Positions 1 to 64,000 of a stretch of 64,000 nt of DNA are shown piece after piece (the first letter of the stretch is position 1; every line of letters starts with the position of its first letter). This DNA comes from an uncultured Actinomycetota bacterium (GTDB lineage: Bacteria; Actinomycetota; Actinomycetes; Streptosporangiales; Streptosporangiaceae): contig CAWJMK010000018.1 of assembly GCA_963843955.1 (NCBI GenBank), positions 648,445 through 712,444 on the forward strand, written 5' to 3'. A program made the position numbers and the translations under genes. A model generated the notes under the pieces. That model did not search any database. It had not been told where the DNA came from and saw only the letters and a program-made list of their open reading frames with translations.

Positions 1-444
1 GGGACAGTTGCCGGTTATGTGTCGGTAGGCGCCGAGCCCGAGACCCGTGGCCTGCTGTTCGCACTCTGGAAGCGCGGGACATACGTACTACTGCCGGTGC
101 TGCGGGCTGATGGCGACCTGGACTGGGCCTCGTACGAGGGCCCGGATTCGCTCGCGCCCGGCCCGCGAGGCCTGCTGGAGCCGACTGAGCGACGCCGGGG
201 CGTGACCGCCATCACAAGTGCGGACCTGGTCATCGTGCCGGCGCTTGCCATCGACCGCGCCGGCTCGCGGCTGGGTCGCGGTGGCGGCAGCTACGACCGG
301 GCCCTGGCCAGGGTAGGCGCGTCGATCCTGACCGTCGCGCTCCTCCACGAGGGCGAACTGATCGACGAGGTCCCAGCCGGTGAGCACGATCAGCCGGTCC
401 GCGCAGCCGCGCTGCCAGGGGAAGGAATCTCCAGGCTCCGCTAG
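1..444 (+). CDS. 5-formyltetrahydrofolate cyclo-ligase (5' end outside window)
   Basis: Frame open from base 1. The translation has VIVPALAIDRAGSRLGRGGGSYDRAL, the GGG(Y/S)YDR signature region of this family. Confidence 0.8.
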   Translation, partial: GTVAGYVSVGAEPETRGLLFALWKRGTYVLLPVLRADGDLDWASYEGPDSLAPGPRGLLEPTERRRGVTAITSADLVIVPALAIDRAGSRLGRGGGSYDRALARVGASILTVALLHEGELIDEVPAGEHDQPVRAAALPGEGISRLR

Positions 445-504
445 CCGTTGCTACCATTTAGCAGTTGACGGCGGCGAGTGCTAACGCCGCAGAGGGAGGA
501 ATAC

Positions 505-936
505 GTGCCGACGTACCAGTACGCCTGCACCGATTGCGGAGACCGCTCCGAGGTCGTGCAGCGGTTCACCGACGACCCTTTGACCGTCTGCAGCGCCTGT
601 GGCGGCAAGCTACGCAAGGTTTTCTCGCCGGTCGGCATCGTGTTCAAGGGCTCAGGCTTCTACCGCACCGACAGCCGGAACGGGTCGAGCACCGTCGCGG
701 CCGGCAAGGATGGCGCTGCCAACGGATCCTCGTCCGAGAGCTCGTCTGCCAGCTCCGATTCCGGCAAGTCGTCGAGTTCGTCGAGTTCGTCGGGCGAATC
801 GGGGAGCTCGAAGGACTCAGGGAAGTCCGGCGACTCCGGGAAGTCGGGCGACTCCGGGAAGTCGGGCAGCTCGGGGTCGGGCTCCGGGTCCGGGGACAAG
901 AAGCCCTCGTCCGTAGCGGCGTCGACCGCTAACTGA
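505..936 (+). CDS. FmdB-family zinc-ribbon protein with Ser/Gly-rich low-complexity tail
   Basis: VPTYQYACTDCG...CSACGG (CxxC-N-CxxC zinc ribbon), then GFYRTDSR. GTG start at 505 is preceded by GGGAGG. The tail is SSSESSSASSDSGKSS... Confidence 0.8.
   Translation: MPTYQYACTDCGDRSEVVQRFTDDPLTVCSACGGKLRKVFSPVGIVFKGSGFYRTDSRNGSSTVAAGKDGAANGSSSESSSASSDSGKSSSSSSSSGESGSSKDSGKSGDSGKSGDSGKSGSSGSGSGSGDKKPSSVAASTAN
820..873 (+). repeat. 3 x 18-nt in-frame tandem repeat (GKSGDS units) inside the FmdB tail
   Basis: gggaagtccggcgactcc / gggaagtcgggcgactcc / gggaagtcgggcagctcg read directly. Confidence 0.9.
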
Positions 937-961
937 CGCCGCTGGCCGGTACATTTGCCGC

Positions 962-1768
962 GTGAGCGAGCTGGCAGAGATCGGCGTTATCGGCGGATCC
1001 GGGTTCTATGAGTTCCTCGAGGCTGCCGACGAGGTGTCGATTGAGACGCCGTTCGGGTGGCCGAGCGACCCGCTGGTCATTGGCGAGTTCGCGGGCAAGC
1101 GCATCGCGTTCCTGCCGAGGCATGGCCGCGATCACCGGTTCCCGCCGCACCGGATCCCGTACCGGGCCAACCTCTGGGCGCTGCGTTCTATTGGCGTTCG
1201 TCAGATCCTCGCGCCTAGCGCGGTGGGGTCGCTGACGGAGGACTACGGTGCTGGCACGCTGGCCGTGCCTGATCAGCTGGTCGACCGGACGTCCGGGCGG
1301 AGGCAGACGTTCTATGACGAGGGCGGGGCCGTCCACGTGGCGTTCGCGGACCCTTACTGCCCGGTCGGCCGGGCTGTGGCGGTGGCTGCGGCGCGAACGA
1401 CCGGCTGGGAGCCCGTGGAAGCCGGAACGCTGGTCGTGATCGAAGGCCCGCGGTTTTCCACCAGGGCGGAGTCGCGCTGGTACGCGCGGCAGGGCTGGAC
1501 GCTGATCGGCATGACCGGGTATCCCGAGGCAGTCCTGGCCCGCGAACTGGCCCTCTGCTACACCACGATCACGCTGGTCACGGACACCGACGCCGGGGTC
1601 GAGGAGGGCGAGGGCGTTACCCACGAAGAGGTGTTCCGGGTTTTCGCCGCTAACGTGACGCGACTGCGTCAGGTGCTCTTCCAGGCGATCCAGGACCTGC
1701 CGCTCGATCGTGCCTGCCCGTGCTCGCACGCGCTGGAAGGCCTTTCGCTGCCGTTCGCCCTGCCGTAG
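962..1768 (+). CDS. mtnP: S-methyl-5'-thioadenosine phosphorylase
   Basis: IGVIGGSGFYEF...FLPRHGRDHRFPPHRIPYRANLWALRSIGV...GMTGYPEAVLARELALCY, typical of the MTAP/PNP family. Confidence 0.9.
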   Translation: MSELAEIGVIGGSGFYEFLEAADEVSIETPFGWPSDPLVIGEFAGKRIAFLPRHGRDHRFPPHRIPYRANLWALRSIGVRQILAPSAVGSLTEDYGAGTLAVPDQLVDRTSGRRQTFYDEGGAVHVAFADPYCPVGRAVAVAAARTTGWEPVEAGTLVVIEGPRFSTRAESRWYARQGWTLIGMTGYPEAVLARELALCYTTITLVTDTDAGVEEGEGVTHEEVFRVFAANVTRLRQVLFQAIQDLPLDRACPCSHALEGLSLPFALP

Positions 1769-1809
1769 CGCGTTCGCGCTGACGTTAGCGCGTGCTGGCC
1801 GGGCAGGGC

Positions 1810-2268
1810 CTAGTCGAGATCACCGTGCTCGATGCGAGCCAGCCGACGTTCGCGGACCAGCTGGTCAAACTCGTGCTCCACGCGGACATTGCCGGTCGCC
1901 ATGGCGGCGAACACGCCCGTGACGTCCCGCATGCTGACCACGCCGAGGAGCTTGCCTGCCTCGACCACGGGCAGATGCCTGATCCAGCGGGCGGCCATCT
2001 CCCGCGCCGCGTCCTGGAGCGGCATGTCCGGCGTGACCGTGTATACCTCGGCGGTCATCGCGTCGTCGACGGTTGTCTTGTCCGGATCAGCGCCGAGGGC
2101 GACGGCGCGGAGCAGGTCGCGTTCGGTGATGATGCCGATGAGCTGGCCGGCTTCGGCGATGATGAGCGAGCCGGTTTGCTGACGCCACATCCGCTCGGCC
2201 GCCGACCGCAGGCTGTCTTGCGGCGACTCGGTGATCATCGCCTGCGTCATGACGTCTCGTACCTGCAC
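1810..2268 (-). CDS. CBS domain-pair protein
   Basis: VRDVMT...LPVVEAGKLLGVVSMRDV and GIITERDLLRAV, two CBS motifs in 152 aa. Confidence 0.85.
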   Translation of the reverse strand: MQVRDVMTQAMITESPQDSLRSAAERMWRQQTGSLIIAEAGQLIGIITERDLLRAVALGADPDKTTVDDAMTAEVYTVTPDMPLQDAAREMAARWIRHLPVVEAGKLLGVVSMRDVTGVFAAMATGNVRVEHEFDQLVRERRLARIEHGDLD

Positions 2269-2461
2269 CGTGCCCCTCCTGTCCGGGCCGTCGGGGTCTG
2301 GCGTCTAGCCTATGGTCCGCTCCGCGCATGCCGCTGGCCGCGGTCGGGAGGGCCCGGTACCTATGCCGTGTAGGGGCGGGTTACCGGCTAGGCTTAGTGC
2401 GGCTTTCTCGGCTTCGTTCCCCGCTCTTTGCGGCCGGCGGTACGGGCCGGGACAGCCGAAG

Positions 2462-2538
2462 GCCCCGATAGCTCAGGCGGATAGAGCGACTGCCTCCTAA
2501 GCAGTAGGCCGCAGGTTCGAGTCCTGCTCGGGGCGCCA
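2462..2538 (+). tRNA. tRNA-Arg (anticodon CCT), CCA encoded
   Basis: Acceptor gccccga/tcggggc, D arm gctc-aggcggata-gagc, anticodon stem actgc/gcagt with loop ctCCTaa, T arm gcagg-ttcgagt-cctgc, discriminator g plus cca. Confidence 0.95.
2494..2538 (+). repeat. attL core (45 bp, part of the functional tRNA)
   Basis: ctcctaagcagtaggccgcaggttcgagtcctgctcggggcgcca is identical to 10054-10098. Confidence 0.9.
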
Positions 2539-2539
2539 C

Positions 2540-3742
2540 TTAAAATCCCAGTTCAGGTGGATCACGGGAGCTGGTGAGCCGATCTTCGGGCCCATCAGGC
2601 TGTCCGTCTCGTGCCACATACGTGCCACAGGTTTCTCCGGTGAGGTCCCGTCGGGCTCGCTCGGATACTGCCTCGGCCAGGGTTCGCTGACGGTCGTCGC
2701 TCGAGTGCAGATAGATGAGCGCCGCCCGGCTGCTGGCGTGGCCCATACGTTCCATCAGCTCGCGGAGGTTGGCTCCGGCCTCGGCCACTAAGTGGTTGCC
2801 GGCGTGGCGGAGGTCGTGGAAGTGGACGCCGTCCAGCCCGGTGGCAGCGAGCGCCGGTGCCCAGGTAGCGCGGCGGAAGTTGCTGTGCCGGAGCAGCTGG
2901 CCGCGCGGCGAGGTGAAGACGAGCGCGTCGACGCCCGGAGTTGTCTGAGTGTCGAGGTGGTGCTTTATCTCAGCTACGACGGTGCCGGGCAGGATGACGC
3001 GGCGCTTGCCTGCTGCGGTCTTCGGCGGTGCGAAGAACGGGGCCTGGCCGCGAGCCTCAGTGAGCTGACGGCTGATACGGACGGTGGCGGTGGCGGTATC
3101 GATGTCGCGGCGGCGCAGCGCGACGAGCTCGCCCCAGCGCAGGCCGCCGAAGCAAGCGAGCAGGATCATGGCGCGGTAGCGGGGACCGGTGGCGTCGGCG
3201 AGCTTGTAGACCTGGCCTATGGTCAGCAGAGGCCGTTCGGGTGACTGCTCGGTGCCGGCGCCCTTGACCCGGCATGGGTTGCGGCGGATCAGGCTGTCCT
3301 CGATGGCGGTCGCGAGGATGGATTTGAGCAGCCGGTAGGCCTTGGCCGTGGTGACTGGGCTGACGCCCTCATCGAGCAGATCGGCACGCCAGCGGCGCAC
3401 GTCGGCCTCCGTGATGCTGCCGATGGTGGTGAAACCAGGCGCGATGTGACGGCGGAGCAGGTACCGGTAGAGCTGGATCGTCTTGGGCCGGAGGCCAGGC
3501 CGCTCGGCGATCCAGGCGTCGGCGTAATCGGTGAGGGGGACGCGGCCGGCCTCCGGATCGATCCAATCGTCCTTGAGTAGCTCGGCCTCGGTCAGCGCGA
3601 GCCAGCGAGCACCATCGGTCTTGCGAACGAAGGTGCTAGGCGCGCTCACCAGCAGGCCGTCAGGACCGCGGTAGCGAGCTTGCCAGCGACCCGAGGGGAG
3701 ACGGCGGAGGGAGCCGAAGCTGCGTGTCTTCCGGCCGGCCAT
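2540..3742 (-). CDS. int: Tyrosine recombinase / phage-type integrase
   Basis: N-terminal SLRRLPSGRWQARYRGPDG, C-terminal ...FHDLRHAGNHL...HASSRAALIYLH (R..HxxR..Y catalytic pattern). The stop lies 2 nt from the tRNA end. Confidence 0.95.
   Translation of the reverse strand: MAGRKTRSFGSLRRLPSGRWQARYRGPDGLLVSAPSTFVRKTDGARWLALTEAELLKDDWIDPEAGRVPLTDYADAWIAERPGLRPKTIQLYRYLLRRHIAPGFTTIGSITEADVRRWRADLLDEGVSPVTTAKAYRLLKSILATAIEDSLIRRNPCRVKGAGTEQSPERPLLTIGQVYKLADATGPRYRAMILLACFGGLRWGELVALRRRDIDTATATVRISRQLTEARGQAPFFAPPKTAAGKRRVILPGTVVAEIKHHLDTQTTPGVDALVFTSPRGQLLRHSNFRRATWAPALAATGLDGVHFHDLRHAGNHLVAEAGANLRELMERMGHASSRAALIYLHSSDDRQRTLAEAVSERARRDLTGETCGTYVARDGQPDGPEDRLTSSRDPPELGF
2612..2627 (+). repeat. 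16-nt arm repeat tgccacatacgtgcca (left arm, inside the int 3' end)
   Basis: Identical 16-mer at 9942-9957 in the same orientation. Candidate integrase arm-type site. Confidence 0.5.
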
Positions 3743-3743
3743 G

Positions 3744-3965
3744 TCAGCTTGCCCTCCGGCGCCGGTGCGCCCAGGCGGTTACCGGCTGGACGGTGCCGGC
3801 CGCGATGTACTCGGCTAACGCAGACTCGGGGATTCGCACGTGCCGGCCGACGCGGACGAACCGGATCTTGCGCTCGGCGATGAGGCGGCGAGCGAAGCTC
3901 GGAGACGTGCCGAGTAACTCGGCGACCTGGTCGACGGTGAGCAGCGGGTCCGGCTTGGCGGCCAT
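3744..3965 (-). CDS. xis: Excisionase-family helix-turn-helix protein
   Basis: LLTVDQVAELLGTSPSFARRLIAERKIRFVRVGRHVRIPESALAEYI. Sits immediately upstream of int (1-nt gap). Start taken at the internal ATG 3965. Confidence 0.85.
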   Translation of the reverse strand: MAAKPDPLLTVDQVAELLGTSPSFARRLIAERKIRFVRVGRHVRIPESALAEYIAAGTVQPVTAWAHRRRRAS

Positions 3966-3970
3966 GGCAG

Positions 3971-5437
3971 TTACTCCGTTCGGGCAAGTGGTGATGGGAC
4001 GAGCAGCTCGGGCTCGTCTTGAGCCGGGATGAGGATTCGCGGATCGCGCCGGTTGAGAGCGGTCGCGGCGGCGCGTTCGGCCGCCCACTGCTCGGTGATC
4101 TCGGGGACGCGCAGTCGCGTGAATGGGTCGGTGCCGGTGGTCAGGGTGGCGACGGCGGTGCCGATCCCCGCCGGTGTCTCGCGCAGCAGAGTCGGGCTGT
4201 AGCCGGGGTACTCGCGGATGGCATCTCCGAGTGCTGCGACGCTGCTCTCGGTGGTCTTGAGCGCGAACGACACGGCCAGCCCGGAGTTATCGCGCAGGCT
4301 GGTCGGGATCGAGTCGCCGGTGGTCTTCTGCGTGGCCAGGATGGTCAGGCAGAGGACGGATCGGCCTTTGCGGATCAGCTCACCCACTAGTGCGATGCAC
4401 CTGCGGGCGAGGCCTTCGAGCGTGCGGTCGCCTTTGTGCTGGGCGAGGTCGAGGTAGGTCTGGCACTCGTCGATGACTGTCACCAGCAGCGGAAGATCTG
4501 CGGTTGGCCCGTTGGCGTTCCAGGCGTTGCGCTGCCCGCACAGTTCGGTGACCGTGCGGAGGCGGCGGCGCATCTCGGCGTGCGCGTCCTCCAGGACATC
4601 GAGGGCGTCGGCGAGTTGGTCGCCGCAGTGCCGCCAGGCTCGGTCATGCCAGGGTTCCTGGTCGCCGCCGTTCTTCCCGTCGAGCAAGGCGAATTGCGCT
4701 GCCGGTGTCGCGGTCAGCTGGCACAGCCACGATGCGATCAGCGAGGTCTTGCCGTAGCCGGGCAGGCCGGACACGCAGATCCCGGTCAGGCCGCGCAGCG
4801 GCAGGTATCGGTCGGCACCGAAGTCGTCGCGGCCGACGTAGAGCACGTCCGGGTGGTGCGGGGTGTATGTGCCGGGCGGGCACAGCTCCGGGCCGAACGG
4901 CTGGGCGAGCGGATCGGTGCGCAGCGCGCGGACTATCAGGCGGCCCGGCTGCACCTGGGTGACGCCGACGCGGACGGACCGCCAGTAATCCGCGACGTGG
5001 GCGGCTTGCTTCTCTACCTCTTTGCGGCCGGTGCGCGGCGCGGTCTTCACGGTGCACTGCCAGCCGTAGTCGGTGAGCCGCCACCGGCGGGCGCGTGGGT
5101 AATGGATCTTCCCGAGCCGTTCTGCCAGTTCGATGCCGAGCAGCGACGCCAGCAGCCAGCCGGTGATCGAGAGCAGCACCAGCACCAGGACCCGTGACTC
5201 GGCCGCTGCCCTGTTCTTGGCAGCAAGCTCCGGCTGTGCGAGCCCGGTGCAACGGCACAGCCAGTGCCAGCGGTGCCGGGCCCGGATCATGCCGAGGTAG
5301 TGACGGCGGGCCGCGGGCGGCGCGGCTGCGAACCGGATCAGGTCAGCGGTCGGCCGGTACAGCAGGACAGCCGCGACGAGCGCCGGGATGTCATGCCACG
5401 GATCGGTGAGCCATAAGACAGCGGGAAGGATGAGCAC
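3971..5437 (-). CDS. FtsK/SpoIIIE-family DNA translocase (TraSA/TraB-like conjugal transfer protein)
   Basis: Walker A GLPGYGKTS, Walker B LLVTVIDECQ, N-terminal TM segments. GTG at 5437 is preceded by GGAGG with a 6-nt spacer. The 650-aa track ORF is over-extended. Confidence 0.85.
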   Translation of the reverse strand: MLILPAVLWLTDPWHDIPALVAAVLLYRPTADLIRFAAAPPAARRHYLGMIRARHRWHWLCRCTGLAQPELAAKNRAAAESRVLVLVLLSITGWLLASLLGIELAERLGKIHYPRARRWRLTDYGWQCTVKTAPRTGRKEVEKQAAHVADYWRSVRVGVTQVQPGRLIVRALRTDPLAQPFGPELCPPGTYTPHHPDVLYVGRDDFGADRYLPLRGLTGICVSGLPGYGKTSLIASWLCQLTATPAAQFALLDGKNGGDQEPWHDRAWRHCGDQLADALDVLEDAHAEMRRRLRTVTELCGQRNAWNANGPTADLPLLVTVIDECQTYLDLAQHKGDRTLEGLARRCIALVGELIRKGRSVLCLTILATQKTTGDSIPTSLRDNSGLAVSFALKTTESSVAALGDAIREYPGYSPTLLRETPAGIGTAVATLTTGTDPFTRLRVPEITEQWAAERAAATALNRRDPRILIPAQDEPELLVPSPLARTE

Positions 5438-5508
5438 GGCTGGCCTCCACGGGTGGAGAGCCCGGCCAGGCCAGGATGCCGCGACCTGGCCGGGCGGCTG
5501 AACAAGAT

Positions 5509-5907
5509 CTAGGAGGCCTGGTCGGCCTTGGCCTGGCGGGGCTGGTGGGCCTGGTGCACGTTGGCGGCCTGGTACCAGGGGCGGCCGCCGCGTATCCCGC
5601 GGCCGTTCTCGCGAGCTTCGGGCACAGAGAAGCCGACGCGCATCTTGTCGAACACGATCGGGGAGCCCGGCGTGATCGACGTGCACGGATCGGTGGCGGG
5701 CCCGGTGACGGTGACGGCGATGACGTCGCTGACCGGCTTCATGCCGGGCTCGGCGTGGTAGGTGACGGCGGCCTGGACGTCCCACTTGCGTTCGCCGCGC
5801 GCGCTGATGTCCTGCTCGGTGCTGCCGAACTTGAGCTTCGGGCCGCTGGCCATGAGTAAGACGGCTTGAAAGGTCGCGGTCGTGTCGACGGTGAGTGTGC
5901 CTGGCAT
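5509..5907 (-). CDS. Hypothetical protein, first gene of the orf-tra-xis-int string
   Basis: 132-aa ORF co-oriented with and just upstream of tra, with sensible codon usage. No motif recognised. Confidence 0.55.
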   Translation of the reverse strand: MPGTLTVDTTATFQAVLLMASGPKLKFGSTEQDISARGERKWDVQAAVTYHAEPGMKPVSDVIAVTVTGPATDPCTSITPGSPIVFDKMRVGFSVPEARENGRGIRGGRPWYQAANVHQAHQPRQAKADQAS

Positions 5908-5980
5908 GGAAGCCGCCCTTCATCGGATTGGATCGACCTGAGTACTCAGCTCAATCACTGATATAGGCAGATCGTAAATC

Positions 5981-6016
5981 TGACTATCTATGGAGTCAAC
6001 AGCTTCGGCAAGCTGT
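5981..6016. promoter_or_regulatory. Two adjacent palindromes in the divergent promoter region between orf132 and the GntR-HD gene
   Basis: TGACT-N8-AGTCA (5981-5998) and ACAGCTT-cggc-AAGCTGT (5999-6016), in an AT-richer intergenic stretch. Confidence 0.4.
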
Positions 6017-6039
6017 CTAGGCAAGTAGCATCAGCAGGT

Positions 6040-6915
6040 ATGCAGGCCATCGACCCGCAAGATCCCCGCCGGCCGAACGTGCAGATCGCCGCGTCAATCC
6101 GTGCCGCGATCCTGAGCGGGGAGCTCGAGCCCGGAGCCCAACTCCCCTCGGGCGAGGAGCTGGCGAAGTTCTTCGGCGTCACCCGGGTCACGGTCGGGAA
6201 CGCGATCCGCACCCTGCGGGAAGAGGGCTTCGTCCGCAGTAAAACCGGCAGCGGCGTGTACGTCCGCGATCAGGCCAGCCTCCCGGTGCCGGGCGGGTCC
6301 GATCACCCGCTGGCCGGAGTCGCGTCGTTCCTGTTCGAGATGGGCCACCTCAAGCGCGTCCCGCGGTCCGGCTGGCTGCTACTCGGCGTGCCGCAGCCGG
6401 AGACCATCGCCGAGCACAGCTTCCGCGTCGGCATGGTTGGCATGGCGCTGGCAGCGATCGAAAGTGCGGACGTTGGACGCACCGCTGCGCTGTGTTTGCT
6501 TCATGACGCACACGAGACCCGGATCGGCGACGTTCCCTCCGTCGGCCGCGCCTATGTCACCACCGCGGCGCCGGAAGCAGTCTCAAGCCATCAGACGGCG
6601 GGCATGCCAGACGCCGCCGCCAAAGCCTTCCAGGAACTGACCGCGGAGTTCGAGGCCGGCCAGACGATCGAGGCCCAGGTTGCTCGAGATGCCGACAAGC
6701 TCGAGACCTTGCTCCAGGCCGTCGAGTACCAGGCGCAAGGCCATGACACCAGCGCATGGCAGGAAACCTCGATCGCCGCACTGCGCACGGATGCGGCGAA
6801 GCAGCTCGCCCAGGCCATCACCGCCACCGACCCACAATGGTGGTCGGCCTTCGCCGCCTCCTACCGCGAACTGCGCGCCAGCGCCCAGGGGCGTGCCCGC
6901 AACCTTCACAGCTGA
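6040..6915 (+). CDS. GntR-family wHTH fused to a YfbR/HDDC2-type HD-domain phosphohydrolase
   Basis: N-terminus: IRAAILSGELEPGAQLPSGEELAKFFGVTRVTVGNAIRTLREEGFV (GntR HTH). C-terminus: LKRVPRSGW...ETIAEHSFRVGMV...LLHDAHETRIGDVP...DADKLE (HD 5'-nucleotidase-like). Confidence 0.85.
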   Translation: MQAIDPQDPRRPNVQIAASIRAAILSGELEPGAQLPSGEELAKFFGVTRVTVGNAIRTLREEGFVRSKTGSGVYVRDQASLPVPGGSDHPLAGVASFLFEMGHLKRVPRSGWLLLGVPQPETIAEHSFRVGMVGMALAAIESADVGRTAALCLLHDAHETRIGDVPSVGRAYVTTAAPEAVSSHQTAGMPDAAAKAFQELTAEFEAGQTIEAQVARDADKLETLLQAVEYQAQGHDTSAWQETSIAALRTDAAKQLAQAITATDPQWWSAFAASYRELRASAQGRARNLHS

Positions 6916-7397
6916 GGGGTGACTCGAAGCCTCCGCCGCCGTACCAAGATCCATATCAACAGCGTGAGTACTGCCTCGGCGGACAGGGCAATCATGTTGC
7001 AGGTGAAGAAGAATTTGGCTTGCTCTGGCGTCTGTAGTGCGCCCGGATAGTCTGCTGAGGCGTTGTGGTCCACGATCAGGCTCTGAATTGCGACGACCAT
7101 CGACGCGATACATCCGGCGACAATCGCTATGGCGAGCCATTTAGCGGACTGCCGGACGAGACCGACGGCTGCCTCGATGAATACGAGTGCTAGCAAGCAC
7201 CAGAGGCTGAGAGGGATGCTGCCGGCCTGGGAGCACGTGCCGTCCCATCCGCATCCGCCGTCCCGCACGTCGTAGTACCCTGCCCACTCCATGCCAATTT
7301 CGAGCACCGCAAATAGCTGTAGGACCAGCGCGACTCCGGCCGCGCACGTTATGCCTGCGACAGCCACCCACGGTTTGCGTTGCCCCTGTTCGCCCAC
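6906..7397 (-). CDS. Small integral membrane protein (about 4 TM) with a Cys-containing loop
   Basis: Hydrophobic segments VAVAGITCAAGVALVLQLFAV, LSLWCLLALVFIEAAVGLV, LAIAIVAGCIASMVVAI and IALSAEAVLTLLIWILV. GC is lower than in neighbours. Confidence 0.55.
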   Translation of the reverse strand: MGEQGQRKPWVAVAGITCAAGVALVLQLFAVLEIGMEWAGYYDVRDGGCGWDGTCSQAGSIPLSLWCLLALVFIEAAVGLVRQSAKWLAIAIVAGCIASMVVAIQSLIVDHNASADYPGALQTPEQAKFFFTCNMIALSAEAVLTLLIWILVRRRRLRVTPQL

Positions 7398-7706
7398 CTT
7401 GTCATGTTACGTCGGCAGGGAGGAAGGTCCAGGAGATTTGCGCGGCTTTACGGTCGTCCCATCGCAAGAACTGTCGGACTTTTATTCACTACGGTCGATT
7501 CCGAGGCCTTTTGATTTCGACGGTCTAGCAACTGTCGCGGGGCAACCCGAGGTCGCCGCGCTCCCCGACGAAGAGCGTGCCGAGACTCTAGAGGTGGCAG
7601 GCCGCAACGACGACGAGGATCGAGGGGTCTAGTCGGCAGCTTCGCGGCCTGATTTGCGTCTGGCGTTTGCTTGGGCCGGACGATTTCTTTGATCTGGCCC
7701 GTTGAT

Positions 7707-7724
7707 GCGGGTCCCTCCGGGTCC
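7707..7724. repeat. Two direct sCGGGTCC repeats, the second containing TCCGGGTC (complement of GACCCGGA)
   Basis: gcgggtccctccgggtcc read in the intergenic region downstream of rep. Resembles the 8-bp TraB recognition repeats of Streptomyces plasmids. Confidence 0.3.
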
Positions 7725-7771
7725 GGTATAGCGATCAGGCGGCGAATTTATTGTTGCCGTAGCATCTGGCG

Positions 7772-9082
7772 CTACTCGTGAGGCAGGACAGAGCCGACCG
7801 ATGCCGTGGGGAGCGGTCGGCGATCAGTAACGCATAGCAGATGGACGTCATAGACTAGGCCGTCGATGGCGTCCCGGCCGCCGTGCTCCGCACTGACGAG
7901 CAGAGCGAGCTCAAGGCCTGCAGTGCGCATTCGTGACCAGGTCGAGAGCTGGATGACAGCAAGCAACTCACCGCCAACGTCCAGAGACGCCATTTCTTCA
8001 TCGGTGTGCTGATGCGCGGCCGCGGGGGCAAGCACGATCGACCGCAGACCGCGGGACCAGCGGACGGCCGCGAGGCTGCGGGCGGCGCGGGCGTATTCGT
8101 GCCACAGGTTCCGGTCGCGGGAGTCGCCGGTCTGGTAGTAGTCGGCCAGGATCTGGAACGGTGTGCGGTTGCCTGTTCGGCTGGTCTTGAGGTCGCCGCG
8201 GGCCATTTCTTCGGCAGGCGTCCACTCGCCGGTCTTGGCCACGTAGGCACCGGCAGCGGTGGCGGAGACGTTCGGGTCGATGCGGACGGCGTGCAGCTGG
8301 TCCGGCGCGCGAAGGCCGTGTTCGAGGCAGGCGGCGGTGAGCCGCACGTGGATGTGGCCGTGCAGCTGTGCGATGGCGGCAGCGTCGAGGTCCTGGTCGT
8401 GGATCAGCAGGACGTGGTAGTGAGGGTGCCAGCCGTTGACGTCACCCCAGGTGAACTCCAGCGCGATGATGTGCCCGGCGATCCCGAGCTTGCGCCTGAG
8501 GCGCTGCCAGGCGGCGCCTTGGGTGACGTGCTTCCACGCATCCCGCTGCACATCGACAAGCTTCGACAGGCCGTCCCCGAGGTCGTGCGGGATCGTGATC
8601 GTCACCAGGCTCGCTGCGTGCCCCTGCGCCTCCCAGGTGGTGAGGGCGTCGCGGAGTTCGGCGGCGCGGCGATGATGGATCTTGGCCGAGCAGACGGGGC
8701 ACAGCCACACGTTGCCGCAGGTCTCCAGGCCGCTGTAGTACGCGGAGCCGTCCTTGATCCGGATCTCGACCTGCGAGCCGACGGGCACGGCGCCGCAGTT
8801 GCGCTGCCGCTGCGGAGTGTCGGGGTCGGCGGCCGCGAGGGCCCGCAGGTTCATCCGCGCTCCGCGGCGCCATCCGGCGGGATCGTCGCAGGCCAGCAGA
8901 GGGTGGTTCGAAACTTTGCGTCTATACCGAGACAGTGCGTTCGCGGGAGCGCGAGCAGGAGGAGATGTGGGGAAGGATGATCGGCGGCCTTCTGCGCTTC
9001 GCGCCTGGCCGCCTCGGGGCGCGCACAGTTCGCGCGCCCTGGTGGTGCGGGAGTCGTGGATGGGCTGTGTCGTGGTTGCCAT
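7772..9082 (-). CDS. Rolling-circle replication initiator (RepSA-like, HUH)
   Basis: ETCGNVWLCPVCSAKI and GWHPHYHVLL (HUH-like) motifs. An alternative start MNLRAL lies at 8854. Confidence 0.85.
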   Translation of the reverse strand: MATTTQPIHDSRTTRARELCAPRGGQARSAEGRRSSFPTSPPARAPANALSRYRRKVSNHPLLACDDPAGWRRGARMNLRALAAADPDTPQRQRNCGAVPVGSQVEIRIKDGSAYYSGLETCGNVWLCPVCSAKIHHRRAAELRDALTTWEAQGHAASLVTITIPHDLGDGLSKLVDVQRDAWKHVTQGAAWQRLRRKLGIAGHIIALEFTWGDVNGWHPHYHVLLIHDQDLDAAAIAQLHGHIHVRLTAACLEHGLRAPDQLHAVRIDPNVSATAAGAYVAKTGEWTPAEEMARGDLKTSRTGNRTPFQILADYYQTGDSRDRNLWHEYARAARSLAAVRWSRGLRSIVLAPAAAHQHTDEEMASLDVGGELLAVIQLSTWSRMRTAGLELALLVSAEHGGRDAIDGLVYDVHLLCVTDRRPLPTASVGSVLPHE

Positions 9083-9272
9083 GAGCCGGCCTCCGCAGAC
9101 GAGCTGGAATCCCAGGCCCGCCGGTGATGCGGCGGGCCTGCCGTGCTTTCTTGGGCCGGGATGGCAACCGGCAGCGCGAAGTGCGCGTGCAGCTAGCCGG
9201 GCTGGCTAGCAGAGCCGAAGAGAAGGAAGCCGCGGCCCGGTCGGCACCGGGCCGTTGCCGGATGAGGGGTCG

Positions 9273-9710
9273 TCAGTTTTCTGGCTCGCCAGGCGTCGCA
9301 TGCGGCTGGCTCAGGAGGTGGGCAAGGTCCTGCTCGCTCAAGTCGTGCAGGTGCAGATGGAGGTGCTGTTCGGTCGCGGGTACCCGGTGGCGGCCGGATC
9401 CGCGGTCATCCTGGCGGCTGATCGCCGCCCGACCATGGCCGGAGGTGAGCGCATGCTGAGTCGCTGGGGTCGCCCGGATGGTGCGGCTTGCCGGCGGGCG
9501 GGATTTCAACCGCAGATGCATGACGGCTGCGGTGGTCAGGCCAGCGATGGTGAGTCCGGCGATGATGCCAGCGGCGATCGCCAGAGTAGTCAGCGTGTGC
9601 GCGACCGCGGTCTTGCCGGCGGCGATGATCACGACGCCGGCGACGATCACGGCAAGCAGAAGGGCGCCGCTGCTGCGGGGCGGCGGGCAGTGGGTCGAGC
9701 ATCGCGGCAT
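9273..9710 (-). CDS. Small membrane protein upstream of rep
   Basis: Two hydrophobic helices (ALLLAVIVAGVVIIAAG, LAIAAGIIAGLTIAGL), co-oriented with rep. Start uncertain (9710 or 9743). Confidence 0.4.
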   Translation of the reverse strand: MPRCSTHCPPPRSSGALLLAVIVAGVVIIAAGKTAVAHTLTTLAIAAGIIAGLTIAGLTTAAVMHLRLKSRPPASRTIRATPATQHALTSGHGRAAISRQDDRGSGRHRVPATEQHLHLHLHDLSEQDLAHLLSQPHATPGEPEN

Positions 9711-9941
9711 GGCGAATCCTCTCCAGGGTGGTGGTGTCAGCAAGGCCTCGAGCCGGGCTGCGCGGCTGAGGGTATGGCCGTGCCCTCGCCGTCAAGGATC
9801 TTCGACCGCTACGCGGCGCCTTCGGCGTCCTTGACCGCGAGACTCTGGCACGGCATCGGCAGAAGGGGCGGCAGGCAAGGAGCCTGCCTCAAAGGACGCC
9901 GCGCAGCCCTCTGTAGCGAGCGGTTGAAGCCGGTCCTGGCA

Positions 9942-9957
9942 TGCCACATACGTGCCA
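9942..9957 (+). repeat. 16-nt arm repeat tgccacatacgtgcca (right arm)
   Basis: Identical to 2612-2627. Lies about 100 nt left of the attR core. Confidence 0.5.
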
Positions 9958-10053
9958 TACACTCGGCCGAAGTCGGCTCGCTAGGAGCTCATCGAAAGCA
10001 GGGTGGCACCGCCGGAGCAGGCACTTTACTGAGCCTGACGGTCTACGGGCTTG

Positions 10054-10098
10054 CTCCTAAGCAGTAGGCCGCAGGTTCGAGTCCTGCTCGGGGCGCCA
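10054..10098 (+). repeat. attR core (45-bp tRNA-Arg 3' fragment)
   Basis: 45/45 identity to 2494-2538. The flanks diverge on both sides. Confidence 0.9.
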
Positions 10099-10107
10099 TA
10101 CCGGCAC

Positions 10108-10168
10108 GTGGAGAATATTTTTCGCCATTCCGTTCAGGGCTATGTAAACTGCCTGCGAGCAATCGCTC
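10108..10168 (+). repeat. AT-rich left-arm repeat (copy 1)
   Basis: Alignable with 12958-13017, including the identical 22-mer aactgcctgcgagcaatcgctc (10147-10168 and 12996-13017). Confidence 0.75.
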
Positions 10169-10226
10169 GTTACGGACGAATCATATTGCTTGAACTTTGG
10201 ATATTGTTCGAACAGCCGACGGCCGA

Positions 10227-10245
10227 GAGCCAAACTGAGAGCCAA
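10227..10245 (+). repeat. GAGCCAA-N5-GAGCCAA motif (isolated copy near the left end of island 2)
   Basis: The same bipartite motif opens the right arms at 12788, 17066 and 22129. Confidence 0.6.
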
Positions 10246-10851
10246 AGCACCTGAACGGCCTGAACGCCGGGCCCCTTCGAACTCGCCGGAAGAGCGCCAG
10301 GGCGAGATACAGCAGAAGTCGGGCCGCCAGCGCGCCGAGCACCGGACGAGCAGCCAGTCGCAGTCACCAGCGCCTCCCGGCGGGCTGGTTCGCTACAACA
10401 ACTCGCGGCTGCCAGCGACCATGCGCGAAGCCTGCGGGCCGCGAGCAGTGAACACTCGACTCGCGGCAGATCCGGACCTCGTCGCGCACTGGCGGCAAGC
10501 GCATAAACATGCAATCAGCTGCCTCGCGAGCGGGCGCTGCCGTGCTGATCATCGGGCGCGAGTCGTGGTGAATAGGTGCCGCGGGGTGGTGTAAACACAC
10601 TATAGGTGAAACGCGGGCGCCTCCGGTTACGCCGCCGGCAGCGAGTGCTGCACACCGTCGCGTCCTGAGATCGAGTATGCCGAAGCTATTCGACCTCTGG
10701 CGCAAAGCCACCGCCAGTTTTCTCCGTCCAGCAGGCGAGGTTGCCGCGGGTGGTCGGGGTGCTGGGGTGGTCGGGGCCGAGCACATGGCCTGGTGATAGT
10801 TGGGGCGCTGCGGGCCCCGCAACGAAATCAATACTAAAGTACACTGATTAA

Positions 10852-11653
10852 ATGGCACGAGCACAGCTGGTGCTGCCGCTGCGGGAGGCAGCTGACCTCC
10901 TCGGCGTGCACTACCAGACTGCCTATGGCTGGGTCCGCCAGGGCCTGCTGCCTGCTACGAAGGCCGCCGCGCTACCAGGTCAACGTCGCCGACGTTGATG
11001 CGCTTGGCGCTCGGCGCGCCGCCGGTACGCCGCCTCGCCCCGAGGTGCGGGTTCGCAACTGGCAGCCGCAGGCTGACCGGTTCTATGACGCGATCGTGGC
11101 CGGCGAGGAGCGGCTGGCCCAGACGCGGCTGGAGCGGCTCGCCGCGGGCGTGCCGTTCATCGAGTTCTGTGAACGGGTTGTCGCTCCGGCGCTGCGCCGG
11201 GTCGGCGACGACTGGGCAGCCGGTGACGTTACGATCGCCGTCGAGCACCGGGCCAGTGCGATTTGTGAGCGCCTGATCGCGCCGCTCGCGGCCCGGCAGC
11301 CCAGGGGCCGCCCGCGTGGAGTCGCCGTGACAGCGACCCCGCCTGGGGAGCGGCATGGGCTGCCCGCGCTGATGGCGGCGGGCAGTCTCCGCGAGGACCA
11401 CTGGCTCGTCCAGCACCTGGGTACCGACCTGCCCGCCAACGAGGTCGGCCGGCTAGCCCACGACGTCGCCGCTCGCCTGGTAGTGCTGTCGGCCACAACA
11501 GCGGAAGCGGCACAACGGGGCGCGGCGGCGGCAGCTCAGCTCGCCGAGGCTTACCCTGGCCTGCTGGTGCTGGCCGGTCGCCCTGGCGAAAGCCTGTACG
11601 ACCTGCGCGAAATCACCCGGATGCATGCTGCCGGCCCCGGCGGCGCCAGCTGA
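10852..11653 (+). pseudogene. Excisionase-type HTH plus cobalamin (B12)-binding-domain regulator, frameshifted
   Basis: Frame 1 from ATG 10852 gives LREAADLLGVHYQTAYGWVRQGLLPATKA, then shifts near 10962-10973 into the 10925 ORF frame (YQVNVADVDAL...). The C-terminus (VAVTATPPGERHGLPALMAA...VVLSATT) is B12-binding-domain-like. Confidence 0.65.
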
Positions 11654-11979
11654 GAACGACCGGCGGCAGGGTCGACTTCGTCGTCGCGGCGTTCTCTGGC
11701 GGCACGGTCGACTTCGGCAAGGTTCTGGACTGGTCTCACCCACCCAGATTCAGCTGGGATGGAACGTCCTCAGTGGGCGTAACGCTGCCGCCAGGTCGAA
11801 CTTGAATATGCGGTAGCTAATTCACGCTTTTGCGAGACTCGATGCCGCGAGTGAGCATGACGCTCGGTGCATAAGCATGCGCGCTGACAACGCGCTGTAT
11901 TCGGCATGAGCGTATGAGCCGACGCTCACGTTCGTGGGGGTGATGGGGGCGCCGGGGTCGGCTGTGCGTGCCGGGCCAG

Positions 11980-12282
11980 TCAGGCTACGAGTTCGCGGAG
12001 TCGCTGGACGTCGGCGGAGATTTTCTCGATGGTGCTCTGCACGGTCTCGTCCTTGTGCGCGTTGAGGGCGGAGAGGATCCATCCGCGGATGAGGCTGGAC
12101 GGCGGCACGTCCAGGCGGCCGGCTAGGCGCTCGATCTCGGCCAGGTCCTCGGGGGACAGGCGGGTGGCGACGGTGACCGACTTATTCGGTCGCGTGGAGA
12201 CGGCACCGGGCGGCATCGGCTGGTCGGCGGTGGCATCGGCTTCGGAGGCGATCTGCTCGACTACCTGCTTGGGGTCACTCAT
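11980..12282 (-). CDS. Ribbon-helix-helix (CopG/BrnA-like) antitoxin
   Basis: KSVTVATRLSPEDLAEIERLAGRLDVPPSSLIRGWILSAL is an RHH pattern. Its ATG overlaps the stop of the upstream toxin-like ORF. Confidence 0.8.
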   Translation of the reverse strand: MSDPKQVVEQIASEADATADQPMPPGAVSTRPNKSVTVATRLSPEDLAEIERLAGRLDVPPSSLIRGWILSALNAHKDETVQSTIEKISADVQRLRELVA

Positions 12283-12537
12283 GGCGCTGGGTCCCTTCAG
12301 CGTAGATCCGGCGGTCGGTGCTATTCGCGCGCCAGCCGTTGGCGCCCCACCATGATCCTGGCTTGTCCTCGCGCCGGACGAGGATGACCACCAGGACCGC
12401 GGCTGCAGTCGGCGAGTAGCCGATCATGCGGGCACTCTGGCCTGACGTGCTCTTGGGTCCGGGTCAAACAGCAGCGCGTCAGGATCGGCGAGTGCCTCGT
12501 TAGCCGCCTGCACCGTGATCCGGTGCCCGGTCCGCAT
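12275..12537 (-). pseudogene. BrnT-like toxin gene, apparent frameshift
   Basis: MRTGHRITVQAANEALADPDALLFDPDP continues in another frame as KSTSGQSARMIGYSPTAAAVLVVILVRREDKPGSWWGANGWRANSTDRRIY. Toxin-first order with an RHH partner. The family assignment rests on architecture only. Confidence 0.5.
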
Positions 12538-12583
12538 GTGATCCTTGCTGTGCTGCCGGTCGACGTCTAACCCATGTTGGCCA

Positions 12584-12599
12584 GTTTACATTTGTAAAC
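12584..12599. promoter_or_regulatory. Perfect palindrome GTTTACA-TT-TGTAAAC about 50 nt upstream of the toxin start
   Basis: Read directly. AT-rich inverted repeat in the TA promoter region, a candidate RHH operator. Confidence 0.4.
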
Positions 12600-12787
12600 A
12601 GATCTTGTCCAGCCCATCTCGAGCACGTAGACCCAACTCGGCTGGCCCCCGGTGCTCGGTCGCCGGGAGGCCGATTGCTGCTGCCGGAACTCGGAGCGTT
12701 GGTCAAGCTCGGCAGGTCAAACTGCCTGGCAGACGGGGAGACTCGCCCGGACTGTGGCGCTTCTTAGCGGAGCTAACGATCTTCGGA

Positions 12788-12954
12788 GAGCCAAACTGGG
12801 AGCCAACGTCAGCAGGAGCCGGGCGTCGTCAGGCGTCGTCAGGCGATTGTCGTTGCAGGTCAGCGCGACGTAGGGCTACGGTGGGCGTTGTCTGGCCTGG
12901 TTCGGGTTTGCCTCCTAAGCAGTAGGCCGCAGGTTCGAGTCCTGCTCGGGGCGC
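12788..12954 (+). repeat. Conserved right arm (12788-12908) plus tRNA-Arg 3' fragment (12909-12954, 46/46)
   Basis: The arm aligns with 17066-17187, 22129-22249 and 24609-24717. The tRNA part is identical to 2491-2536. Confidence 0.9.
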
Positions 12955-12957
12955 ATA

Positions 12958-13017
12958 GCGGAGAGAAGTTTTTTCATTAGTTTCCATGTCGTGATAACTG
13001 CCTGCGAGCAATCGCTC
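12958..13017 (+). repeat. AT-rich left-arm repeat (copy 2)
   Basis: Aligns with 10108-10168. Confidence 0.75.
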
Positions 13018-13459
13018 CTTGGTCAAATCTTGCGGCGCGGACCACAGTTCACCGCCGGACGATGCGGTCCCACAAGGTCAAGTCGGCGGCTGCGGATTCA
13101 CCGGCAACCGGTGCCCCCGCCGTGTCGAGCAGTTCTCCGCTATGCGACGCCTCGCCCGGAGCGGCTTTTGCGTAGTCGCGGGAGCCAGGGACTGGGGTGA
13201 TGGCTCAGGCCCGGAGCCCGCGGAGGACGGGACGGGCCTGAGTCGGCGCGGTCCTGACGGGCAAGGCGCGCCTCCGCCGCAGCCGTCAGGGGGGCCCGGC
13301 CGGGCGGAGATAGGGGGCTGTCGGCGCGCAAGAACAAGGCGCGGTTGCGGTGCAGGAGCGGGCGAAGGTTGGACATGCGTGCCTCCGGTGGTGCGCTGCT
13401 CTTGCTGCTTTCGGCGGCTTCGTTGACGGTCAAGGCTGTGCTCCGTGGCTGGCGCGGGG

Positions 13460-15046
13460 CTACCGGTTCACTGGTGCAGGGTGCGTTTGGGTCTCAATTT
13501 CGTGCGGTCCTCCGGCTGCTTCGGCTTCAGCCCCTGGGGGGCTCGCGGGCTGGTTGGGCAGGAACAGGACTGCCAGCAGCGCGCCTGCGGCGGCAACGCC
13601 GCCAGCGACTAGCGCGCCGATGGTAAGGCCGCGCAGGAATGCGTTGGCGGAGGCGTGCTGTAGCGCATGTCCGAGAACGGGATGGCCGAGCGCAGCGATC
13701 TTGCCGGCGGCCACGTACGCGGCGCCGACGGACTGGTGCGCGATCGCCGCGACCCGGCCCGGCAGGCTCGCCGGCATGGTGGCGGAGAGCCGAGACGCAT
13801 AGACGGATGCGTACACGCTGCCGATCACTGCCACGCCGAGCGTGCCGCCAATGAGCCTGGTCGAGTCGTTCACGGCAGAGCCGACGCCGGCCTTGCGCCG
13901 GGAGATGGCGCCCATGATGGACTCTGTGGCGGGCGCCGAGGTCAAGCCCATGCCAAGTCCGTACACCACCATCTGGGCCGCGATGATGCCGTAGCTGAGC
14001 GTTGCGCTGGTCGTCGCCGCTACCCAGCCGTAGAAGACGGCCATCGCGACCATCCCAGTAGTGACGACGAGCTTGGTCCCTGCCCGCACGGCAAGCTGAG
14101 TCCCGGCTACCGATCCGACCCCGACCGAGAGCGCAACCGGAAGCAGGTGTACGCCAGTCGAAAGCGGGCCATAGCTCCGGACGAACTGGAAGTACTGGGT
14201 GATCAGGAAGATGAAGCCGAACAGGGTGAAGAACGACACCGCGACAGCGCCGCTGGCCGCGCTGAACCGCAGGTTGCGGAACAGCCGCACGTCGAGCATT
14301 GGACGCACGGCACGCCGCTCACGCTCGATAAACGCGGCGAGCAGGACCGCCGAGGCGACAAATCCCGCCAGGCTCCGTGCCGCTCCCCACCCGTAGGTCG
14401 GCGCCTCGATAATGGTGTAGACCAGCAGTGCCATCGTTGCTGCGGACAGCGCCAGGCCGGCGATGTCGGGAGATGCCGAGTCTGGGTCCTTTGAAGCGGG
14501 AACCACAAGCGCCACCAGGATCACGGCCGCTGCCGCAACCGGGGCCATGGCGATGAAAATGCTTGCCCAGCTGAAGTGCTCAAGCAGCCAGCCGCCGACG
14601 ATCGGGCCCGTCGCGATGGCGGCCCCCGAGATAGCGCCCCACAATCCGATGGCGCGAGCTCGTTCCCTTCTTTCGGTGAAGACATTGGAGATCAGCGACA
14701 GCGTCGCCGGGAAGGTCATGGCGGCGCCTAGCCCCATCACTGACCGGGCCGCGATGAGCTGCGCCGGGCTGGAGGTGAAGCCGCCAGCGAGGCTGGCTGC
14801 GCCGAACACGGTCAGCCCAGCCAACAGCATGCCCTTGCGGCCGAACCGGTCGGACAGGCTGCCGAAGGTAAGCAGCAGCGCGGCGAAAACCAAGTTGAAG
14901 GAGTCGACCACCCACTGCAGCTGCGTGGTGGTGGCATGGAGCTCGCGCACCAGATCGGGCAGCGCCACGTTCACTAGCGTGGTATCGAGATTGACGAGGA
15001 AGGCTGCGAGTAGGAGCGCGACCAGGATCAATGGCTTAGATCTCAT
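13460..15046 (-). CDS. MFS transporter, DHA2 (EmrB/QacA, 14-TMS) type
   Basis: LLAAFLVNLDTTLVNVALP, GSLSDRFGRKGMLL, 528 aa, multiple TM segments. Confidence 0.9.
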   Translation of the reverse strand: MRSKPLILVALLLAAFLVNLDTTLVNVALPDLVRELHATTTQLQWVVDSFNLVFAALLLTFGSLSDRFGRKGMLLAGLTVFGAASLAGGFTSSPAQLIAARSVMGLGAAMTFPATLSLISNVFTERRERARAIGLWGAISGAAIATGPIVGGWLLEHFSWASIFIAMAPVAAAAVILVALVVPASKDPDSASPDIAGLALSAATMALLVYTIIEAPTYGWGAARSLAGFVASAVLLAAFIERERRAVRPMLDVRLFRNLRFSAASGAVAVSFFTLFGFIFLITQYFQFVRSYGPLSTGVHLLPVALSVGVGSVAGTQLAVRAGTKLVVTTGMVAMAVFYGWVAATTSATLSYGIIAAQMVVYGLGMGLTSAPATESIMGAISRRKAGVGSAVNDSTRLIGGTLGVAVIGSVYASVYASRLSATMPASLPGRVAAIAHQSVGAAYVAAGKIAALGHPVLGHALQHASANAFLRGLTIGALVAGGVAAAGALLAVLFLPNQPASPPGAEAEAAGGPHEIETQTHPAPVNR

Positions 15047-15078
15047 ACTTGAGATGCTCTAGCTCTAAGTTTAGAAAG

Positions 15079-15096
15079 TCAAGTTCTTCGACTTGA
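15079..15096. promoter_or_regulatory. Inverted repeat TCAAGT-N6-ACTTGA in the MFS/HxlR divergent intergenic region
   Basis: Read directly in a 70-nt AT-rich gap. Candidate HxlR operator. Confidence 0.35.
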
Positions 15097-15115
15097 AGTT
15101 CAAGTAAAATCTGTT

Positions 15116-15769
15116 ATGCTCCTGGGTATGCGCAGCTACAGAGAGTACTGCTCGATCGCGAAGGCCCTCGACGTCGTCGGAGACCGGTGGACCCTCCTGA
15201 TCGTCCGGGAGCTCCTCATTCGCGGCGGATGCCGGTACACCGACCTGAAGGACGGGCTGCCCGGGATCGCGACCAACCTTCTTTCGGACCGGCTTCGAGA
15301 GCTGGACTCGGCAGGCCTGATCCGGCGCGAGGAGGCTCCGCCTCCCGTCGCCACGACACTGTTCCACCTCACCGAGACGGGCGAGGAACTGGCGCCGGTC
15401 CTCGACGCCTTCTTCCGGTGGGGGCTCCGATACATGAGCGACCCGCCGGAGGACGACGCGTTCCGCGGCCACTGGTTCGCATTCCCCGTCTGGTCTCTGC
15501 GCGACAACGATCCTGACGGGCCGCCGGTCTCGATCGAACTGCGCGCCGCCAGCAGTCCCGTAATTGTTGACGTAACCGGCGGCAAGGCTTCCATGCGCCT
15601 CGGCACGGCGCCGGCGCCAGACTTGGTCCTGAGCGGCGAGCCGCGGCTCATCATGGGCATGTTCACCGGCATTGTCACCGCCGCGGAAGCGGCCGATCTT
15701 GGCCTGGATATCAGCGGTGACGCCAGCGTGCTGCATCGCGTCCTGCCCAGGGAGGCGGCCGGGACGTAA
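15116..15769 (+). CDS. HxlR-family winged-helix regulator with C-terminal extension
   Basis: YCSIAKALDVVGDRWTLLIVRELLIRGGCRYTDLKDGLPGIATNLLSDRLRELDSAGLI. Start may be 15128. Confidence 0.85.
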   Translation: MLLGMRSYREYCSIAKALDVVGDRWTLLIVRELLIRGGCRYTDLKDGLPGIATNLLSDRLRELDSAGLIRREEAPPPVATTLFHLTETGEELAPVLDAFFRWGLRYMSDPPEDDAFRGHWFAFPVWSLRDNDPDGPPVSIELRAASSPVIVDVTGGKASMRLGTAPAPDLVLSGEPRLIMGMFTGIVTAAEAADLGLDISGDASVLHRVLPREAAGT

Positions 15770-15799
15770 CATCTCGCGGTCGAGTCCACTACGGCTACC

Positions 15800-16200
15800 T
15801 CGATGGCCGGAATGTGGCGATACCAGCATGAGTAGTGGCTGCTGTCGCACGAATCTTCGCCGCCGCGCGCAGCCCTACCTTCAAAGGAGCTCGCCGACGC
15901 GATCGACGACGCGTTCGCCCTGTGGGACCGCTCGCATCTACATGACTTCGCCCTCGCCGGCGGCAGGCGCTTGTGTGATCCGGACTCGGATTGGGAGATC
16001 GAGGCCGAGTTTGCCGACGACTACCGGCGCGTGAGGTTGTCGCGGTTGCAGCCGGGAGGTCGGTTCGCCTACATCTTCGACCTCGGCGACGACTAGGCCC
16101 CACCTGGGCACCGTCGGCGCACGGCAGGGCTCGACCCGGTCGAGGGCCTGGCGATCCTGCCGGACACTCCTGCCGTGCTCGGGCAATAGCGCCAGCCGGA
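15800..16200 (+). pseudogene. pRiA4b ORF-3-like protein fragment with an in-frame stop and frameshifts
   Basis: TFKELADAIDDAFALWDRSHLHDFALAGG...RFAYIFDLGDD, then TAG where the family has W. The remainder is readable only by changing frames. Confidence 0.45.
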
Positions 16201-16248
16201 GCCAGAGCGTCCTGGTACCTTTCCACCTACAGGGGTACCATATTGAGT

Positions 16249-16518
16249 ATGGCGCTGAACATCAAGGATCCAGAGACCGAACGCTTGGCCGGCGAGGTCG
16301 CCGCCCTGACTGGCAACACCAAGACCGGAGCCGTCCGGTATGCCCTGCGCCAAGTGCTCGAGTCGCTGTCTCGGCCGACTGTCAGGCAGCGGGAAGAACG
16401 CCTCACCCGGTTTCTGGAGGAAGAGATCTGGCCGCTGGTGCCGCCGGATCAACTCGGTAAGCCGCTGTCCAAGGCCGAACGCGAGCAAATCCTGGGCTTT
16501 GGGGAAGACGGCGCATGA
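16249..16518 (+). CDS. vapB: VapB-family antitoxin (Rv0623-like)
   Basis: MALNIKDPETERLAGEVAALTGNTKTGAVRYALRQVLE. Overlaps the vapC start by 4 nt. Confidence 0.85.
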   Translation: MALNIKDPETERLAGEVAALTGNTKTGAVRYALRQVLESLSRPTVRQREERLTRFLEEEIWPLVPPDQLGKPLSKAEREQILGFGEDGA

Positions 16519-16928
16519 TCGTCGACTCGTCGGCGGTACTGGCGGTGATCGGCAGAGAACCGGGCCATGAACGCATCGTTCATGAACTCGCGGCATCTAC
16601 GGGGACCCGGATCGGCGCGCCAACCCAGCTGGAAACGGGAATCGTGCTGACGGCGCGGCTTGGGCCACGGGGGAGGACGGTACTGGCACGCTTCCTGCAG
16701 GAAAACGCCATCCAGACCGTGGCGTTCGACGAGGGCCATGCGGCCGTGGCGCTCGACGCTTACTCCCGTTTCGGCAAGGGCAGGCATCCGGCTGCTTTGA
16801 ATTTCGGCGACTGCTGTACTTATGCGACTGCTTCCATCGCCGGCGAAGAGCTGCTGTGCGTTGGGAACGACTTCCGCCAGACGGACCTGGCCCTCGTCAG
16901 CGTTGACGACGGAGACGACGCCGGCTAA
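16515..16928 (+). CDS. vapC: VapC PIN-domain ribonuclease toxin
   Basis: MIVDSSAVLAVI...FDEGHAAVALDAYSRFGKGRHPAALNFGDCCTYA...LLCVGNDF. Confidence 0.9.
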   Translation: MIVDSSAVLAVIGREPGHERIVHELAASTGTRIGAPTQLETGIVLTARLGPRGRTVLARFLQENAIQTVAFDEGHAAVALDAYSRFGKGRHPAALNFGDCCTYATASIAGEELLCVGNDFRQTDLALVSVDDGDDAG

Positions 16929-17065
16929 TCCAGTTGACCGGCGGAACCGAGCTGAGAGCAGGGAAGTTCGCGGCAACAGGCCGTTGCCGGTTCCGAGATA
17001 GTTGCCGTGCCAAATTTGCTGGCAAGGACGGGTCGACCTAACCGTCCTCTGTCACCGACTCGTGG

Positions 17066-17187
17066 GGGCCAAACTGAGAGCCAACGTCAGCAGGGCCTGG
17101 GCGGTGTCAGGCGTCGTCGGGCGATTGTCGTCGCAGGTCAGCGCCACGTAAGGCCGTGGTGGGCGGCGTCTGGCCTGGTTCGGGTTT
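17066..17187 (+). repeat. Conserved right arm, copy lacking the tRNA core
   Basis: Aligns with 12788-12908 up to ...ctggcctggttcgggttt, then diverges. Confidence 0.85.
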
Positions 17188-17270
17188 ACCGGCGGCCACC
17201 GGTTTGAGCCCGGCCACGACCTCGGCCTGGAGTTGCTTCAGGTTCTCTTTCGGGACGCCGGTGCCTGATG

Positions 17271-18500
17271 TCATCTCCGCAGCGACAGGTCGAAGCGCTC
17301 GAACCTGCGAATGTAGGCGAATGGCATCCACCGCGGTTCCGCTACCGCTTCCAACGAGGCAGTGAGCTGGATAAGCGAGTACATGAGCTCCTCGAGTTCG
17401 ATGTTCGTTAGCGCTGCCCCGATGCAATAGTGGGCTCCGGCGCCGAATGTCGGTGGCGCAGGATTCGGCCGGCGAACGTCGAATGTCATCGGCAGGTCAT
17501 AACGCCGGGGGTCGCGCGACGCCGCGGGCAGGCAGAAACCGACCGGCGTGCCCGCCGCGATGCGCACGCCGGCGACGACCGTATCCTCGCTCGCGGTCCG
17601 CGACGTGGAGAAGGTAATGGCCTCGTAGCGCAGGACCTCATCCACGGCATTAGGGATCAGCGCGGGAGCTGACCGGATGGCCTGCATAGCCGCAGGATTA
17701 TCGACCAGGAGCCACAGCATGGCGCCGATCGCGCCACGGGTCGTGTCGTGGCCCGCAAAGAGCAGGTTCTCGATCAGGTCAACCAGTTCGCGGGTAGACA
17801 GCTTGTCACCGGCCTCCTCAACCCGGATCAGGTCGCTGAGCAGGTCGTCGCCGCTGGACTTCCGACGCTCGGCGACGATGCTGATCACGTACTCGTCCAA
17901 GTTTGCGAGCGCCCGCTCCACCCGGGCATTGACGTCCGGATCTCCGACCGCGCCGAATGCGAGGCCGATATCCGTCGTCCACTCGGCGAAGATCTCGCGA
18001 TCGGCTTCGGGTATATGCAGGAGCTGCGCCATGACCATGGACGGCAAGTGGTGTGCGATGGTCTCCATCACGTCGACGCGGCCGCCTTCCACCGCGCGCG
18101 AGACGAGCGAGTCCGCGATGACGCGGATCTTGACCCGTTCCTGCTCCATCCGCCGAGGTGTGAAAGCACGGCTGACGAGCCGCCGGATCCTGGTGTGGAC
18201 CGGCGCGTTGTTGCTGAACATCATCCGGGACCACCACTCCCAGACCGGACCCGAGCTGAGGCCCATCATCGCTAGCAGGTCCGCGGCCAGGAAGCCCGGA
18301 TCCTTCAGGCACCGCTCAACGTCGCTGTGGCCGAGAAGCCAGATGCCACCGTCGTTGGCACGGGCAACGGTGGCGGCCGCTAGGGCATCCTGAATCGGCC
18401 CGTGGATGTCCTGCCAGAACGCCGGCTCCTCGATCGGCAGTACCGGCAGCTCCTTCACTGATGTCGTCTCGTGCGCTGGCGTCAACCCCGGCTTGGCCAC
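17271..18500 (-). CDS. Cytochrome P450
   Basis: FAGHDTTRGAI (I-helix), EVLRYE (ExxR), FGAGAHYCIGAAL (Cys-heme loop). Confidence 0.9.
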   Translation of the reverse strand: MAKPGLTPAHETTSVKELPVLPIEEPAFWQDIHGPIQDALAAATVARANDGGIWLLGHSDVERCLKDPGFLAADLLAMMGLSSGPVWEWWSRMMFSNNAPVHTRIRRLVSRAFTPRRMEQERVKIRVIADSLVSRAVEGGRVDVMETIAHHLPSMVMAQLLHIPEADREIFAEWTTDIGLAFGAVGDPDVNARVERALANLDEYVISIVAERRKSSGDDLLSDLIRVEEAGDKLSTRELVDLIENLLFAGHDTTRGAIGAMLWLLVDNPAAMQAIRSAPALIPNAVDEVLRYEAITFSTSRTASEDTVVAGVRIAAGTPVGFCLPAASRDPRRYDLPMTFDVRRPNPAPPTFGAGAHYCIGAALTNIELEELMYSLIQLTASLEAVAEPRWMPFAYIRRFERFDLSLRR

Positions 18501-18509
18501 GTCATCTCC

Positions 18510-18705
18510 TTGTCACACTGCAGCTCGGCCGCGGCACGGAAAGCCGCTGTATCGGTGATTTGCTGCCGGTGCCAGATCTGTCACGCACTCGGAAGATGGT
18601 GCGGACGGGAGCATCCACGGCCCGGCCAGTTGCCTTGTCAGCGGAGTACGGGCCGAGCACGATCACCGTTTCGCCCGCGTCAATGTACTCCTCGACCCTG
18701 GTGCG
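18510..18705 (-). pseudogene. SnoaL/NTF2-like protein, 3' fragment
   Basis: VEEYIDAGETVIVLGPYSADKATGRAVDAPVRTIFRVRD, then a frame change. No N-terminal part is present. Confidence 0.3.
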
Positions 18706-18965
18706 TTAATAGTCCCATTCATGATAGATAGGGGTGGCCGCCTTTGCAATGGGCCTCTTCCGGCCCGCGCTACGGCCAGCGCAATGCCGCGTAGTTAAGG
18801 ATCAGCGAGCTGGGTCAAGCAAGATCGCGTTGTTCGGCGTGTCGCCGGCATGCACGACGTGCTCGGAAGGCAGACCTGCCGACGGGATAGTTATAACGGT
18901 AGGTCTCGCACAAGGCACTGCGGCCCGCCGAGCCCGCGCCAGGGGGCGTCGGGCTTCAGGATGGC

Positions 18966-19886
18966 TCAGATCGCCGTTTCGAGGTCCGTCACGCGAAATC
19001 GATCAGCCACGCTGGCGAGACTGTCAAGGGAGCGAGTGATGGTGCCCAGGTCGGCCATCGGGATTCCTACGACGAGTCGTTGTGCTCCCATACTCCGGTA
19101 TAGTTCCGCCTTCTCGAGGAGGACGTCCATCGCTGCGTTGTCCTCGAAGTACCAGGGGTTCCTTGGTGTCCTGGATACTCCGAGGCTTACCGTCAGGAGT
19201 GGCTCAGGTCGTCCCGATTCGGCTGCCATTGCTCGCAACTTCCGCAGCCTTGTGGGGAGCTCCGGGTTGTCGAGCGGGTACCAGCCGTCGGCTAGGTCCA
19301 CGAGCTGGCGGAGTTGCCATTCGAAGCCAGTCGCGCCCAGCAGGATCGGAGGGTGCGGCTTTTGAACCGGCTTGGGCCAGACCCAAGACTCGCTGAACGA
19401 CCCGAATTTGCCTTCGTGAGCAACTGTTTCTTCGGTCCACAGTCGCTTTAGCACAGCCAGCTTCTCTGCGAAGACCTCTCGGCGCGAGTCCCACTGCACA
19501 CCGTTGTTCTCAGCTTCGGGCTTGTTCCAGCCGTAACCGACTCCGAACTCGAGACGGCCTCCTGAGACCATGTCAAGGGTGGCGGCGGCCTTGGCAAGAT
19601 GGAACGAGTTGTGTTCAGCTACCAGGATGATCCCGGTGCCGAACCGGATGGTGCGTGTGACGGCGGCGGCGGCCGCAAACGACACGAACAGGTCCGGGAA
19701 ACGTTGGTAGAACTCTCGACCGAGCTCGCCGGTTTCTGCGAACACAGTGTTTACCGGGATGTGGCTATGCTCGCCTTGGAAAATCGATTCCAACCCCCTT
19801 TCCTCGGCGAGGACAGAGACCTCGGTGATCGACGGGGTGGTGTCGTTAAGAGCAGTGACAATCCCTATGTGCATGTTCGGGAACAT
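18966..19886 (-). CDS. Luciferase-like (LLM class, probably F420-dependent) oxidoreductase
   Basis: ESIFQGEHSHIP...MVSGGRLEFGVGYGWN...PPILLGATG. Confidence 0.85.
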   Translation of the reverse strand: MFPNMHIGIVTALNDTTPSITEVSVLAEERGLESIFQGEHSHIPVNTVFAETGELGREFYQRFPDLFVSFAAAAAVTRTIRFGTGIILVAEHNSFHLAKAAATLDMVSGGRLEFGVGYGWNKPEAENNGVQWDSRREVFAEKLAVLKRLWTEETVAHEGKFGSFSESWVWPKPVQKPHPPILLGATGFEWQLRQLVDLADGWYPLDNPELPTRLRKLRAMAAESGRPEPLLTVSLGVSRTPRNPWYFEDNAAMDVLLEKAELYRSMGAQRLVVGIPMADLGTITRSLDSLASVADRFRVTDLETAI

Positions 19887-20376
19887 ACGTTATTTGGACG
19901 CAGTCCGCCATGCTCCGGCCCTGGACGTCGGTGTTCGCGCACGGCCACCTGCAGATCAGCCACCTGTTTCCGACGGCGACGAGGGCACCGGCCGCATCGA
20001 CTGGCCAGAGGCGAGCCGGGGCGACGCGCTGTGCAGACCTCGCTAGCCTGACGAACTTGCATGAGGAGCACCGCCCCGAGCTCCTCGCCCGTAACGGCAC
20101 CGATGTTGACATCGACGTGATCCGCGGCTGGTCGCTGCGAAGCCTGCGGAAGTCCCGCTAGCTGATCGAGCACGGCTTCGGCCCGTCCTCCCCCGGCGCC
20201 GAGTTCGCTGTGGTGAGAGCTCAGATGCGGCGGGGCTGACCAGGCGAGACGTTTGTGTGCTTGACAGCAACTAACCATTGCGCCATCATATATCGACCGT
20301 ATGGTTCAATACAGTCTACTTCGAAACAAGCAACCGCTCGCAGGTCACCACCTGATCGGGCGCCCGGGAAGGTGAC

Positions 20377-21669
20377 ATGAAGTCCCACATCACGAGGTCG
20401 TTAAGCGGTCTCTGCCTGTCCGGTACTTTGGCACCATCAGCTCGACGTCGCGCAGCCGCTGTTGTCGCCTGTGTCACGCTCTTTGCTCTCGGAGCCTCGG
20501 CGTGCGCGTCCAGTAGTAACGGCGGTTCCAGTACGACGGCTGCCGGCGCCAAATCGGCGACGATCAAGATCGCCTATTTGGGCGATCAGTCCGGGGCTCT
20601 GGCGACAACGTTCGGGCCCGAGCTGAGCGGCGTCCATGCGTTCGTGGACTACTACAATGCACACGGGGGACTCTCCGGACACAGGCTCGTATTGTCTGTC
20701 TACGACGACGAGAGCAGCTCAAGCGCGGTGCTTTCGAATGCCCGGCTGGCTGTCCAGCAAGGCGCGGACGTCATCGTTACCCAGGATCCGTATTTCGACA
20801 GCGCTGCTCCGTATCTGCAGTCGACCGGTATCCCCGTTTTTGGTGCTGGCATCACCGCGGGATTTTACGGCAAAGATAAGACGACATTCTTTTCTCCCGT
20901 GGGCGATTGGATCGACTACACCAGCGATGCCGGCATGAAGTTCTTTGTGCAAAAAGGTCTCAAGAAGATTGCCGTGGTGTCGGACGCGAATCCTGGCAAC
21001 ATGATCGCAGCCCATGAGGTAGCGAAGGCCGTCCCCTTGGTCGGCGGAACTCTGGTCTACTCCAATTACTCGGTCGATGACACCGACACCGCAAGCCTGT
21101 TGGCTTTGGCGCAACGGTTGAAGGCCGTCGGCGCTCAAGCGATGCTGGCGAACCTGTACGGCACGGCTGCGCCCGAATTGCAGTCTGACCTGAACCAGGC
21201 CGGCGCGCACGCTGTTGTGCTGAGCGACAGCACCGGTTTCGATCCGGCAGTCACTAAGCAGTTCGGCACGACGATCAATGGCCTCCTCGGAGAACAGAAC
21301 GGAGCCACACCTTTGAATTCCGCCGTCCCGCCGATAAAGACGTACCTCGCAGCGATGAAGCAGTACGAGCCATCGGGCGACCCGTACAACGCCTCGAACC
21401 TTTTCGGATGGTACGCCATGACACTGTTCGGTGGGGCCGTGCAGCGCCTCGGAACCAAGGTTCCCACCTCCGCGAACATTGTCGCCGCTGGGAACAGCAT
21501 AAAAAACTTCACCGCCGACGGCATGCTCCAACCGATCTCGTTTCCCGCGATGCATGACACGCTGGCACCTTGCCTGTCCTTCGCGCAAGTCACCAACGGT
21601 CAATTCAAAATAGTGTCGGGCTCAGGGACCAACTTCCTCCTCTGCGGCACACCGGTGGGGAACAATTAG
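20377..21669 (+). CDS. ABC-transporter substrate-binding lipoprotein (branched-chain amino-acid/LivJ-like fold)
   Basis: Signal peptide with lipobox ...LGASAC, then IKIAYLGDQSGALATTFG. No permease or ATPase gene is adjacent. GC is lower than in the flanks. Confidence 0.8.
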   Translation: MKSHITRSLSGLCLSGTLAPSARRRAAAVVACVTLFALGASACASSSNGGSSTTAAGAKSATIKIAYLGDQSGALATTFGPELSGVHAFVDYYNAHGGLSGHRLVLSVYDDESSSSAVLSNARLAVQQGADVIVTQDPYFDSAAPYLQSTGIPVFGAGITAGFYGKDKTTFFSPVGDWIDYTSDAGMKFFVQKGLKKIAVVSDANPGNMIAAHEVAKAVPLVGGTLVYSNYSVDDTDTASLLALAQRLKAVGAQAMLANLYGTAAPELQSDLNQAGAHAVVLSDSTGFDPAVTKQFGTTINGLLGEQNGATPLNSAVPPIKTYLAAMKQYEPSGDPYNASNLFGWYAMTLFGGAVQRLGTKVPTSANIVAAGNSIKNFTADGMLQPISFPAMHDTLAPCLSFAQVTNGQFKIVSGSGTNFLLCGTPVGNN

Positions 21670-22128
21670 GTAGACCTCATTCGGGATGTTGACCTGTCTC
21701 AACAGACTGCCGTCGGCCGGTACTGCATGGACCGACAAGACGATGCCGGCGAATCGCAGCCCGAAGCGGTTGAGGTGGTCAGCGTGGCGACATCAGTCGC
21801 TACCGCTGAGAGCGAGGAGTCTGACGAGCCCAGCGCCAGGGCACACGGATGATCCAGACGGAGATGTCACGCAGACCACTAAGTTCGCCGCGCGCCCCGC
21901 CGCGAGATCGTCATGCAGGGCGTCATCGACGATGCACCGCTTGAGCGGCAGGCACAGGCCAGCTCGTCGAAACCTTCGTCTTCGCCGAACGCCGACATCG
22001 ATTCATACGGAACGCCGGATTCGGACCATTCATAACGCCGCTTGCCGGCCTTACAGTTCGCCGCCTGAAGACGGGCGACTGCGGCGGGGACGGGCGTGAG
22101 GATGCTCCTGCCGTAACAAGACGTGTGA

Positions 22129-22278
22129 GAGCCAAACTGGGAGCCAAGGTCAGCCGGAGCCTAGCGTCGTCAGGCTGCATCAGGCGATCGTCGTGCCAGG
22201 TCAGCGCCACGTAGGGCCGTGGTGAGCGCTGTCTGACCTGGTTCGGGTTTGCGTCCTAAGCAGTAGGCCGCAGGTTCG
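22129..22278 (+). repeat. Conserved right arm (22129-22249) plus truncated tRNA-Arg fragment (22250-22278, 28/29)
   Basis: Aligns with the other arms. The tRNA identity stops after ...gcaggttcg. Confidence 0.85.
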
Positions 22279-22502
22279 TTTCGGGACAGGCACTGACCAG
22301 GCGCAGCCTAAGCGCGCCCGTGACCTCGGCCGGGCACTGGCCACCGCCCTCGAACTGAAAGGCGACGGTGTCGCGGTCCGGCCGCTGGATTTGTCTGAGA
22401 CGGCTATTTGCGGCGGCGTTGCTGGAGTCGTCACACGCCAGGTCACACGGCGGGCGGGCATGGTCGGTTTAAGCGAAAGTCCGTGGACCGAAGGAGTAAG
22501 CC

Positions 22503-22739
22503 ATGCCGCTTGTCAATGTTCGCCTGATCGAGGGAGTCTTCTCCCCCGACCAGAAGCGCGAGATAATCCACAAGCTGACCGAGACGATGGTGGAGATCGA
22601 GGGCGAAAGCCTGCGTCCAGTTACGTGGGTCATCGTCGAGGAGGTCAAGAGTGGGGACTGGGGCATCGGCGGGAACGGTCTCACGACCGCCGATGTACAT
22701 GCCCTGCAGGGTCAGGCCCCGGCTGCGGTTGCGGGCTGA
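22503..22739 (+). CDS. 4-oxalocrotonate tautomerase-family protein
   Basis: MPLVNVRLIEGVFSPDQKREIIHKLTETMVEIEG (catalytic Pro1). RBS GAAGGAG. Confidence 0.85.
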   Translation: MPLVNVRLIEGVFSPDQKREIIHKLTETMVEIEGESLRPVTWVIVEEVKSGDWGIGGNGLTTADVHALQGQAPAAVAG

Positions 22740-22751
22740 GGTTCACCAGCG

Positions 22752-24554
22752 ATGACGCGGCGGGTACGGCTGCTCGGGTGTCCTCGCATCGAGGACGATG
22801 GGCAGTCTTGCCCGGCGCCGCGCGGTGTCAAATCCTGGGCGGTGCTGGCCCGGGTCGCGCTGGCTGAACGTCCGGTCGGGCGGCACGAGCTAGCGAGAGA
22901 ACTGTTCGGCGAGGCAGACGATCCGCTGGGCGCGTTGCGATGGTGCCTGGCGGACCTGCGGCGCAGCCTGGGCCTGCGGACGTTGCTCCGCGGTGATCCC
23001 CTCGGCCTGGCGCGGGATGAGCTGTGGCTGGATGTGCAGGCGCTTGATGACAGCTCCCTGCCCGCCCGGGACATCGCCGGCGGCCTGCTGGAGGGTGTCG
23101 AGCTGCGGGATTGCCCAGGGTTCGATACATGGTTGCTGCTGGCCCGCATGCATTACGCCGCGCGCTGCAGGCAAGAGCTACGCCGGCTAGCGCTGAGTCT
23201 GCTGGCAGCTGGTGACGTTGAGGATGCGACAGTCGCGGCCGGGCGTGCAGCCGCGCTCGATCCGCTGGACGACGGCGCGCAGGAGCTCTTCCTGCGGACC
23301 CTCGTTGCAGCTGGGCGTGGCGGGCTGGCCTCGGCGCATCTTGCCTCGTGCGAGCTGACGTTCGCACGCGAAGGGCTTGTGCCGTCGCCCGCGCTGCGGT
23401 CGGCGGCTCGTGACCCTGGGCCGCCCAGTTCGCGGCTGCGTGCCGGGGTGGTCGCTGCCTCCCTGTTGCGGGCAGGAACAGCTGCGTTGGATGCGGGCGC
23501 GGCAGACGCCGGGGTCGAGACACTGCGCCGCGCGGCTAAGGAGGCCGGGCGAGCCGCCGACCCGGCTACGCAGGCTGATGTGCTTCGCGCCCTGGGCAGC
23601 GCCTTGGTCCACGCGGTGCGAGGATCGGACGGTGAGGGAGCAGTCGTGCTGCACCGCGCCCTGCTGGCCGCCCGCACCGCAGGCCAGACTGCGGCGGTGG
23701 CAGAAATCCTGCGGGAGCTGGCCTTCGTGGACGTACAGGCCGGCCGGCACGCCTCCGCCGACCGGGCGCTACAGGAAGCCGCGCAGCAAGCCGCCGCTGA
23801 TCCTGCTCTGATGGCCGGGATCCTCGCCATGCAGGGGATGAATCAGGCCGACCGTGGACGGCACATCGAAGCGGCGGCATTGCTCACGCAGTCAGCCGAC
23901 ACTGCCCGCCAGGCCGGACGTGGCCGCCAAGAGGCCTGGTCGCAGGGAGTGCTGGCCCGCTCGTTGTCGCTTGCGGGACAACTGCAGCCAGCTCAGGCAG
24001 CAGCCGAGCGGAGCATGACATTGGCACGGGGCGAACGGTGGAATGCCTTCCTGCCATGGCCCCAGGTGCTGCGCGCCCAGTGCCTCGCCGACGCCGGCTT
24101 CTTGGATCAAGCCAGCGAGGACGCTGAGCAAGCGTTCGCTCTCGCCTGCGAACTGGGTGACCCCTGCTGGGAGGGCATGGCCGGCCGGGTGCTTGGCCTG
24201 TTGGCGCTGCATGCGGGCGACCTGGACGCAGCACAGGCCTGGCTCGCCGATGCCCGCCGTCGCTGCGACCGGGTCCCGGACCGGTACGTCTGGGTCTCTG
24301 GCTACATCGGACTGGCCCAGCTGGAGCTGGCCGCCCGCCAGGACATTGACCTGGTCGGACCTTCAGCGGCACGGCTCTACCAGCACGCGGTGCGCAGCGA
24401 TCTGCCGGAATTCCTCGCCTGGGCGCTGGTCTATCAGGCCGAGTCCGGCGACCGCGCCAAGGTACCGCTGGCCCGCACCGCAGCCGATGGCGTGACCAAC
24501 CCCAAGCTCCAGGCGCGAGTTCAGGCCCTATCCGGCGACAGCCGTATCGCCTGA
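22752..24554 (+). CDS. SARP/AfsR-like regulator (OmpR-type wHTH plus BTAD plus TPR-like repeats)
   Basis: VRLLGCPRIEDDG...KSWAVLARVAL...LWLDVQAL...FDTWLLLARMHY...AAALDPLDDGAQELFLRTLVAAG, then Ala/Leu-rich helical repeats. Confidence 0.8.
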   Translation: MTRRVRLLGCPRIEDDGQSCPAPRGVKSWAVLARVALAERPVGRHELARELFGEADDPLGALRWCLADLRRSLGLRTLLRGDPLGLARDELWLDVQALDDSSLPARDIAGGLLEGVELRDCPGFDTWLLLARMHYAARCRQELRRLALSLLAAGDVEDATVAAGRAAALDPLDDGAQELFLRTLVAAGRGGLASAHLASCELTFAREGLVPSPALRSAARDPGPPSSRLRAGVVAASLLRAGTAALDAGAADAGVETLRRAAKEAGRAADPATQADVLRALGSALVHAVRGSDGEGAVVLHRALLAARTAGQTAAVAEILRELAFVDVQAGRHASADRALQEAAQQAAADPALMAGILAMQGMNQADRGRHIEAAALLTQSADTARQAGRGRQEAWSQGVLARSLSLAGQLQPAQAAAERSMTLARGERWNAFLPWPQVLRAQCLADAGFLDQASEDAEQAFALACELGDPCWEGMAGRVLGLLALHAGDLDAAQAWLADARRRCDRVPDRYVWVSGYIGLAQLELAARQDIDLVGPSAARLYQHAVRSDLPEFLAWALVYQAESGDRAKVPLARTAADGVTNPKLQARVQALSGDSRIA

Positions 24555-24608
24555 GGCATGCCACTGCAGGCGCGGGTCCCGGTGACCGCGATCGGGCTGG
24601 AACCCGCG

Positions 24609-24750
24609 GAGCCAACGTCAGTAGGAGCCTGGCGTCGTCGGGCGTCGTCGGGCGAGTGTCATCGCCGGTCGGCGCCACGTAGGGCGGCGGTGAGCGTCGT
24701 CTGGCCAGGTTCGGGTTTGCCTCCTAAGCAGTAGGCCGCAGGTTCGAGTC
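24609..24750 (+). repeat. Conserved right arm (24609-24717) plus truncated tRNA-Arg fragment (24718-24750, 33/33)
   Basis: Aligns with the other arms. tRNA identity stops after ...ggttcgagtc. Confidence 0.85.
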
Positions 24751-24792
24751 TCAGCGAGTCGACGCCTGGGTATCGGTGTACCGGACGGGACC

Positions 24793-25605
24793 CTAAAACC
24801 GCCAGCCGCGCAGCAACCGTGCCACATGTCCGCGGCCGCGACCGGGAACCAGGCGCACCTGGCGAATCGACCGCCAGGTCTTGCCGGTGAGCAGGAATTC
24901 CCCTGGGGTGGCCGTCGACGCGATGCCGTTCATGATCGCCTCCGGGTCGCGCCCATGCCGCTCGGCCGCCGCTCCTGCGTCCACGATGTCGGTCACCTCA
25001 CCGGAGGCGAGGTCGATCCCGGCCAGGCAGCTGGTCCCAGCGACGTTGGCCCAGACTAGGCCTTCGGCCCAGGTGAGATCGTTGAGCCACCGGACCGGCG
25101 CCCCCTGACAACGGACGTGCACGATCTCACGCTGTTCGAGTGTGTCCGGATCCCTGCGTACCAGCTCGCCGGTCCCGTTGCTCGTCACAACCTCGCGGGT
25201 AATCAGTTCACTGGTCGGTCCCTGCGCGACGACCGCGCACATGCCCCATCCTTCGCGGTTGAAGCGAACCTTGTCCCGCAGCGTCAGGGAAACGGCGTCC
25301 CAACGGAACGCGACCAACTCCTTCCAGGTGAGCTGCCAGATGCTGTCTCCTACTCGGCAAATGCCCTCCGCGAAGAACTCGGGTGCCAGCTTCACCCGCG
25401 CGTCCATCGTTTCGCTTCGGTCCCCGGAGGTTGCGAATCGGCCGCCGGATTTGCCGTCAGCGAGTGCATACCGCCGCAACTCGGACTGTCTGTAAATCCC
25501 CACGGACTCCCAGACGGTTCCGCCTTCGCTGAGCAGCCCCTGGGTAAACCCCCTCTCAGGGTGAGCCACCCGGCGTACCACTCGCACCCCGTAAGTCCGC
25601 ACCAT
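24793..25605 (-). CDS. Glutamine cyclotransferase (beta-propeller type)
   Basis: FTQGLLSEGGTVWESVGIYRQSELRRY...FAEGICRVGDSIWQLTWKE...GWGMC...LNDLTWAEGLVWANV. Confidence 0.8.
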   Translation of the reverse strand: MVRTYGVRVVRRVAHPERGFTQGLLSEGGTVWESVGIYRQSELRRYALADGKSGGRFATSGDRSETMDARVKLAPEFFAEGICRVGDSIWQLTWKELVAFRWDAVSLTLRDKVRFNREGWGMCAVVAQGPTSELITREVVTSNGTGELVRRDPDTLEQREIVHVRCQGAPVRWLNDLTWAEGLVWANVAGTSCLAGIDLASGEVTDIVDAGAAAERHGRDPEAIMNGIASTATPGEFLLTGKTWRSIRQVRLVPGRGRGHVARLLRGWRF

Positions 25606-26019
25606 GCTGTGATTATCGTGCGAAGTCGGGATCGCTTCGCGCTCGGCGGTTATCGCGGTTACTCATGCGGCATGCGGCGAGACGGACGACCTCCCCAACG
25701 AAGAGGGCCGCCTTGGCCAAGGCCGCGGTGTGCTTGAGCGATCTCGCTACCGAATGGCGCGTCCGCCTGTAAGCCGTCGCGCGACGCAGACGATGTGGCT
25801 TCACAAAATGCGTTACAGGGCTCGGCACATAGGTCACTGCGATGATGCTGTGGGCGAACAAGGGGTTACAGCAGCGCATAGGGTCCGTGATCCACCCGAA
25901 AGGGTATGAGTCCTTATAAGGTGCTACCATTACAATGTCGCTGACTCTTTACACAATCAAGACCGTTACGAATCTCGGGCGAGCCATTTGCATCTTGCGG
26001 CGCACGAAGGAGGGTCGGC

Positions 26020-26673
26020 ATGGGCGTTGTAGAGAACATCGCGATAGCAGTCATCACCGGCGTAGTGGCTTCAGCATGCTTTTGGTATTTGCAATCTATA
26101 CAATTTAGACCAAAGGTATCTATCTGTCCTACTCTCGCTAAGTACTATACAGAAGACAATAAGCCCGTTTGCGAGGTCAAGCTCTTCAACAAGAGGCAAC
26201 GAGCAGCGGCTGACGTTGCGGTTACTATCAATCTGGTCGTTCCGGGATTAGTAAAGCCAGGCCAAAATTCCGTGCTGCCGCTTCGCGAGGAACAATTGCG
26301 ATGGCTTTCCGGCAAGGATGACTATTACTACTCCGTGTCGCCGAGCCAACTTTCTGCTGAGCTTCGCGATAGATATAGAGAATGTTTTCCCGAGGAATTG
26401 AGGACGGCCCTGGACTCCGGAAGAGCCGATGACCTCTCTTTCTGGCGTGTTCTTGAGCTGTGTATGGGTGCTTCACTAAAGGTATATCTGGCCGCTTCAG
26501 ATTCGTTCTTCGGCGGACGGTCTTTTGCGGCTCAAGTCTTTGAGCTGACGGATATCCGAAGCGGCCCATTCAAGGACGGGACAACCTGTGAACACGACGG
26601 TCCGTCGCAGCAAGCCGTTGCCGACCACGGCGCAACAACCCCACTGACTCGCGTAGGCACCAAACAGATATAG
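26020..26673 (+). CDS. Hypothetical protein with one N-terminal TM helix, in a low-GC islet
   Basis: Strong RBS GAAGGAGG 7 nt upstream. IAIAVITGVVASACFWYL is the TM helix. Local GC is roughly 47-55% against about 70% background. No motif recognised. Confidence 0.65.
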   Translation: MGVVENIAIAVITGVVASACFWYLQSIQFRPKVSICPTLAKYYTEDNKPVCEVKLFNKRQRAAADVAVTINLVVPGLVKPGQNSVLPLREEQLRWLSGKDDYYYSVSPSQLSAELRDRYRECFPEELRTALDSGRADDLSFWRVLELCMGASLKVYLAASDSFFGGRSFAAQVFELTDIRSGPFKDGTTCEHDGPSQQAVADHGATTPLTRVGTKQI

Positions 26674-27108
26674 CACTGTCAACGGCAGGGGTGCTCCGGA
26701 TTGGTGCCTGGGGAGGTGTTGTCGAAGCGGTACCGGGGCCTCATGAGCCACACCGGTGATGCCGTGCCGTGAGGATATGACCGAGTGGATCGCGGCAAGA
26801 GCGCGTTCCTGCAAGGTTGCGATGTCGCATAAGTATTCAGTGCGCTGCGCGCACCTGGCCTCATCCGCGGACCGGCAGAAAGGTGTCAAAGGGCCAGAAT
26901 CCCGCGCGCGCACCCGCCGTTCTAGTTCGGGTCACGCAAACCGTCATCGCCCCGCGCGCTGACCGATGCGGGGTTCTGCGCCGGACCGCTACAATGGCAA
27001 CCGGCATCCCGCTAAGGATGGTTCAAAGAGAATATTCACCGGCGGGGATACTGCCTACCTCCTGCGCGGGAATGCCTTGCTCTCTGCATTGTTCGCAGAT
27101 GACCCTTG

Positions 27109-27930
27109 TTACGACATGGCATTTAGTGAGGGGCACCCGAGCAGATCAAGGTCGCGCACGCAGAAACCGTGGTGCGCCCACTCCTCGTCCAGCACCACGT
27201 GCATGCACTCGAGCACCGACTTACCTCTGGCGTACGGCGGCCAGCCGGGGCCTGCCGGCACTGGCGCGGTCGCTGACAGCTCATCGGGCGTCACGGTCGA
27301 CAACCAGCGTTCAAGCTCGGCGCCCTGCACGTCGCGCACGGCGAGCACCTCGTCGAGGCTCGGTGTCGCCGCTCGATCCAGGCCCTGCTCCTCCTGCTCA
27401 GGAACAAACTCGGACGCCAGCCCGATCGCGGTGAACAGCTTGGTCGATCCCAGGCAGCAGCGACGGAACCACGAGTCGTGCACGAATGCCAGGTGGCGCA
27501 GGGTCTCCACCGCCGACCACTCGCCGCCCACGCGCTGGTGTTCGGAACCGTCGGGCAAACTTCCGAGCCGCTCGAGCGTCGTTTCCCAGTCGGCCCGCAG
27601 CTGTCGAAAGGCTTGCCGCAGGTCGGCCGGATCGGCCGAGCGGATCAGCAGCCGCACTGGATGCCTCCGGTCGAGCTCGGCCTCGACGTACGACGTCACC
27701 TCCACCCCGTTAACCACCAGGTTGCTCACCAGGCCGTCGATGACGGCGTCCTGCATCACCACCCCGATCAGACGGGCGCGGGTCAAGTCGCACTCCCGGA
27801 ATTCGGCATCAGTCAGGTCCTCGTCCACGAATCTCGCCATGCCGGGCAGTATCCACCAGGGTGCCGACACCCGAGTGCCGGACAGCGCGGTTGTGACTCC
27901 CGTCGTCTCCGTCGCCGATCCGCTTGCCAC
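27109..27930 (-). CDS. DinB-family protein with N-terminal pentapeptide-repeat-like segment
   Basis: FVDEDLTDAEFRECDLTRARLIGVVMQDAVIDG, then WSAVETLRHLAFVHDSWF...VLDEEWAHHGF (DinB His triad pattern). An alternative start lies at 27840. Confidence 0.75.
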   Translation of the reverse strand: MASGSATETTGVTTALSGTRVSAPWWILPGMARFVDEDLTDAEFRECDLTRARLIGVVMQDAVIDGLVSNLVVNGVEVTSYVEAELDRRHPVRLLIRSADPADLRQAFRQLRADWETTLERLGSLPDGSEHQRVGGEWSAVETLRHLAFVHDSWFRRCCLGSTKLFTAIGLASEFVPEQEEQGLDRAATPSLDEVLAVRDVQGAELERWLSTVTPDELSATAPVPAGPGWPPYARGKSVLECMHVVLDEEWAHHGFCVRDLDLLGCPSLNAMS

Positions 27931-28292
27931 GCACCCATCAGGCGATGACCGGCGTCACAGAGCACAGAACTGGCTTATCTTGCGCAGGCCACTGCGTAGA
28001 GGTTGTCAGCGGAAACGGGCCGAGCCGCAGATCTGCACGATGAAGAGTCGCACCGTCCACTCCGGTCGGAGGCATGAGCGGACACCGAGTTAGGTCTGAC
28101 TTCATCTCGCACATCACCGAACCGCTGCCCCTCGAACTGGTCGAGCAGTTCATCGGGGAAGCCAGGCGGCGCCTCCCACCAGTCAGCGACTGAGCAAACG
28201 TCGGTTTCTTCGGTCGCGCTCGCCGCGGCGCGATCGGACATTCTGCTTAGGTGCCACAGCAAACAGGCGGTTCATGTGCAGTAGCCGCGCGC

Positions 28293-28685
28293 ATGGAGGC
28301 AGGAGATGATCAGGTTGTGGATGTCCGGGTGAAGAGCTTCATTCGCGAGGCCGCGGACCGGACGGGATTCCTGCACTCGGAGTTCGGCTTCAATGGCCCT
28401 GAGGTCGTGCTGGATGAACGTGGTGTGTATCCGCTGTTGCGCTGTGTGCGTTTCGAGCGCGCCGATATCGGCATCGAGATCAGCCTGGTGCTGTCGTACA
28501 TGGGCGAGGAGTACGTGGCTTCGGATCTTGTCACCGCGGATAGCCCGGCGTCGGTTCGGCGGACGAAGATCCGGCAAGACACTGCGCACACCGGCTACCA
28601 GATGCGCCGGGCCCTGGATCTGCAAGCTAAGGCCATCCGAGAAGCACTCGCCGACAACGCGCCAGGACTCGATGAATCCGGCTAG
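28293..28685 (+). CDS. Hypothetical protein
   Basis: 131-aa ORF with plausible codon usage. No recognised motif. Start uncertain (28251 or 28293). Confidence 0.4.
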   Translation: MEAGDDQVVDVRVKSFIREAADRTGFLHSEFGFNGPEVVLDERGVYPLLRCVRFERADIGIEISLVLSYMGEEYVASDLVTADSPASVRRTKIRQDTAHTGYQMRRALDLQAKAIREALADNAPGLDESG

Positions 28686-28845
28686 CGGCATAGCGTATGA
28701 GCCGACGCTCGCGTCTTTTGCGGTGATGGGAGCGCCGGGGTCGGCTGTGTGCGCCGGGCGGGTTGGTCCGGCCTCGAGTTCGCGGAGTCGCTCGACGGCT
28801 CGCGCCGGACGAGGATGACCAACAGGACCGCGGCCGCAATCCCAC
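28686..28845 (-). pseudogene. Internally deleted second copy of the RHH-antitoxin/toxin locus
   Basis: 28686-28797 aligns with 11903-12010 (downstream flank plus antitoxin 3' end) and 28798-28845 aligns with 12362-12410 (toxin middle). The roughly 350 nt in between are missing. Confidence 0.7.
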
Positions 28846-28946
28846 GCCATCCACAGTTTTTTGGTTTGTTTCAAAGTCCGGTCTTCACTTACGCGCCCCT
28901 TCGTCGTACGTTCCCCTGGGAGCTTCAGTACAGAGAGGTGCCTTTC

Positions 28947-30785
28947 ATGTATCGAATCGCTCGTCTCATGGTCAGCGCGGCGCTCTTAGGCGCTGCCACG
29001 TTGACCGCAACAGCCGCGGGTGCGCCGATCGCCAGCGCGGACCCGTCCCCTCCAAGTCTCTGTCCGGACGCGGTCACAGCAACGTTCGGTCCGTACGTCT
29101 GTATCTTCACGCCGACAATGTCGCAGACCGACATCCAGGCCGACGTCAACGCCGTCTACGCCCAGCAGGTCGACAACGAGATGGGCACCACGCGTTATGC
29201 GTTGCTTTTCGAGCCGGGTACCTATGGGTCCGACACCAACCCGCTGGACGTCCCGGTCGGCTATTACACCGAGGTCGATGGCCTGGGCCAGGACCCGTCG
29301 GGCGTCGTCATCAACGGTGGCGTGACCGCCATCGGCATGAACGGCAGCGGTGCGTTGGACATCTTCTGGCGTTCCGTTTCCAACTTGACCATCCATGTCG
29401 TCCCGACCGCGGACAACTGCCACACCGGCAATGAGATGTGGGCGGTTTCGCAGGCGGCACCGATGCGCCGTGTCGATGTCAAGGACTACACCACTTTCAT
29501 GCCGTACTGCGAGAGCCCTAACTACGCCAGCGGCGGCTTCGTGGCCGATTCGCGGCTGGAGGGCGGTGCGCTCAACGGGTCGCAGCAGCAGTTCTACGTC
29601 CGCAACAGTGACCTGGGTGCCGGCTGGTCCAACTCTGTGTGGAACCAGGTCTTCTCCGGCGACATCGCCGCGCCCGCACAGGACTTCGGCGGCGGCGCCG
29701 CCTACACGACGCTCGCGCAGACGCCGGTGAGCAAGGAGAAGCCCTACCTCTACATCGACGGCTCGGGCGCCTGGAATGTCTTCGTGCCGTCATTCCAAAC
29801 CAACTCGGTGGGCCCAACATGGGCCAACGGGCACACGCCCGGCACCTCGATCCCGCTGTCGCAGTTCTTCATCGCCACGCCGTCCGACTCGGTCAGCACG
29901 ATCAACAATGCGCTGTCCCGCGGCCTCAACCTGTTGTTGACGCCAGGCGTCTACAACGTGGACTCCCCGATCAAGGTCAAGCGGGCTGACACCGTGGTAC
30001 AGGGCTTGGGCTTCGCCACCTTGACGGCGACCAACGGCAACTCGGTCCTCACCACGGCTGACAACCCCGGTATCGACGTCTCCGGCCTCATCGTCGATGC
30101 CGGACCCGTCAACTCGCCGCTGCTCATGCAGATCGGCTCGAAGAACGGCAACAATGGCGTGCCGCACAACCAGTCGTCTAACCCGACGACACTGCAGGAC
30201 GTGTTCTTCCGAATCGGCGGACCGCACGTCGGCAAAGCTACTGTCGCCCTCGAGGTCAACAGCGACTACACCATCCTTGACGACCTGTGGATCTGGCGTG
30301 CCGACCACGGCGTGACCGGCTCAGTCGGCTGGACCATCAACACCGCTGACACCGGCCTCGTGGTGAATGGTGACCATGTCACCGCGACAGGGCTGTTCGT
30401 CGAGCACTTCCAGAAGTACAACGTCATCTGGAACGGGAACAACGGCGAAGTCATCTTCTTCCAGAACGAACTGCCCTACGACCCGCCGACCCAGGCCGAC
30501 TACGAGCACGACGGCGTGCTTGGCTGGGCAGCGTTCAAGGTGGCCGACAACGTGCAGTCGTTCCAGGGTTATGGCATGGGCAGTTACATCTTCACCAACG
30601 TGAACCCGAGCATCCACGTGTCGCATGCCTTCGAGGTCCCGGACATGCCGGGCGTTCAGATGAACGACCTGCTCACGATCAACCTCAGCGGTCCCGGCAC
30701 CATCGACCATGTCATCAACGACACCGGCGGTCCTGTGAGCTCCGCCAACCCGGACGTGGCCAGCCAGGTCGTCAGCTACCCGTGA
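28947..30785 (+). CDS. Secreted right-handed beta-helix (pectin-lyase-fold) protein, probable glycoside hydrolase
   Basis: Signal peptide MYRIARLMVSAALLGAATLTATAAGAPIASA after RBS AGAGAGG. YALLFEPGTYGS...VGYYTEVDGLG...FWRSVSNLTI...WAVSQAAPMRR...GSQQQFYVRNS is a family often mislabelled adenylyl cyclase (from memory). Confidence 0.75.
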   Translation: MYRIARLMVSAALLGAATLTATAAGAPIASADPSPPSLCPDAVTATFGPYVCIFTPTMSQTDIQADVNAVYAQQVDNEMGTTRYALLFEPGTYGSDTNPLDVPVGYYTEVDGLGQDPSGVVINGGVTAIGMNGSGALDIFWRSVSNLTIHVVPTADNCHTGNEMWAVSQAAPMRRVDVKDYTTFMPYCESPNYASGGFVADSRLEGGALNGSQQQFYVRNSDLGAGWSNSVWNQVFSGDIAAPAQDFGGGAAYTTLAQTPVSKEKPYLYIDGSGAWNVFVPSFQTNSVGPTWANGHTPGTSIPLSQFFIATPSDSVSTINNALSRGLNLLLTPGVYNVDSPIKVKRADTVVQGLGFATLTATNGNSVLTTADNPGIDVSGLIVDAGPVNSPLLMQIGSKNGNNGVPHNQSSNPTTLQDVFFRIGGPHVGKATVALEVNSDYTILDDLWIWRADHGVTGSVGWTINTADTGLVVNGDHVTATGLFVEHFQKYNVIWNGNNGEVIFFQNELPYDPPTQADYEHDGVLGWAAFKVADNVQSFQGYGMGSYIFTNVNPSIHVSHAFEVPDMPGVQMNDLLTINLSGPGTIDHVINDTGGPVSSANPDVASQVVSYP

Positions 30786-30802
30786 CGTAGCGGACGGGTG
30801 AC

Positions 30803-30846
30803 CAGCGCCCGCATGGCCGCTTAATGTTGCGGGCATGCGGGCGCTG
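30803..30846 (+). terminator. Strong hairpin downstream of the beta-helix gene
   Basis: 13-bp perfect stem cagcgcccgcatg / catgcgggcgctg plus 4 further inner pairs and an 8-nt loop. No T-tract, as is usual in actinobacteria. Confidence 0.5.
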
Positions 30847-30916
30847 CCCATCAAGGAAAGGGCCGGGCCGCTAGAGCCCGCCGAGATCGCTCTTCCGACG
30901 CCGGACGGACGGCGAG

Positions 30917-31224
30917 GTGCTCGTCCAGCTACTGACTCGAAAAGACCTGACGCATGCTGATTCCCGGCGATCAATGATCCCGCAGTCCATGCCGGGGGAC
31001 CCGGCCGCACGCGACGAGGAATGGGCGCGTGCGCATCTGGTTTTCCACTACTCGCTGATCGAGGCGTGTGGCAACCGGCTGCTGCTCGACATCTCTGGCC
31101 GGTCTTCGACGCCGCGGATGGCATTGTCGCCTTGCTCAAAGCGCAGATTGAGCGCAGGCGGGCGATCGTCGCCGATTTCGTCGTCGGCGCGCCCGCAGAC
31201 ACGACACAACAGGAGGTCAGCTGA
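30917..31224 (+). pseudogene. GntR/FadR-type FCD-domain fragment, frameshifted, no HTH
   Basis: AHLVFHYSLIEACGNRLLLDI, then a shift to WPVFDAADGIVALLKAQIERRRAIVADF. Confidence 0.45.
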
Positions 31225-32219
31225 TGCCGAATGCTATGACCGGGCTTGAGGCCGCCGATCGGGAGCACATCTTCGTGCCCCACGCGTTCCCCGAGTCGCT
31301 AGCGGATCTCGGTGAGATCCGAATGAACTACAGCACAGCTGGGGAGCCGCACTTGCCCGCGCTGCTGCTGATTCCCGGGCAGTCGGAGTCATGGTGGGGC
31401 TACGAGGCGGCCATGCCGCTGCTTGCCGAGCACTTCCACGTCCACGCTGTCGACCTCCGCGGCCAGGGCCGTTCCACCTGGACACCCGGCCGTTACACCC
31501 TCGACAACATCGGCAACGACCTGGTCCGGTTCATCGACCTCGTCATCGGCCGGCCAACCGTCGTCAGTGGCCTGTCATCCGGCGGGGTCCTGTCCGCGTG
31601 GCTATCCGCGTACGCCAAGCCCGGTCAGATACGCGGCGCGGTGTGGGAGGACCCGCCGCTCTTCTCCTCCCAAATCAACCCGGCCTGCGGCCAGTCCATA
31701 CGGCAGGCGATCGGCCCCATATTCGCGATGTGGAACAAATGGCTGGGTGACCAGTGGTCGATCGGGGACTGGCCGGGCATGCTGGCCGCCGCGCCCCGCG
31801 AGCTGCCCGAGCGTATCCTCACGACGCTGGTGGCAATGGCCGCGGCTAATCGCGGCGAACCCGCGAATCTGGCCGAGCCGCCGCAGAACCTGAAGGAGTA
31901 CGACCCCGAGTGGGGCCGGGCGTTCTGGACTGGCACCGTCGCCGCGAGCTGCGATCACGAGCTCATGCTGGCGAACGTCAAGGTACCCGTCCTGTTTACC
32001 CACCATTTCCGTCAGATAGACGAGGCGACCGGGGCGCTGATGGGCGCCATTTCCGATCTGCAGGCCGCCCGGGCGAGGGAGCTGATCGAGGGTGCTGGGC
32101 AGCCGTTCGAGTACCAGTCGTTTCCCCAGATGGCGCATTCGATGCACGGCGCCGATCCAGCCTTGTTCGCCCGCACAGTGACACAGTGGGCATGCGCGCT
32201 GCCGGCCGAAACAGGTTAA
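31224..32219 (+). CDS. Alpha/beta-fold hydrolase
   Basis: PALLLIPGQSESWW...VDLRGQGRS...VSGLSSGG (GxSxG nucleophile elbow)...HSMH. Confidence 0.85.
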   Translation: MPNAMTGLEAADREHIFVPHAFPESLADLGEIRMNYSTAGEPHLPALLLIPGQSESWWGYEAAMPLLAEHFHVHAVDLRGQGRSTWTPGRYTLDNIGNDLVRFIDLVIGRPTVVSGLSSGGVLSAWLSAYAKPGQIRGAVWEDPPLFSSQINPACGQSIRQAIGPIFAMWNKWLGDQWSIGDWPGMLAAAPRELPERILTTLVAMAAANRGEPANLAEPPQNLKEYDPEWGRAFWTGTVAASCDHELMLANVKVPVLFTHHFRQIDEATGALMGAISDLQAARARELIEGAGQPFEYQSFPQMAHSMHGADPALFARTVTQWACALPAETG

Positions 32220-32330
32220 GCTGCGCGCCCGGCGCTTAGCGCAAATAGACTCGCCGCTCGCACTCGCCGAGGTCCTTACGGCGGCTAGAACAGCGCGTGG
32301 GCTGGTGCACGCGATTCGGCACTGTCAGCG

Positions 32331-32834
32331 GTGACTGCCAGGATGTTAGCCGTGGCACGCGAGGGCCCATTCTGGGATGCAGTGGAAGGTAGGGTGCCGC
32401 TTCCGGCCGCAGCGGTCACGCTTGGCTGGGAGCTGGTGTCCGTGAGCCCCGAGCAGGGGACGATCGAAGTTGCGTTCACCGCGACCGAGGCGTTCCTGAA
32501 TCCAGCGGGATTCATTCAGGGTGGCTTTCTCGCCGCGATGCTGGACGAGACCCTAGGACCGGCGCTAGTTGCTGGCCTTAGTCCTGGTGACTTCGCCCCT
32601 ACGACTGACCTGCATGTCCAGTTTCTTCGTCCGGCCCAGCCAGGGCGCCTGCTCGGACGAGGCCGCGTTGTGCGTCGAGGCCGCGACGTTGGATTCCTCG
32701 CCGGCGAGCTGCTCGACGCAGAAGGTGCGGTCATTGCCGTGGCCACGGCAACCGTTCAGATTCGACGCCAGATGCTCCCGGACCGAGAGCACGGCAGCGT
32801 CTCGGGAACGGTCAGCCACCCATCTGATCGCTAA
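32331..32834 (+). CDS. PaaI-family hotdog thioesterase
   Basis: LGWELVSVSPEQGTIEVAFTA...NPAGFIQGGFLAAMLDETLG...VATATV. Confidence 0.85.
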   Translation: MTARMLAVAREGPFWDAVEGRVPLPAAAVTLGWELVSVSPEQGTIEVAFTATEAFLNPAGFIQGGFLAAMLDETLGPALVAGLSPGDFAPTTDLHVQFLRPAQPGRLLGRGRVVRRGRDVGFLAGELLDAEGAVIAVATATVQIRRQMLPDREHGSVSGTVSHPSDR

Positions 32835-33245
32835 CTGAGACAGGCGGACACGCCTGCACTCCGTCGGCGGCCACGGGCGGTAGGACTGGCGACCGCCGCA
32901 CGCAGCCAATCGCGTCCCTTCGCCGCCAGGCTCTTCCTGGAGTGTTCGTGCTTCGACTGCCGGACAGCACGGTTGAGCTCGCTCGCTGGGAGGCGTCGAG
33001 CGGCTCCACCAAGACGGCACTGCGTCCGAGTGCGCCCGGCGAGTGGCGGAACGTTGACGGCGTGGTCGTGTTCACGGCGGCGGGACATGTACCGGCCAGA
33101 CGCACCCGGTGCAGTTCCTCGAGGCGGACAGGCGGTCGGTCGCGTGGACAGACTGGCACCCCCCGCGTGGCTGCGGGGATGCGGGGGCAGGCATCCTGGG
33201 TTTGTCGCATGAAGCGACCTCGGGGGCGTAGACAGGAGGCCGGAT

Positions 33246-33530
33246 ATGTATGCCGTGGTACGGCGATACAGCGGGGTGACCGATCCTGAAGAGGCGGGAC
33301 GCCGAGTGGAGGACCAGTTTGTCGAGATTCTCCGACAGGTTCCCGGATTCGTAGCTTATTACTGGGTCAATGCGGGGGATGGGGTGATGCTCTCCACCTC
33401 GGTCTTCCAAGATGAACCGGGCGAGGAAGAATCGACGAAAAGGGCCGGGGAGTTCGTCCATGCGAATCTCGAGCCACTGTTTCCGAACCCTCCTCAGGTC
33501 ACAGCCGGACATGTCGTCGCGGCCGGTTAG
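33246..33530 (+). CDS. Small dimeric alpha/beta-barrel (ABM-like) protein
   Basis: 94 aa, VPGFVAYYWVNAGDGVMLSTSVFQDE pattern. Confidence 0.55.
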   Translation: MYAVVRRYSGVTDPEEAGRRVEDQFVEILRQVPGFVAYYWVNAGDGVMLSTSVFQDEPGEEESTKRAGEFVHANLEPLFPNPPQVTAGHVVAAG

Positions 33531-33802
33531 GGCTTCGCAGACTAAACCTCGGCCTTTCGCGCGTCGGTCAAGCAAAAGTGCCTTTGAGCTGGGAGGATAG
33601 GGTCCTGTTCACTTCGAGTCGAAGGCTCTTTCACCTGCGGATTACAGCCCGCGGGCCGAAGCTCACGGTGTCTGACGAGGCTTAATGCCGCTGGTGTCGA
33701 CAAGGCGGCGCAGCCGTTCTCGCCACCACCGCGAGCGCTGGCGTCAGCCGTGGATCGGCCCGCGTCGCTGACGAGTGGACGCTAAGCAGTACCCGGGGTC
33801 GC

Positions 33803-33965
33803 CTAGTCGAGATCCTCCAGGAGCAGATCGACCCCTGCCATGGCGTGGCGCCGGAAGACTTGCTCAACCAGGTCCGGGTCGCGGCTACGGAATGCAGTCA
33901 GCATGTCGTGGTGGTCCTGCACGCGCTGCAGGCCCACCTCGGGCCGTGGGCTGGGCGCCGCCGTC
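33803..33965 (-). pseudogene. GntR FCD-domain C-terminal fragment
   Basis: The minus-strand reading HHDMLTAFRSRDPDLVEQVFRRHAMAGVDLLLEDLD ends at the stop at 33803-33805. No upstream part is present. Confidence 0.3.
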
Positions 33966-34044
33966 TTGCGCTCACCCAGCCCGCGTCGTGTCTATCGCAC
34001 CTTGCTTGCCCAGGGACTTGGCTCCGCCGAAGTAGCGGCCGCGC

Positions 34045-34350
34045 CGGACTCGCTGATCGAGACGCTACGCCTGTCCGCCCGTCGACCGGAGAACGCGAGA
34101 ACCGTGGCGTCGCTAATGCACGCGATCAACGTGTTCCACCACGCGCGTCCCGAGAGCGTCCTCACAAGTGCAGAACTCGCGGCGATCATGACACCCACGG
34201 TCTTCATCCTCGGATCCGACGACCCATACCTCTCCATCGAGCACGCGCGGCCGTCGATCGACCAGATTCACGGCGCCAGGCTCTATCAGGTGCCCGGCGG
34301 ACACGCCCCCTGCCTCGTGGACGCCGAGCACTCGGCCGAGTTGATCGCAA
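34045..34350 (+). pseudogene. Alpha/beta-hydrolase C-terminal fragment
   Basis: PTVFILGSDDPYLSIEHARPSIDQIHGARLYQVPGGHAPCLVDAEHSAELI, lacking the nucleophile half. Confidence 0.4.
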
Positions 34351-34595
34351 CTCATTCACACATCTGCTCACGCCAGCCCCGGCACCGTAGTCATTCGCTC
34401 GGTGCTGCGGGCCGCGCCGTCCTGAACCGACCCATGCCGCAAAACCGTCCGTTCGGCAGCCGGGCCTTGGCAAGGAGAATTGAACGCTATATCTTTGACA
34501 TATCGCCGAGCTACGGTGACAGCCCGAAGGCTAGATCGTTCGATGGACGATGTGCCAGTGACGAGCTGAGCGGTCTCCGATCTGAAAGAGCCACA

Positions 34596-35512
34596 ATGAC
34601 CACTCCGGTTACGATCATCGGCGCGGGCCTCGGCGGGCTGACACTTGCCCGTGTTCTCCACGTGCACGGCATTCCCGCGACTATCTACGAAGCTGAGGCC
34701 TCGGCGGACGCCCGAACGGAGGGTGGCCAGCTCGACATCCACGAGTACAACGGGCAGCTCGCGCTGGAAGCGGCCGGTCTCACGGGGGAGTTCCGCACGA
34801 TCATCCACGAGGGTGGCGAGGCAACGCACGTGCTCGACCAGGACGGCATGGTCCTGCTCGACGAGCCCGACGACGGTACCGGCGGCCGTCCAGAGGCGCT
34901 GCGCGGAGACCTGCGTCGGATCCTGCTCGACTCCCTGCCGGACGAGATGATCCAGTGCGGACGCAAAGTCAGTGCCCTGTTCGCTGTCGCGCTTGCTAGG
35001 GGATCCTCGCGCACCGAGAGCCCGAGGGTGTCCTTCACGTGTACGTCGCGCTCTCCAAGCCGCCGGAGTGGATCGCTGATATCCACTTCGCCAGCCCAGC
35101 GACGGCGACGGCCCAGGTCGCGAAGGAGTTCGCCGGCTGGGCCCCTGAGCTCACCGCACTCATCACAGATGGGGAAGCTACCCCCGTTCTTCGCGCAATC
35201 AATGCCCTGCCGATTGCCCACCGGTGGGACCGAGTTGCGGGCGTCACCCTGCTGGGCGACGCCGCCCACGTGATGTCACCGTTCGCCGGGGAGGGTGCCA
35301 ATCTCGCTATGTTCGACGGCTCCGAACTCGGCAAAGCCATCGCTGCCCACCCCGACGATGTCGAAGCTGCACTGGCGGAGTACGAGCAAGCCCTCTTTCC
35401 GCGGAGCGAGCAATTTGCGGCCGAATCCGACCGGAACCACAAGCTCCTCTTTGGCGACAACACCCCCGATGGCCTGCTCAAGCTGCTCACCGGCCAGGAG
35501 CCCGCGGAGTGA
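34596..35512 (+). pseudogene. FAD-dependent monooxygenase (TetX/salicylate-hydroxylase-like), internally disrupted
   Basis: MTTPVTIIGAGLGGLTLARVLHVHGIPATIYE... is readable to about 34980. The C-terminal half (LLGDAAHVMSPFAGEGANLAMFDG) is in another frame from 35039. Confidence 0.7.
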
Positions 35513-35638
35513 GCGCGGCTTGAGGCGCAGATCGCCAGGATGCAGTTCGAGATGGCGTGATCCGACGCCCTGGCCCGCGCCGCGAAGCACCTGGCAGGAT
35601 GCAGGTAACTGCCCGATTCGGCCTGGAGAGGAAGACCG

Positions 35639-36082
35639 GTGCCTGTCCGCTTTCAGTTGGTCATCGACTGTGACGACCCAGACCGGCTGGCTCGGTTCTG
35701 GGCCGCCGCGCTGGGCTATGAGCTCGCGCCCGCCCCGGCCGGATTCGCTACCTGGAAGGACTTCTACCTCGAGGTCGGGGTACCCGAGGAAGACCTGGTC
35801 GACGGGGCGGACAGGATCAGCGACCCGGAGGGCCAGGGGCCGAATATCTGGTTCCATGTCGTCCCGGATGCCAAGACGGTCAAGAACCGGCTGCACCTCG
35901 ACATCCACGCCAGTGGCGAGCGGACGGACCCGATCGAGACTCGCAGGAAGCGAGTCGACGCGGAGGCCAGCCGGCTGGCCGGCCTGGGCGCCACCATCAC
36001 TGGCGCATTGTCCGAGGAAGGGCTGGACCACTACGCGGTCGGGATGAAGGATCCGGAAGGCAACGAGTTCGATATCAACTGA
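35639..36082 (+). CDS. VOC/glyoxalase-family protein
   Basis: FQLVIDCDDPDRLARFWAAALGYE...RLHLDIHA...DPEGNEF. Confidence 0.8.
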   Translation: MPVRFQLVIDCDDPDRLARFWAAALGYELAPAPAGFATWKDFYLEVGVPEEDLVDGADRISDPEGQGPNIWFHVVPDAKTVKNRLHLDIHASGERTDPIETRRKRVDAEASRLAGLGATITGALSEEGLDHYAVGMKDPEGNEFDIN

Positions 36083-36205
36083 TCGCAGCAGCCGATGCTC
36101 GAGTCACGTCCAGCCGACCGGACCAAGATCCCCAAGTGACCCAGGTGCTGATCGAACGGCTCGAGGTGGGGGCCGGGCCGGCAGACGAGTCGAGCAAGCG
36201 GTCAG

Positions 36206-36763
36206 TCATCGTGCCGGCCTCCCGTACCGCGCCAGGACGGCGGCGCCGGCCTGCTCGGCCGACAGGCACTCCAGGTACGCGGGCGAGTCGCTAGCGGAGA
36301 AGAGCCGCTCGCCGATGCCCAGGATCGTGGGGAAGGTCAGGAGCCGGTACTCATCGATCAGGTCGCTGGCCATCAGCGCGTGCACGACCCGCAGGCTGCC
36401 GGTGATGATCACATCGCGCTGCTCGCGTTTGACGGCGTCGACGACGTCGCCGTCGATGACACGAGAGTTCATCCACGCAGACGCGTCGGTCAGCGTACGA
36501 GAAGCGACTAGTTTCGGCACTGCGTTCATCCGCGCGGAGAACGGGTCATCGCGTGGTGGCCAAAGCCGCGAGAACAACTGCCAGGTCTTGCGCCCGAGCA
36601 GCATGACCCCGTCGTCCAGCGTGCTCCCGAGCCGGAATTTGTCCCCGGCGACCGTCGCAGGCCCGTGCCGGAACGCCCAGCCGCCGGCTGGTGTGCCGTC
36701 GGACCCGTCTGGGTCGGACACGATCCCGTCCAGCGTGATGAATTCGATGACGATGACGCTCAT
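36206..36763 (-). CDS. Dihydrofolate-reductase-like (RibD C-terminal domain) protein
   Basis: MSVIVIEFITLDGIVSDPDG...LLGRKTWQLF...VIITGSLRVVHALMASDLIDEYRLLTFP. Confidence 0.85.
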   Translation of the reverse strand: MSVIVIEFITLDGIVSDPDGSDGTPAGGWAFRHGPATVAGDKFRLGSTLDDGVMLLGRKTWQLFSRLWPPRDDPFSARMNAVPKLVASRTLTDASAWMNSRVIDGDVVDAVKREQRDVIITGSLRVVHALMASDLIDEYRLLTFPTILGIGERLFSASDSPAYLECLSAEQAGAAVLARYGRPAR

Positions 36764-36960
36764 GTTGAGTCCCTTCGCTCGATGCTCACCCGTACCTACC
36801 GGCGACACCGGCTCAACTCATCGCGCTTGGCGCAACTCCTCGATGGAGATCTGCGCAGCTGTAACCACCGCCAGCCCGGTTCGTGACGCTCATGGCCGCT
36901 GGGAACGGCGTCCTGTCTAGAAGGCGCGCATAGCGGCGTTTTTGGCACGCGAGTGGCCTC

Positions 36961-37400
36961 TTACCGCCTGGGTCGCAGTTCGTGGGGCACATTCGGCCGG
37001 GTAACGGTGATAACCCGCAGAAGATTGTCCAGGCCAGTGAAGTCATCGTCGTACATGTCTTGGTCACTATTGCGGCGGACCTCGTGCGCGCGAGCGGAGA
37101 GCTCCGCCAGCGTGATGGCGCTGATCGCCATCTCATCGGGCAACTGGCCGGGATCAATCCACCTGCGCAAGATCATGATGTTCGTGTCGAGGATGCCCTG
37201 CCGGGCAAGGTCACCGCTCATAGGGGCTGGCAGTCTCGTGGTCAGCAGCGGCGTCCTGATCCGACCTGAACGCCTCCAGGGCACCGTCAGGAGCATCGCG
37301 CGACATCGCCAGGAACTCCTCCCGCGGGACAAACCGGCGGCGTCGCCGCAGGGGGATCAGCCAGCGGAGGACCGACCCTGGCCGTTGCGCTGAACCTCGA
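36961..37400 (-). pseudogene. Degraded vapBC module (truncated PIN toxin plus 5'-truncated, frameshifted antitoxin)
   Basis: GILDTNIMILRRWIDPGQLPDEMAISAITLAELS is only about 85 aa of PIN. Upstream is LIPLRRRRRFVPREEFLAM..., an antitoxin C-terminal fragment abutting the TetR gene end. Confidence 0.45.
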
Positions 37401-37434
37401 GCACAGATTCGCGTCGGCGACCCAGGCTGCCTTC

Positions 37435-38043
37435 CTAGCGGAGGCGCAGTCCGGCGATGACCAGTCCGACCATGCGCCGTGCGTCATAGCGGGGGTTATT
37501 GTCCGCGCCGATACAGAGGTTGCCGACGCCGAGCATCAGCTCGAAGGCGTCGGTACCAGCGCGAATCTCGCCCGCCGCGGCAGCGGCGTCGAGTAGCTGG
37601 CCGCACACGGGGACAAGTCGGTCGAGGAAGTAGGCGTGCAGAGTCTCGAAGGCGGCGGCGTCGGACTGCAGCGCCTCGGCGAGCCCGTGCTTGGTGACCA
37701 GGAAGTCGACGAACAGGTTGATCCACTGCGCCAGCGCGGCGTGCGGCGTGCTGCTGTTCGCCAGCAGCGCCGGGCCAGCCTCAGCGCACGCCTCTACCTG
37801 GTGCCGGTAGACGGCGACGATGAGATCGGCACGGGTCGGGAAGTGACGGTAGATCGTGCCGATGCCAACGCCAGCCTTGGCGGCGATATCGCGCACGGGC
37901 ACATCGACGCCTGAGGTAACAAAAGCCGCGGCAGCCGCGTCGAGCACAGCCTCCTCGTTACGTCGGGCGTCGGCCCGCTTCCGCGGGGCTGGCGGCCCTG
38001 TCCCGCCGTCAATGCGGACCACTGCGCCGCTACCTCCCCTCAC
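37435..38043 (-). CDS. TetR-family transcriptional regulator
   Basis: RRNEEAVLDAAAAAFVTSGVDVPVRDIAAKAGVGIGTIYRHFPTRADL. Confidence 0.9.
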   Translation of the reverse strand: MRGGSGAVVRIDGGTGPPAPRKRADARRNEEAVLDAAAAAFVTSGVDVPVRDIAAKAGVGIGTIYRHFPTRADLIVAVYRHQVEACAEAGPALLANSSTPHAALAQWINLFVDFLVTKHGLAEALQSDAAAFETLHAYFLDRLVPVCGQLLDAAAAAGEIRAGTDAFELMLGVGNLCIGADNNPRYDARRMVGLVIAGLRLR

Positions 38044-38057
38044 CGCAACTTGGCAAG

Positions 38058-38072
38058 CGGAACCATGTTCCG
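38058..38072. promoter_or_regulatory. Palindrome CGGAAC-cat-GTTCCG between the TetR and aldo/keto reductase genes
   Basis: Read directly. A further CCGGAAC half-site lies 20 nt downstream. Confidence 0.35.
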
Positions 38073-38179
38073 TATATTGGATACCGGAACGAGGATCCGC
38101 TTATCCAGGATGCCAGACCCGGCGAGCCAATCCAAACCCCGCGCCCGCAGACTCACGTGACCTCGCAAGGAGGACCGTC

Positions 38180-39199
38180 ATGCAGTACCGCACCTTGGGC
38201 CTGACCGGTGTTCAGGTCAGCACTCTCGTGCTCGGGGCGATGAACTTCGGCAGTCTGGGACGTACCAGCGAGGACGAGGTCACCGCCATGGTCGACGCCG
38301 CCCTGGAGGGCGGTATCAATGTCATCGACACCGCCGACATGTACAGCCGCGGCGAGTCAGAAGAGATGGTCGGCAAGGCCATCGCCGGCCGCCGCGACGA
38401 CATTGTGCTGGCCACGAAGGCAGGCCTGCCAATGGGCGACGAACGCAACCATCGTGGCAGTTCGCGCCGCTGGCTGGTCACCGAGCTGGACGACAGCCTG
38501 CGCCGTCTGGCCGTCGGCTATATCGATCTCTACCAGATCCACCGGTGGGACCCGAGCACCAGCGACGACGAGACGCTCTCAGCGTTGACCGACCTGCAGC
38601 GCGCGGGAAAGATTCGCTACTTCGGCTCCTCGACGTTCCCCGCCTACCGCATCGTCCAGGCCGAGTGGGCAGCCCGGGCGAACAACCTGAGCCGATACGT
38701 CACCGAACAGCCCAGCTACTCGATCCTGCAACGCGGGATCGAGACCCACGTCCTGCCCGTGACCGAGCAGTACGGACTTGGCGTGCTGGCGTGGAGCCCG
38801 TTGGCGTCAGGCTGGCTATCTGGAGCGATCCGCGCGGGCCAGGAAATCACCACCAGCCGTTCGGCACTCATGCCGCAACGCTTCGACATCGCCAGCCCCG
38901 CCAACCGCGCGAGGCTCGACGCCGTCGAGCAGCTGGCTAAGGTCGCCGACCAGGCCGGCCTCACGATGATCCAGCTCGCGCTCGGATTCGTCACCGCGCA
39001 TCCGGCCGTGACCAGCGCGATCGTCGGTCCCCGCACCCTGGACCACCTACGCTCTCAGCTCGCCGCTGCGGACACCGTGCTGTCCGCCGACGTGCTCGAC
39101 GCGATCGACGCGATCGTCGCTCCGGGTGTCGACCTCGCCGCACACGAGAAACTCGACACACCGCCCGCCCTGCTTGACGCAGCAAAGCGACGTCGCTGA
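38180..39199 (+). CDS. Aldo/keto reductase
   Basis: MQYRTLGLTGVQVSTLVLGAMNFG...INVIDTADMYSRGESEEMVG...IDLYQIHRWD. RBS AAGGAGG. Confidence 0.9.
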   Translation: MQYRTLGLTGVQVSTLVLGAMNFGSLGRTSEDEVTAMVDAALEGGINVIDTADMYSRGESEEMVGKAIAGRRDDIVLATKAGLPMGDERNHRGSSRRWLVTELDDSLRRLAVGYIDLYQIHRWDPSTSDDETLSALTDLQRAGKIRYFGSSTFPAYRIVQAEWAARANNLSRYVTEQPSYSILQRGIETHVLPVTEQYGLGVLAWSPLASGWLSGAIRAGQEITTSRSALMPQRFDIASPANRARLDAVEQLAKVADQAGLTMIQLALGFVTAHPAVTSAIVGPRTLDHLRSQLAAADTVLSADVLDAIDAIVAPGVDLAAHEKLDTPPALLDAAKRRR

Positions 39200-39235
39200 T
39201 CGCTCGTCCCGCCCGTACTGAAAGGACCAGCCTCC

Positions 39236-40156
39236 ATGCCGCAGATATCCCGGCCCCGTTTCGGGATCATGACCGCTCCTATGCACGTCGACTACCAGGA
39301 CATCCTGCGAGTCTGGCGCGAAGCGGACTCGATCCCGGCGATCGAACATGCGTGGCTGTTCGATCACCTCATGCCGATTGGCGGCGACGTGAGCGGCTCG
39401 GTCTACGAAGGCTGGACGCTGCTGTCGGCTCTCGCCGGGCAGACCGAGCGGTTGCGCCTCGGCCTGCTCGTGACCAGCAACCGCTTCCGGCCGCCCGCGA
39501 TGCTGGCCAAGATCGCCGCGACAGTCGACGTCGTCTCCGGCGGACGCCTTGACTTCGGTATTGGCGCCGGCTCGCGGCCGAGCCACCCTCAGGCCCGGCG
39601 CGAATATGACGCAAACGGCCTGCCGTACCACGACTTCGGCCATTCCCTGGGGAGCCTGGCCGAAGCGTGCACGGTCATCCGGCGGTTGTGGACCGAGACG
39701 GAACCATTCGACTTCGAGGGCGACTACGTCCAGCTCACCGGGGCGTTCGGCAACCCAAAGCCCGTCCAGCGCCCGCATCCGCCGATCGTCATTGGCGGAC
39801 GCTCGGCTCCGCTGCTGCGCGTGGTTGCTGAGCACGCCGACGTGTGGAACATCCCCGGCGGCGACATCGAGGACGCCGTGGGCCGCAGCGCGCTGCTGGA
39901 CCGCTACTGCGCCGAGATCGGTCGCGACCCGGCCCTGATCACTCGCTCGATGCACCTGCCAGTCTCCTACGACCAGCCCAGCGTGACCCGGGACGCGATC
40001 GGCGCAGCGATCAACGCCGGCTTCCAGCACATCGTCCTCGGACTGCCACCGCCCTACCCCGCCAACGTCGCACAGTGGGTCACTGACGAGTTCATCACAA
40101 CCTCGGGCCAGTACTCCAGCCGTGGGCACGGCCCCAGGTCCCGCCTCGTCACATGA
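39236..40156 (+). CDS. LLM-class F420-dependent oxidoreductase
   Basis: RFGIMTAP...WLFDHLMP...VVSGGRLDFGIGAG...PPIVIGG. Confidence 0.85.
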   Translation: MPQISRPRFGIMTAPMHVDYQDILRVWREADSIPAIEHAWLFDHLMPIGGDVSGSVYEGWTLLSALAGQTERLRLGLLVTSNRFRPPAMLAKIAATVDVVSGGRLDFGIGAGSRPSHPQARREYDANGLPYHDFGHSLGSLAEACTVIRRLWTETEPFDFEGDYVQLTGAFGNPKPVQRPHPPIVIGGRSAPLLRVVAEHADVWNIPGGDIEDAVGRSALLDRYCAEIGRDPALITRSMHLPVSYDQPSVTRDAIGAAINAGFQHIVLGLPPPYPANVAQWVTDEFITTSGQYSSRGHGPRSRLVT

Positions 40157-40307
40157 GTAGCGCGACTTCAGGTCGGGCGGCAGGGCCGCCGACCGCGCTC
40201 GTAGGCTGATCGAGGGGAGCCCGCGGGAGCGATGATGGCAGGCCCAGCCTCACGCAGGCTCGACCTGGGCTGACGGTAGAACGCCGGACAGACGGGGGTG
40301 ACGGCGG

Positions 40308-41849
40308 GTGCAGGCGGCTGCCTACACTGACGTACTCATCATCGGCGCGGGCCCATCCGGGCTGCTCGCGGCCATCGAACTGGCCCGGCACGGCGTCAAG
40401 GCGCGCGTCATTGAGCGCGAGCAGGCCGCCCCGCACCAGGCCCGCGCGACGGCACTCCAGCCGGGAACGCTGGAAATTCTCGCCCAGGCCGGTGTCGTGG
40501 ACAAGGTCCTCGGCGACTCGGTCCACCTGCGATACGCCCGGCTCTTCGACGCTGACCTGCAGCCCACAGCAGAGACCGACTTCACGACCGCGGGCGCGGG
40601 CTGCCCATGGGAATTCCAGTGCAGCCTGCCGCAGTGGCGGACCGAGCAGATCCTGACTGACCGGATGACCGAACTCGGCGGCACCATCGAGCGCGGCGTC
40701 GAGGCCGTTTCCCTGGGCGAGCTGAACGACGGCGTCCTCATCGACCTGAAGCACGTCGACCCCAAGCACGGGGACGGGACACCGGAGACGACGCATGCTC
40801 GCTGGGTCGTCGGCGCGGGCGGCGCCCACAGCGTGACCCGCGAGTCCATGACCGAGGTCCTCGCCGGGGAAACCTATCCGGGGACGGCGCTGGTCGCCGA
40901 TGTGACCGTCTCCTGTGGCCTGCCACGGGACGGCTCGGCGCTGGTCGCCACGCCAGCCGGCTATGTCCTCCTCGCCCCGCTCCCGAACGAGCGCTGGCTC
41001 ACCTTCATCGGGGATCTCGACGACGATGAAGTCGAGCGCTTGACGAGCGACACCTCGCCCACGGCGGTCGCCACCGCCCTGGCCCGGCGGATCCCACGCC
41101 ACCTTGTCGAGCTGTCCGGCGTCGGCTGGGCCGCAGTATTCCGCATGCACAAGCGGCTGACGCCGCACCTGGCCGACGGTCGGCGCTTCCTGCTCGGCGA
41201 CGCGGGTCACCTGTCGAGCCCGTTCGGCGGCGAAGGCCTGAACTCCGGCCTGCACGACGCCCACAACCTGGCCTGGAAGCTAGCACTCGAGGTCCAGGGC
41301 CGGGGCCGCCCCGGTCTGACCGACACGTTCGCGGTCGAGCGCGGCGCCGCTGCGCTCCATGTCCTGGCCGTTTCCGACCAGCTGCATGAGCTGGTGCAGG
41401 CTGCCGTGAAGTCAGCCCGGGAGGCCCCGCCACCGTCGCCGGCCGCCTCGCATCCAAAAGCGCAGACCGCGGCCCTGGTGCGCGCTCGCGGCATGCTCGA
41501 CGGCTCCTACGCAGGCAGCCCGCTGACGAGCAGCTACCCGCCCGCGGGCGATCAGGCGCTGCCGAGCAGGTCCGACGACCCCGTTCCCGCTCCGGGGGAG
41601 CGCTATCCGCAGCGGGTGGCGCTCGGCGGCACTCGTCACCACCTGCTGGTGTCCGGCCGGCCCGGCGGGCCGGGGCTAGACCACCTGCGCAGCAGGTGGG
41701 CGGGGCTGCTGGACGTTCATGCTTACGACGGGAACGGGGCCGTCCTCGTGCGCCCCGACGGCTACCTCGGGTTCCGCGCCGCGTCGGCTGATGCCGCCGG
41801 GCTGGCCGCCCTCGACGCGCACCTCGGCTCTTACCTGATCCCGAGCTGA
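40308..41849 (+). CDS. FAD-binding aromatic-ring monooxygenase (PheA/TfdB-like)
   Basis: DVLIIGAGPSGLLAAIELARHGV...GADGAHS-like VVGAGGAHSVTR...LLGDAGHLSSPFGGEGLNSGLHDAHNLAWK. Confidence 0.85.
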   Translation: MQAAAYTDVLIIGAGPSGLLAAIELARHGVKARVIEREQAAPHQARATALQPGTLEILAQAGVVDKVLGDSVHLRYARLFDADLQPTAETDFTTAGAGCPWEFQCSLPQWRTEQILTDRMTELGGTIERGVEAVSLGELNDGVLIDLKHVDPKHGDGTPETTHARWVVGAGGAHSVTRESMTEVLAGETYPGTALVADVTVSCGLPRDGSALVATPAGYVLLAPLPNERWLTFIGDLDDDEVERLTSDTSPTAVATALARRIPRHLVELSGVGWAAVFRMHKRLTPHLADGRRFLLGDAGHLSSPFGGEGLNSGLHDAHNLAWKLALEVQGRGRPGLTDTFAVERGAAALHVLAVSDQLHELVQAAVKSAREAPPPSPAASHPKAQTAALVRARGMLDGSYAGSPLTSSYPPAGDQALPSRSDDPVPAPGERYPQRVALGGTRHHLLVSGRPGGPGLDHLRSRWAGLLDVHAYDGNGAVLVRPDGYLGFRAASADAAGLAALDAHLGSYLIPS

Positions 41850-41896
41850 CCCATCCCGGCCCGCGGCCAGTCCGGCGCGCGTCAGCCCGGCACGCG

Positions 41897-42955
41897 TCAG
41901 CTCGGCAGCCACTCCACGTAGAAAATGCCCAGCCCCAGCGCGATGCACAGCCCGGCGATGAGCCAGAAGCGGATCACGATCGTCGTCTCCGCCCAGCCGA
42001 TCAGCTCGAAATGGTGCTGGAGTGGCGCCATCCGGAATACCCGGCGGCGGGTCATCTTGAAGAACCCCACCTGGATAATCACCGAGGCCGTGATGATCCA
42101 GAACAGCCCCCCGAGCACGACCAGGAGCAGCGCCGTCTTCGTGGTCACCGCGAGGCCCGCGAGCACGCCGCCGATCGCGAGCGACCCCGTGTCGCCCATG
42201 AAGATCCGGGCCGGAGGCGCGTTCCACCACAGGAAGCCCAGGCAGCCGCCGAGCGCCGCCGCGGCCACAACCGCGAGGTCGAGCGGGCTGGCGATCGAGT
42301 AGCAGTGCGGGGTGATCGGCCCGCTAATGCAGTCGTTGCGCAGCTGCCAGTTGGCGATGAGGACGTAGGACGCCAGCACCAGCACGGCCGAGCCGGCGGC
42401 GAGCCCATCCAGGCCGTCGGTCAGGTTGACCCCGTTAGCAGCCGCCGCGATCAGCAGCACGATCCAGATCACGAAGGGCAGTACGGCGAGGGCAGGCCCG
42501 AAGTCGCGCAGCAGCGAGATCCGCGCGTCGGCGGGGGTGAGGTCGTACTGGTCGGGGAAATGCAGCACCAGCACTGCGAACACCGCGCTGACCACGACCT
42601 GGCCCGTCAGCTTGGCCCCGCTGCGCAAACCCAGGCTGCGCTGCTTGTAGATCTTGATGAAGTCGTCGACGAAGCCGACGAGCCCGAGGGCGGCCATGAG
42701 CCCGAGCACCAGCAGGCCCGACGCTGACGGCGGGTCGTCGGTGAGCAGGTGGCCGCCGAAGTACCCGAGCACCGCGGCGATGACGATGACCGTGCCGCCC
42801 ATCGTGGGCGTGCCGCGCTTGGTGTGGTGCGCTTCGGGGCCGTCGTCGCGGATCAGCTGACCGTAACCGTGCCGCCGGAAGATCCGGATCGCCACCGGCG
42901 TGCCGAATAGCGACACCAGCAGCGCGATGCTCGACGCCAGCAGGATCGTCTTCAC
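41897..42955 (-). CDS. mraY: Phospho-N-acetylmuramoyl-pentapeptide transferase paralogue, outside any dcw cluster
   Basis: [25 protein letters not shown]...[13 protein letters not shown]...[12 protein letters not shown]...[11 protein letters not shown] start at 42955 preferred. Confidence 0.85.
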
Positions 42956-43135
42956 GCGCGGACCCCGCGAGGCTCGCTGAGACCGCGCATGGCGACGGCT
43001 AGATCCCATGGCGGCAGCACTCGTACATCATGCCGTCTGTTATCCAGTGCCGGTGCCGCGCGGCTGGGATCGGGCGATTCAGCCGGTCAAGGTGTCCGTT
43101 CTGGTCAAGACGGCCCCTCGCCACCGCCATAGCCT

Positions 43136-44026
43136 TTGGTTATGGATGACGTATTCGCAGCGGGAGACCGCTTCTTGCTCAACCAGGCGCGGCTGCTGGA
43201 GCGGCGACTGTTTGCCACGCTGTTCCTCGGCCAGCCCGGCGACCACGTGATCGACGCCTTGCGCGGCTACCAGAACGACGACGGCGGCTTCGGCCACGCG
43301 CTGGAGCCCGATGTGCGCTGCCCGGCCAGCCTGCCCATCTACGTCGAGGTCGCATTCCAGGCGATAGTGGCGGCTGGCGCGTCCGACGAAACCATGATCA
43401 CCCAGGCGTGCGACTACCTCGCCACGACCGCCGCGAACGCGGACGCCGGCGGAGCGGTACCGCCGGCGTTCCCGGTCATTGAGGGGTTCCCGCGGGCGGC
43501 GCACTGGACCGAGTGGACCTATGCGCCCGGCCTCAACCCGACGGCCGGGCTGGTCGGGCTGCTCTACCAGCTTGGCATCGACCATCCGTGGCGGTCGGAG
43601 GGCACCGAGTACTGCTGGCGGCAGCTTGAGACCGGCGGCCCGCCAGCCGACGCGCACACGCTGTCCGAGGTGCTGATCTTCCTGGCGCAGGTGCCCGACC
43701 GGGACCGGGCTGACCGGCAGGCGCGCACGCTGGCCGCGCACTTCGCGGACGTGAGCATGCTGAAGCTCGATCCGGACGCCGAGGGGTACGGCCTTACGCC
43801 GCTGCACCTGGCGCCCGAGCCCGGCTCGCGGTGGCGGACGCTGTTCACCGACGCCCAGATATCCGGCCACCTGGACCGCCTGCTGGCGGACCAGCGGGAG
43901 GACGGCGGCTGGCCGGTGACCTGGGAACCGCCCAGCCAGGCCGCCACCCTGGAGTGGCGCGGCGTCGTCACCCTGCAAGCACTGCGCACGCTGACGGCGT
44001 ACGGCCGCATCAGCGCTAGCGGATAA
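43136..44026 (+). CDS. Prenyltransferase/terpene-cyclase-fold (alpha-alpha toroid) repeat protein
   Basis: ALRGYQNDDGGFGHALEPD...QREDGGWPVTWEPPSQAATLEWRG, QxxDGGW-type repeats. Confidence 0.5.
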   Translation: MVMDDVFAAGDRFLLNQARLLERRLFATLFLGQPGDHVIDALRGYQNDDGGFGHALEPDVRCPASLPIYVEVAFQAIVAAGASDETMITQACDYLATTAANADAGGAVPPAFPVIEGFPRAAHWTEWTYAPGLNPTAGLVGLLYQLGIDHPWRSEGTEYCWRQLETGGPPADAHTLSEVLIFLAQVPDRDRADRQARTLAAHFADVSMLKLDPDAEGYGLTPLHLAPEPGSRWRTLFTDAQISGHLDRLLADQREDGGWPVTWEPPSQAATLEWRGVVTLQALRTLTAYGRISASG

Positions 44027-44153
44027 CCATCTGGGCGGAACCTTCTGTTCACCTTCTAGCTACATATTAGTCATATCCCTGTTTGTCATGCTTCTTAGTT
44101 GCCTGTGATAGTGCCCGTGGCACAGGCACCCTCTCAGCAAGCGGTCGCCGGCC

Positions 44154-45614
44154 ATGGCGAACAGGAGAAACATGAAGAGCAGAGCTCGGACACGGCTCAG
44201 ACTCGCAGGACTCGCCACGGCGAGCCTGACCGCCCTCGGACTCGCGCTGGTCCCGGCTCTCTCGGCGTCCGCGCAGAGCGCTTCGTCCGGCGGGCTGCCC
44301 GTGCCGCCCGGCGCGATCCAGCACATCATCGTCATCGAGCTCGAAAACGAGAGCTTCGCCTCGACGTTCGGCGCGTCGTCGCAGGCCACGTACCTCAACG
44401 ACACGCTCGTCCCGCAGGGCGAGCTGATCAAGAGCTACTACGGGGTCGGACACGTGAGCCTGGATAACTACATCGCCCAGGTTTCGGGCCAGGCGCCCAA
44501 CCTAGTCACGAACAGCGACTGCGCAGGCGGCTACAACGACGTCACGCCGGGCACCCTTGACGCCAACCAGGCCCTGTACCCCGGCCAGGTCGACGGCCAG
44601 GGCTGTGTCTTCCCCAGCAGCGTGCAGACGATCGGCAATCAGCTCGACCGCGCCTACCCGCTCAGCATCCTCAGCGACTGGCGGCAGTATTCCGAGGACA
44701 TGGGCAACGACCCGGCCAGGGATGGCGGCCAGGCAGATCCCCTGGGCGGCACCGACTGCGCACACCCGACCCAGACCAGCGGCGTCGCCACCGACGACAC
44801 CAACAACGCCGAGGGCCCGAACGCCACTGGCTCGCAGGTGAAGTCCACGATCACCGACCAGTACGCGAACCGGCACAACCCGTTCGTCTGGTTCCACTCG
44901 GTGACCGATAACACCTGGCTGTGTGATCACGACGTCGTTCCCCTTGGCTCGGCAGCAACGCAGTCCGACGGGACGGTCAGCTACCAGGGTCACCTGGCGC
45001 AGGACCTCAAGCACGCGTGGACCACGCCCAGGTTCGCCTTCATCACGCCGAACCTGTGCGATGACGGCCACGACAACCCCTGCGCCGGCACCAACGACGC
45101 AGGCGGGACCGCCGGCGGCTTGGTCGGCGCCGATGACTTCCTGCGGACGTGGATGCCGCTGATTCTGCACTCGCCGGCCTACCGCAGCGGCCACACCCTC
45201 GTCATGATCACCTTCGACGAGGGCGGCGTGGGGGACACCGCCGCTGGCGACAACGAGCAGCCAGGCCCGAACAACGACAACCCCGGCTACTCACCGCTGC
45301 TGAACACCCCGATCCCGGCCTTCCACAACATGACCTATTACCAGGTGCTCGGAGTCACGGGCCTGACGCCGAACGTGGAGCCGCCGGCTGGCACCATGCC
45401 CGGTGGCGGCCAGGTCGGCGCGGTGCTGCTCAACCCGGACTGGATCCAGGCCGGCAGCACGGAGGACACGGTGACCTACAACCACTACTCGGCGCTGCGC
45501 ACCTTCGAGGACCTGCTGGGCATCAGGTTCGGCGGCGCGGACGGGCACGGTCACCTGGGCTTCGCGGCCACCGCGACCGACTTCGGCTCGGACGTGTTCA
45601 ACGCTCACCCGTAG
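44154..45614 (+). CDS. Secreted phosphoesterase-family protein (PLC/acid-phosphatase type)
   Basis: Signal peptide ending ALSASAQSA. IQHIIVIELENESFASTFG...SLDNYIAQVSGQ...NLCDDGHD...ITFDEGG. Confidence 0.8.
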   Translation: MANRRNMKSRARTRLRLAGLATASLTALGLALVPALSASAQSASSGGLPVPPGAIQHIIVIELENESFASTFGASSQATYLNDTLVPQGELIKSYYGVGHVSLDNYIAQVSGQAPNLVTNSDCAGGYNDVTPGTLDANQALYPGQVDGQGCVFPSSVQTIGNQLDRAYPLSILSDWRQYSEDMGNDPARDGGQADPLGGTDCAHPTQTSGVATDDTNNAEGPNATGSQVKSTITDQYANRHNPFVWFHSVTDNTWLCDHDVVPLGSAATQSDGTVSYQGHLAQDLKHAWTTPRFAFITPNLCDDGHDNPCAGTNDAGGTAGGLVGADDFLRTWMPLILHSPAYRSGHTLVMITFDEGGVGDTAAGDNEQPGPNNDNPGYSPLLNTPIPAFHNMTYYQVLGVTGLTPNVEPPAGTMPGGGQVGAVLLNPDWIQAGSTEDTVTYNHYSALRTFEDLLGIRFGGADGHGHLGFAATATDFGSDVFNAHP

Positions 45615-45690
45615 CCCTGCGGTAGTCCGCAGAAGTTGATCTTCATGGGTGCCGAGTTGCTGGGCCTAGAGCACCAGTAATTCGGCACCC

Positions 45691-46647
45691 ATGAGACGCC
45701 GCCCGCACGGCAGGTCAGAAACGCCGTCGCGATCCGTCCGGCCGGGCCAGTACCCTCCCGCTGTGACCGTCTGCGGTGGCGAAGACTTCCCGGTGCCCGA
45801 ACTCCTGGCGCAGCGCGTCGCCGATGACCCCGGGCGGCGCGACTGGCTGGCTCGGCTGCCAGGTTTCGTTGCCGAGATCGCGGAGCGCTGGGAGCTGGAC
45901 CTCGGCGAGCCGTTCCAGCCCGGCGGCCAGTGTGCGTGGGTGGCGCCGGCTCGCGCCGCCAGCGGCGAGCGGCTCGTTCTCAAGATCGGGTGGGTGCATC
46001 CCGAGGCGAGGTGCGAAGCGGACGGCCTGCGCTTCTGGGCCGGGAACGGGGCCGTCTTCCTGCATGCCGCCGAACAGCACGGTGACACCGACGCGCTACT
46101 CCTTGAGCGGTGCGAGCCAGGGACTCAGCTCGCCGACCTGCCCGAGCCAGACCAGGACCGCGTGTTCTGCGGCATACTGGCGCGGCTTTGGCGCGAGCCG
46201 CCAGCCGGGCACCAGTTCCCGCTGCTGACGGACATGTGCCGGGAGTGGGCGGACACGTTCGAGGTCGAGGACGCCGCCGACCCGGTACCGCTGGATCCGG
46301 GCATCGTGCGTGCCGGCCTTGAGCTGTTCCGGCAGTTGCCGAAATCCGCCGACCGCGAGCTGCTGCTGGCCACGGACTTGCACGCGCAGAACATCCTGGC
46401 AGCTCAGCGCGAGCCCTGGCTGGCCATCGACCCGAAGCCGCACGTGGGCGACCCCACCTACGACGTGCTCCAGTACCTGATCAACAGCGAACGGCTGATC
46501 GCCGACCCGGTGGGCCTGGCCCGGCGGCTGGCCGAGACGGTGGCCCTCGATGCGGACCGGCTGCTGCTCTGGCTGTTCGCGCGGTGCGTCCAGGAGGTAC
46601 GCGACCGCCCGCAGCTCGCAGGCGTCGCCGTACGCCTAGCCCCGTAG
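45691..46647 (+). CDS. Aminoglycoside phosphotransferase, APH(6)/streptomycin-6-kinase-like
   Basis: RDWLARLPGFVAEIAERWEL...VLKIGW...LLLERCEPG...LLATDLHAQNIL...AIDPKPHVGDPTYD. The true start may be GTG 45763. Confidence 0.75.
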   Translation: MRRRPHGRSETPSRSVRPGQYPPAVTVCGGEDFPVPELLAQRVADDPGRRDWLARLPGFVAEIAERWELDLGEPFQPGGQCAWVAPARAASGERLVLKIGWVHPEARCEADGLRFWAGNGAVFLHAAEQHGDTDALLLERCEPGTQLADLPEPDQDRVFCGILARLWREPPAGHQFPLLTDMCREWADTFEVEDAADPVPLDPGIVRAGLELFRQLPKSADRELLLATDLHAQNILAAQREPWLAIDPKPHVGDPTYDVLQYLINSERLIADPVGLARRLAETVALDADRLLLWLFARCVQEVRDRPQLAGVAVRLAP

Positions 46648-46651
46648 CACG

Positions 46652-47005
46652 CTAGCCCGGCACGGTGAGGTTGGCCGCCGCACGCTCCGCCAGCGCGTCG
46701 AGGACCGGGAGCTGCAGCGCCGGCACCGCGACGTCCAGCACCAGGCTGCCAGCGCCGGCTGTCAGCGTGAACGTGAAGAACGAGCAGCACAACGTCTCCG
46801 CGGCGGCCAGTTCGGCGACCCGGCCCGCGACCACCGGGCCTGGCTCGAGCTCAAGCCGCAGCCGAGTCGGTTCCGGCCGGTCGATGCGCCGCACGGTCTC
46901 AGCGAACATCGCGCTGAATTCGGCTGCCCGTGCCTGCCGCCCGGCAGGCGACAGCGTGCACTCCTCCGGCGCCAGCGACTGATCGGCATTCGTGTTCATG
47001 GTCAT
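46652..47005 (-). CDS. Conserved hypothetical protein (CCSFFxF motif)
   Basis: ECTLSPAG...RLRLELEPGP...ETLCCSFFTFTL. Family not named. Confidence 0.45.
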   Translation of the reverse strand: MTMNTNADQSLAPEECTLSPAGRQARAAEFSAMFAETVRRIDRPEPTRLRLELEPGPVVAGRVAELAAAETLCCSFFTFTLTAGAGSLVLDVAVPALQLPVLDALAERAAANLTVPG

Positions 47006-47068
47006 GACGGTAGGCCCGCCGCCGTTCGGGCGCCAGCGCTGCCCGGCAACGAGCACTACCGTAGGGAC

Positions 47069-48118
47069 GTGACCGGATCAGGCGCTGGCTCGCTGACAGC
47101 CGCCGTGCAGGCGGGGCTGGCCGGGGCCGGCCTTCCGAGCCTGTCCGCGGGTGTCCAGCGCCTGATGACCGCCTACCGGTCCGGCGAGGTACCGGACGCG
47201 CCGGTGCTGGGGGCCAAGGCCGACGCGGCCGCGTACGCGGCCTACCGGATGCCGGCCACGGTGGCGGCGACAGGCCAGGCTCTGCGTGAGCTCCAGCGGT
47301 CGCTGCCCGATTGGGCGCCCCGCACGCTGCTGGACTTCGGCGCCGGCACGGGCGGTGCCGCCTGGGCAGTCGCCGACCAGCTGCCGAGTGTCGAGTCGAT
47401 GATCCTGCTGGAGCAGTCCGCCGACGCGATCAGGCTCGGCCAGGCGATCCTCGCGGCCGCCGCGGCGCCAAGCCTGCGCGCAGCGAGCTGGCGCACCTGG
47501 CGGCTGCCCGCCGCCGACGCGGGCGCTGGCGACGCGGGCGCTGGCCACGCTGGAGCCGAAGCCGCGGTCGCCGACCTGGCGACGGCGGCTTACGTTCTTG
47601 GCGAGCTGAGCCAGGCGCAGCAGGCGGCGCTCGTCGCGCTAGCTGCCGAGGCCGCGCCGGCCGTGCTGTTCGTCGAGCCAGGGACGCCGGCCGGTCACCG
47701 CCGGATACTCGCGGCCCGCGCCCAGTTGCTCGCAGCCGGCTCGGTGATCGCCGCGCCGTGCCCGCATCAGCTCGACTGTCCGCTGGACGTGCCGGGCGAC
47801 TGGTGCCATTTTGGCGCCCGGCTGCAGCGGTCTGCGGTGCATCGGCAGGCGAAAGGCGCGGACTTGTCGTACGAAGACGAGAAGTACAGCTACGTCGCTG
47901 CGGTCCGGCCTGGCGGCGAGCCGGTAGCCGCGGCGCAGGGCCGGGTCGTGCGCCGGCCACAGCAGCGCAAGGGCCTGGTGATGCTCAGCCTGTGCGCCCG
48001 CGATGGCACCCTCCGGCGTGACCTTGTCGGCAAGAGCAAGGGTGAGGTGTACCGGCAGGCCAGGAAGATCTCATGGGGCGACCCCTGGCCGCCCGCCGAC
48101 CGAGGATGTGAGCCGTGA
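47069..48118 (+). CDS. Rsm22-family methyltransferase
   Basis: AAYAAYRMPATVAA...LLDFGAGTGGAAWA...CPHQLDCPL...WCHF (Cys cluster)...LSYEDEKYSY. Confidence 0.75.
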   Translation: MTGSGAGSLTAAVQAGLAGAGLPSLSAGVQRLMTAYRSGEVPDAPVLGAKADAAAYAAYRMPATVAATGQALRELQRSLPDWAPRTLLDFGAGTGGAAWAVADQLPSVESMILLEQSADAIRLGQAILAAAAAPSLRAASWRTWRLPAADAGAGDAGAGHAGAEAAVADLATAAYVLGELSQAQQAALVALAAEAAPAVLFVEPGTPAGHRRILAARAQLLAAGSVIAAPCPHQLDCPLDVPGDWCHFGARLQRSAVHRQAKGADLSYEDEKYSYVAAVRPGGEPVAAAQGRVVRRPQQRKGLVMLSLCARDGTLRRDLVGKSKGEVYRQARKISWGDPWPPADRGCEP

Positions 48119-49017
48119 CCGAGACTCATGATCGCTGGTACCGCTGGCTGCGTGAGGTCCGGCACGGCGGCGACGCCGGGCAGCTTGAGCAGCTGCGCCC
48201 CGAGCTTGACGCGATCCGCGACCAGGTCCTCGACCGCGCTTCGCTTCGCCCCGGCGACACGCTGCTCGACGTCGGCACCGGCGACGGGCTCATCGCCGTT
48301 GGCGCCCTGGACCGGCTCGGTCCGAGCGGTCGCGTCATCTTCTCCGACATCTCGGCTCACCTGCTCGAGCACTGCCGGGCCGCGGCTGCCAACGCAGGCG
48401 AGCTGGGCCGATGTGACTTCGTGGCAGCGTCCGCCGACAAGCTGACCGGCATCGCCGATGGCTCGGTCGACGTCGTGACGACGAGGTCGGTGCTGATCTA
48501 CGTCGCGGACAAGTCGGGGGCGTTCGCCGAGTTCCGGCGGGTGCTCAGGCCGGGCGGCCGGATCAGCATCTTCGAGCCGATCAACACGCTGATGCAGGAC
48601 TGCGACGCGGGCGTGTTCTACGGGTATGACGTCCGCCCGGTGGCCGAAGCGGCAGCAAAGGTGTCGGCCAGATTCGCCGCGTTGCAGCCGCCAGGCCAGG
48701 ATCCGATGCTGGATTTCGACGATCGCGATCTGGTCCGGCTGGCAGAGGCTGCTGGCTTCGCCGACGTGCGACTCGATCTGGAGGTCAGCGTGCGACGCTC
48801 GCGGCCACCCGTCCCGTGGGAGGCATTCTTGCGCTCGTCCGGCAACCCGAACCTGCCGCCGCTCGGCGTCATGCTCGAGCAGGCACTCACGCCCGCCGAG
48901 CTCGCTGCCTTCGGTGCCCACCTGCGCCCGCTGGTAGAAGCCGGAAATGGCACCGACCGGCGCGCGGTCGCCTACCTGACGGCCGGTGACGTTGACCCTG
49001 CCCGGCCCGAGACCTGA
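48115..49017 (+). CDS. Class I SAM-dependent methyltransferase
   Basis: LLDVGTGDGLIAV...DVVTTRSVLIY...LRPGGRISIFEP. The start overlaps the Rsm22 stop. Confidence 0.85.
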   Translation: MTETHDRWYRWLREVRHGGDAGQLEQLRPELDAIRDQVLDRASLRPGDTLLDVGTGDGLIAVGALDRLGPSGRVIFSDISAHLLEHCRAAAANAGELGRCDFVAASADKLTGIADGSVDVVTTRSVLIYVADKSGAFAEFRRVLRPGGRISIFEPINTLMQDCDAGVFYGYDVRPVAEAAAKVSARFAALQPPGQDPMLDFDDRDLVRLAEAAGFADVRLDLEVSVRRSRPPVPWEAFLRSSGNPNLPPLGVMLEQALTPAELAAFGAHLRPLVEAGNGTDRRAVAYLTAGDVDPARPET

Positions 49018-49379
49018 TGAACGGCTGTGAGCTGAACGACGGCGAGGAGGCGGACGCTGTGGAGATTGCCGAGGTACAGCGGCGGGCCTGGCAGAACAAG
49101 CTGGCCAAGGGCTTCAGCACCGCTGACGTCGCGCTCGAGTTCGGCCTGCTCACGGCGGAGGTCAGCGAGGCGTTCACAGCCTGGCGCAGGCGCGCGCCCG
49201 ACCTCGGCGCAGAGCTGGCCGACGTGCTGATCTACGTGACCTGCCTGGCGGAGATGACTGGCATCGACCTCGACACTGAGGTCGCGCGCAAACTCGAAAC
49301 GAACGCAGCGCGTGACTACCGGCGGGACGGCGCCGGGGTCTCGTGGCGGACCGAGGAAGCTAGTCCCGCGGCGGAGTGA
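49017..49379 (+). CDS. MazG-like nucleotide pyrophosphohydrolase
   Basis: EFGLLTAEVSEAF...ELADVLIYVTCLAEMTGIDLD (EXXE...EXXD). The ATG overlaps the preceding TGA. Confidence 0.8.
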   Translation: MNGCELNDGEEADAVEIAEVQRRAWQNKLAKGFSTADVALEFGLLTAEVSEAFTAWRRRAPDLGAELADVLIYVTCLAEMTGIDLDTEVARKLETNAARDYRRDGAGVSWRTEEASPAAE

Positions 49380-49992
49380 CGATCTGGCCGTCGGGCTGCA
49401 GCGGCAGAGCGAGACCGGCGAGCAGCTCGTAGCTCCAGGTCAGCGATCCGCTGAGCAGATCGGCGATCACGCCGTCTAGCCAGGCCAGCTCCGCGGTGAC
49501 CATCGCGCGCTGGTACTCGTCGTCTATCAGCACGGCACGGGGCAGGCCAGCGGTCCCTTCGACGTCCGCGTCGAGACCGGCTAGCTCGCCGCGCAGCGCC
49601 ATTGCCCGCTGCTCCAGCGTCGCCGCTGCCTCCGCCGGGCTGAGCAGCATGACGAAAGACAGGGCGGCCGGGAATTGCGGATACTCGTTCCGCGGCCGGG
49701 CCAGCATGTCGGTGAGCCAGTCCGCTGTCGCCTGCCGTCCTGCTTCGGTCAGCTCGTAAATGGTCCGCTCCGGGTACTGCTGGTCCCGCTCGGTCTGCCT
49801 GACGGCGATCAGGCCGGCCTGGTCCAGCCGCTTGATCGTCTTGTACAAGTTGGCGCGCTGGCCGACGTTGATGACGTGGTCCTTGCCCCAGAGCTTGAGC
49901 AGTCGCTGCATCCCGTACGGATGCAGCGGCGCGGCGTGCAGCAGGCTCAGCACCGCTAGCGCCAGCGGCGACGACCGGAACTCGTTCTCCAC
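49360..49992 (-). CDS. PadR-family transcriptional regulator
   Basis: LALAVLSLLHAAPLHPYGMQRLLKLWGKDHVINVGQRANLYKTIKRLDQAGLI. Confidence 0.9.
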   Translation of the reverse strand: MENEFRSSPLALAVLSLLHAAPLHPYGMQRLLKLWGKDHVINVGQRANLYKTIKRLDQAGLIAVRQTERDQQYPERTIYELTEAGRQATADWLTDMLARPRNEYPQFPAALSFVMLLSPAEAAATLEQRAMALRGELAGLDADVEGTAGLPRAVLIDDEYQRAMVTAELAWLDGVIADLLSGSLTWSYELLAGLALPLQPDGQIVTPPRD

Positions 49993-50004
49993 GGAACCAA
50001 CTCT

Positions 50005-50096
50005 ACTAGTTCCGAGCGCACTAGTAACCGGGGCCGACGATACTCCATAGATGCGTTGCGACTAGTCTCGACAACTACAGTTGCAGAGCGACTAGT
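50005..50096. promoter_or_regulatory. Four ACTAGT hexamers (three as GCGACTAGT) in the PadR/ABC divergent intergenic region
   Basis: ACTAGT at 50005, 50020, 50061 and 50091. This AT-containing palindrome is rare at 70% GC. Confidence 0.5.
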
Positions 50097-50273
50097 CCTG
50101 TGGCTACTATGACTCAAGATATTACTCGTCGGGCACTCGGTGCGGCGTAGTGATCGAAGGAGCAGAACGAGCATGACCACAAGCGCAAGCGCCCTGCCGG
50201 TCAGGGCGACGACGCAGGCAGATTCGGACAGGCGCTGCAAGAGCGGCGGCCTGACGACCGATGGGCCGGGCCG

Positions 50274-51278
50274 ATGACGGCGTCAAGCCAGCTGACGGGC
50301 ACCCCGCTGCTGCAGGCCCGCGACCTCACGGTGCGGTTCGGCAAGGTGACCGCGCTTGACGGGCTGGACCTCACGGCCACTGACGGACAGGTGCTCGCCG
50401 TACTTGGACCTAACGGGGCCGGCAAGACGACCTTCGTCCGGACCATCGCCACCTTGATCAGGCCGACCAGCGGCGAGCTGCTCGTGCGGGGCCGCGACGT
50501 CGTGCGCGACTCGGCTGGCGTCCGTCGCGACATCGGGCTGGCGGGCCAGTTCGCCGCGGTCGAGCCGACGATGACCGGCCGGGAGAATCTGGAGATGACG
50601 GCGCGACTGTTCGGCCACGGCCGGGCGACGGCCAGGCAGGCGGCTGCTGCCGTTATCGACCAGCTCAGCCTCGGCGAGGTCGCCGACCGCCGCAGCGGCA
50701 CCTATTCGGGCGGCCAGCGCCGCCGGCTCGACCTCGGCGCCAGCCTGGTCGGCGGGCCACGGCTGCTGCTGCTGGACGAGCCCACGACGGGACTCGACCC
50801 GGCCGGCAGGCGCGAGGTCTGGGATGCCGTCCGCAACCTCGCGGCCGCTGGCACAGACATCGTGCTGACGACGCACTATCTCGACGAGGCCGACGAACTT
50901 GCCGACCACGCCGTGGTGATCGACCATGGCCGGGTCATCGCGTCCGGCACCGTCAGCGAGCTGAAGGCCGGCATCGGCCAGGACGTCATTGAGGTGACCG
51001 TGGCTGACCCGGCCTCGATGTCCTTGGCCGGGCAGATCCTCGCCGACGTCACCGCCCAGCAGGTCCGGCTCGAGGCTGGCGGACGGCACCTGAGCGCCCT
51101 CGCGCCGGGCGGCACGGCAGCCCTGGGAGCAGTGATCAGCCGACTTGCTGATGCCGCTGTCCGCGTCGACGACATCGGTCTGCGGCGGCCAACGCTGGAC
51201 GAGGTTTTCCTGACCCTTACCGACGATGAGGCACGCATTCCGGCGGCAGCTGGCCAACTGAGCGGGAGCACCCGATGA
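50274..51278 (+). CDS. ABC transporter ATP-binding protein (DrrA/daunorubicin-resistance type)
   Basis: GPNGAGKTT (Walker A), YSGGQRRRL (signature), LLLLDEPTTGLD (Walker B). Confidence 0.9.
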   Translation: MTASSQLTGTPLLQARDLTVRFGKVTALDGLDLTATDGQVLAVLGPNGAGKTTFVRTIATLIRPTSGELLVRGRDVVRDSAGVRRDIGLAGQFAAVEPTMTGRENLEMTARLFGHGRATARQAAAAVIDQLSLGEVADRRSGTYSGGQRRRLDLGASLVGGPRLLLLDEPTTGLDPAGRREVWDAVRNLAAAGTDIVLTTHYLDEADELADHAVVIDHGRVIASGTVSELKAGIGQDVIEVTVADPASMSLAGQILADVTAQQVRLEAGGRHLSALAPGGTAALGAVISRLADAAVRVDDIGLRRPTLDEVFLTLTDDEARIPAAAGQLSGSTR

Positions 51279-52073
51279 CGACAACACAGGCAACCGTGCC
51301 GCAAGTACTCGGCCGTCCGGGCCGCACGCCGGGCCTGGCCAGCGCCTCCGGCCAGGTGGCGCTCCGCGCGCTGCGGAAGTATTTCCGGACGCCCGGCCTG
51401 AGCGTGATGGGCATCGTGCAGTCGGTCCTGTTCCTGTTCTGCTTCCGGTACGTGCTGGGCGGCGCTATCCACGCCGGGCTCGGCCAGCTACGTGGACTTC
51501 CTGGTGCCCTCATACGTGGCCATGATCGTGCTGTTCACTGGCGGCGGCATCGCCGTGGCGGTGGCCGAGGACAAGGTGCAGGGGTTCACCGACCGGTTGC
51601 TCTCGCTGCCGGTATCCCGGTACTCGCTGGTGCTCGGGCGCACTGCTGCCGACACGACGACCAACGTCTGGTCGATCGTGACTACGGCAGCGTTCGGCTT
51701 CCTGTTCGGGTTCCGGCTGCCGGGCACCTGGCAGGACGGGCTGGCCGCCCTCGGCCTGTGCGTCGCGTACGCGGTCGTCTTCACGGTCGTGTTCATCGTG
51801 ATGGGGCTGTTCGCGCCTAACGCCCAGGCCGCGCAGGGGATGTCGCTGATCGCGTTCGTGTTCGCGTTCATCTCCAGCGCGTATGTCCCGGCCACCTCGA
51901 TGCCGGGCTGGCTCCAGCCGTTCTCCAAGTACCAGCCGGTCACCCCCATGGTCGACGCGGTCCGGTCCCTGCTGGCGGGCTCGACCAGCGATGTCGGTCT
52001 GGCGCTTGCCTGGTCAGCGCTGTTGCTCGTGGTCTGCATGCCGATCGCCGTGCTGCGGTACCGGCGGGCATGA
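51275..52073 (+). pseudogene. ABC-2-type permease (DrrB-like), apparent frameshift near 51480-51492
   Basis: The N-terminus ...FRYVLGGAIHAGLG is in the 51275 frame. SYVDFLVPSYVAMIVLF... through the C-terminus is in the 51492 frame. Confidence 0.75.
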
Positions 52074-52189
52074 CGCGACGCCGACCATCGCTCCGCCGGG
52101 TTGGCGCTGCTCGATACCATAGGTCGTGGCAGGACGAGGCCTCGGGCGGCGCCGACCCGGCGAGCGCTAAGCAGAGAAAGGGAGCCTGA

Positions 52190-53189
52190 ATGTCGAAGGT
52201 TGCGGTCGTGGGATTCGGCCGGATTGGCAGGTCAGCGGTGAAGGCGGGACTGAGCGCGAAGCTCTTCACCCCGTCGGCGATCGTTGACATCGTGTCGGCC
52301 GACGCGATGGCTCCCCTGTTCGAATTTGACACCAACTACGGACGCTGGCGGGACCCGGTCAGCGCCGAGGCCGACGGCCTGGTGATCGGCGACGCGACGA
52401 TCGCCTGGATCGACGCGCGGCAGTCAGCGCCGGACTGGAAGGCCCTCGGCATCGATGTCGTGCTGGACTGCACAGGCCGCGCGACCACCCGCGCTGGGGC
52501 GCAGGCGCACCTGGACGCAGGCGCGAGCAGGGTGCTGGTCAGCGCTCCGAGCAAGACGCTGGAGGACTGCGACGCGGTCCTGCTGCCCGGCATCAACCAG
52601 GACTCCTACGACCCCGCCCGGCACCGCATCGTGAGCATGGCAAGCTGCACGACCAATGCGCTGGCGCCGGTCGTGAAGGTGCTGCGGGACACGGTCGGCA
52701 TCCGGGATGGCTTCTTCTCCACCGTGCATGCCTACACCAACACGCAGTCGCTGACCGACCAGCCGATGAAGGAGCGGCGCGACTCCTGGGCCGCAGCGGA
52801 GAACATCATCCCGTCGTCGTCAGGCGCGGCGAAGGCGCTGAAGTTCATCTGGCCCGACTTGCAGGTGACCGGCAAGGCCTACCGGGTGCCCGGTTCGCAC
52901 CGGCAGCATCGTCGAGCTGACGGTCCGCACCAGCCAGCCGACCACTGCCGCAGAGGTCAACGAGGCATTCGTGGCCGCAGCCGGCACCGGGCCGCTGGCC
53001 GGCATTCTCGGCGTCCTGCACGACGGCTTCGCATCGGCGCGGATCGTCGGCGAGACCAGGTCCTCGATCATCGACCTGCCGCTGACCTCGGTGAGCGACG
53101 GTGATCTCGTGACGGTCGCGGCCTGGTACGACAACGAGGCCGGATACTCGATGCGGCTGGCCGAGACGGTCGCCAGGCTCGCTGGCTGA
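52190..53189 (+). pseudogene. gap: Glyceraldehyde-3-phosphate dehydrogenase paralogue, apparent frameshift near 52885-52895
   Basis: VGFGRIGR...SCTTNALAP...AYRVP, then VRTGSIVELTV...AWYDNEAGYS in the next frame. Confidence 0.75.
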
Positions 53190-53199
53190 CCCTCGCGCG

Positions 53200-53952
53200 T
53201 CAGCCGAACCGGCGCGCGAGCCGCCGGAACGTACGCGGCGAGGTGCCGTGCAGCCAGGCCGGGAACCATAGCCAGCCGGGGACGTAGACAACGTCCAGGT
53301 CACGCTTGGCCGCCGTGACGATGGCCTGCGCCACCCGCTCGGGCGGGATGGGCGCAGGCAGGCGGCGGCCGTACGGCCGCCCGCGCCGCCGGAAGAATGG
53401 CGTGTCGACCACTCCCGGCAGAACGACCGAAACGCCGGAGCCGGTCCCTGCGAGCTCGTAGCCCAGGCTCTCGGCGAGGTAGTTCAGGCCGGCCTTGGTT
53501 GCCGCATAGACGGCCTCGTGCCGTACCCCGGTCATGCCGGCAATGGAGGACACGAAGATCAGGCGGCCGAAGCCGCGCTCGGCCATGCCGGGCGCGACCA
53601 GCCTGGCCAGCTGGATCGGTGCGAGCAGGTTCACCGTCAGCAGCTCGGTCGCCTTGCTCGCCGGCAAGTCGCCAATCGGCCCGGCCCAGCCTGCACCCGC
53701 GTTGCTGATCAGTAAATCGATCCGGCCCGCCTGTGCAAGCGCGGACTCGATCAGGCGGTCAGGCCCGTCCGGTTCGGTTAGGTCGGCCGGCAGCGCCAGC
53801 CCGCGCGTCCGCGCTGCCACTGCCGCGAGCCTGTCCTCGTCGCGGCCGGTCAGGATCAGGCGCGTGCCCGCCCGCGCCAGCGCGACTGCGGTGGCCGCGC
53901 CGATGCCCGACGAGGCTCCCGTGATGAGCGCGACCGCGCCGGCTAGCTGCAT
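53200..53952 (-). CDS. SDR-family oxidoreductase
   Basis: ALITGASSGIGAA (TGxxxGxG)...NAG...YAATKAG (YxxxK). Confidence 0.9.
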   Translation of the reverse strand: MQLAGAVALITGASSGIGAATAVALARAGTRLILTGRDEDRLAAVAARTRGLALPADLTEPDGPDRLIESALAQAGRIDLLISNAGAGWAGPIGDLPASKATELLTVNLLAPIQLARLVAPGMAERGFGRLIFVSSIAGMTGVRHEAVYAATKAGLNYLAESLGYELAGTGSGVSVVLPGVVDTPFFRRRGRPYGRRLPAPIPPERVAQAIVTAAKRDLDVVYVPGWLWFPAWLHGTSPRTFRRLARRFG

Positions 53953-54143
53953 GGCCCGCTGTCGTCGCAGTCCATGAACGCGGAGTCAGGACGGCCAGAG
54001 CCGTGGCAACTCCACGTCCATGAGGCAGCCAGCCGGGTATCCGCCACGTCGCCACAGTAATCCGCGCCTGGCGTGCTTGGCATCCCCGCGCTCCGAGCAT
54101 GCGGAGCAGCGATTGCGCATGTACGTGGTTGCCGAGGGCCGCT

Positions 54144-54542
54144 CTAGGCCGAGGCGGCAGCGGTGACGCCTGTTCGGGCCCAGCAGCGAACGATGTCGCG
54201 CATCGACAGCAGGCCGGCTACGTCGTGGTCATCCACGACGATGAGGTGGCGGAAATTGCCCGCGGCCATCGCCGACGCCGCCTGCTCCAGCGTCCAATCT
54301 GGCGAGGCGAAGACCACGTCCGAGGTCCGGTGGTCGGCCACCATCTCGGTGTCTGGGTCCTGCCCGGCGCCGACAGAGTCAAGAATGTCGCGCTCTGTCA
54401 GGATCCCGATGCCGGCCTGCTCTGCATCGACGACGACCGCCGCCCCTACTCGCTGCGCGGACATCAGCCGGGCTGCTTCGCGCAGAGTATGCGCTGGCCC
54501 GATGCTCAGGACAACCTTGGTCATCCCGTCCCGTACCTTCAT
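54144..54542 (-). CDS. CBS domain-pair protein
   Basis: MKVRDGMTKVVLSIGP...GILTERDIL...HLIVVDDHDVAGLLSMRDIV. The track ORF (to 55019) is over-extended into hisN. Confidence 0.8.
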   Translation of the reverse strand: MKVRDGMTKVVLSIGPAHTLREAARLMSAQRVGAAVVVDAEQAGIGILTERDILDSVGAGQDPDTEMVADHRTSDVVFASPDWTLEQAASAMAAGNFRHLIVVDDHDVAGLLSMRDIVRCWARTGVTAAASA

Positions 54543-54712
54543 GCACTGCTCCCTCCGCCGCGGAGCTGCCGCATCGCATCGTCGCGCCGGACCGCACGCC
54601 GGGAGCCTGCTGGCGGCCCGGAAGGCCGTGGCGACGCACGCCGCAGCGAACCGTCCTGCGTGCTTGTGCGCTTGTGATTGCCAGTGCTGTCCAGCATCCG
54701 CCCGATTGGCGC

Positions 54713-55552
54713 TCAGGGCAAGTCCTGATCCGGGGCAGCGAGCAGGCTGAGAACCTCGGCGTGCAAGAGCCCGTTCGTACAGACCGCGCTGCCGCCGTCC
54801 GGACGCGGCGCTCCGGCTAGGTCCGTGAAGGCCCCGCCCGCCTCGGTCACGACGATCTGGAGAGCGGCCAGATCCCAGAGGCGGACATCCGTTTCGGCCG
54901 AGATGTCTACCGCGCCCTCCGCGACGAGCATATGAGACCAGAAATCGCCATAAGCCCGGGTACGCCAGACCTTTCGGCTCAGGCCGAGGAACTCGCTCAG
55001 CCGACCGTCCTGCTCCCACGTGCTGAGGCCCGAATAGGACAAGGATGCGTCGGACAGGCTCGCCACCTGCGACACCCGACAGGCGGCCGCCTTCGTCATG
55101 CTCCTACCGCTCCAGGCGCCGCCGTCGCGTGCAGCCCACCAGCGGCGACCGAGCGCGGGTGCGCTGACCACGCCGACGATGACTTCGTCCTCGTCCATCA
55201 GCCCGATCAGCGTGGCCCAGACCGGCACCCCGCGGACGAAGTTCTTGGTGCCGTCGATCGGATCGATGACCCAGCAGCGCTGGCTTGATCCGGTATGGCC
55301 GAATTCTTCGCCCAGCATCGCGTCCCGCGGCCGCGCCCGGCCCAGCACGTTGCGCAGCGACTCTTCGACCGCAAGGTCAGCATCACTGACCGGCGTCAGA
55401 TCCGGCTTGGCCTCCACCCGCAAGTCCAGCGAGCGGAAACGGCGCATCGTAATGTCGTCCGCGGCGTCCGCGAGGACGTGCGCGAACCCGAGGTCGCCGT
55501 CAAAACCTGCCATCCCGGCAAACGGTAGCGGCAATCGTCTCTCGATTGCCAC
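54713..55552 (-). CDS. hisN: Histidinol-phosphatase (inositol-monophosphatase family)
   Basis: KPDLTPVSDADLAVEE...GEEFG...WVIDPIDGTKNFVRGVPVWATLI...WDLAAL. Confidence 0.85.
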   Translation of the reverse strand: MAIERRLPLPFAGMAGFDGDLGFAHVLADAADDITMRRFRSLDLRVEAKPDLTPVSDADLAVEESLRNVLGRARPRDAMLGEEFGHTGSSQRCWVIDPIDGTKNFVRGVPVWATLIGLMDEDEVIVGVVSAPALGRRWWAARDGGAWSGRSMTKAAACRVSQVASLSDASLSYSGLSTWEQDGRLSEFLGLSRKVWRTRAYGDFWSHMLVAEGAVDISAETDVRLWDLAALQIVVTEAGGAFTDLAGAPRPDGGSAVCTNGLLHAEVLSLLAAPDQDLP

Positions 55553-55633
55553 GGCAGTCCCGGATTCGACGTCGCCGGGCGAGTCGGCCTGAGTGGTCCA
55601 CGTTGGCGATCCGGTCAGCTGGGCCGGCTCGGT

Positions 55634-56686
55634 CTAGGCATCCTCGGCCGACGACGTCGCGGGGTCGAGGCCCTCTTGGCTGCGCAGCAGCCGCCGCAGC
55701 GAGTCCAGCCGCGCCGCTTCCGCCGGACCGCCGTGCTCGGCAACCCAGTCATCCAGCGCGCAGCCGGCTTCGAGGTGGCTGCACCCCGGCGGACATTGGG
55801 CGATGGCGTCGGCGAACTCGGGGAAGGCGGAGACCACGCGGTCGGCCGCGACGTGGGCGAGCCCGAAGCTACGCAGGCCTGGCGTGTCGATGATCCAGCC
55901 GCCCTCGGCCAGTGGCAGCGCGACCGCCGACGACGAGGTATGCCGGCCGCGCCCGGTCACCAAGTTGACTGTCCCTACAGCCCGGGCGGCATCCGGCAGC
56001 AGGGCGTTGACCAGCGTCGACTTTCCGACGCCCGAATGGCCGACCAGGACGCTGATCCGGCCCGCCAGCAACGTCAGGAGCTCGTCGAGCTGGCCGGCAA
56101 ACGGCCGGCTGAGCGCGATCCACCGGATGCCGAGCGGCTCGTAGGCGGCGATGAGGTCGTCCGGGGCGGCCAGGTCAGCCTTGGTCAGGCACAGCAGCGG
56201 GTCCAGGCCCGCGTCGAACGCAGCGACCAGGAACCTGTCGATCAGCCGTGGCCGCGGGGTCGGGTCGGCCAGGGCCGTCACGATCACCAGCTGGTCGGCG
56301 TTGGCGACAACGATGCGCTCCGCCGGGTCGTCGTCCTCGGCCGATCGCCGCAGCACCGACGTGCGCGGCTCGACCCGTACGATTCGGGCGAGCGAATCCG
56401 GCTGGCCGGACACATCACCAATGATGCGCACTCGGTCGCCAACCACAATCCCGTGTCGGCCCAGTTCCCGTGCCTTCATCGCGGTGATCATCCGGTCGCC
56501 GGTCCAGCAACGGTACCGGCCACGGTCGACGCCGGTCACGAACGCATCGATGGCATCCTCATGGGCCGGCCGTCTGCGCGTGCGGGGCCGGGAGCCCTTG
56601 CCTGGCCTGACCCGCACATCGTCCTCGTCCAGCCGTGCGTGGCTGACTTGCCTGCTCAGGGTGCCTGCCCCAGCATCTGCTGCCAC
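55634..56686 (-). CDS. rsgA: Ribosome small-subunit-dependent GTPase A
   Basis: LTKADL...VGHSGVGKSTLVNALLP...GRHTSS...DTPGLRSF...C..GC.H..E..C. The start is possibly GTG 56647. Confidence 0.9.
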   Translation of the reverse strand: MAADAGAGTLSRQVSHARLDEDDVRVRPGKGSRPRTRRRPAHEDAIDAFVTGVDRGRYRCWTGDRMITAMKARELGRHGIVVGDRVRIIGDVSGQPDSLARIVRVEPRTSVLRRSAEDDDPAERIVVANADQLVIVTALADPTPRPRLIDRFLVAAFDAGLDPLLCLTKADLAAPDDLIAAYEPLGIRWIALSRPFAGQLDELLTLLAGRISVLVGHSGVGKSTLVNALLPDAARAVGTVNLVTGRGRHTSSSAVALPLAEGGWIIDTPGLRSFGLAHVAADRVVSAFPEFADAIAQCPPGCSHLEAGCALDDWVAEHGGPAEAARLDSLRRLLRSQEGLDPATSSAEDA

Positions 56687-58071
56687 AGTGCCCGGAACGC
56701 CGGGAAGGTCTTGGCGACGGTGGCCGCGTTCGCGACGTGCAGGCCAGGAACTGCGAGCCCGAGGACGGCCGCCGCCATGACCAGACGGTGATCGTCGTGG
56801 CTGTCGAACGGGTCGGGGCCCGCGCGCAGGGGCCGCGGCACAATGCGCAGCCCGTCAGGCAGCTCGGTCACCTGACCGCCCAGGGCACCGATCTCGCGCA
56901 CGAGCGCGGCGAGCCGGTCGCTCTCGTGCAGGCGCATGTGCCCGATCCCCGTGAACTCCGACGGCGCGTCGGCCAGCGTGGCAAGCGCGGTCAGAATGGG
57001 TGCCAGCTCGCTGATGTCGCGCAAGTCAGCCGTGATGCCGTGGATCACGCCGGTGCCTTCGATGCGCATGCCCGCCGCCGTCGGCTCCCACCGCGCGCCC
57101 ATCTGGCGCAGGACGTCCATGATCTGGCCGGCCGCCTGCAGGCTGTCGGCCGGCCAGCCGGGAATGGTGACGCGTCCGTCCGTGACCAGGGCTGCGGCGA
57201 GGAACGGGGCCGCATTCGACAGATCAGGCTCGATCACGATGGTGCCTGGCGCGAGCCGGCCGGGCAGTACCTGCCAGAAGTCCGGCACCTGCTCGTGGCC
57301 GCGCATACGGCCGACTTCCACCTGCGCGCCCGCCGCCGTCAGCATGGCCGCGGTCATGGCGATGTGCGGCGCAGACGGCACCCGCGCGCCGCGGTGGGTG
57401 ACCGACAGGCCCGCCTCGAAGCGAGGCGCGGCGAGCAGCAGTCCGGATATCAGCTGTGAGGACGACGATGCGTCGAGGGTCACCGCGCCGCCTGCGACCC
57501 GGCCGCGGCCATGCACGACGAACGGCACCGTGCCCCGCCCGCCGTCGTTGATGTCGACGCCCGCCTGCCTGAGGCCGGCTAGCAGCTCGCCGACCGGGCG
57601 ATGCGCCATGCGCGGGTCGCCGCTGAACTCAACGTCCGCTGTCGCCAGGCCCGCCACTGGCGGTACGAACCGCAGCACCGTCCCGGCGTTGCCGACGTCG
57701 ACCTGCGCCTGACCGACGATGTGGCCCGGCGTCACCACCCAGGCCGGCGGCCCGGCCGATGCGACCGGGCCGGTAGTGTCGATGGCGGCCCCGAGGGCGA
57801 TCATCGCCCTGAGCATCAGGGCGGTATCGCGGGCCTGGAGCGGACCGACGATCGTCGTGGGCGCGTCCGCGAGCGCGGCAAGGATCAGCGCCCTGTTGGT
57901 CATCGATTTGGAGCCGGGCAGCCGGATCGTCGCGGCAATGGCGGAGCCGGCCGCCGGTGTGGTCCAGCCGGCATCGGACCAGCCGGTGTCGGTTTGCCCA
58001 GGCGCTCGCATGCCTCCTGAGAGTACTGGCTGGCGGCACGTCTGGACGTGGCCGGCCGGATGGAGCGACAA
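56656..58071 (-). CDS. aroA: 3-phosphoshikimate 1-carboxyvinyltransferase (EPSP synthase)
   Basis: LPGSKSMTNRALILAALA...DVGNAGTVLRF...HDDHRLVMAAAVLGL. The start is possibly ATG 58011. Confidence 0.9.
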   Translation of the reverse strand: MSLHPAGHVQTCRQPVLSGGMRAPGQTDTGWSDAGWTTPAAGSAIAATIRLPGSKSMTNRALILAALADAPTTIVGPLQARDTALMLRAMIALGAAIDTTGPVASAGPPAWVVTPGHIVGQAQVDVGNAGTVLRFVPPVAGLATADVEFSGDPRMAHRPVGELLAGLRQAGVDINDGGRGTVPFVVHGRGRVAGGAVTLDASSSSQLISGLLLAAPRFEAGLSVTHRGARVPSAPHIAMTAAMLTAAGAQVEVGRMRGHEQVPDFWQVLPGRLAPGTIVIEPDLSNAAPFLAAALVTDGRVTIPGWPADSLQAAGQIMDVLRQMGARWEPTAAGMRIEGTGVIHGITADLRDISELAPILTALATLADAPSEFTGIGHMRLHESDRLAALVREIGALGGQVTELPDGLRIVPRPLRAGPDPFDSHDDHRLVMAAAVLGLAVPGLHVANAATVAKTFPAFRALWQQMLGQAP

Positions 58072-58172
58072 TCAAGCACCGCGACGCTGCGAGGCCGGAT
58101 TGATTCCGGATATCTCCGCAAGGTTTGGCATAGCCGGATCTGGGCTATGAAGGCCCACATTCTGAGCTTCGC

Positions 58173-58237
58173 TGTGTCGGTTCCATGTGTCAGTTCGGTG
58201 TGTCGGTTCGGTGTGTCGGCTCATTGTGATGTCAGGT
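58173..58237 (+). repeat. Five tandem 13-nt units (TGTGTCGGTTCGG consensus) abutting the SRAP gene RBS
   Basis: tgtgtcggttcca / tgtgtcagttcgg / tgtgtcggttcgg / tgtgtcggctcat / tgtgatgtcaggt read directly. Confidence 0.85.
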
Positions 58238-58243
58238 GAGGGT

Positions 58244-59155
58244 ATGTGCGGTCGGTATGCATCAACGCGCAAGCGCATTGAGCTCCTGGAGGAGTTCAGC
58301 GTGCAGCGCGACATGGTGGCCGAGCCGCTGAAGCCTGACTACAACGTCGCGCCGACCAAGCCTGTCTACGCGGTCCTGGACCGGGTGGAACGGGCGGCTG
58401 AGCCGGTCTCGGCGGACGGCGTGGACAGCCGCGACGATGCCGCCAGGGAGCAGTCTCGCCGCGGCCCGGCCGACGGGTCGGTGGAGCGCGAGCTTCGCGT
58501 CGTCCGGTGGGGTCTGGTGCCGTTCTGGGCGAAGGACGTCAAGATCGGCAGCCGCATGATCAACGCGAGAGCCGAGACGCTAGCGGAGAAGCCGGCCTTC
58601 CGCCGCGCTTTCGCCAAGCGGCGCTGCCTGCTGCCGGCCGATGGCTATTACGAGTGGCAGTCCATGCCTGGCGCGGCTAAGCAGCCGATGTATATCAGCC
58701 GCGCTGACGGCCGGTCGCTGGCGTTCGCCGGGCTGTATGAGCTGTGGCGCGATCCATCCGTGGACCGGGACGACGAAGACGCGTGGCTGTGGACAACCAC
58801 CATCATCACCACAAGTGCGCCAGACGAGCTCGGCATGATCCACGATCGGATGCCGATGATCATCGATCCAGCCGGCTGGGCCGACTGGCTCGACCCGGCC
58901 AATAGCGATGTCGCCGACGTGCGTGCGCTGCTGGCGCCAGCCGCCGTGGGCGGCCTGATCACTTATCCGGTCAGTACCGAGGTGAACTCCGTCCGCAACA
59001 ACGGGCCGCAGCTGATCGAGCAGGTTGACCCAGGCTCGGTCGCGCCCTTAGCCCACCGCGGGGCTGCTGACCTGCGGGTGGGCGCGGCTATGGGCGCACC
59101 CGCGGGCAGCGCGGAGCGCGGCGACGACGGCACCGGAGTGCTCTGGTCGGCGTAG
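58244..59155 (+). CDS. SOS-response-associated peptidase (SRAP/YedK family)
   Basis: MCGRYAS (catalytic Cys2)...YNVAPT...RWGLVPFWAKD...INARAET...ADGYYEW. Confidence 0.9.
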   Translation: MCGRYASTRKRIELLEEFSVQRDMVAEPLKPDYNVAPTKPVYAVLDRVERAAEPVSADGVDSRDDAAREQSRRGPADGSVERELRVVRWGLVPFWAKDVKIGSRMINARAETLAEKPAFRRAFAKRRCLLPADGYYEWQSMPGAAKQPMYISRADGRSLAFAGLYELWRDPSVDRDDEDAWLWTTTIITTSAPDELGMIHDRMPMIIDPAGWADWLDPANSDVADVRALLAPAAVGGLITYPVSTEVNSVRNNGPQLIEQVDPGSVAPLAHRGAADLRVGAAMGAPAGSAERGDDGTGVLWSA

Positions 59156-59220
59156 GCGGCCAGGCAGCACGGATCCGCAGATGTTGCTGTCGGCCAGGGT
59201 GCAGAAGGAGGCGGGATCGA

Positions 59221-59571
59221 ATGGACGTCACAATGGTGCGGCAGCGGCTGGAGGAGATCTGCGGCGAGCTGGACAGGTCGATCACTGTCCTGAAGGGTGC
59301 CGGCGGCCAGGTCCAGTCGCCTGGCGACTATCCGCAGGATCCGGCCGACGCTGGCGCCAACCTGTCCGAGACCGAGCGGTCCGAGGCGGTGCTGGCAGTC
59401 GCCAGGAAGCAGCGGTCCGATGTGCTGGCCGCGCTCCATCGCATTGACCTGGGCACCTACGGCACCTGCGTGGACTGCGGGAGAATGGTTCCCGAGGGCC
59501 GGCTCGAGGCCAAGCCGGAAGCGGCCAGGTGCGTGGCCTGCCAGGGCAAGCGCGACCGGCTCCGTCGGTAA
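59221..59571 (+). CDS. TraR/DksA-family C4 zinc-finger protein
   Basis: GTYGTCVDCGRMVPEGRLEAKPEAARCVACQ. Confidence 0.85.
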   Translation: MDVTMVRQRLEEICGELDRSITVLKGAGGQVQSPGDYPQDPADAGANLSETERSEAVLAVARKQRSDVLAALHRIDLGTYGTCVDCGRMVPEGRLEAKPEAARCVACQGKRDRLRR

Positions 59572-59628
59572 ACCAGGTCGCATAGGGCGGTAAAGGCTTA
59601 ATCCCAAGGCGGAGCGGGCCTAGCCGCC

Positions 59629-59654
59629 GGAATGAAGGCGGCAGGCAACGTGTT
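59629..59654 (+). promoter_or_regulatory. SigR/SigH-type promoter GGAAT-N18-GTT upstream of the sigma gene
   Basis: GGAAT at 59629-59633, an 18-nt spacer, GTT at 59652-59654, 10 nt before the first in-frame start at 59664. Confidence 0.7.
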
Positions 59655-59663
59655 TCAGCACAC

Positions 59664-60440
59664 GTGTCTCTTGCCAGCTATCAGACCAGGCCGGACCCGA
59701 CCAAGGCGGTCGCGCGCAATGTGATGACCGCAGGCGTTGTATCCTCCCGGCGAGGCGGCTCGCAGGCAGGTCGGCTGGGGCCCTCGATTCCGGAAGGGGT
59801 GGGTCCGGTCCCCGAGACACTAGAGCAGCGCAGTAAGCGGTTCGAAGATGACGTGCTGCCTTACCTAGATCAGCTGTACGCGGCAGGGATGCGGATGACC
59901 CGCAATCCGGCCGATGCGGAAGACCTGGTCCAGGAGACATTTGCCAAGGCGTATGCGTCTTTTCACCAGTTCCAGGCTGGCACCAACCTCAAGGCGTGGC
60001 TGTTCAGGATCCTGACTAATACGTTCATCAACAGCTACCGCAAGCGGCAGCGCGAGCCGCAGCGCTCGGGCGCCGAGGAGATCGAGGACTGGCAGCTTGC
60101 CCGGGCGGCATCGCACACCTCCGCAGGGCTGAAGTCAGCGGAGACCGAGGCACTGGAGCGCCTCCCGGACTCCGATATCAAGGCCGCCCTCCAGGCACTG
60201 CCGGAGGATTTCCGGCTCGCCGTCTACCTCGCTGACGTCGAGGGGTTCGCTTACAAGGAGATCGCCGACATCATGGGCACTCCGATCGGGACCGTCATGT
60301 CGCGGCTGCACCGCGGCCGCAGGCAGCTTCGCGACCTGCTACAGGACTACGCGGCGGAGCAGGGCATGTTTGCCACCACGCCGTCCGCCCCGACCACGGC
60401 GCACGCCGATGGCGACGTGCCAGGGAAGGACGCGAAATGA
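59664..60440 (+). CDS. sigR: ECF sigma factor, SigR/SigH orthologue (long isoform ORF)
   Basis: [39 protein letters not shown]...[25 protein letters not shown]. Followed by a ZAS anti-sigma gene. Confidence 0.9.
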
Positions 60441-60721
60441 GCTGCGGTAACCCGCACGACGTCCCGTGCACCGAGGTACTCGCGCTGGTGTACTCCTACA
60501 TCGACGGCGAGATGGAGACCAGCGGGTCCGCCGAGATCAGGGAGCACCTCGAGGAATGCGGTCCATGCCTGCGGGAGTATGGGCTGGAGGAGCTGGTGAA
60601 GCGCCTGGTGCACAAGTGCTGCGGCCAGGAGGCCGTGCCCGGCGAGCTGCGCACCAAGGTGCTGACGAGGATCGCGGCCGTCCGGCAGGAGCTCGAGACC
60701 AGCGAGGTCCTCGCCGAGTAG
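60437..60721 (+). CDS. rsrA: Redox-sensing anti-sigma factor RsrA/RshA (ZAS family)
   Basis: [16 protein letters not shown]...[16 protein letters not shown] (HxxxCxxC)...HKCCG. Its start overlaps the sigma gene stop. Confidence 0.9.
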
Positions 60722-60879
60722 GCGGCGCCGAGCCGCTGGCCGGTGCCTCACTGCGCTAGGCCGCTGAGACCAGCTGCGCACATTGTGTGTGAGCCACCAG
60801 GAATCCGCATGATCGCGTTACTCTAAGTGGCGATGCCGGTCGGTTTTTATCGGCACCTCTGCTGCGAGGGGGTCATGGC

Positions 60880-62224
60880 GTGGTCTCCAGGGCCGCATGG
60901 CTCTACATCGTGCTGGTCGTGGCCGTCACCGGCGCTCTGGTGGCTGTGGCGCAGAAGACCCAGCCCGACTTCCACACGCCGTTACTCGACCTCATCGTCC
61001 TGCAGATCCTGTTCCTGGTGTGCAACTCCGCCAAGACGCCGCTGACGTCTCGCCAGACGAAGTGGTCGCCAAGCTCGGCGGCCACGCTGGCCGCCGTCGT
61101 TCTGCTAGGCCCCGTGGCCGCGGCGCTCGTCGGAGCCACTTCGCTGATCAGCCCGCGCCGCCAGCTCCTGGTCGCCGAGCGACTGTTCAACGGCGCGATG
61201 CACGCGCTGTGCGGGCTGGCCGCCGGGCTGACCTACGTTGCGCTCAAGGGACCTGTCGGGCTGCCCCAGCCGACGAAGTTCTGGCCGACTCGTCATCGCC
61301 TTCGCCGTGGCCGCGGCCGTGCACGTGCTGGCCAACCAGACTCTCATCTGGGGCGTTTACCGGCTGAATCGCGGCAGCGGCATGCTGCGGCGCGAGGGCC
61401 TGGAGTCCAGCCTGCCGCTGCTGCTGGCCTCCGACCTTGGCTACGCGTGCCTGGGTCTCGTCATCGCTGCGCTGTGGCCGATCATGAGCTGGTTCTCTGC
61501 GGTGCTCGTGCTCGTCCCGCTGTTCGTGGCGCGCTGGGCCATGGGGCAGTTCGCCGAGCAGCAGCGCGCCTACGCGGCGACCATGAACGCTCTCTGCCAG
61601 GCGGTGGAGACCAAGGACTACTACACCAGGGGCCACGGCGACAGGGTGTCTCGCGGCGCGGTCATGATCGCCCGGCAGATCCGCATGAACTCCGACCGGA
61701 CCGAGGCGATCAGGTTCGCCGGCATGCTGCACGACGTCGGCAAGCTTGGCGTCCCGACCCAGGTGCTCCAGAAGACCGGGGCGCTGACCGAAGACGAGTA
61801 CGCAGCCATCCAGCTTCATCCCATGCGCGGACTGGAGATCGTCAGGGAGATCGGGTTCCTGTACGAGGCGCTGAACGGGATCATGCATCACCACGAGCGG
61901 ATCGACGGGCGCGGGTATCCGATGGGCCTGGCCGGTCACGAGATCCCCGAGTTCGCCCGCGTGATCGCGGTCGCCGACGCCTTCGACTCGATGACGTCCA
62001 CGCGCTCTTACCGCGAAGCCAAGAGCATCGAGCAGGCCATCGGCGAGCTGCGCAGAGGGGCCGGCTCGCAGTTCGACCCGCTCATCGTCGAGGCCTTCAT
62101 CGCCGCGCTCGACGTGACGGAGTGGACGCTGCCGGGACCGGCGACCGCGCCGGCCGACCTGACGGTCGTGACCGTCCAGGACCACGACGACCCGACAGCG
62201 CCGCTTCAGGTGGTGATCCCGTGA
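60880..62224 (+). pseudogene. Membrane-anchored HD-GYP-type phosphohydrolase, apparent frameshift near 61285-61292
   Basis: N-terminal TM segments are in the 60880 frame. From LVIAFAVAAAVH onward the 61238 frame carries ETKDYYTRGHGDRVS...HDVGKLGVP...HHERIDGRGYP. Confidence 0.75.
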
Positions 62225-63535
62225 CCGGCGGCACGATGGCCGGGCGCCAGGCGCCCGAGCGGATCGCGTACTGGCAGGCGCTGGACTCGGGTCGGCTGCT
62301 GCTGATGGCGGTGGCGGCGATGCTGGTCACAGCCGCGTTCGCCGCTACGGCTGTCGACGCTCACTTGCACGGCGCGCACCATCCGTTCTACTGGGCGCCC
62401 GCGCTGGCGTTCGGCGGCTTCATCGCGTTCGGCGAGCTGCTCAGGCTCGCGCTGCCGGGCGGCCGCGAGGCGGCGCCGATCGCCATGGTCGGGGCCATGT
62501 CCTACGCGCTGCTGCTCGCGCTGCCCGGGCACGACATCGGTCGACAGTCCGCCCTGCTGGTCATCGCGGTCGCCGCGGTCGGGATGACGGTGGGCGCGCT
62601 GCCGCACATCGCGGCCGGCCGCCCGGCCGGGGTCACCGGCATCTGCGCGCGCATCGTGGCGGTGGCGTGCGTGGCGGCCATCTTCCGGCCCCTGGTGTCG
62701 GATGTTCGTGCATCGGCCGTGGGAGCTCGCGTTCTCGATCATGGTGCTGCTGGTCTTCTTCGGCTGGCTCATCGACACCGTCATCGCGGCGCTGATCCGA
62801 GCGGACGACGTCGGCGCCAGGTTCGGTGTCGCCATGCTCGACGAGATACGCCTCCAGTGGCCGCTAGGCCTGGCCGTGGGCGCCTCGGTCATCATCACGG
62901 TCTTCAGCACCAAGACGCTGGGTCTTGGCGTGCTGGCCGTGTTCGCTGGCCCGCTGCTGGTCACCCAGGTCGCCTTCCGGCGGTACGCCGGGATCCGGGC
63001 CACCTACCTGCAGACCGTCAGATCGCTGGCGCGCGTAACCGAGGTCGCAGGTTACGTCGAGACCGGCCATTCACGCCGGGTGAGCAGGCTGGCGGTGTCC
63101 GTCGGCCGCGGTCTCGGCATGGCCGAGCCCGACCTGCTCGCGCTGGAGTACGCCGCCCTGATGCATGACATCGGCCAGCTGTCGCTGCGTGATCCCATCC
63201 CCGGCGGCGCGACCGTCCTGGTCTCAGCCGCGGACCAGGACCGGATCGCCGCGGCTGGCGCCGATGTCATCCGTGAGGCCGGCGTCCTGGACGATGTGGC
63301 CGACCTCGTCCGGTGCCAGAGCTGGCCAGCGCACGGGCATGATCCGGCGCCGCCGCTCGGCAGCATGATCATCCGGGCTGCCAACGCCTTCGACGACATG
63401 GTGGGCGGCTCGACCGACCGGGACAGATCGGCCGCCGCGCTTGACCACATGCGGTTCGATCCGATCGAGTACGACGCCCGCGTCGTCGACGCGCTCGCGG
63501 AGGTCGCGGGCCGACGGGTGCCGTCCCGGTTGTAG
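62221..63535 (+). pseudogene. Second membrane-anchored HD-domain protein, apparent frameshift near 62695-62702
   Basis: The TM-rich N-terminus (LLLMAVAAMLVTAAF...) is in the 60880 frame. WELAFSIMVLLVFFGWL...ETGHSRRVSRLAV...LMHDIGQLSL is in the 62702 frame. Confidence 0.65.
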
Positions 63536-63545
63536 GCTGCCGGGC

Positions 63546-64000
63546 GTGCTTGAATCGGTCCTTGTCGCCAATCGTGGCGAGATAGCAAGACGCGTCATCG
63601 CGACCGCCCGCCGGCTCGGCGTGCGCTCGATCGCTGTCTACTCCGAGGCTGACGCCGAGCTGCCGTACGTGCGCGAGGCCGACTCGGCCGTCCTCATCGG
63701 CCCGGCCCAGCCAGCCAGCAGCTACCTGAACGGCTCGGCGGTGCTGGCCGCGGCGCAGCAGACCGGGGCGCGCGCCATCCACCCCGGCTATGGCTTCCTC
63801 GCTGAGAACCCGGCGTTCGCCGCCAGCGTCATCGCGGCCGGCCTCACCTGGATCGGCCCGGCACCGAGCGCCATGGAGCAGATGGGCGACAAGATCAACG
63901 CCCGCAACCTGATGGAGGCGGCTGGCGTGCCGGTGTCGGCGGGCACCCGGCAGCCCGTCGCGGACGTGGCGGCCGCGCTGGCGGCGGCTGCGGACATCGG
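63546..64000 (+). CDS. Biotin carboxylase subunit of an acyl-CoA carboxylase (3' end outside window)
   Basis: GTG start. LESVLVANRGEIARRVIATARRLGVRSIAVYSEADAELPYVREAD...IHPGYGFLAENPAFA...GDKINARNLM. Confidence 0.9.
   Translation, partial: MLESVLVANRGEIARRVIATARRLGVRSIAVYSEADAELPYVREADSAVLIGPAQPASSYLNGSAVLAAAQQTGARAIHPGYGFLAENPAFAASVIAAGLTWIGPAPSAMEQMGDKINARNLMEAAGVPVSAGTRQPVADVAAALAAAADI

Follow-up and report, generated by a model that had tools for sequence, protein, structure and literature searches.

Downstream of tRNA-Arg(CCT), this uncultured soil actinobacterium carries a tRNA-anchored tandem array, in which an AICE-type element is followed by four integrase-less units (Table 1). The array was probably built from two kinds of element, with integrase-less, CIME-like modules accreting by means of an integrase acting in trans, an AICE entering later, and erosion following. 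In layout it is closer to a cassette array than to a graveyard of dead islands.

The 3' part of the tRNA was confirmed to recur at 10054, 12909, 22250 and 24718 of the window (the whole 64-kb stretch of DNA analyzed), as a preliminary description had proposed. A 24-nt core probe gave five matches in the window and the 22-nt arm tail gave four, against none expected for either (shuffled sequences in the case of the core). A right arm of ~125 nt precedes the junctions at 12909, 17066, 22250 and 24718, the family comprising 12786-12937, 17064-17215 (73% identity), 22127-22278 (88%) and 24595-24746 (84%), and a left arm trails 10054 and 12909 (24/25 match between 10147-10171 and 12996-13020). At its start, the arm copy at 24595-24717 has an IS end remnant (~24585-24608) in place of the first GAGCCAA repeat. 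With nhmmer profile models, no further copies of either arm were detected in the 64-kb window, nor any junction remnants in it past the last core at 24718-24750. At the genuine tRNA, the right arm is absent upstream, and the left arm lies directly downstream in loci L010, L023, L038, L063, L069 and L076. Since it is precisely at the tRNA core that the repeat pattern is interrupted, the arrangement is the result expected of site-specific integration at a tRNA, and the tandem accretion first suggested for the locus is upheld.

Table 1. Coordinates of the AICE-type element, cores, arms and integrase-less units in the window.
Feature	Position	Strand	Basis or remark
tRNA-Arg(CCT), genuine	2462-2538	+	ARAGORN; Rfam tRNA 69.8 bits
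Attachment core, attL side	2491/2494-2538	+	Last 45-48 nt of tRNA-Arg(CCT); repeat family
AICE-type element, inserted into tRNA	2539-10053		Pfam gene content
int	2540-3742	-	Pfam
AICE P' arm-type tandem repeat TGCCACATACGTGCCA	2612-2627	+	Inside int 3' coding region
HTH_17 Xis	3744-4088	-	Pfam
FtsK-like ATPase, within ORF	3971-5923	-	Walker A GLPGYGKT and VIDE by eye
GntR+HD regulator	6040-6915	+	Pfam
Rep_1	7772-9082	-	Pfam
AICE P arm-type tandem repeat TGCCACATACGTGCCA	9942-9957	+	
attR core of AICE	10054-10098	+	45 nt identical to tRNA 3' end
Unit 2, integrase-less	10099-12908		
Unit 2 left arm (subtype A)	10099-10245	+	Ends in GAGCCAAACTGAGAGCCAA at 10227-10245
CarH/LitR-like HTH_17+B12-binding regulator (unit 2)	~10853-11653	+	Pfam, NCBIfam
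RHH protein, 100 aa, last of three-gene small-ORF operon (unit 2)	11980-12282	-	Gene calls
Right arm of unit 2	12786-12908	+	GAGCCAA tandem repeat 12788-12806
Full core	12909-12954	+	46/46 vs tRNA 3' part
Unit 3	12955-17187		Pfam, repeats, nhmmer
Left arm of unit 3	12955 to ~13030		
MFS (unit 3)	13460-15046	-	Pfam
HxlR (unit 3)	15116-15769	+	Pfam
VapB (unit 3), within ORF	15991-16518	+	Pfam
VapC (unit 3)	16515-16928	+	Pfam
Right arm of unit 3	17064-17187		Repeats
Degenerate T-arm-like core remnant	17188-17215	+	
Unit 4	17216-22249		Pfam, repeats
P450 (unit 4)	17271-18500	-	Pfam
Luciferase-like monooxygenase (unit 4)	18966-19886	-	Pfam
Solute-binding protein (unit 4)	20377-21669	+	Pfam
Right arm of unit 4	22127-22249		Repeats
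Truncated core	22250-22278	+	28/29 vs tRNA, diverges afterwards
Unit 5	22279-24717		
Tautomerase (unit 5)	22503-22739	+	Pfam
TPR regulator, 600 aa (unit 5)	22752-24554	+	TPR and weak NsdA-like matches
IS30-family IR remnant (unit 5)	~24585-24608		
Right arm of unit 5	24609-24717		
Last core, truncated	24718-24750	+	33/33 vs tRNA, diverges afterwards

As had been claimed, no integrase was found in the units after 10098, either by phmmer with the AICE Int or by Pfam on the main ORFs. The left arm of unit 2 is 90-98% identical to the sequence directly after the genuine tRNA in L010 and L023, and the RHH module of this unit recurs beside right arms in ~10 loci. Unit 5 was also found in L043, with a complete left arm and placed behind a different unit; its regulator, previously taken for a SARP, lacks a SARP DNA-binding domain.

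Each integrase-less module is bounded by a ~400-bp, attachment-site-like junction of right arm, core and left arm. Junction conservation begins and ends sharply at GAGCCAA-N5-GAGCCAA, which right arms have at -124 and left arms at +173 or +226, and an inverted repeat lies on both sides of the 46-48-nt tRNA core. The right arm (P) reads tandem GAGCCAA repeat, (GGCGTCGTCA)x2, GGCGATTG..CAGG, arm tail and core, and the left arm (P') reads core, AT-rich block, AACTGCCTGCGAGCAATCGCTC and tandem GAGCCAA repeat. The junction looks like a full attP, and we infer that it is a functional recombination site. Arms adjoining unrelated cargo are still 82% identical, and arms reach 94-97% identity where neighboring orthologous DNA reaches 88-89%; judged by its sequence, the junction is under constraint. 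The core is where arms are reshuffled: the similarity of right arms does not correlate with that of left arms (r=-0.01, Mantel p=0.53), and right arms go with the cargo they adjoin (88% identical when the cargo is shared vs 82% when it differs). No within-genome homogenization was detected among the 31 arms compared (82.5% identity within vs 82.3% between genomes), 24 of which had their best match in another genome. Homologous recombination, too, could reassort arms at a 46-nt core that is perfectly conserved.

The series of right arm, core and left arm was found again, at 83-97% identity and mostly with full-length cores, in ~27 loci of 18 species-level MAGs, so that the layout is present in at least 18 related species; those named among them are Streptosporangiaceae. 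In all these loci outside the window, the arm is followed by the last 46-48 nt of the tRNA and usually then by the left arm. Arrays contain 4-7 or more integrase-less units, with modules of 2-7 kb, whose order and content vary widely among species, the same units being found in differing contexts. Given that unit content varies between strains and species, the locus is not the conserved, syntenic, non-mobile DNA against which the preliminary description had set its proposal. The units look horizontally shared. Between species, they are 5-13 points more similar than the housekeeping flank, a difference that could reflect constraint instead of transfer.

Array variation was also found where it had been proposed to look for it, in sister strains, which differ from the window by a 7.6-kb, three-unit indel. 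The extra DNA lies between window positions 17190 and 17172, and it is the arm tail, not the core, in which the indel ends. In the sister strains the 17066 arm is followed by a full core, whose absence from the window coincides with the 7.6-kb difference; the earlier statement that this copy has lost its tRNA part thus holds for the window, where a degenerate remnant is left, but not for these strains. The remaining strain differences are accounted for by an IS30-family IS that inserts specifically into the GAGCCAA motif, with an insertion in sister strains at 22140-22143, in the right arm of unit 4. Near-identical strains showed neither circular junctions nor any precise excision of a single unit.

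Such data would also fit one or a few ancient integrations, inherited mostly vertically since and remodeled by homologous recombination, IS and deletion, with no site-specific recombination today. The junction would then have been kept for another role, such as transcriptional insulation or binding of a host or transfer (clt-like) protein. The strain-level changes, being an arm-tail indel and IS-associated events instead of core-to-core excisions, agree with this scenario, as do the identical order of units 2 and 3 in all four sister contigs and in L023, the lack of a cognate integrase among the best 120 Int homologs, and an identical 46-nt core long enough for homologous exchange. Nevertheless, we consider it unlikely, because arms ~82% identical are poor substrates for homologous recombination and show no concerted evolution, unit order and content differ widely among species, unit similarity exceeds flank similarity, and the tandem repeats, at fixed distances on either side, have their counterpart in integrase-bearing elements using the same core.

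Less probable still is the reading of the preliminary description, according to which the four downstream units are relics of autonomous integrase-bearing islands that lost their integrases by local decay once pushed away from the tRNA. The truncated or lost distal cores of the window are in line with it, and AICE decay with remnants at tRNA-Arg is documented in Streptomyces (PMC9513070). Moreover, L030 carries an int-xis fragment fused to the arm by a deletion, and in one left arm the GAGCCAA repeats show weak protein-level similarity (E ~0.002 to 0.08) to the GTGCCA-encoded CGTYVAR segment of the Int C-terminus. However, islands decaying independently would not end up sharing one ~250-nt left arm with one end motif across ~26 junctions of many species; junction cores elsewhere are mostly full length, and the arms are better conserved than the neighboring coding DNA. 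Indeed, in 8-kb tiles of other genomes neither an integrase nor a recognizable remnant was found beside any of the ~30 left arms examined, suggesting that the units form a conserved integrase-less (CIME-like) family and that integrase-lessness is a trait of this family.

The reading of the arm as a dispersed REP/MITE-type repeat or structured non-coding RNA gene lying by chance near tRNA fragments is effectively refuted. ARAGORN predicts tRNA-like structures over arm tail and core in several loci, including a pseudo-tRNA at 12875-12954, but Rfam scores stay under threshold (23.7 bits vs 29 for the latter), the alignment shows no covariation (covariation term +0.9, 1/50 pairs compensatory), and the arm, never seen outside a tRNA fragment context, is absent from plasmid, phage and viral collections. 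Every match in two contigs of 3.8 and 4.8 Mb falls within one ~32-kb stretch, which in the 3.8-Mb contig begins at the genuine tRNA.

The AICE belongs to a separate family with the arm motif GTGCCA, not GAGCCAA. AICE-type elements bear tandem GTGCCA(C/G)A repeats in both arms, in a layout near-identical to that of the GAGCCAA junction, and the related elements of L021 and L034 likewise have TGCCACATACGTGCCA in each of their arms. In these two loci and in the window, the elements are simple insertions placed exactly between core and left arm. The AICE is missing from this position in L010 and L023, and because the tRNA abuts the left arm directly in other genomes, the window AICE is a late arrival. 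Since it is a separate, later-inserted family, the proposed excision of a 10.5-kb composite by its integrase stays a conjecture. Its translocase escaped profile detection with both Pfam and NCBIfam. Among the best 120 homologs of the AICE Int, none was found to be cognate to the GAGCCAA arms: 55 match the GTGCCAC-site peptide at the C-terminus, and the other 65 include a GVARMWHD class and short forms stopping before the site region, one of which (P0036) has GTGGCAC sites just downstream of the stop.

According to the two-element model favored here, each conserved CIME-like module would contribute both halves of a complex ~400-bp attP-type site, and serial recombination at the 46-48-nt tRNA core would stack modules, so that every internal junction has attP structure. 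The modules would rely on a tyrosine integrase supplied in trans, likely a relative of the AICE integrase family, a family with an arm-site motif only 1-2 nt different, although the identity of the recombinase is itself deduced. An AICE-type element, bringing an integrase and GTGCCA arm sites of its own, later entered the genuine tRNA, shifting the array rightwards. After assembly, the window array underwent erosion, with three distal cores truncated or lost and the 7.6-kb, three-unit block missing relative to sister strains, and arrays in the population were also reshaped by the IS targeting GAGCCAA.

Chromosomal integron cassette arrays and IMEX arrays at dif likewise stack recombinase-less modules at one anchor, each with its own site, and integrons employ IntI, attI and single-stranded attC hairpins. 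Toxin-antitoxin modules are frequent in such arrays, as in the present one, which differs from them by the absence of IntI, attI and attC hairpins, by its ~400-bp attP-like duplex sites with a tRNA fragment, and by multi-gene modules carrying their own regulators.

Contrary to the earlier impression that accretion was undescribed for AICE loci, both accretion and composite excision have been published (PMC9513070, PMC3218068), including the tRNA-Arg hotspot of Streptomyces (PMC9513070, Fig. 2), S. avermitilis Sav3708/Sav3728, and Frankia Fean5518/5534 and Fean6303, with excision shown experimentally in Frankia (PMC3218068). Streptomyces pathogenicity islands are another case of tRNA accretion (Zhang & Loria 2017, as cited in PMC9513070). 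Host class, tRNA target (including tRNA-Arg), tRNA 3' direct repeats and the mixture of functional and defective elements are the same. However, published arrays comprise 2-3 elements, most of them still recognizable by int, tra or rep signatures or by obvious remnants, and the long series of units with conserved arms and zero mobility genes differs from them. The window AICE shares the int, xis, rep and FtsK-like tra module set with pMR2 of Micromonospora rosaria and related AICEs (over 89% of its length, Int has 39.5% identity to the pMR2 integrase). The tRNA target is different, and so is the translocase of the window AICE in escaping the profiles.

In Streptococcus thermophilus, as far as the citing papers describe it, att-bounded integrase-less (cis-mobilizable) elements and an integrase-bearing conjugative element (ICESt1/ICESt3) also occupy one site in tandem, and composite excision is possible in principle (Pavlovic 2004, Bellanger 2011/2014, cited in PMC3218068 and PMC9513070). 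According to these accounts, a single integrase-less element is present there, whereas the actinobacterial arrays have several, target a tRNA, share a two-armed attP-like junction, complete and strongly conserved, across many species, and use a module arm motif different from that of the resident AICE. Islander, which accepts only units with their own integrase and lists, in 3919 islands, only 4 arrays with at least three members (PMC4383910), would filter out the present units, even though displaced tDNA 3' fragments mark successive integrations in both cases. Repeated displaced 3' fragments reportedly mark successive integrations in the Dehalococcoides ssrA islands as well (PMC3146451).

We consider it fairly likely that a conserved family of integrase-less elements resembling CIMEs (att-bounded, cis-mobilisable elements that lie beside an ICE), with junctions of the attP type, accreted at tRNA-Arg(CCT), that the integrase-bearing conjugative-type element (AICE) now next to this tRNA was inserted later, and that the array has since been eroded by deletion in the window and remodelled by IS insertion in sister strains. 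The tRNA gene is genuine according to both ARAGORN and Rfam, and the repeats reported in the preliminary description were recovered, its interpretation being supported in part. Its 3' part, the core, recurs at the four sites listed in the table, with none expected by chance; a right arm of ~125 nt lies upstream of the cores at 12909, 22250 and 24718, and a left arm lies downstream of those at 10054 and 12909. An additional right-arm copy, also described there, has no recognisable core. The right-arm copies are 73-88% identical over 152 nt, and profile searches of the whole 64-kb window revealed no further copies of either arm. As claimed, the units past 10098 lack an integrase (phmmer, window), and units 2-5 are bounded by att-type sites sharing the core of the co-resident AICE, whereas the SARP regulator formerly placed in the array corresponds, by domain searches, to the TPR regulator of unit 5. 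The upstream flank of the tRNA consists of housekeeping genes only; the first left-flank ORF (1792-2373) is not on record and probably no real gene, and the CBS gene is on the opposite strand.

Coordinates of features in the window and in related loci (L-numbers, loci of other genomes or metagenome contigs)
Feature	Position	Content or match	Source
tRNA-Arg(CCT)	2462-2538	tRNA gene	ARAGORN, Rfam
AICE	2539-10053	int, HTH_17 xis, GntR-HD regulator, Rep_1	Pfam
AICE terminal direct repeats	2494-2538; 10054-10098	45 nt, tRNA 3' end
AICE integrase	2540-3742	Phage_integrase, E 2.4e-18	Pfam
Presumed P' arm-type sites of AICE	2612-2627	inside int
AICE excisionase/RDF	3744-4088	HTH_17, E 1.7e-15	Pfam
AICE ORF	3971-5923	FtsK-like Walker A/B	inspection
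AICE replication protein	7772-9082	Rep_1, E 8.9e-10	Pfam
Unit 2	10099-12908	CarH-like regulator and RHH operon	Pfam, NCBIfam
CarH/LitR-like regulator, unit 2	10853-11653	MerR-type HTH_17 and B12-binding domains
Inverted repeat, right-arm half	12852-12872	GGCGATTGTCG..GCAGGTCAG
Core copy	12909-12954	46/46
Inverted repeat, left-arm half	12996-13017	AACTGCCTGCGAGCAATCGCTC
Unit 3	12955-17187	MFS, HxlR, VapBC	Pfam, NCBIfam
Right-arm copy, core not recognisable	17064-17187
Unit 4	17216-22249	P450, LLM, solute-binding protein	Pfam, NCBIfam
Empty IS target	22140-22143
Core copy	22250-22278	28/29
Unit 5	22279-24717	tautomerase and TPR regulator	Pfam, NCBIfam
IS inverted-repeat remnant	~24585-24608
Core copy	24718-24750	33/33
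Low-GC stretch	25500-27000	55% GC
Segments homologous to array cargo	27138-28082; 33160-33545; 37046-37360; 41894-42227
IS30-family IS copies	L001 13467-14770; L002 18666-19969; L045 and L048 (several copies)
7.6-kb block of sister strains	L048 (flipped) 2277-9898
Extra ~770-nt segment	L001 18132-18900	between LLM and P450 genes of unit 4
Putative defence cargo	L021 3-1553; L038 3311-5620; L027 4207-6063
Int homologue	L077 6001-7292	371 aa

The tyrosine integrase of the AICE (2539-10098 with its right terminal repeat) adjoins the tRNA attachment site, with the excisionase gene beside it. No FtsK/SpoIIIE-like (TraB/TraSA) translocase profile was matched in Pfam or NCBIfam; by inspection, the ORF with FtsK-like motifs contains the Walker A sequence GLPGYGKT, VIDE and an ATQK motif. 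The window AICE and its relatives with the same core (in L021, L030, L034 and L038) have a tandem GTGCCA(C/G)A repeat in each of their two arms, the P' (left-arm) copy being located within the int 3' coding region or just past the stop codon. The presumed P' sites in the window AICE encode the peptide CGTYVAR. Among Int homologues, the C-terminal peptide changes in step with the DNA motif, and in shorter proteins the sites come right after the stop codon. Out of the best 120 homologues of the window Int, 55 showed a C-terminal match to the GTGCCAC-site peptide and 65 did not, the latter including a GVARMWHD class and short forms ending before the site region; one such short type, P0036, is located at tRNA-Arg(TCT) with GTGGCAC sites downstream of the stop.

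The sites bounding the units share this architecture, with the motif GAGCCAA in place of GTGCCA(C/G)A. In alignments of 18-37 junctions (right arm, core and left arm), each junction appears as a ~400-nt conserved block, whose conservation begins and stops sharply at a GAGCCAA-N5-GAGCCAA tandem repeat. Relative to the core, this repeat has a fixed position of -124 in right arms, and left arms fall into two subtypes, with the repeat at +173 or +226. The right arm comprises, in order, this tandem repeat, (GGCGTCGTCA)x2, GGCGATTGTCG..GCAGGTCAG and the arm tail GTCTGGCCTGGTTCGGGTTT, which leads into the tRNA core; an AT-rich block, AACTGCCTGCGAGCAATCGCTC, a variable stretch and a second GAGCCAA tandem repeat follow it. 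The left-arm AACTGCCTGCGAGCAATCGCTC is the inverted counterpart of the right-arm GGCGATTG..CAGG segment; the two halves of this imperfect inverted repeat are each ~80 nt away from the core centre in all aligned junctions and are nearly invariant. Since RNAalifold detected no covariation in the junction alignment, including the inverted-repeat halves, and Rfam returned no RNA family beyond a sub-threshold tRNA score, the conserved blocks are best read as protein-binding DNA. By analogy with the integrase-bearing elements that have the same core, the same design and a related motif, the GAGCCAA repeats are putative arm-type integrase sites, and the junction would represent a complete attP. Descent of the left arm from an int 3' end is hinted at by a single weak, non-significant alignment (E 0.002 to 0.08). 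ARAGORN calls an 80-nt tRNA-Arg(CCT) at 12875-12954, composed of arm tail plus core, and makes equivalent pseudo-calls at L010, L015, L023, L031, L032 and L037. A functional tRNA at 12875-12954 was rejected, as its Rfam score is 23.7 bits against a threshold of 29 and its 5' half is arm sequence; the call carries a risk of mis-annotation as a second tRNA gene.

Searches with Pfam, NCBIfam and phmmer identified no integrase, excisionase or transfer genes proper to units 2-5; the HTH_17 domain of unit 2 is part of the CarH-like regulator according to NCBIfam and is not to be taken for an excisionase. Elsewhere, none of ~30 left arms in genomes and metagenomes was followed by an integrase (phmmer and Pfam), nor was one found at metagenome loci recovered with a left-arm 20-mer, where 7 of 15 matches were unrelated or degenerate. 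A cognate integrase for the GAGCCAA arms was likewise not found among left-arm-adjacent ORFs, metagenome loci or the best 120 Int homologues, none of which is of the GAGCCAA type. Judged from these sequences, absence of an integrase is a family trait of the modules.

Several comparisons bear on how the modules and their sites have moved. The periodic pattern is interrupted exactly at the core, and the genuine tRNA keeps its own 5' half upstream. Similarity between right arms and between left arms was uncorrelated (r=-0.01, Mantel p=0.53, 18 junctions). Right arms share 88% identity when the upstream cargo is homologous versus 82% when it differs, and arms beside orthologous cargo are 94-97% identical, the cargo itself being 88-89% identical. 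There was no homogenisation, with arm identities of 82.5% within versus 82.3% between genomes and the best partner of 24 out of 31 arms lying in another genome. Moreover, identity between species is 5-13 points higher in the units than in the housekeeping flank, and a 92%-identical copy of unit 5, left arm complete, lies behind another unit in L043. Together, these data speak for a site that is under constraint, moves with its module and swaps partners at the core. As evidence for a late arrival of the AICE, a left arm directly adjoins the tRNA in six loci (L010, L023, L038, L063, L069 and L076), and the window AICE lies between the tRNA and a left arm 90-98% identical to that tRNA-abutting one; in L021 and L034, smaller int-bearing elements occupy the position between arm-core and core-left-arm.

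tRNA genes are classic hotspots for genomic islands, and arrays at them are usually taken for heaps of dead elements. The retention of a complete, constrained attachment site by integrase-less units in at least 18 species, and their reassortment at the core, suggest that a lasting pool of non-autonomous modules, with genes for defence, toxin-antitoxin systems, regulation and metabolism, rides the integrases of other elements. If true, the CIME concept, so far a streptococcal curiosity, would come to cover a major route of gene flux in soil actinomycetes, and a defined attP, tRNA attB and integrase system for trans-mobilisation studies, as well as an IS with 19-bp target specificity, would become available. 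We infer both a recombinase for the modules and their current activity.

A more far-reaching reading, which we regard as tentative and rather doubtful, is that of a working, clade-wide gene-capture platform at tRNA-Arg(CCT), in which recombinase-less multi-gene modules, each with a complete ~400-bp attP-type site, would be inserted, excised and reshuffled at the core by a tyrosine integrase dedicated to them and encoded either elsewhere or by an AICE, toxin-antitoxin and defence modules would stabilise the array, and an IS30-family IS would parasitise the arm-binding sites. In function, such a platform would correspond to integron cassettes or IMEX elements, but with lambda-type attP/attB chemistry. 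The array does not qualify as an integron (IntI with an adjoining attI, and cassettes that end in attC hairpins), as the upstream flank holds housekeeping genes only and the junctions are of a 400-bp duplex type.

A dispersed repeat of the REP/MITE type, which would place the arm away from tRNA genes, was ruled out because the arm is tied to the tRNA core, its matches are clustered, and it is absent from plasmid, phage and viral collections as well as from the rest of the window. A search of one genome per species with a 20-nt pattern from the arm tail gave 35 matching stretches, 7 of them 20-nt chance matches in unrelated phyla. The remaining 28 belong to 18 MAGs, whose labels are Streptosporangiaceae, Actinomycetes or 'uncultured Actinomycetota'; all 28 contain an arm 83-97% identical to 12786-12908 followed by 46-48 nt of the tRNA 3' part, and in most a left arm follows the core. 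Several contigs exhibit 2-3 junctions within 8-17 kb, and on contigs of 3.8 and 4.8 Mb every match is confined to ~32 kb, a cluster that on the 3.8-Mb contig begins at a genuine tRNA-Arg. BLAST searches of plasmid and phage collections matched the tRNA part alone and not the junction, and scans of viral contigs with two arm patterns gave no match for one and two chance matches, on contigs of 39% GC, for the other.

Recent changes were traced in metagenome contigs 99.7-99.9% identical to the window. These sister strains carry its AICE, degraded in one strain, and an extra 7.6-kb block between window positions 17190 and 17172, comprising three arm-bounded units: one with a WYL regulator and two ORFs, one with an AraC regulator and a single ORF, and one of the RHH type. 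The strains with the block are 99.8% identical to the window. The core reported as lost at 17066 is indeed absent from the window, but in sister strains with the block the arm of the VapBC unit is followed by a full core and left arm, so that the loss coincides with the 7.6-kb indel. The indel ends outside the core, in the arm tail and in a degenerate copy of that tail, and looks like a short-homology deletion rather than integrase action. In addition, a 1.3-kb IS30-family IS, with a 402-aa HTH_38+rve transposase and 26-bp inverted repeats (GCGG(G/A)TTCCAGCGA..GTCGCAACAC), was found at one fixed position of the 19-bp motif GAGCCAAACTGG^GAGCCAA in at least four different arms within the population of the window, which itself retains an empty target and, separately, an inverted-repeat remnant alone. 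In two other species (L037 and L042), IS ends also abut the motif at this position, in one case in a left arm (L037), and these loci contain related copies of 83-86% identity. This recurrent position implies strict specificity of the IS for the putative arm-type site. In one sister strain, part of the extra ~770-nt segment in unit 4 matches the RHH region of unit 2 (window 11905-12095) at 90% identity. Exact-protein look-ups in sister strains revealed indels and IS insertions, and no precise excision of a single unit.

Accretion had been believed undescribed for AICE loci, which is incorrect: AICE accretion at tRNA genes has been published for Streptomyces, where tRNA-Arg and also a conserved remnant are covered (PMC9513070), and for S. 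avermitilis and Frankia, with composite excision demonstrated in Frankia (PMC3218068). For streptococcal ICEs, it is established that elements accrete at a single att site and that integrase-less elements can be cis-mobilisable, according to the passages of PMC3218068 and PMC9513070 that cite that work. Compared with the published AICE arrays, those described here are long (4-7 or more units), consist of units without any mobility genes, share a complete two-armed site conserved in MAGs of 18 species, bear an arm motif different from that of the resident AICE, and host an IS specialised on that motif. Islander-type surveys demand an integrase per unit, and among 3919 islands they yielded only 4 arrays with at least three members (PMC4383910); this requirement means that arrays of the present kind would have been missed.

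Cargo beside left arms is very varied, the 160 ORFs forming 136 clusters. Four modules recur upstream of right arms (an RHH operon, VapBC, AbiE and an AAA_14-DUF4143 ATPase), with one of them found before 23 out of 38 such arms. Arrays of other species contain putative defence genes (DUF2397, DUF3323/DUF2399, DUF2252) and AbiE, suggesting that the arrays may act as defence islands. No junction remnants were found in the window to the right of 24750; the segments between 27 and 42 kb homologous to junction-adjacent cargo in other species' arrays suggest that the island probably continues beyond this point. A low-GC stretch follows the last core. Finally, the Int homologue of L077, 73% identical to the window Int, stands alone beside tRNA-Arg(TCT), flanked by housekeeping genes and with GTGGCAC-N5-GTGGCA immediately after its stop codon; it may represent a minimal or stranded integration module, and a partial, more diverged second core-like match lies ~2 kb off.

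Follow-up and report, generated by a model that had tools for sequence, protein, structure and literature searches.

In pSAM2 the repressor gene korSA is reportedly co-transcribed with pif, which encodes a NUDIX hydrolase that blocks redundant transfer among element-bearing cells, and the loss of a Kor repressor is known to be lethal or to derepress the kil (tra) gene. In the window, the stretch of 64,000 nucleotides analysed here, a single open reading frame occupies the Kor/Pif position of an AICE and joins a GntR winged helix-turn-helix (wHTH) to an HD phosphohydrolase. The original prediction regarded this polypeptide as a Kor repressor combined with a Pif-like immunity enzyme, in which another hydrolase fold had replaced NUDIX. 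The question raised by the locus is what an enzyme domain of this kind does on a repressor.

Domain composition of the fusion protein

The open reading frame at 6040-6915 on the plus strand (GC3 0.81 versus GC2 0.51) encodes a 291-aa protein, which consists of a wHTH (6079-6264, residues 14-75), a linker of about residues 76-90 and an HD_3 domain (about 6307-6849, residues ~90-270). The proposed pairing of the two domains was confirmed by Pfam and by structure comparison alike. Pfam recognized GntR (PF00392) in residues 14-75 (E 2.5e-18, 65.9 bits, cut-off 27), HD_3 (PF13023) in residues 102-244 (E 3.7e-29, 102.2 bits, cut-off 22.5) and YfbR-like (PF12917) in residues 97-236 (E 1.7e-12), while in the AlphaFold2 model (mean pLDDT 80.2, pTM 0.70) the N-terminal part superposes on the DNA-binding domain of YvoA (TMt 0.90, rmsd 1.3) and the C-terminal part on 1xx7, HDDC2 and YfbR (TMt 0.73-0.83). 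The protein belongs to the GntR transcriptional regulator family. The solved structures nearest to its wHTH are HutC-type repressors (YvoA/NagR), while PhnF and HutC are the regulators indicated by NCBIfam. HutC-subfamily regulators have a C-terminal UTRA effector domain of chorismate-lyase fold, but no UTRA match was found by Pfam in the fusion, where this place is taken by HD_3, so the protein falls outside the HutC subfamily and its likeness to HutC is limited to the DNA-binding domain. Two features speak for a start at 6040, namely the N-terminus MQ(A/P)IDP, which is conserved in the alignment of 32 fusion homologs, and the conserved operator and -10-like box situated directly 5' of it.

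In the literature found, no published description of a GntR-HD fusion was encountered, in line with the initial impression that it is uncharacterised; in the available parts of these sources none of the GntR subfamilies named has an HD phosphohydrolase domain, and the term 'HD domain' is never mentioned.

The HD active site and the predicted dimer

The H..HD..D motif set, originally recognized by eye, proved to be intact: H126, H155-D156 and D219 align to H33, H68-D69 and D137 of E. coli YfbR. Outside this set E72 and D77 of YfbR have their aligned counterparts in E159 and D164, and R18 and W19 in R109 and W112; in a structural study of YfbR these four residues reportedly act in catalysis and substrate binding, and PDB titles list complexes of YfbR E72A with substrates. 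H126, H155, D156, E159, D164 and D219 are invariant in 32/32 aligned homologs (49-97% identity), and the conservation of R109 and W112 is 90% or higher. As judged from the alignment, every active-site position of YfbR is present in the fusion, including the H..HD..D metal ligands of HD_3/YfbR-like enzymes, which have an all-helical HD fold and hydrolyse 5'-(deoxy)nucleotides with the aid of metal. Such strict conservation of all catalytic residues would be expected of an active enzyme at least as much as of a domain that only senses.

A homodimer of the fusion was predicted with a score of 0.82 (best control 0.00), at a mark which 20 of 30 proteins with solved structures of one-chain pairs attain, as does 1 of 23 with single-chain structures; at least 86% of the contacts agree between runs and the partner has a pLDDT of 83 or more. 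The interface residues predicted with confidence are all found within 87-268, in the HD domain, through which the protein is thus predicted to homodimerise. Since the solved HD_3 relatives are dimers, with 2 to 6 chains per PDB entry, the dimer pass of the fusion may mirror its likeness to solved structures.

The 7.6-kb element

The fusion gene is carried by an AICE of 7.6 kb inserted at a tRNA-Arg gene of a soil actinomycete. The integration target is tRNA-Arg(CCT) at 2462-2538 on the plus strand (ARAGORN), the 3' part of which (2491-2536) is the attL core of a 46-nt direct repeat family; three copies were aligned. The attR core (10051-10096, plus strand), a second copy of the tRNA-Arg 3' end with 96% identity, closes the element, and a third, 100% identical copy (12909-12954, plus strand), located inside an 80-nt tRNA-Arg call at 12875-12954, bounds another insert of about 2.8 kb.

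The genes of integration, excision and transfer are all on the minus strand, divergent to the fusion gene, as had been proposed. The tyrosine integrase gene int (2540-3742, 400 aa) was identified by Pfam (Phage_integrase, 2.4e-18; Phage_int_SAM_3) and GC3 phase. The excisionase gene xis belongs to HTH_17 (Pfam 1.7e-15; NCBIfam TIGR01764, 4.1e-17); it is listed as a 114-aa frame at 3744-4088, but its start is likely the ATG at ~3965, which would give ~73 aa just 3' of the tra stop. The tra gene (3971-5473) encodes a divergent FtsK/SpoIIIE-type translocase of ~500 aa. Its start is uncertain: the listed 650-aa frame (3971-5923) overruns orfA, and the GC3 phase switches at ~5400. Walker A (GLPGYGKTS) and Walker B (LLVTVIDECQ) motifs can be read in the translation, while Pfam at E<=1 gave just sub-threshold AAA matches and the PDB sequence search was empty; Tra is counted as FtsK/SpoIIIE-type on the basis of its hhalign match to the FtsK_SpoIIIE-positive Tra proteins of four other fusion loci (L007, L020, L017, L039; 98.1% probability, E 1.1e-13, 330 columns). 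The first gene of the divergent operon, orfA (5509-5907, 132 aa, GC3 0.91), matches no Pfam family even at E<=1. Its homologs adjoin the fusion in L001, L002, L023, L027 and L032, and by position it may be the analogue of pra.

On the other side of the fusion gene an uncertain 163-aa frame with hydrophobic stretches (6906-7397, minus strand; phase-0 GC3 0.70-0.77 over 6900-7260) has no Pfam family match and possibly encodes a membrane (Spd-like) protein. It is followed by the gene of a rolling-circle-type replication initiator (7772-9082, minus strand, 436 aa; Pfam Rep_1 8.9e-10, 38.9 bits, cut-off 33.2), homologs of which occur in L001, L026, L027 and L032. The element accordingly has the constituents of an AICE, namely integrase, excisionase and tRNA att repeats, an FtsK/SpoIIIE-type Tra and its own Rep. 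No second GntR match and no NUDIX gene were found in it, and neither element of the source genome has a NUDIX gene.

Soil-metagenome contigs covering 2300-10300 (four runs of one study) are short, and some of them are identical to the element. They include no attL-attR joint or circular form, which is uninformative for or against activity of the element, and the loose contig ends at 2536 are probably derived from other organisms' tRNA-Arg genes.

The divergent control region

The 132 bp between the two divergent genes (5908-6039) were analysed by inspection of the sequence, pattern search, promoter scan and cross-locus conservation. Three sites correspond to a putative operator with the palindromic consensus CTGNCTAGNCAG. 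O1 (5938-5949, CTGAGTACTCAG) has two mismatches. O2 (5980-5991, CTGACTATCTAT), with three mismatches, is located within the spacer of the sigma70-like minus-strand promoter which the scan predicted (-35 TTGACT at 5999-5994, -10 TACGAT at 5976-5971). O3 (6013-6024, CTGTCTAGGCAA) abuts a -10-like TAGCAT at 6026-6031, 8 nt 5' of the ATG. Conserved palindromes thus overlap both predicted promoters of the region.

The arrangement is preserved across the family: in 22 of 28 loci a CTGNCTAGNCAG site with at most one mismatch stands 13-18 nt 5' of the ATG and abuts a -10-like box, against a mean of 0.028 loci and a maximum of 1 in 500 shuffles. The density of operators is 2.07 sites per 200 nt versus 0.09 expected, and they recur at ~90, 48 and 14 nt from the ATG. 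The site at the fusion's own promoter is the strongest of them and the best conserved. The conserved palindromes support an autoregulated, Kor-like repressor, as far as this can be read from DNA. An operator regulon over the whole window was also considered and dropped: the pattern with up to two mismatches is too degenerate (48 matches versus 28.8 expected), and for this reason no regulon was defined beyond the control region and the cross-locus positional test was used instead.

Distribution and neighbourhoods of the fusion family

Fusion loci were collected by a peptide-pattern search, which is biased to close relatives. A protein search gave 1321 homologs at E<=1e-3. The fusion is sporadic, being present in 2 of 401 genomes of the class, and had no match among the plasmids or phages searched. 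The neighbourhoods were characterised by Pfam scans of 221 neighbour ORFs, which replaced tblastn with the window proteins, a search sensitive to close relatives alone; genes in the loci were called by a GC3 heuristic made for this analysis. As to the question whether the fusion is restricted to mobile elements, the family extends beyond those that can be recognised: 16 of 30 loci are AICE- or plasmid-like, but nine (L003-L005, L008-L011, L013, L022) have no mobile genes in the scanned flanks, and five are ambiguous.

In the AICE copies (the window, L001, L002, L006, L007, L015-17, L020, L023, L027, L032 and L039) the fusion always faces the transfer/replication operon and is the only regulator besides Xis, and this same divergent position is kept in elements with RepSA of the pSAM2 type (L006, L015, L016). 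The divergent partner itself varies (orfA type in five loci, HATPase_c_2 in three, other types elsewhere). Taken together with the nine loci where mobile genes were not seen, the variable partner indicates a portable regulator and not strictly an AICE Kor. A Nudix box was found in 0/30 fusion loci and in 10/10 control loci.

In the tree of the fusion the AICE copies stand on deep branches; the root is unsure owing to long outgroups. A single domestication of the chromosomal-looking copies was considered and abandoned, since the tree needs at least four label changes and its root is unsure.

Stand-alone HD relatives

Sixteen stand-alone HD_3 relatives, 41-52% identical to the HD domain of the fusion, were compared. 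An XRE regulator adjoins the HD_3 gene in four of them (L040, L042, L054, L055), a short GntR gene lies upstream in one (L045), and NUDIX is close by in two (L044, L049). Among 55 plasmid matches, two annotated examples were viewed, and both have an XRE/HTH gene directly upstream of the HD gene. The short GntR genes, that of L045 and another upstream of the fusion in L021, were examined as possible split wHTH domains and set aside as indecisive, as their 39% and 48% identity over 61-69 residues is ordinary for GntR.

According to the available parts of PMC2440964 and PMC3218068, a cluster mdp-nud-xre, in which mdp encodes an HD phosphohydrolase, recurs on AICEs and brings HD and Nudix together. 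The HD domain of the fusion resembles, by sequence, the stand-alone HD genes found near XRE, GntR or Nudix genes, in the manner of mdp-nud-xre. The occurrence of HTH and HD both as a fusion and as unfused gene pairs suggests to us that the HD protein acts in concert with the regulator and is not an independent Pif-like factor; and as the HD gene is widely a separate polypeptide beside a regulator, allostery within one chain would not be needed for its function.

This modifies the original prediction in two respects. That HD stands in for NUDIX agrees with the lack of NUDIX in the element and of the Nudix box in the 30 loci, yet in the accessible text on mdp-nud-xre an HD protein already accompanies Nudix, so HD cannot be called a novel replacement of NUDIX in AICEs. 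Similarly, the combination of Kor with Pif-like immunity draws support from the domains, the intact motifs and the position in the AICE, whereas the independent role of HD which it implies is disfavoured by the pairing of HTH with HD.

Proposed function and alternatives

In our interpretation, to which we assign an even chance, the fusion is the Kor-type master repressor of the 7.6-kb AICE, and its HD domain supplies dimerisation as well as nucleotide sensing and turnover. The HutC-like GntR wHTH would bind, as a dimer, the CTGNCTAGNCAG palindromes of the control region, with one operator in the spacer of the fusion's own, probably leaderless promoter and another in the spacer of the orfA-tra-xis-int promoter; with operators at both promoters, the fusion would repress itself and the transfer/excision operon. 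The degenerate state of O1 and O2 counts against this. In place of the usual UTRA domain of HutC proteins it would have recruited an HD_3 (YfbR/HDDC2-like) metal-dependent phosphohydrolase of the 'Mdp' lineage of AICEs and plasmids. This domain would form the dimer interface and may bind and hydrolyse a ligand resembling a (deoxy)nucleoside monophosphate, the occupancy of which would control DNA binding, while hydrolysis would reset the switch (a 'trigger enzyme').

A further-reaching version, which we put forward tentatively and consider rather doubtful, is that AICE transfer control has in the HD domain its long-sought receiver of the signal: a ligand resembling a (deoxy)nucleotide would free the repressor from CTGNCTAGNCAG and its hydrolysis would restore repression. 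The ligand might report recipient contact, replication stress or the state of the nucleotide pool, and hydrolysis at the same site would make the switch self-timing. The unfused XRE-HD pairs and mdp-nud-xre could then be two- and three-protein versions of one circuit, in which the Nudix (Pif) and HD enzymes may act on one shared signalling nucleotide.

Among the alternatives, the one that survives best, though we find it unlikely, separates the two functions: the wHTH would be Kor, and the HD domain a Pif-like immunity enzyme which replaces NUDIX and destroys a nucleotide signal in element-bearing cells. The catalytic residues of HD are invariant, NUDIX genes are missing from both elements, and the Nudix box is absent from all the fusion loci and present in all controls, whereas, according to the available part of PMC2440964, 7/20 AICEs are without a Nudix homologue; the same source states that the Nudix motif of Pif is required for immunity, and that KorSA and Pif keep pSAM2 integrated. 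It is opposed by the joint occurrence of HD and Nudix in the published mdp-nud-xre clusters, by which they are not simple alternatives, and by the two of 16 stand-alone HD relatives with NUDIX nearby. Furthermore the predicted dimer interface for operator binding is the HD domain, so that the functions would not be cleanly separable, and in nine of the 30 loci no conjugation genes are visible against which immunity could be directed.

An improbable alternative is a house-cleaning or salvage 5'-(deoxy)nucleotidase, carried by the AICE as cargo and taking no part in transfer control, the wHTH of which tunes its own expression alone. The best-conserved operator is indeed at the fusion's own promoter, the YfbR residue set is complete, and the copies in nine loci (L003-L005, L008-L011, L013, L022) stand among ordinary chromosomal genes; but in AICEs no regulator other than the fusion and Xis is present and the fusion invariably faces the transfer/replication operon, further operator-like sites extend across the divergent promoter, the sporadic occurrence (2/401 genomes) fits a housekeeping gene poorly, and the deep tree branches are held by AICE copies. 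If HD were a mere housekeeping nucleotidase, our finding would shrink to a refinement of annotation.

We give just as little credence to a catalytically silent HD scaffold, which would dimerise the wHTH and keep its metal for structure, with no control by a ligand. This idea would agree with the confinement of the predicted interface to the HD domain, and published abstracts state that the C-terminal domains of GntR regulators generally serve oligomerisation; conservation, however, extends past the metal ligands to the equivalents of YfbR E72, D77, R18 and W19, which a scaffold does not need. A defence or exclusion effector, a derepressed nucleotidase which would deplete deoxynucleotide precursors and block the replication of incoming phages or plasmids, suits the mobile-element location, the nucleotide-directed enzyme family and the patchy distribution, but is highly improbable, as the phages searched gave no match, the enzyme is part of a repressor whose constitutive synthesis at a low level would be expected, and nucleotidases acting on monophosphates deplete weakly in comparison with known dNTPases.

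If the fusion is a Kor repressor with an intact nucleotide phosphohydrolase as effector domain, as in our preferred reading, the ligand of HD is a candidate signal that could be found by standard screens for binding and hydrolysis. With this family the GntR regulators gain a class with an HD domain, together with a well-defined putative operator. The family represents a recurrent design that may link element transfer to a nucleotide signal. Saccharopolyspora spinosa NRRL 18395, which has two copies of the fusion, offers a cultured host for its study.

Comparison with known systems

AICE Kor proteins are described in the accessible portions of PMC2440964 and PMC8584621 as GntR repressors which attach to the divergent promoter as well as to their own, and for SCO3932 two binding sites were footprinted (PMC8584621). 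Like KorSA of pSAM2 and SCO3932, the fusion has an AICE-encoded GntR wHTH and faces the replication/transfer/excision operon; KorSA was compared by description. The sites of SCO3932 likewise lie in its own and the divergent promoter, the putative sites of the fusion being conserved palindromes, and the motif printed in the available text of PMC8584621 is unlike CTGNCTAGNCAG. The effector domain is UTRA/HutC in KorSA and SCO3932 and an HD_3 phosphohydrolase in the fusion. Moreover KorSA acts through pra, whereas tra, xis and int themselves seem to be part of the putative target operon of the fusion.

With Mdp of pMEA100, pSE211, AICESco5349 and Frankia AICEs (PMC2440964 and PMC3218068, in the parts available) the fusion has in common an AICE-borne HD-superfamily hydrolase beside a regulator, a comparison made from descriptions of the named Mdp proteins. 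In the fusion, however, the hydrolase is joined to the regulator, the regulator is GntR instead of XRE, and no Nudix gene is present, so that the locus is not an mdp-nud-xre module, although stand-alone HD relatives do have XRE or NUDIX neighbours. Pif of pSAM2 is similar in being a nucleotide-directed hydrolase tied to an AICE Kor regulator, but it has the Nudix fold and motif, whereas the fusion has HD and no Nudix box.

The HD_3/YfbR-like fold is common to the E. coli 5'-deoxynucleotidase YfbR, human HDDC2, yeast YGL101W and archaeal AF1432, PF0395 and PH0347 (TMt 0.71-0.83). The metal ligands and the E72, D77, R18 and W19 equivalents of YfbR are conserved one-to-one in the fusion, and the C-terminal 'WW' motif of AF1432 is also found there. 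While these proteins are single-domain enzymes of ~170-215 aa, the fusion has in addition a DNA-binding domain at its N-terminus.

The borrowing of an enzyme domain by a regulator has a precedent in NrtR, a Nudix-fold regulator. Within the GntR family the same design, a wHTH with a borrowed ligand-sensing domain, is seen in MocR/GabR (aminotransferase fold) and AraR (LacI-type), as reported in the available parts of PMC5320631 and PMC1950556; it differs in the present case in that the borrowed HD domain keeps all of its catalytic residues.

Architecture and active site of the GntR-HD protein

The reading frame at 6040-6915 (+) is a real one (GC3 0.81 against GC2 0.51), and Pfam profiles place in its 291-aa product a GntR winged helix (residues 14-75, E 2.5e-18) and an HD_3 domain (residues 102-244, E 3.7e-29), the related YfbR-like model covering residues 97-236 (E 1.7e-12). 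Among solved structures the N-terminal part is nearest by sequence to HutC-type repressors, e.g. YvoA/NagR, and the C-terminal part to AF1432 (E 3e-23, query residues 90-268), followed by PF0395, PH0347, human HDDC2, yeast YGL101W and E. coli YfbR. The AlphaFold2 model, obtained from a 32-sequence alignment (mean pLDDT 80.2, pTM 0.70), was of low confidence only in the linker 79-84 and the loop 163-174; in Foldseek its HD part matched the same HD proteins with TMt 0.71-0.83 and its N-terminus the DNA-binding domain of YvoA with TMt 0.90 and rmsd 1.3. The joining of the two domains in one chain, as put forward in the original prediction, was borne out by both profiles and both fold matches.

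Pairwise alignment to YfbR from the E. coli K-12 record mapped its R18 and W19 to R109 and W112, H33 to H126, H68-D69 to H155-D156, E72 to E159, D77 to D164 and D137 to D219. We take these YfbR residues to have active-site roles, with which the PDB titles of E72A-substrate complexes agree. H126, H155, D156, E159, D164 and D219 were invariant in all 32 aligned homologs (49-97% identical to the query) and R109 and W112 were at least 90% conserved among them; the H..HD..D motif set of 5'-deoxynucleotidases, recognized earlier by inspection, is complete.

The integrated element

The last 46 nt of tRNA-Arg(CCT) (2462-2538) recur twice downstream, at 10051-10096 (96% identical to the tRNA 3' end) and at 12909-12954 (100% identical, inside an 80-nt tRNA-Arg(CCT) call at 12875-12954), and the first two copies of the repeat delimit an element of 7.6 kb. 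Its minus strand carries a tyrosine integrase (2540-3742, Pfam), an excisionase (ORF 3744-4088, Pfam and NCBIfam), a Tra-like protein of about 500 aa (3971-~5473) with Walker A GLPGYGKTS and Walker B LLVTVIDECQ, orfA (5509-5907, 132 aa, without family, from GC3 and Pfam), a possible membrane protein (6906-7397, from ORF, GC3 phase and translation) and a Rep_1-type initiator (7772-9082; Pfam, 38.9 bits, above cut-off); the GntR-HD gene is on the plus strand. The Tra-like protein had only below-threshold Pfam scores; a profile of it and its relatives matched a Tra profile with 98.1% probability (E 1.1e-13, 330 columns), the latter consisting of four Tra proteins adjoining other copies of the fusion, three of which match FtsK_SpoIIIE and one of which (L039) is from the unpublished genome G014. 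With these contents, the repeats and the Tra match, the element is by sequence criteria an integrative and conjugative element of actinomycetes (AICE). Neither a second GntR match nor a NUDIX gene was found within the 7.6 kb.

As predicted, the GntR-HD gene is divergent to the transfer and excision genes, facing the orfA-tra-xis-int string. OrfA heads this operon, and five related elements keep it next to the fusion, at 52-95% identity. Pfam offered no match for it down to E<=1; by its place it would be the counterpart of pra. A 650-aa ORF at 3971-5923 was rejected as a high-G+C artefact, since the GC3 phase switches at ~5400 and orfA takes over.

The third att core copy bounds a further segment of ~2.8 kb beyond the AICE (10097-12954), which carries an ORF with a B12-binding domain (10925-11653); a 25-nt repeat is common to the right-hand flanks of the second and third copies, and the segment looks like the result of either tandem accretion at tRNA-Arg or duplication of the tRNA region. 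Elsewhere in the window, 19000-22000 and 25000-27000 have a G+C content of 0.56-0.61 against ~0.68 in the remainder.

Putative operators and the predicted dimer

When the 160 nt 5' of the start codon were aligned by eye in the window and 27 related loci, a palindrome with the consensus CTGCCTAGGCAG emerged, followed directly by a -10-like TAGCAT and, 8 nt on, by the ATG. Of the 28 loci, 22 have a site with at most one mismatch to CTGNCTAGNCAG (14 of them an exact one) at 13-18 nt before the ATG, against a mean of 0.028 loci and a maximum of 1 in 500 shuffles; sites with at most two mismatches occur 2.07 times per 200 nt (0.09 in shuffles) and recur ~90, 48 and 14 nt from the ATG. The proximal site is missing from six of the 28 loci (L010, L015, L016, L021, L023, L024), and in L015 and L016 a related palindrome with a TTAA centre was read by eye. 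The CTAG-centred palindrome presumably resembles HutC-type operators (dre site), a likeness which agrees with the best matches of the DNA-binding domain.

The putative operators of the window are O3 (6013-6024, CTGTCTAGGCAA), O1 (5938-5949, CTGAGTACTCAG) and the weaker O2 (5980-5991). A single sigma70-like promoter was found; it is on the minus strand and directed at orfA (TTGACT 5999-5994, TACGAT 5976-5971), and O2 falls within its 17-nt spacer. Repressors of themselves and of the opposite operon classically have an operator in each spacer of the two divergent promoters, and the geometry seen here would fit a protein repressing its own gene and the operon headed by orfA. Since little distance separates the -10-like box from the ATG, the mRNA of the fusion may be leaderless or near-leaderless.

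A palindromic operator requires a dimer. In a two-copy complex test the GntR-HD protein scored 0.82 against 0.00 for the best control. Of 30 proteins solved as one-chain pairs, 20 attain the mark of this test; of 23 solved as single chains, 1 does. Agreement between runs was at least 86% of contacts, and the partner pLDDT was at least 83. All confident contacts are predicted within residues 87-268, i.e. the linker and the HD domain. HD_3 relatives have been solved as dimers, and for this reason similarity to known structures may lie behind the high score; the predicted dimer supports a presumed self-binding of the protein.

Proposed mechanism and its alternatives

We propose, with about an even chance of being right, that the GntR-HD protein serves the element as its Kor-type repressor (Kor being the GntR-type repressor of AICEs), dimerised by its HD domain. 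The dimer would bind the putative CTGNCTAGNCAG operators and shut both divergent promoters; the HD domain would stand where the UTRA effector domain was, would bind and hydrolyse a nucleoside-monophosphate-like ligand, and the ligand load would set the affinity for DNA. Architecture, residue conservation, context, operator conservation and gene linkage are what the analysis shows; repression, ligand and coupling are our inference.

According to PMC2440964 and PMC3218068, the GntR repressor KorSA has homologues on all AICEs, mdp (for an HD phosphohydrolase) and nud co-occur on AICEs, and the trigger of AICE transfer is unknown; PMC2440964 adds that Pif, the NUDIX immunity factor of pSAM2, needs its Nudix motif and that 7 of 20 AICEs have no Nudix gene. 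The original prediction read the fusion as repressor plus immunity factor, with HD in place of NUDIX. None of the 30 fusion loci contained a Nudix box, which the expression used did detect in 10 of 10 control NUDIX loci; this fits elements that dispense with Pif. That mdp and nud are published as occurring together speaks against a simple replacement of Pif by HD, and we hold this reading to be unlikely.

Among the matches listed, all of the best 120 clusters (74-98% identity, 267-315 aa), most of them metagenome-derived, have both PF00392 and PF13023, and the architecture is no rarity among known sequences; source names call it an HD-superfamily hydrolase only, sometimes with a regulator as second label. 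Clustering at 50% reduced the family to few representatives, below which the strong matches are mostly stand-alone HD proteins of ~190 aa, 40-50% identical to residues ~90-270. Per genome the fusion is sporadic: it was found in full length in 2 of 401 genomes of an even class sample, namely the window's own (two copies) and the unpublished G014, and its HD part alone in 16 others. Coverage of the protein reached 80% in none of 72,556 plasmid records; the HD part alone was carried by 55 plasmids, mostly of Streptomyces, and phage records gave no match.

Thirty fusion loci (the window, L001-L027, L032 and L039; flanks up to 8 kb) were compared, taken from a peptide-pattern search which favours close relatives; most are from metagenome-assembled genomes, with genes called by a GC3 heuristic. 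Sixteen are AICE- or plasmid-like, with integrase, RepSA/Rep, FtsK-type Tra, DUF2637 or ParA in the flanks (the window, L001, L002, L006, L007, L015, L016, L017, L019, L020, L021, L023, L026, L027, L032, L039), L017 being so classed only by neighbour homology to L007 and L020, and L039 by the unpublished genome. On G014 rest the second of the two genomes, the context of L039 and a single row each in the Tra profile (A3) and in the tree. Nine loci showed no mobile gene within ~-5.2/+4.2 kb (L003, L004, L005, L008, L009, L010, L011, L013, L022; flanks short or one-sided in L003, L005 and L011), and five are ambiguous (L012, L014, L018, L024, L025); the family extends beyond loci with recognisable mobile genes. 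The tRNA at the AICE copies differs (Arg, Val, Ala), and no tRNA occurs in the chromosomal-looking loci. The divergent gene is of the orfA type in five loci, HATPase_c_2 in three, a small protein followed by FtsK-type Tra in three and others elsewhere; the regulator and operator region are 68-97% identical throughout. In the tree (root unsure) the deep lineages are filled by AICE-borne copies, the chromosomal-looking ones falling mostly into one 15-row subgroup (support 81/91) together with AICE copies, and the AICE label changes 4 times against 9.2 in shuffles. To us this suggests a portable repressor-plus-operator cassette at home on AICEs, some copies of which were left in or recruited to chromosomes; the spread may also have run from chromosomes to AICEs. 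A common chromosomal housekeeping architecture, considered at the outset, does not accord with 2 of 401 genomes, and an autoregulated housekeeping nucleotidase carried as cargo, set beside the same count and the chromosomal-looking copies, appears improbable.

Several loci deserve separate mention. The HATPase_c_2 genes (anti-sigma-factor/kinase-like; L004:7323-7919, L008:7341-7844, L011:2-316) are all in chromosomal-looking loci, with the same operator architecture between them and the fusion. A second related AICE, L032 (G000:C18:2202-6053), is in the same genome ~650 kb away (identity to the window: GntR-HD 69%, orfA 85%, Tra 72%, Rep 74%); its putative operator, CTGGCTAGCCAG, may mean a different operator specificity. 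In L026, from one MAG, an integrase ORF (6801-8153) with 85% identity to that of the window continues into the 5' end of the gene for GntR-HD (8001-8778), the match to which begins only at residue 39; apparently it is a rearranged or deleted element without tra and orfA. L015 and L016 are two RepSA-type AICE copies with the fusion in the chromosome of Saccharopolyspora spinosa NRRL 18395, one adjoining tRNA-Ile/tRNA-Ala near gyrA; this cultured strain is a usable experimental host for a fusion AICE.

Of 16 stand-alone HD_3 relatives in the class sample, four have an adjacent XRE-family gene (three upstream on the same strand, overlapping or abutting the HD gene, and one divergent), one a short GntR gene two genes upstream and two a NUDIX gene within ~1 kb; nine have no XRE, GntR or NUDIX neighbour within their 3.5-kb loci. 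In both of the two annotated plasmids inspected among the 55 matches, the HD gene is preceded at a distance of 2-14 nt by an XRE/HTH gene. Such two-gene operons were seen in genomes of actinomycetes as well as on plasmids of Streptomyces and Saccharothrix (L065:5315-6645, L066:5012-6600, L040:371-2067, L054:336-2070, L055:232-2067); the pair is a widespread module, to which record annotations give no function. Neighbours in many replicons and one polypeptide here, HTH regulator and HD protein would, by a Rosetta-stone type argument, act together. An HD domain that is a silent dimerisation scaffold, to be weighed beside both the contacts predicted in it and its invariant active-site residues, is about as improbable as the cargo enzyme, and a nucleotide-depleting defence effector is very improbable.

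Comparison with known systems

No description of a GntR-HD fusion was found in the literature searched, which covers few subscription journals, in keeping with the earlier impression that it is uncharacterised; a paper on HD domains and GntR in integrative and conjugative elements treats the two genes separately. Metal-dependent phosphohydrolases together with Nudix on AICEs led back to PMC2440964 and PMC3218068, no paper joining GntR with YfbR was found, and the papers listed on GntR subfamilies made no mention of an HD domain. The HD-dimerised repressor proposed here offers a tractable route to the unknown signal controlling AICE transfer. What appears to be new is that a probable Kor-type AICE repressor and an AICE hydrolase of the Mdp kind, i.e. 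the HD phosphohydrolase of the published mdp-nud-xre cluster, are in one chain, each of them being of a known kind.
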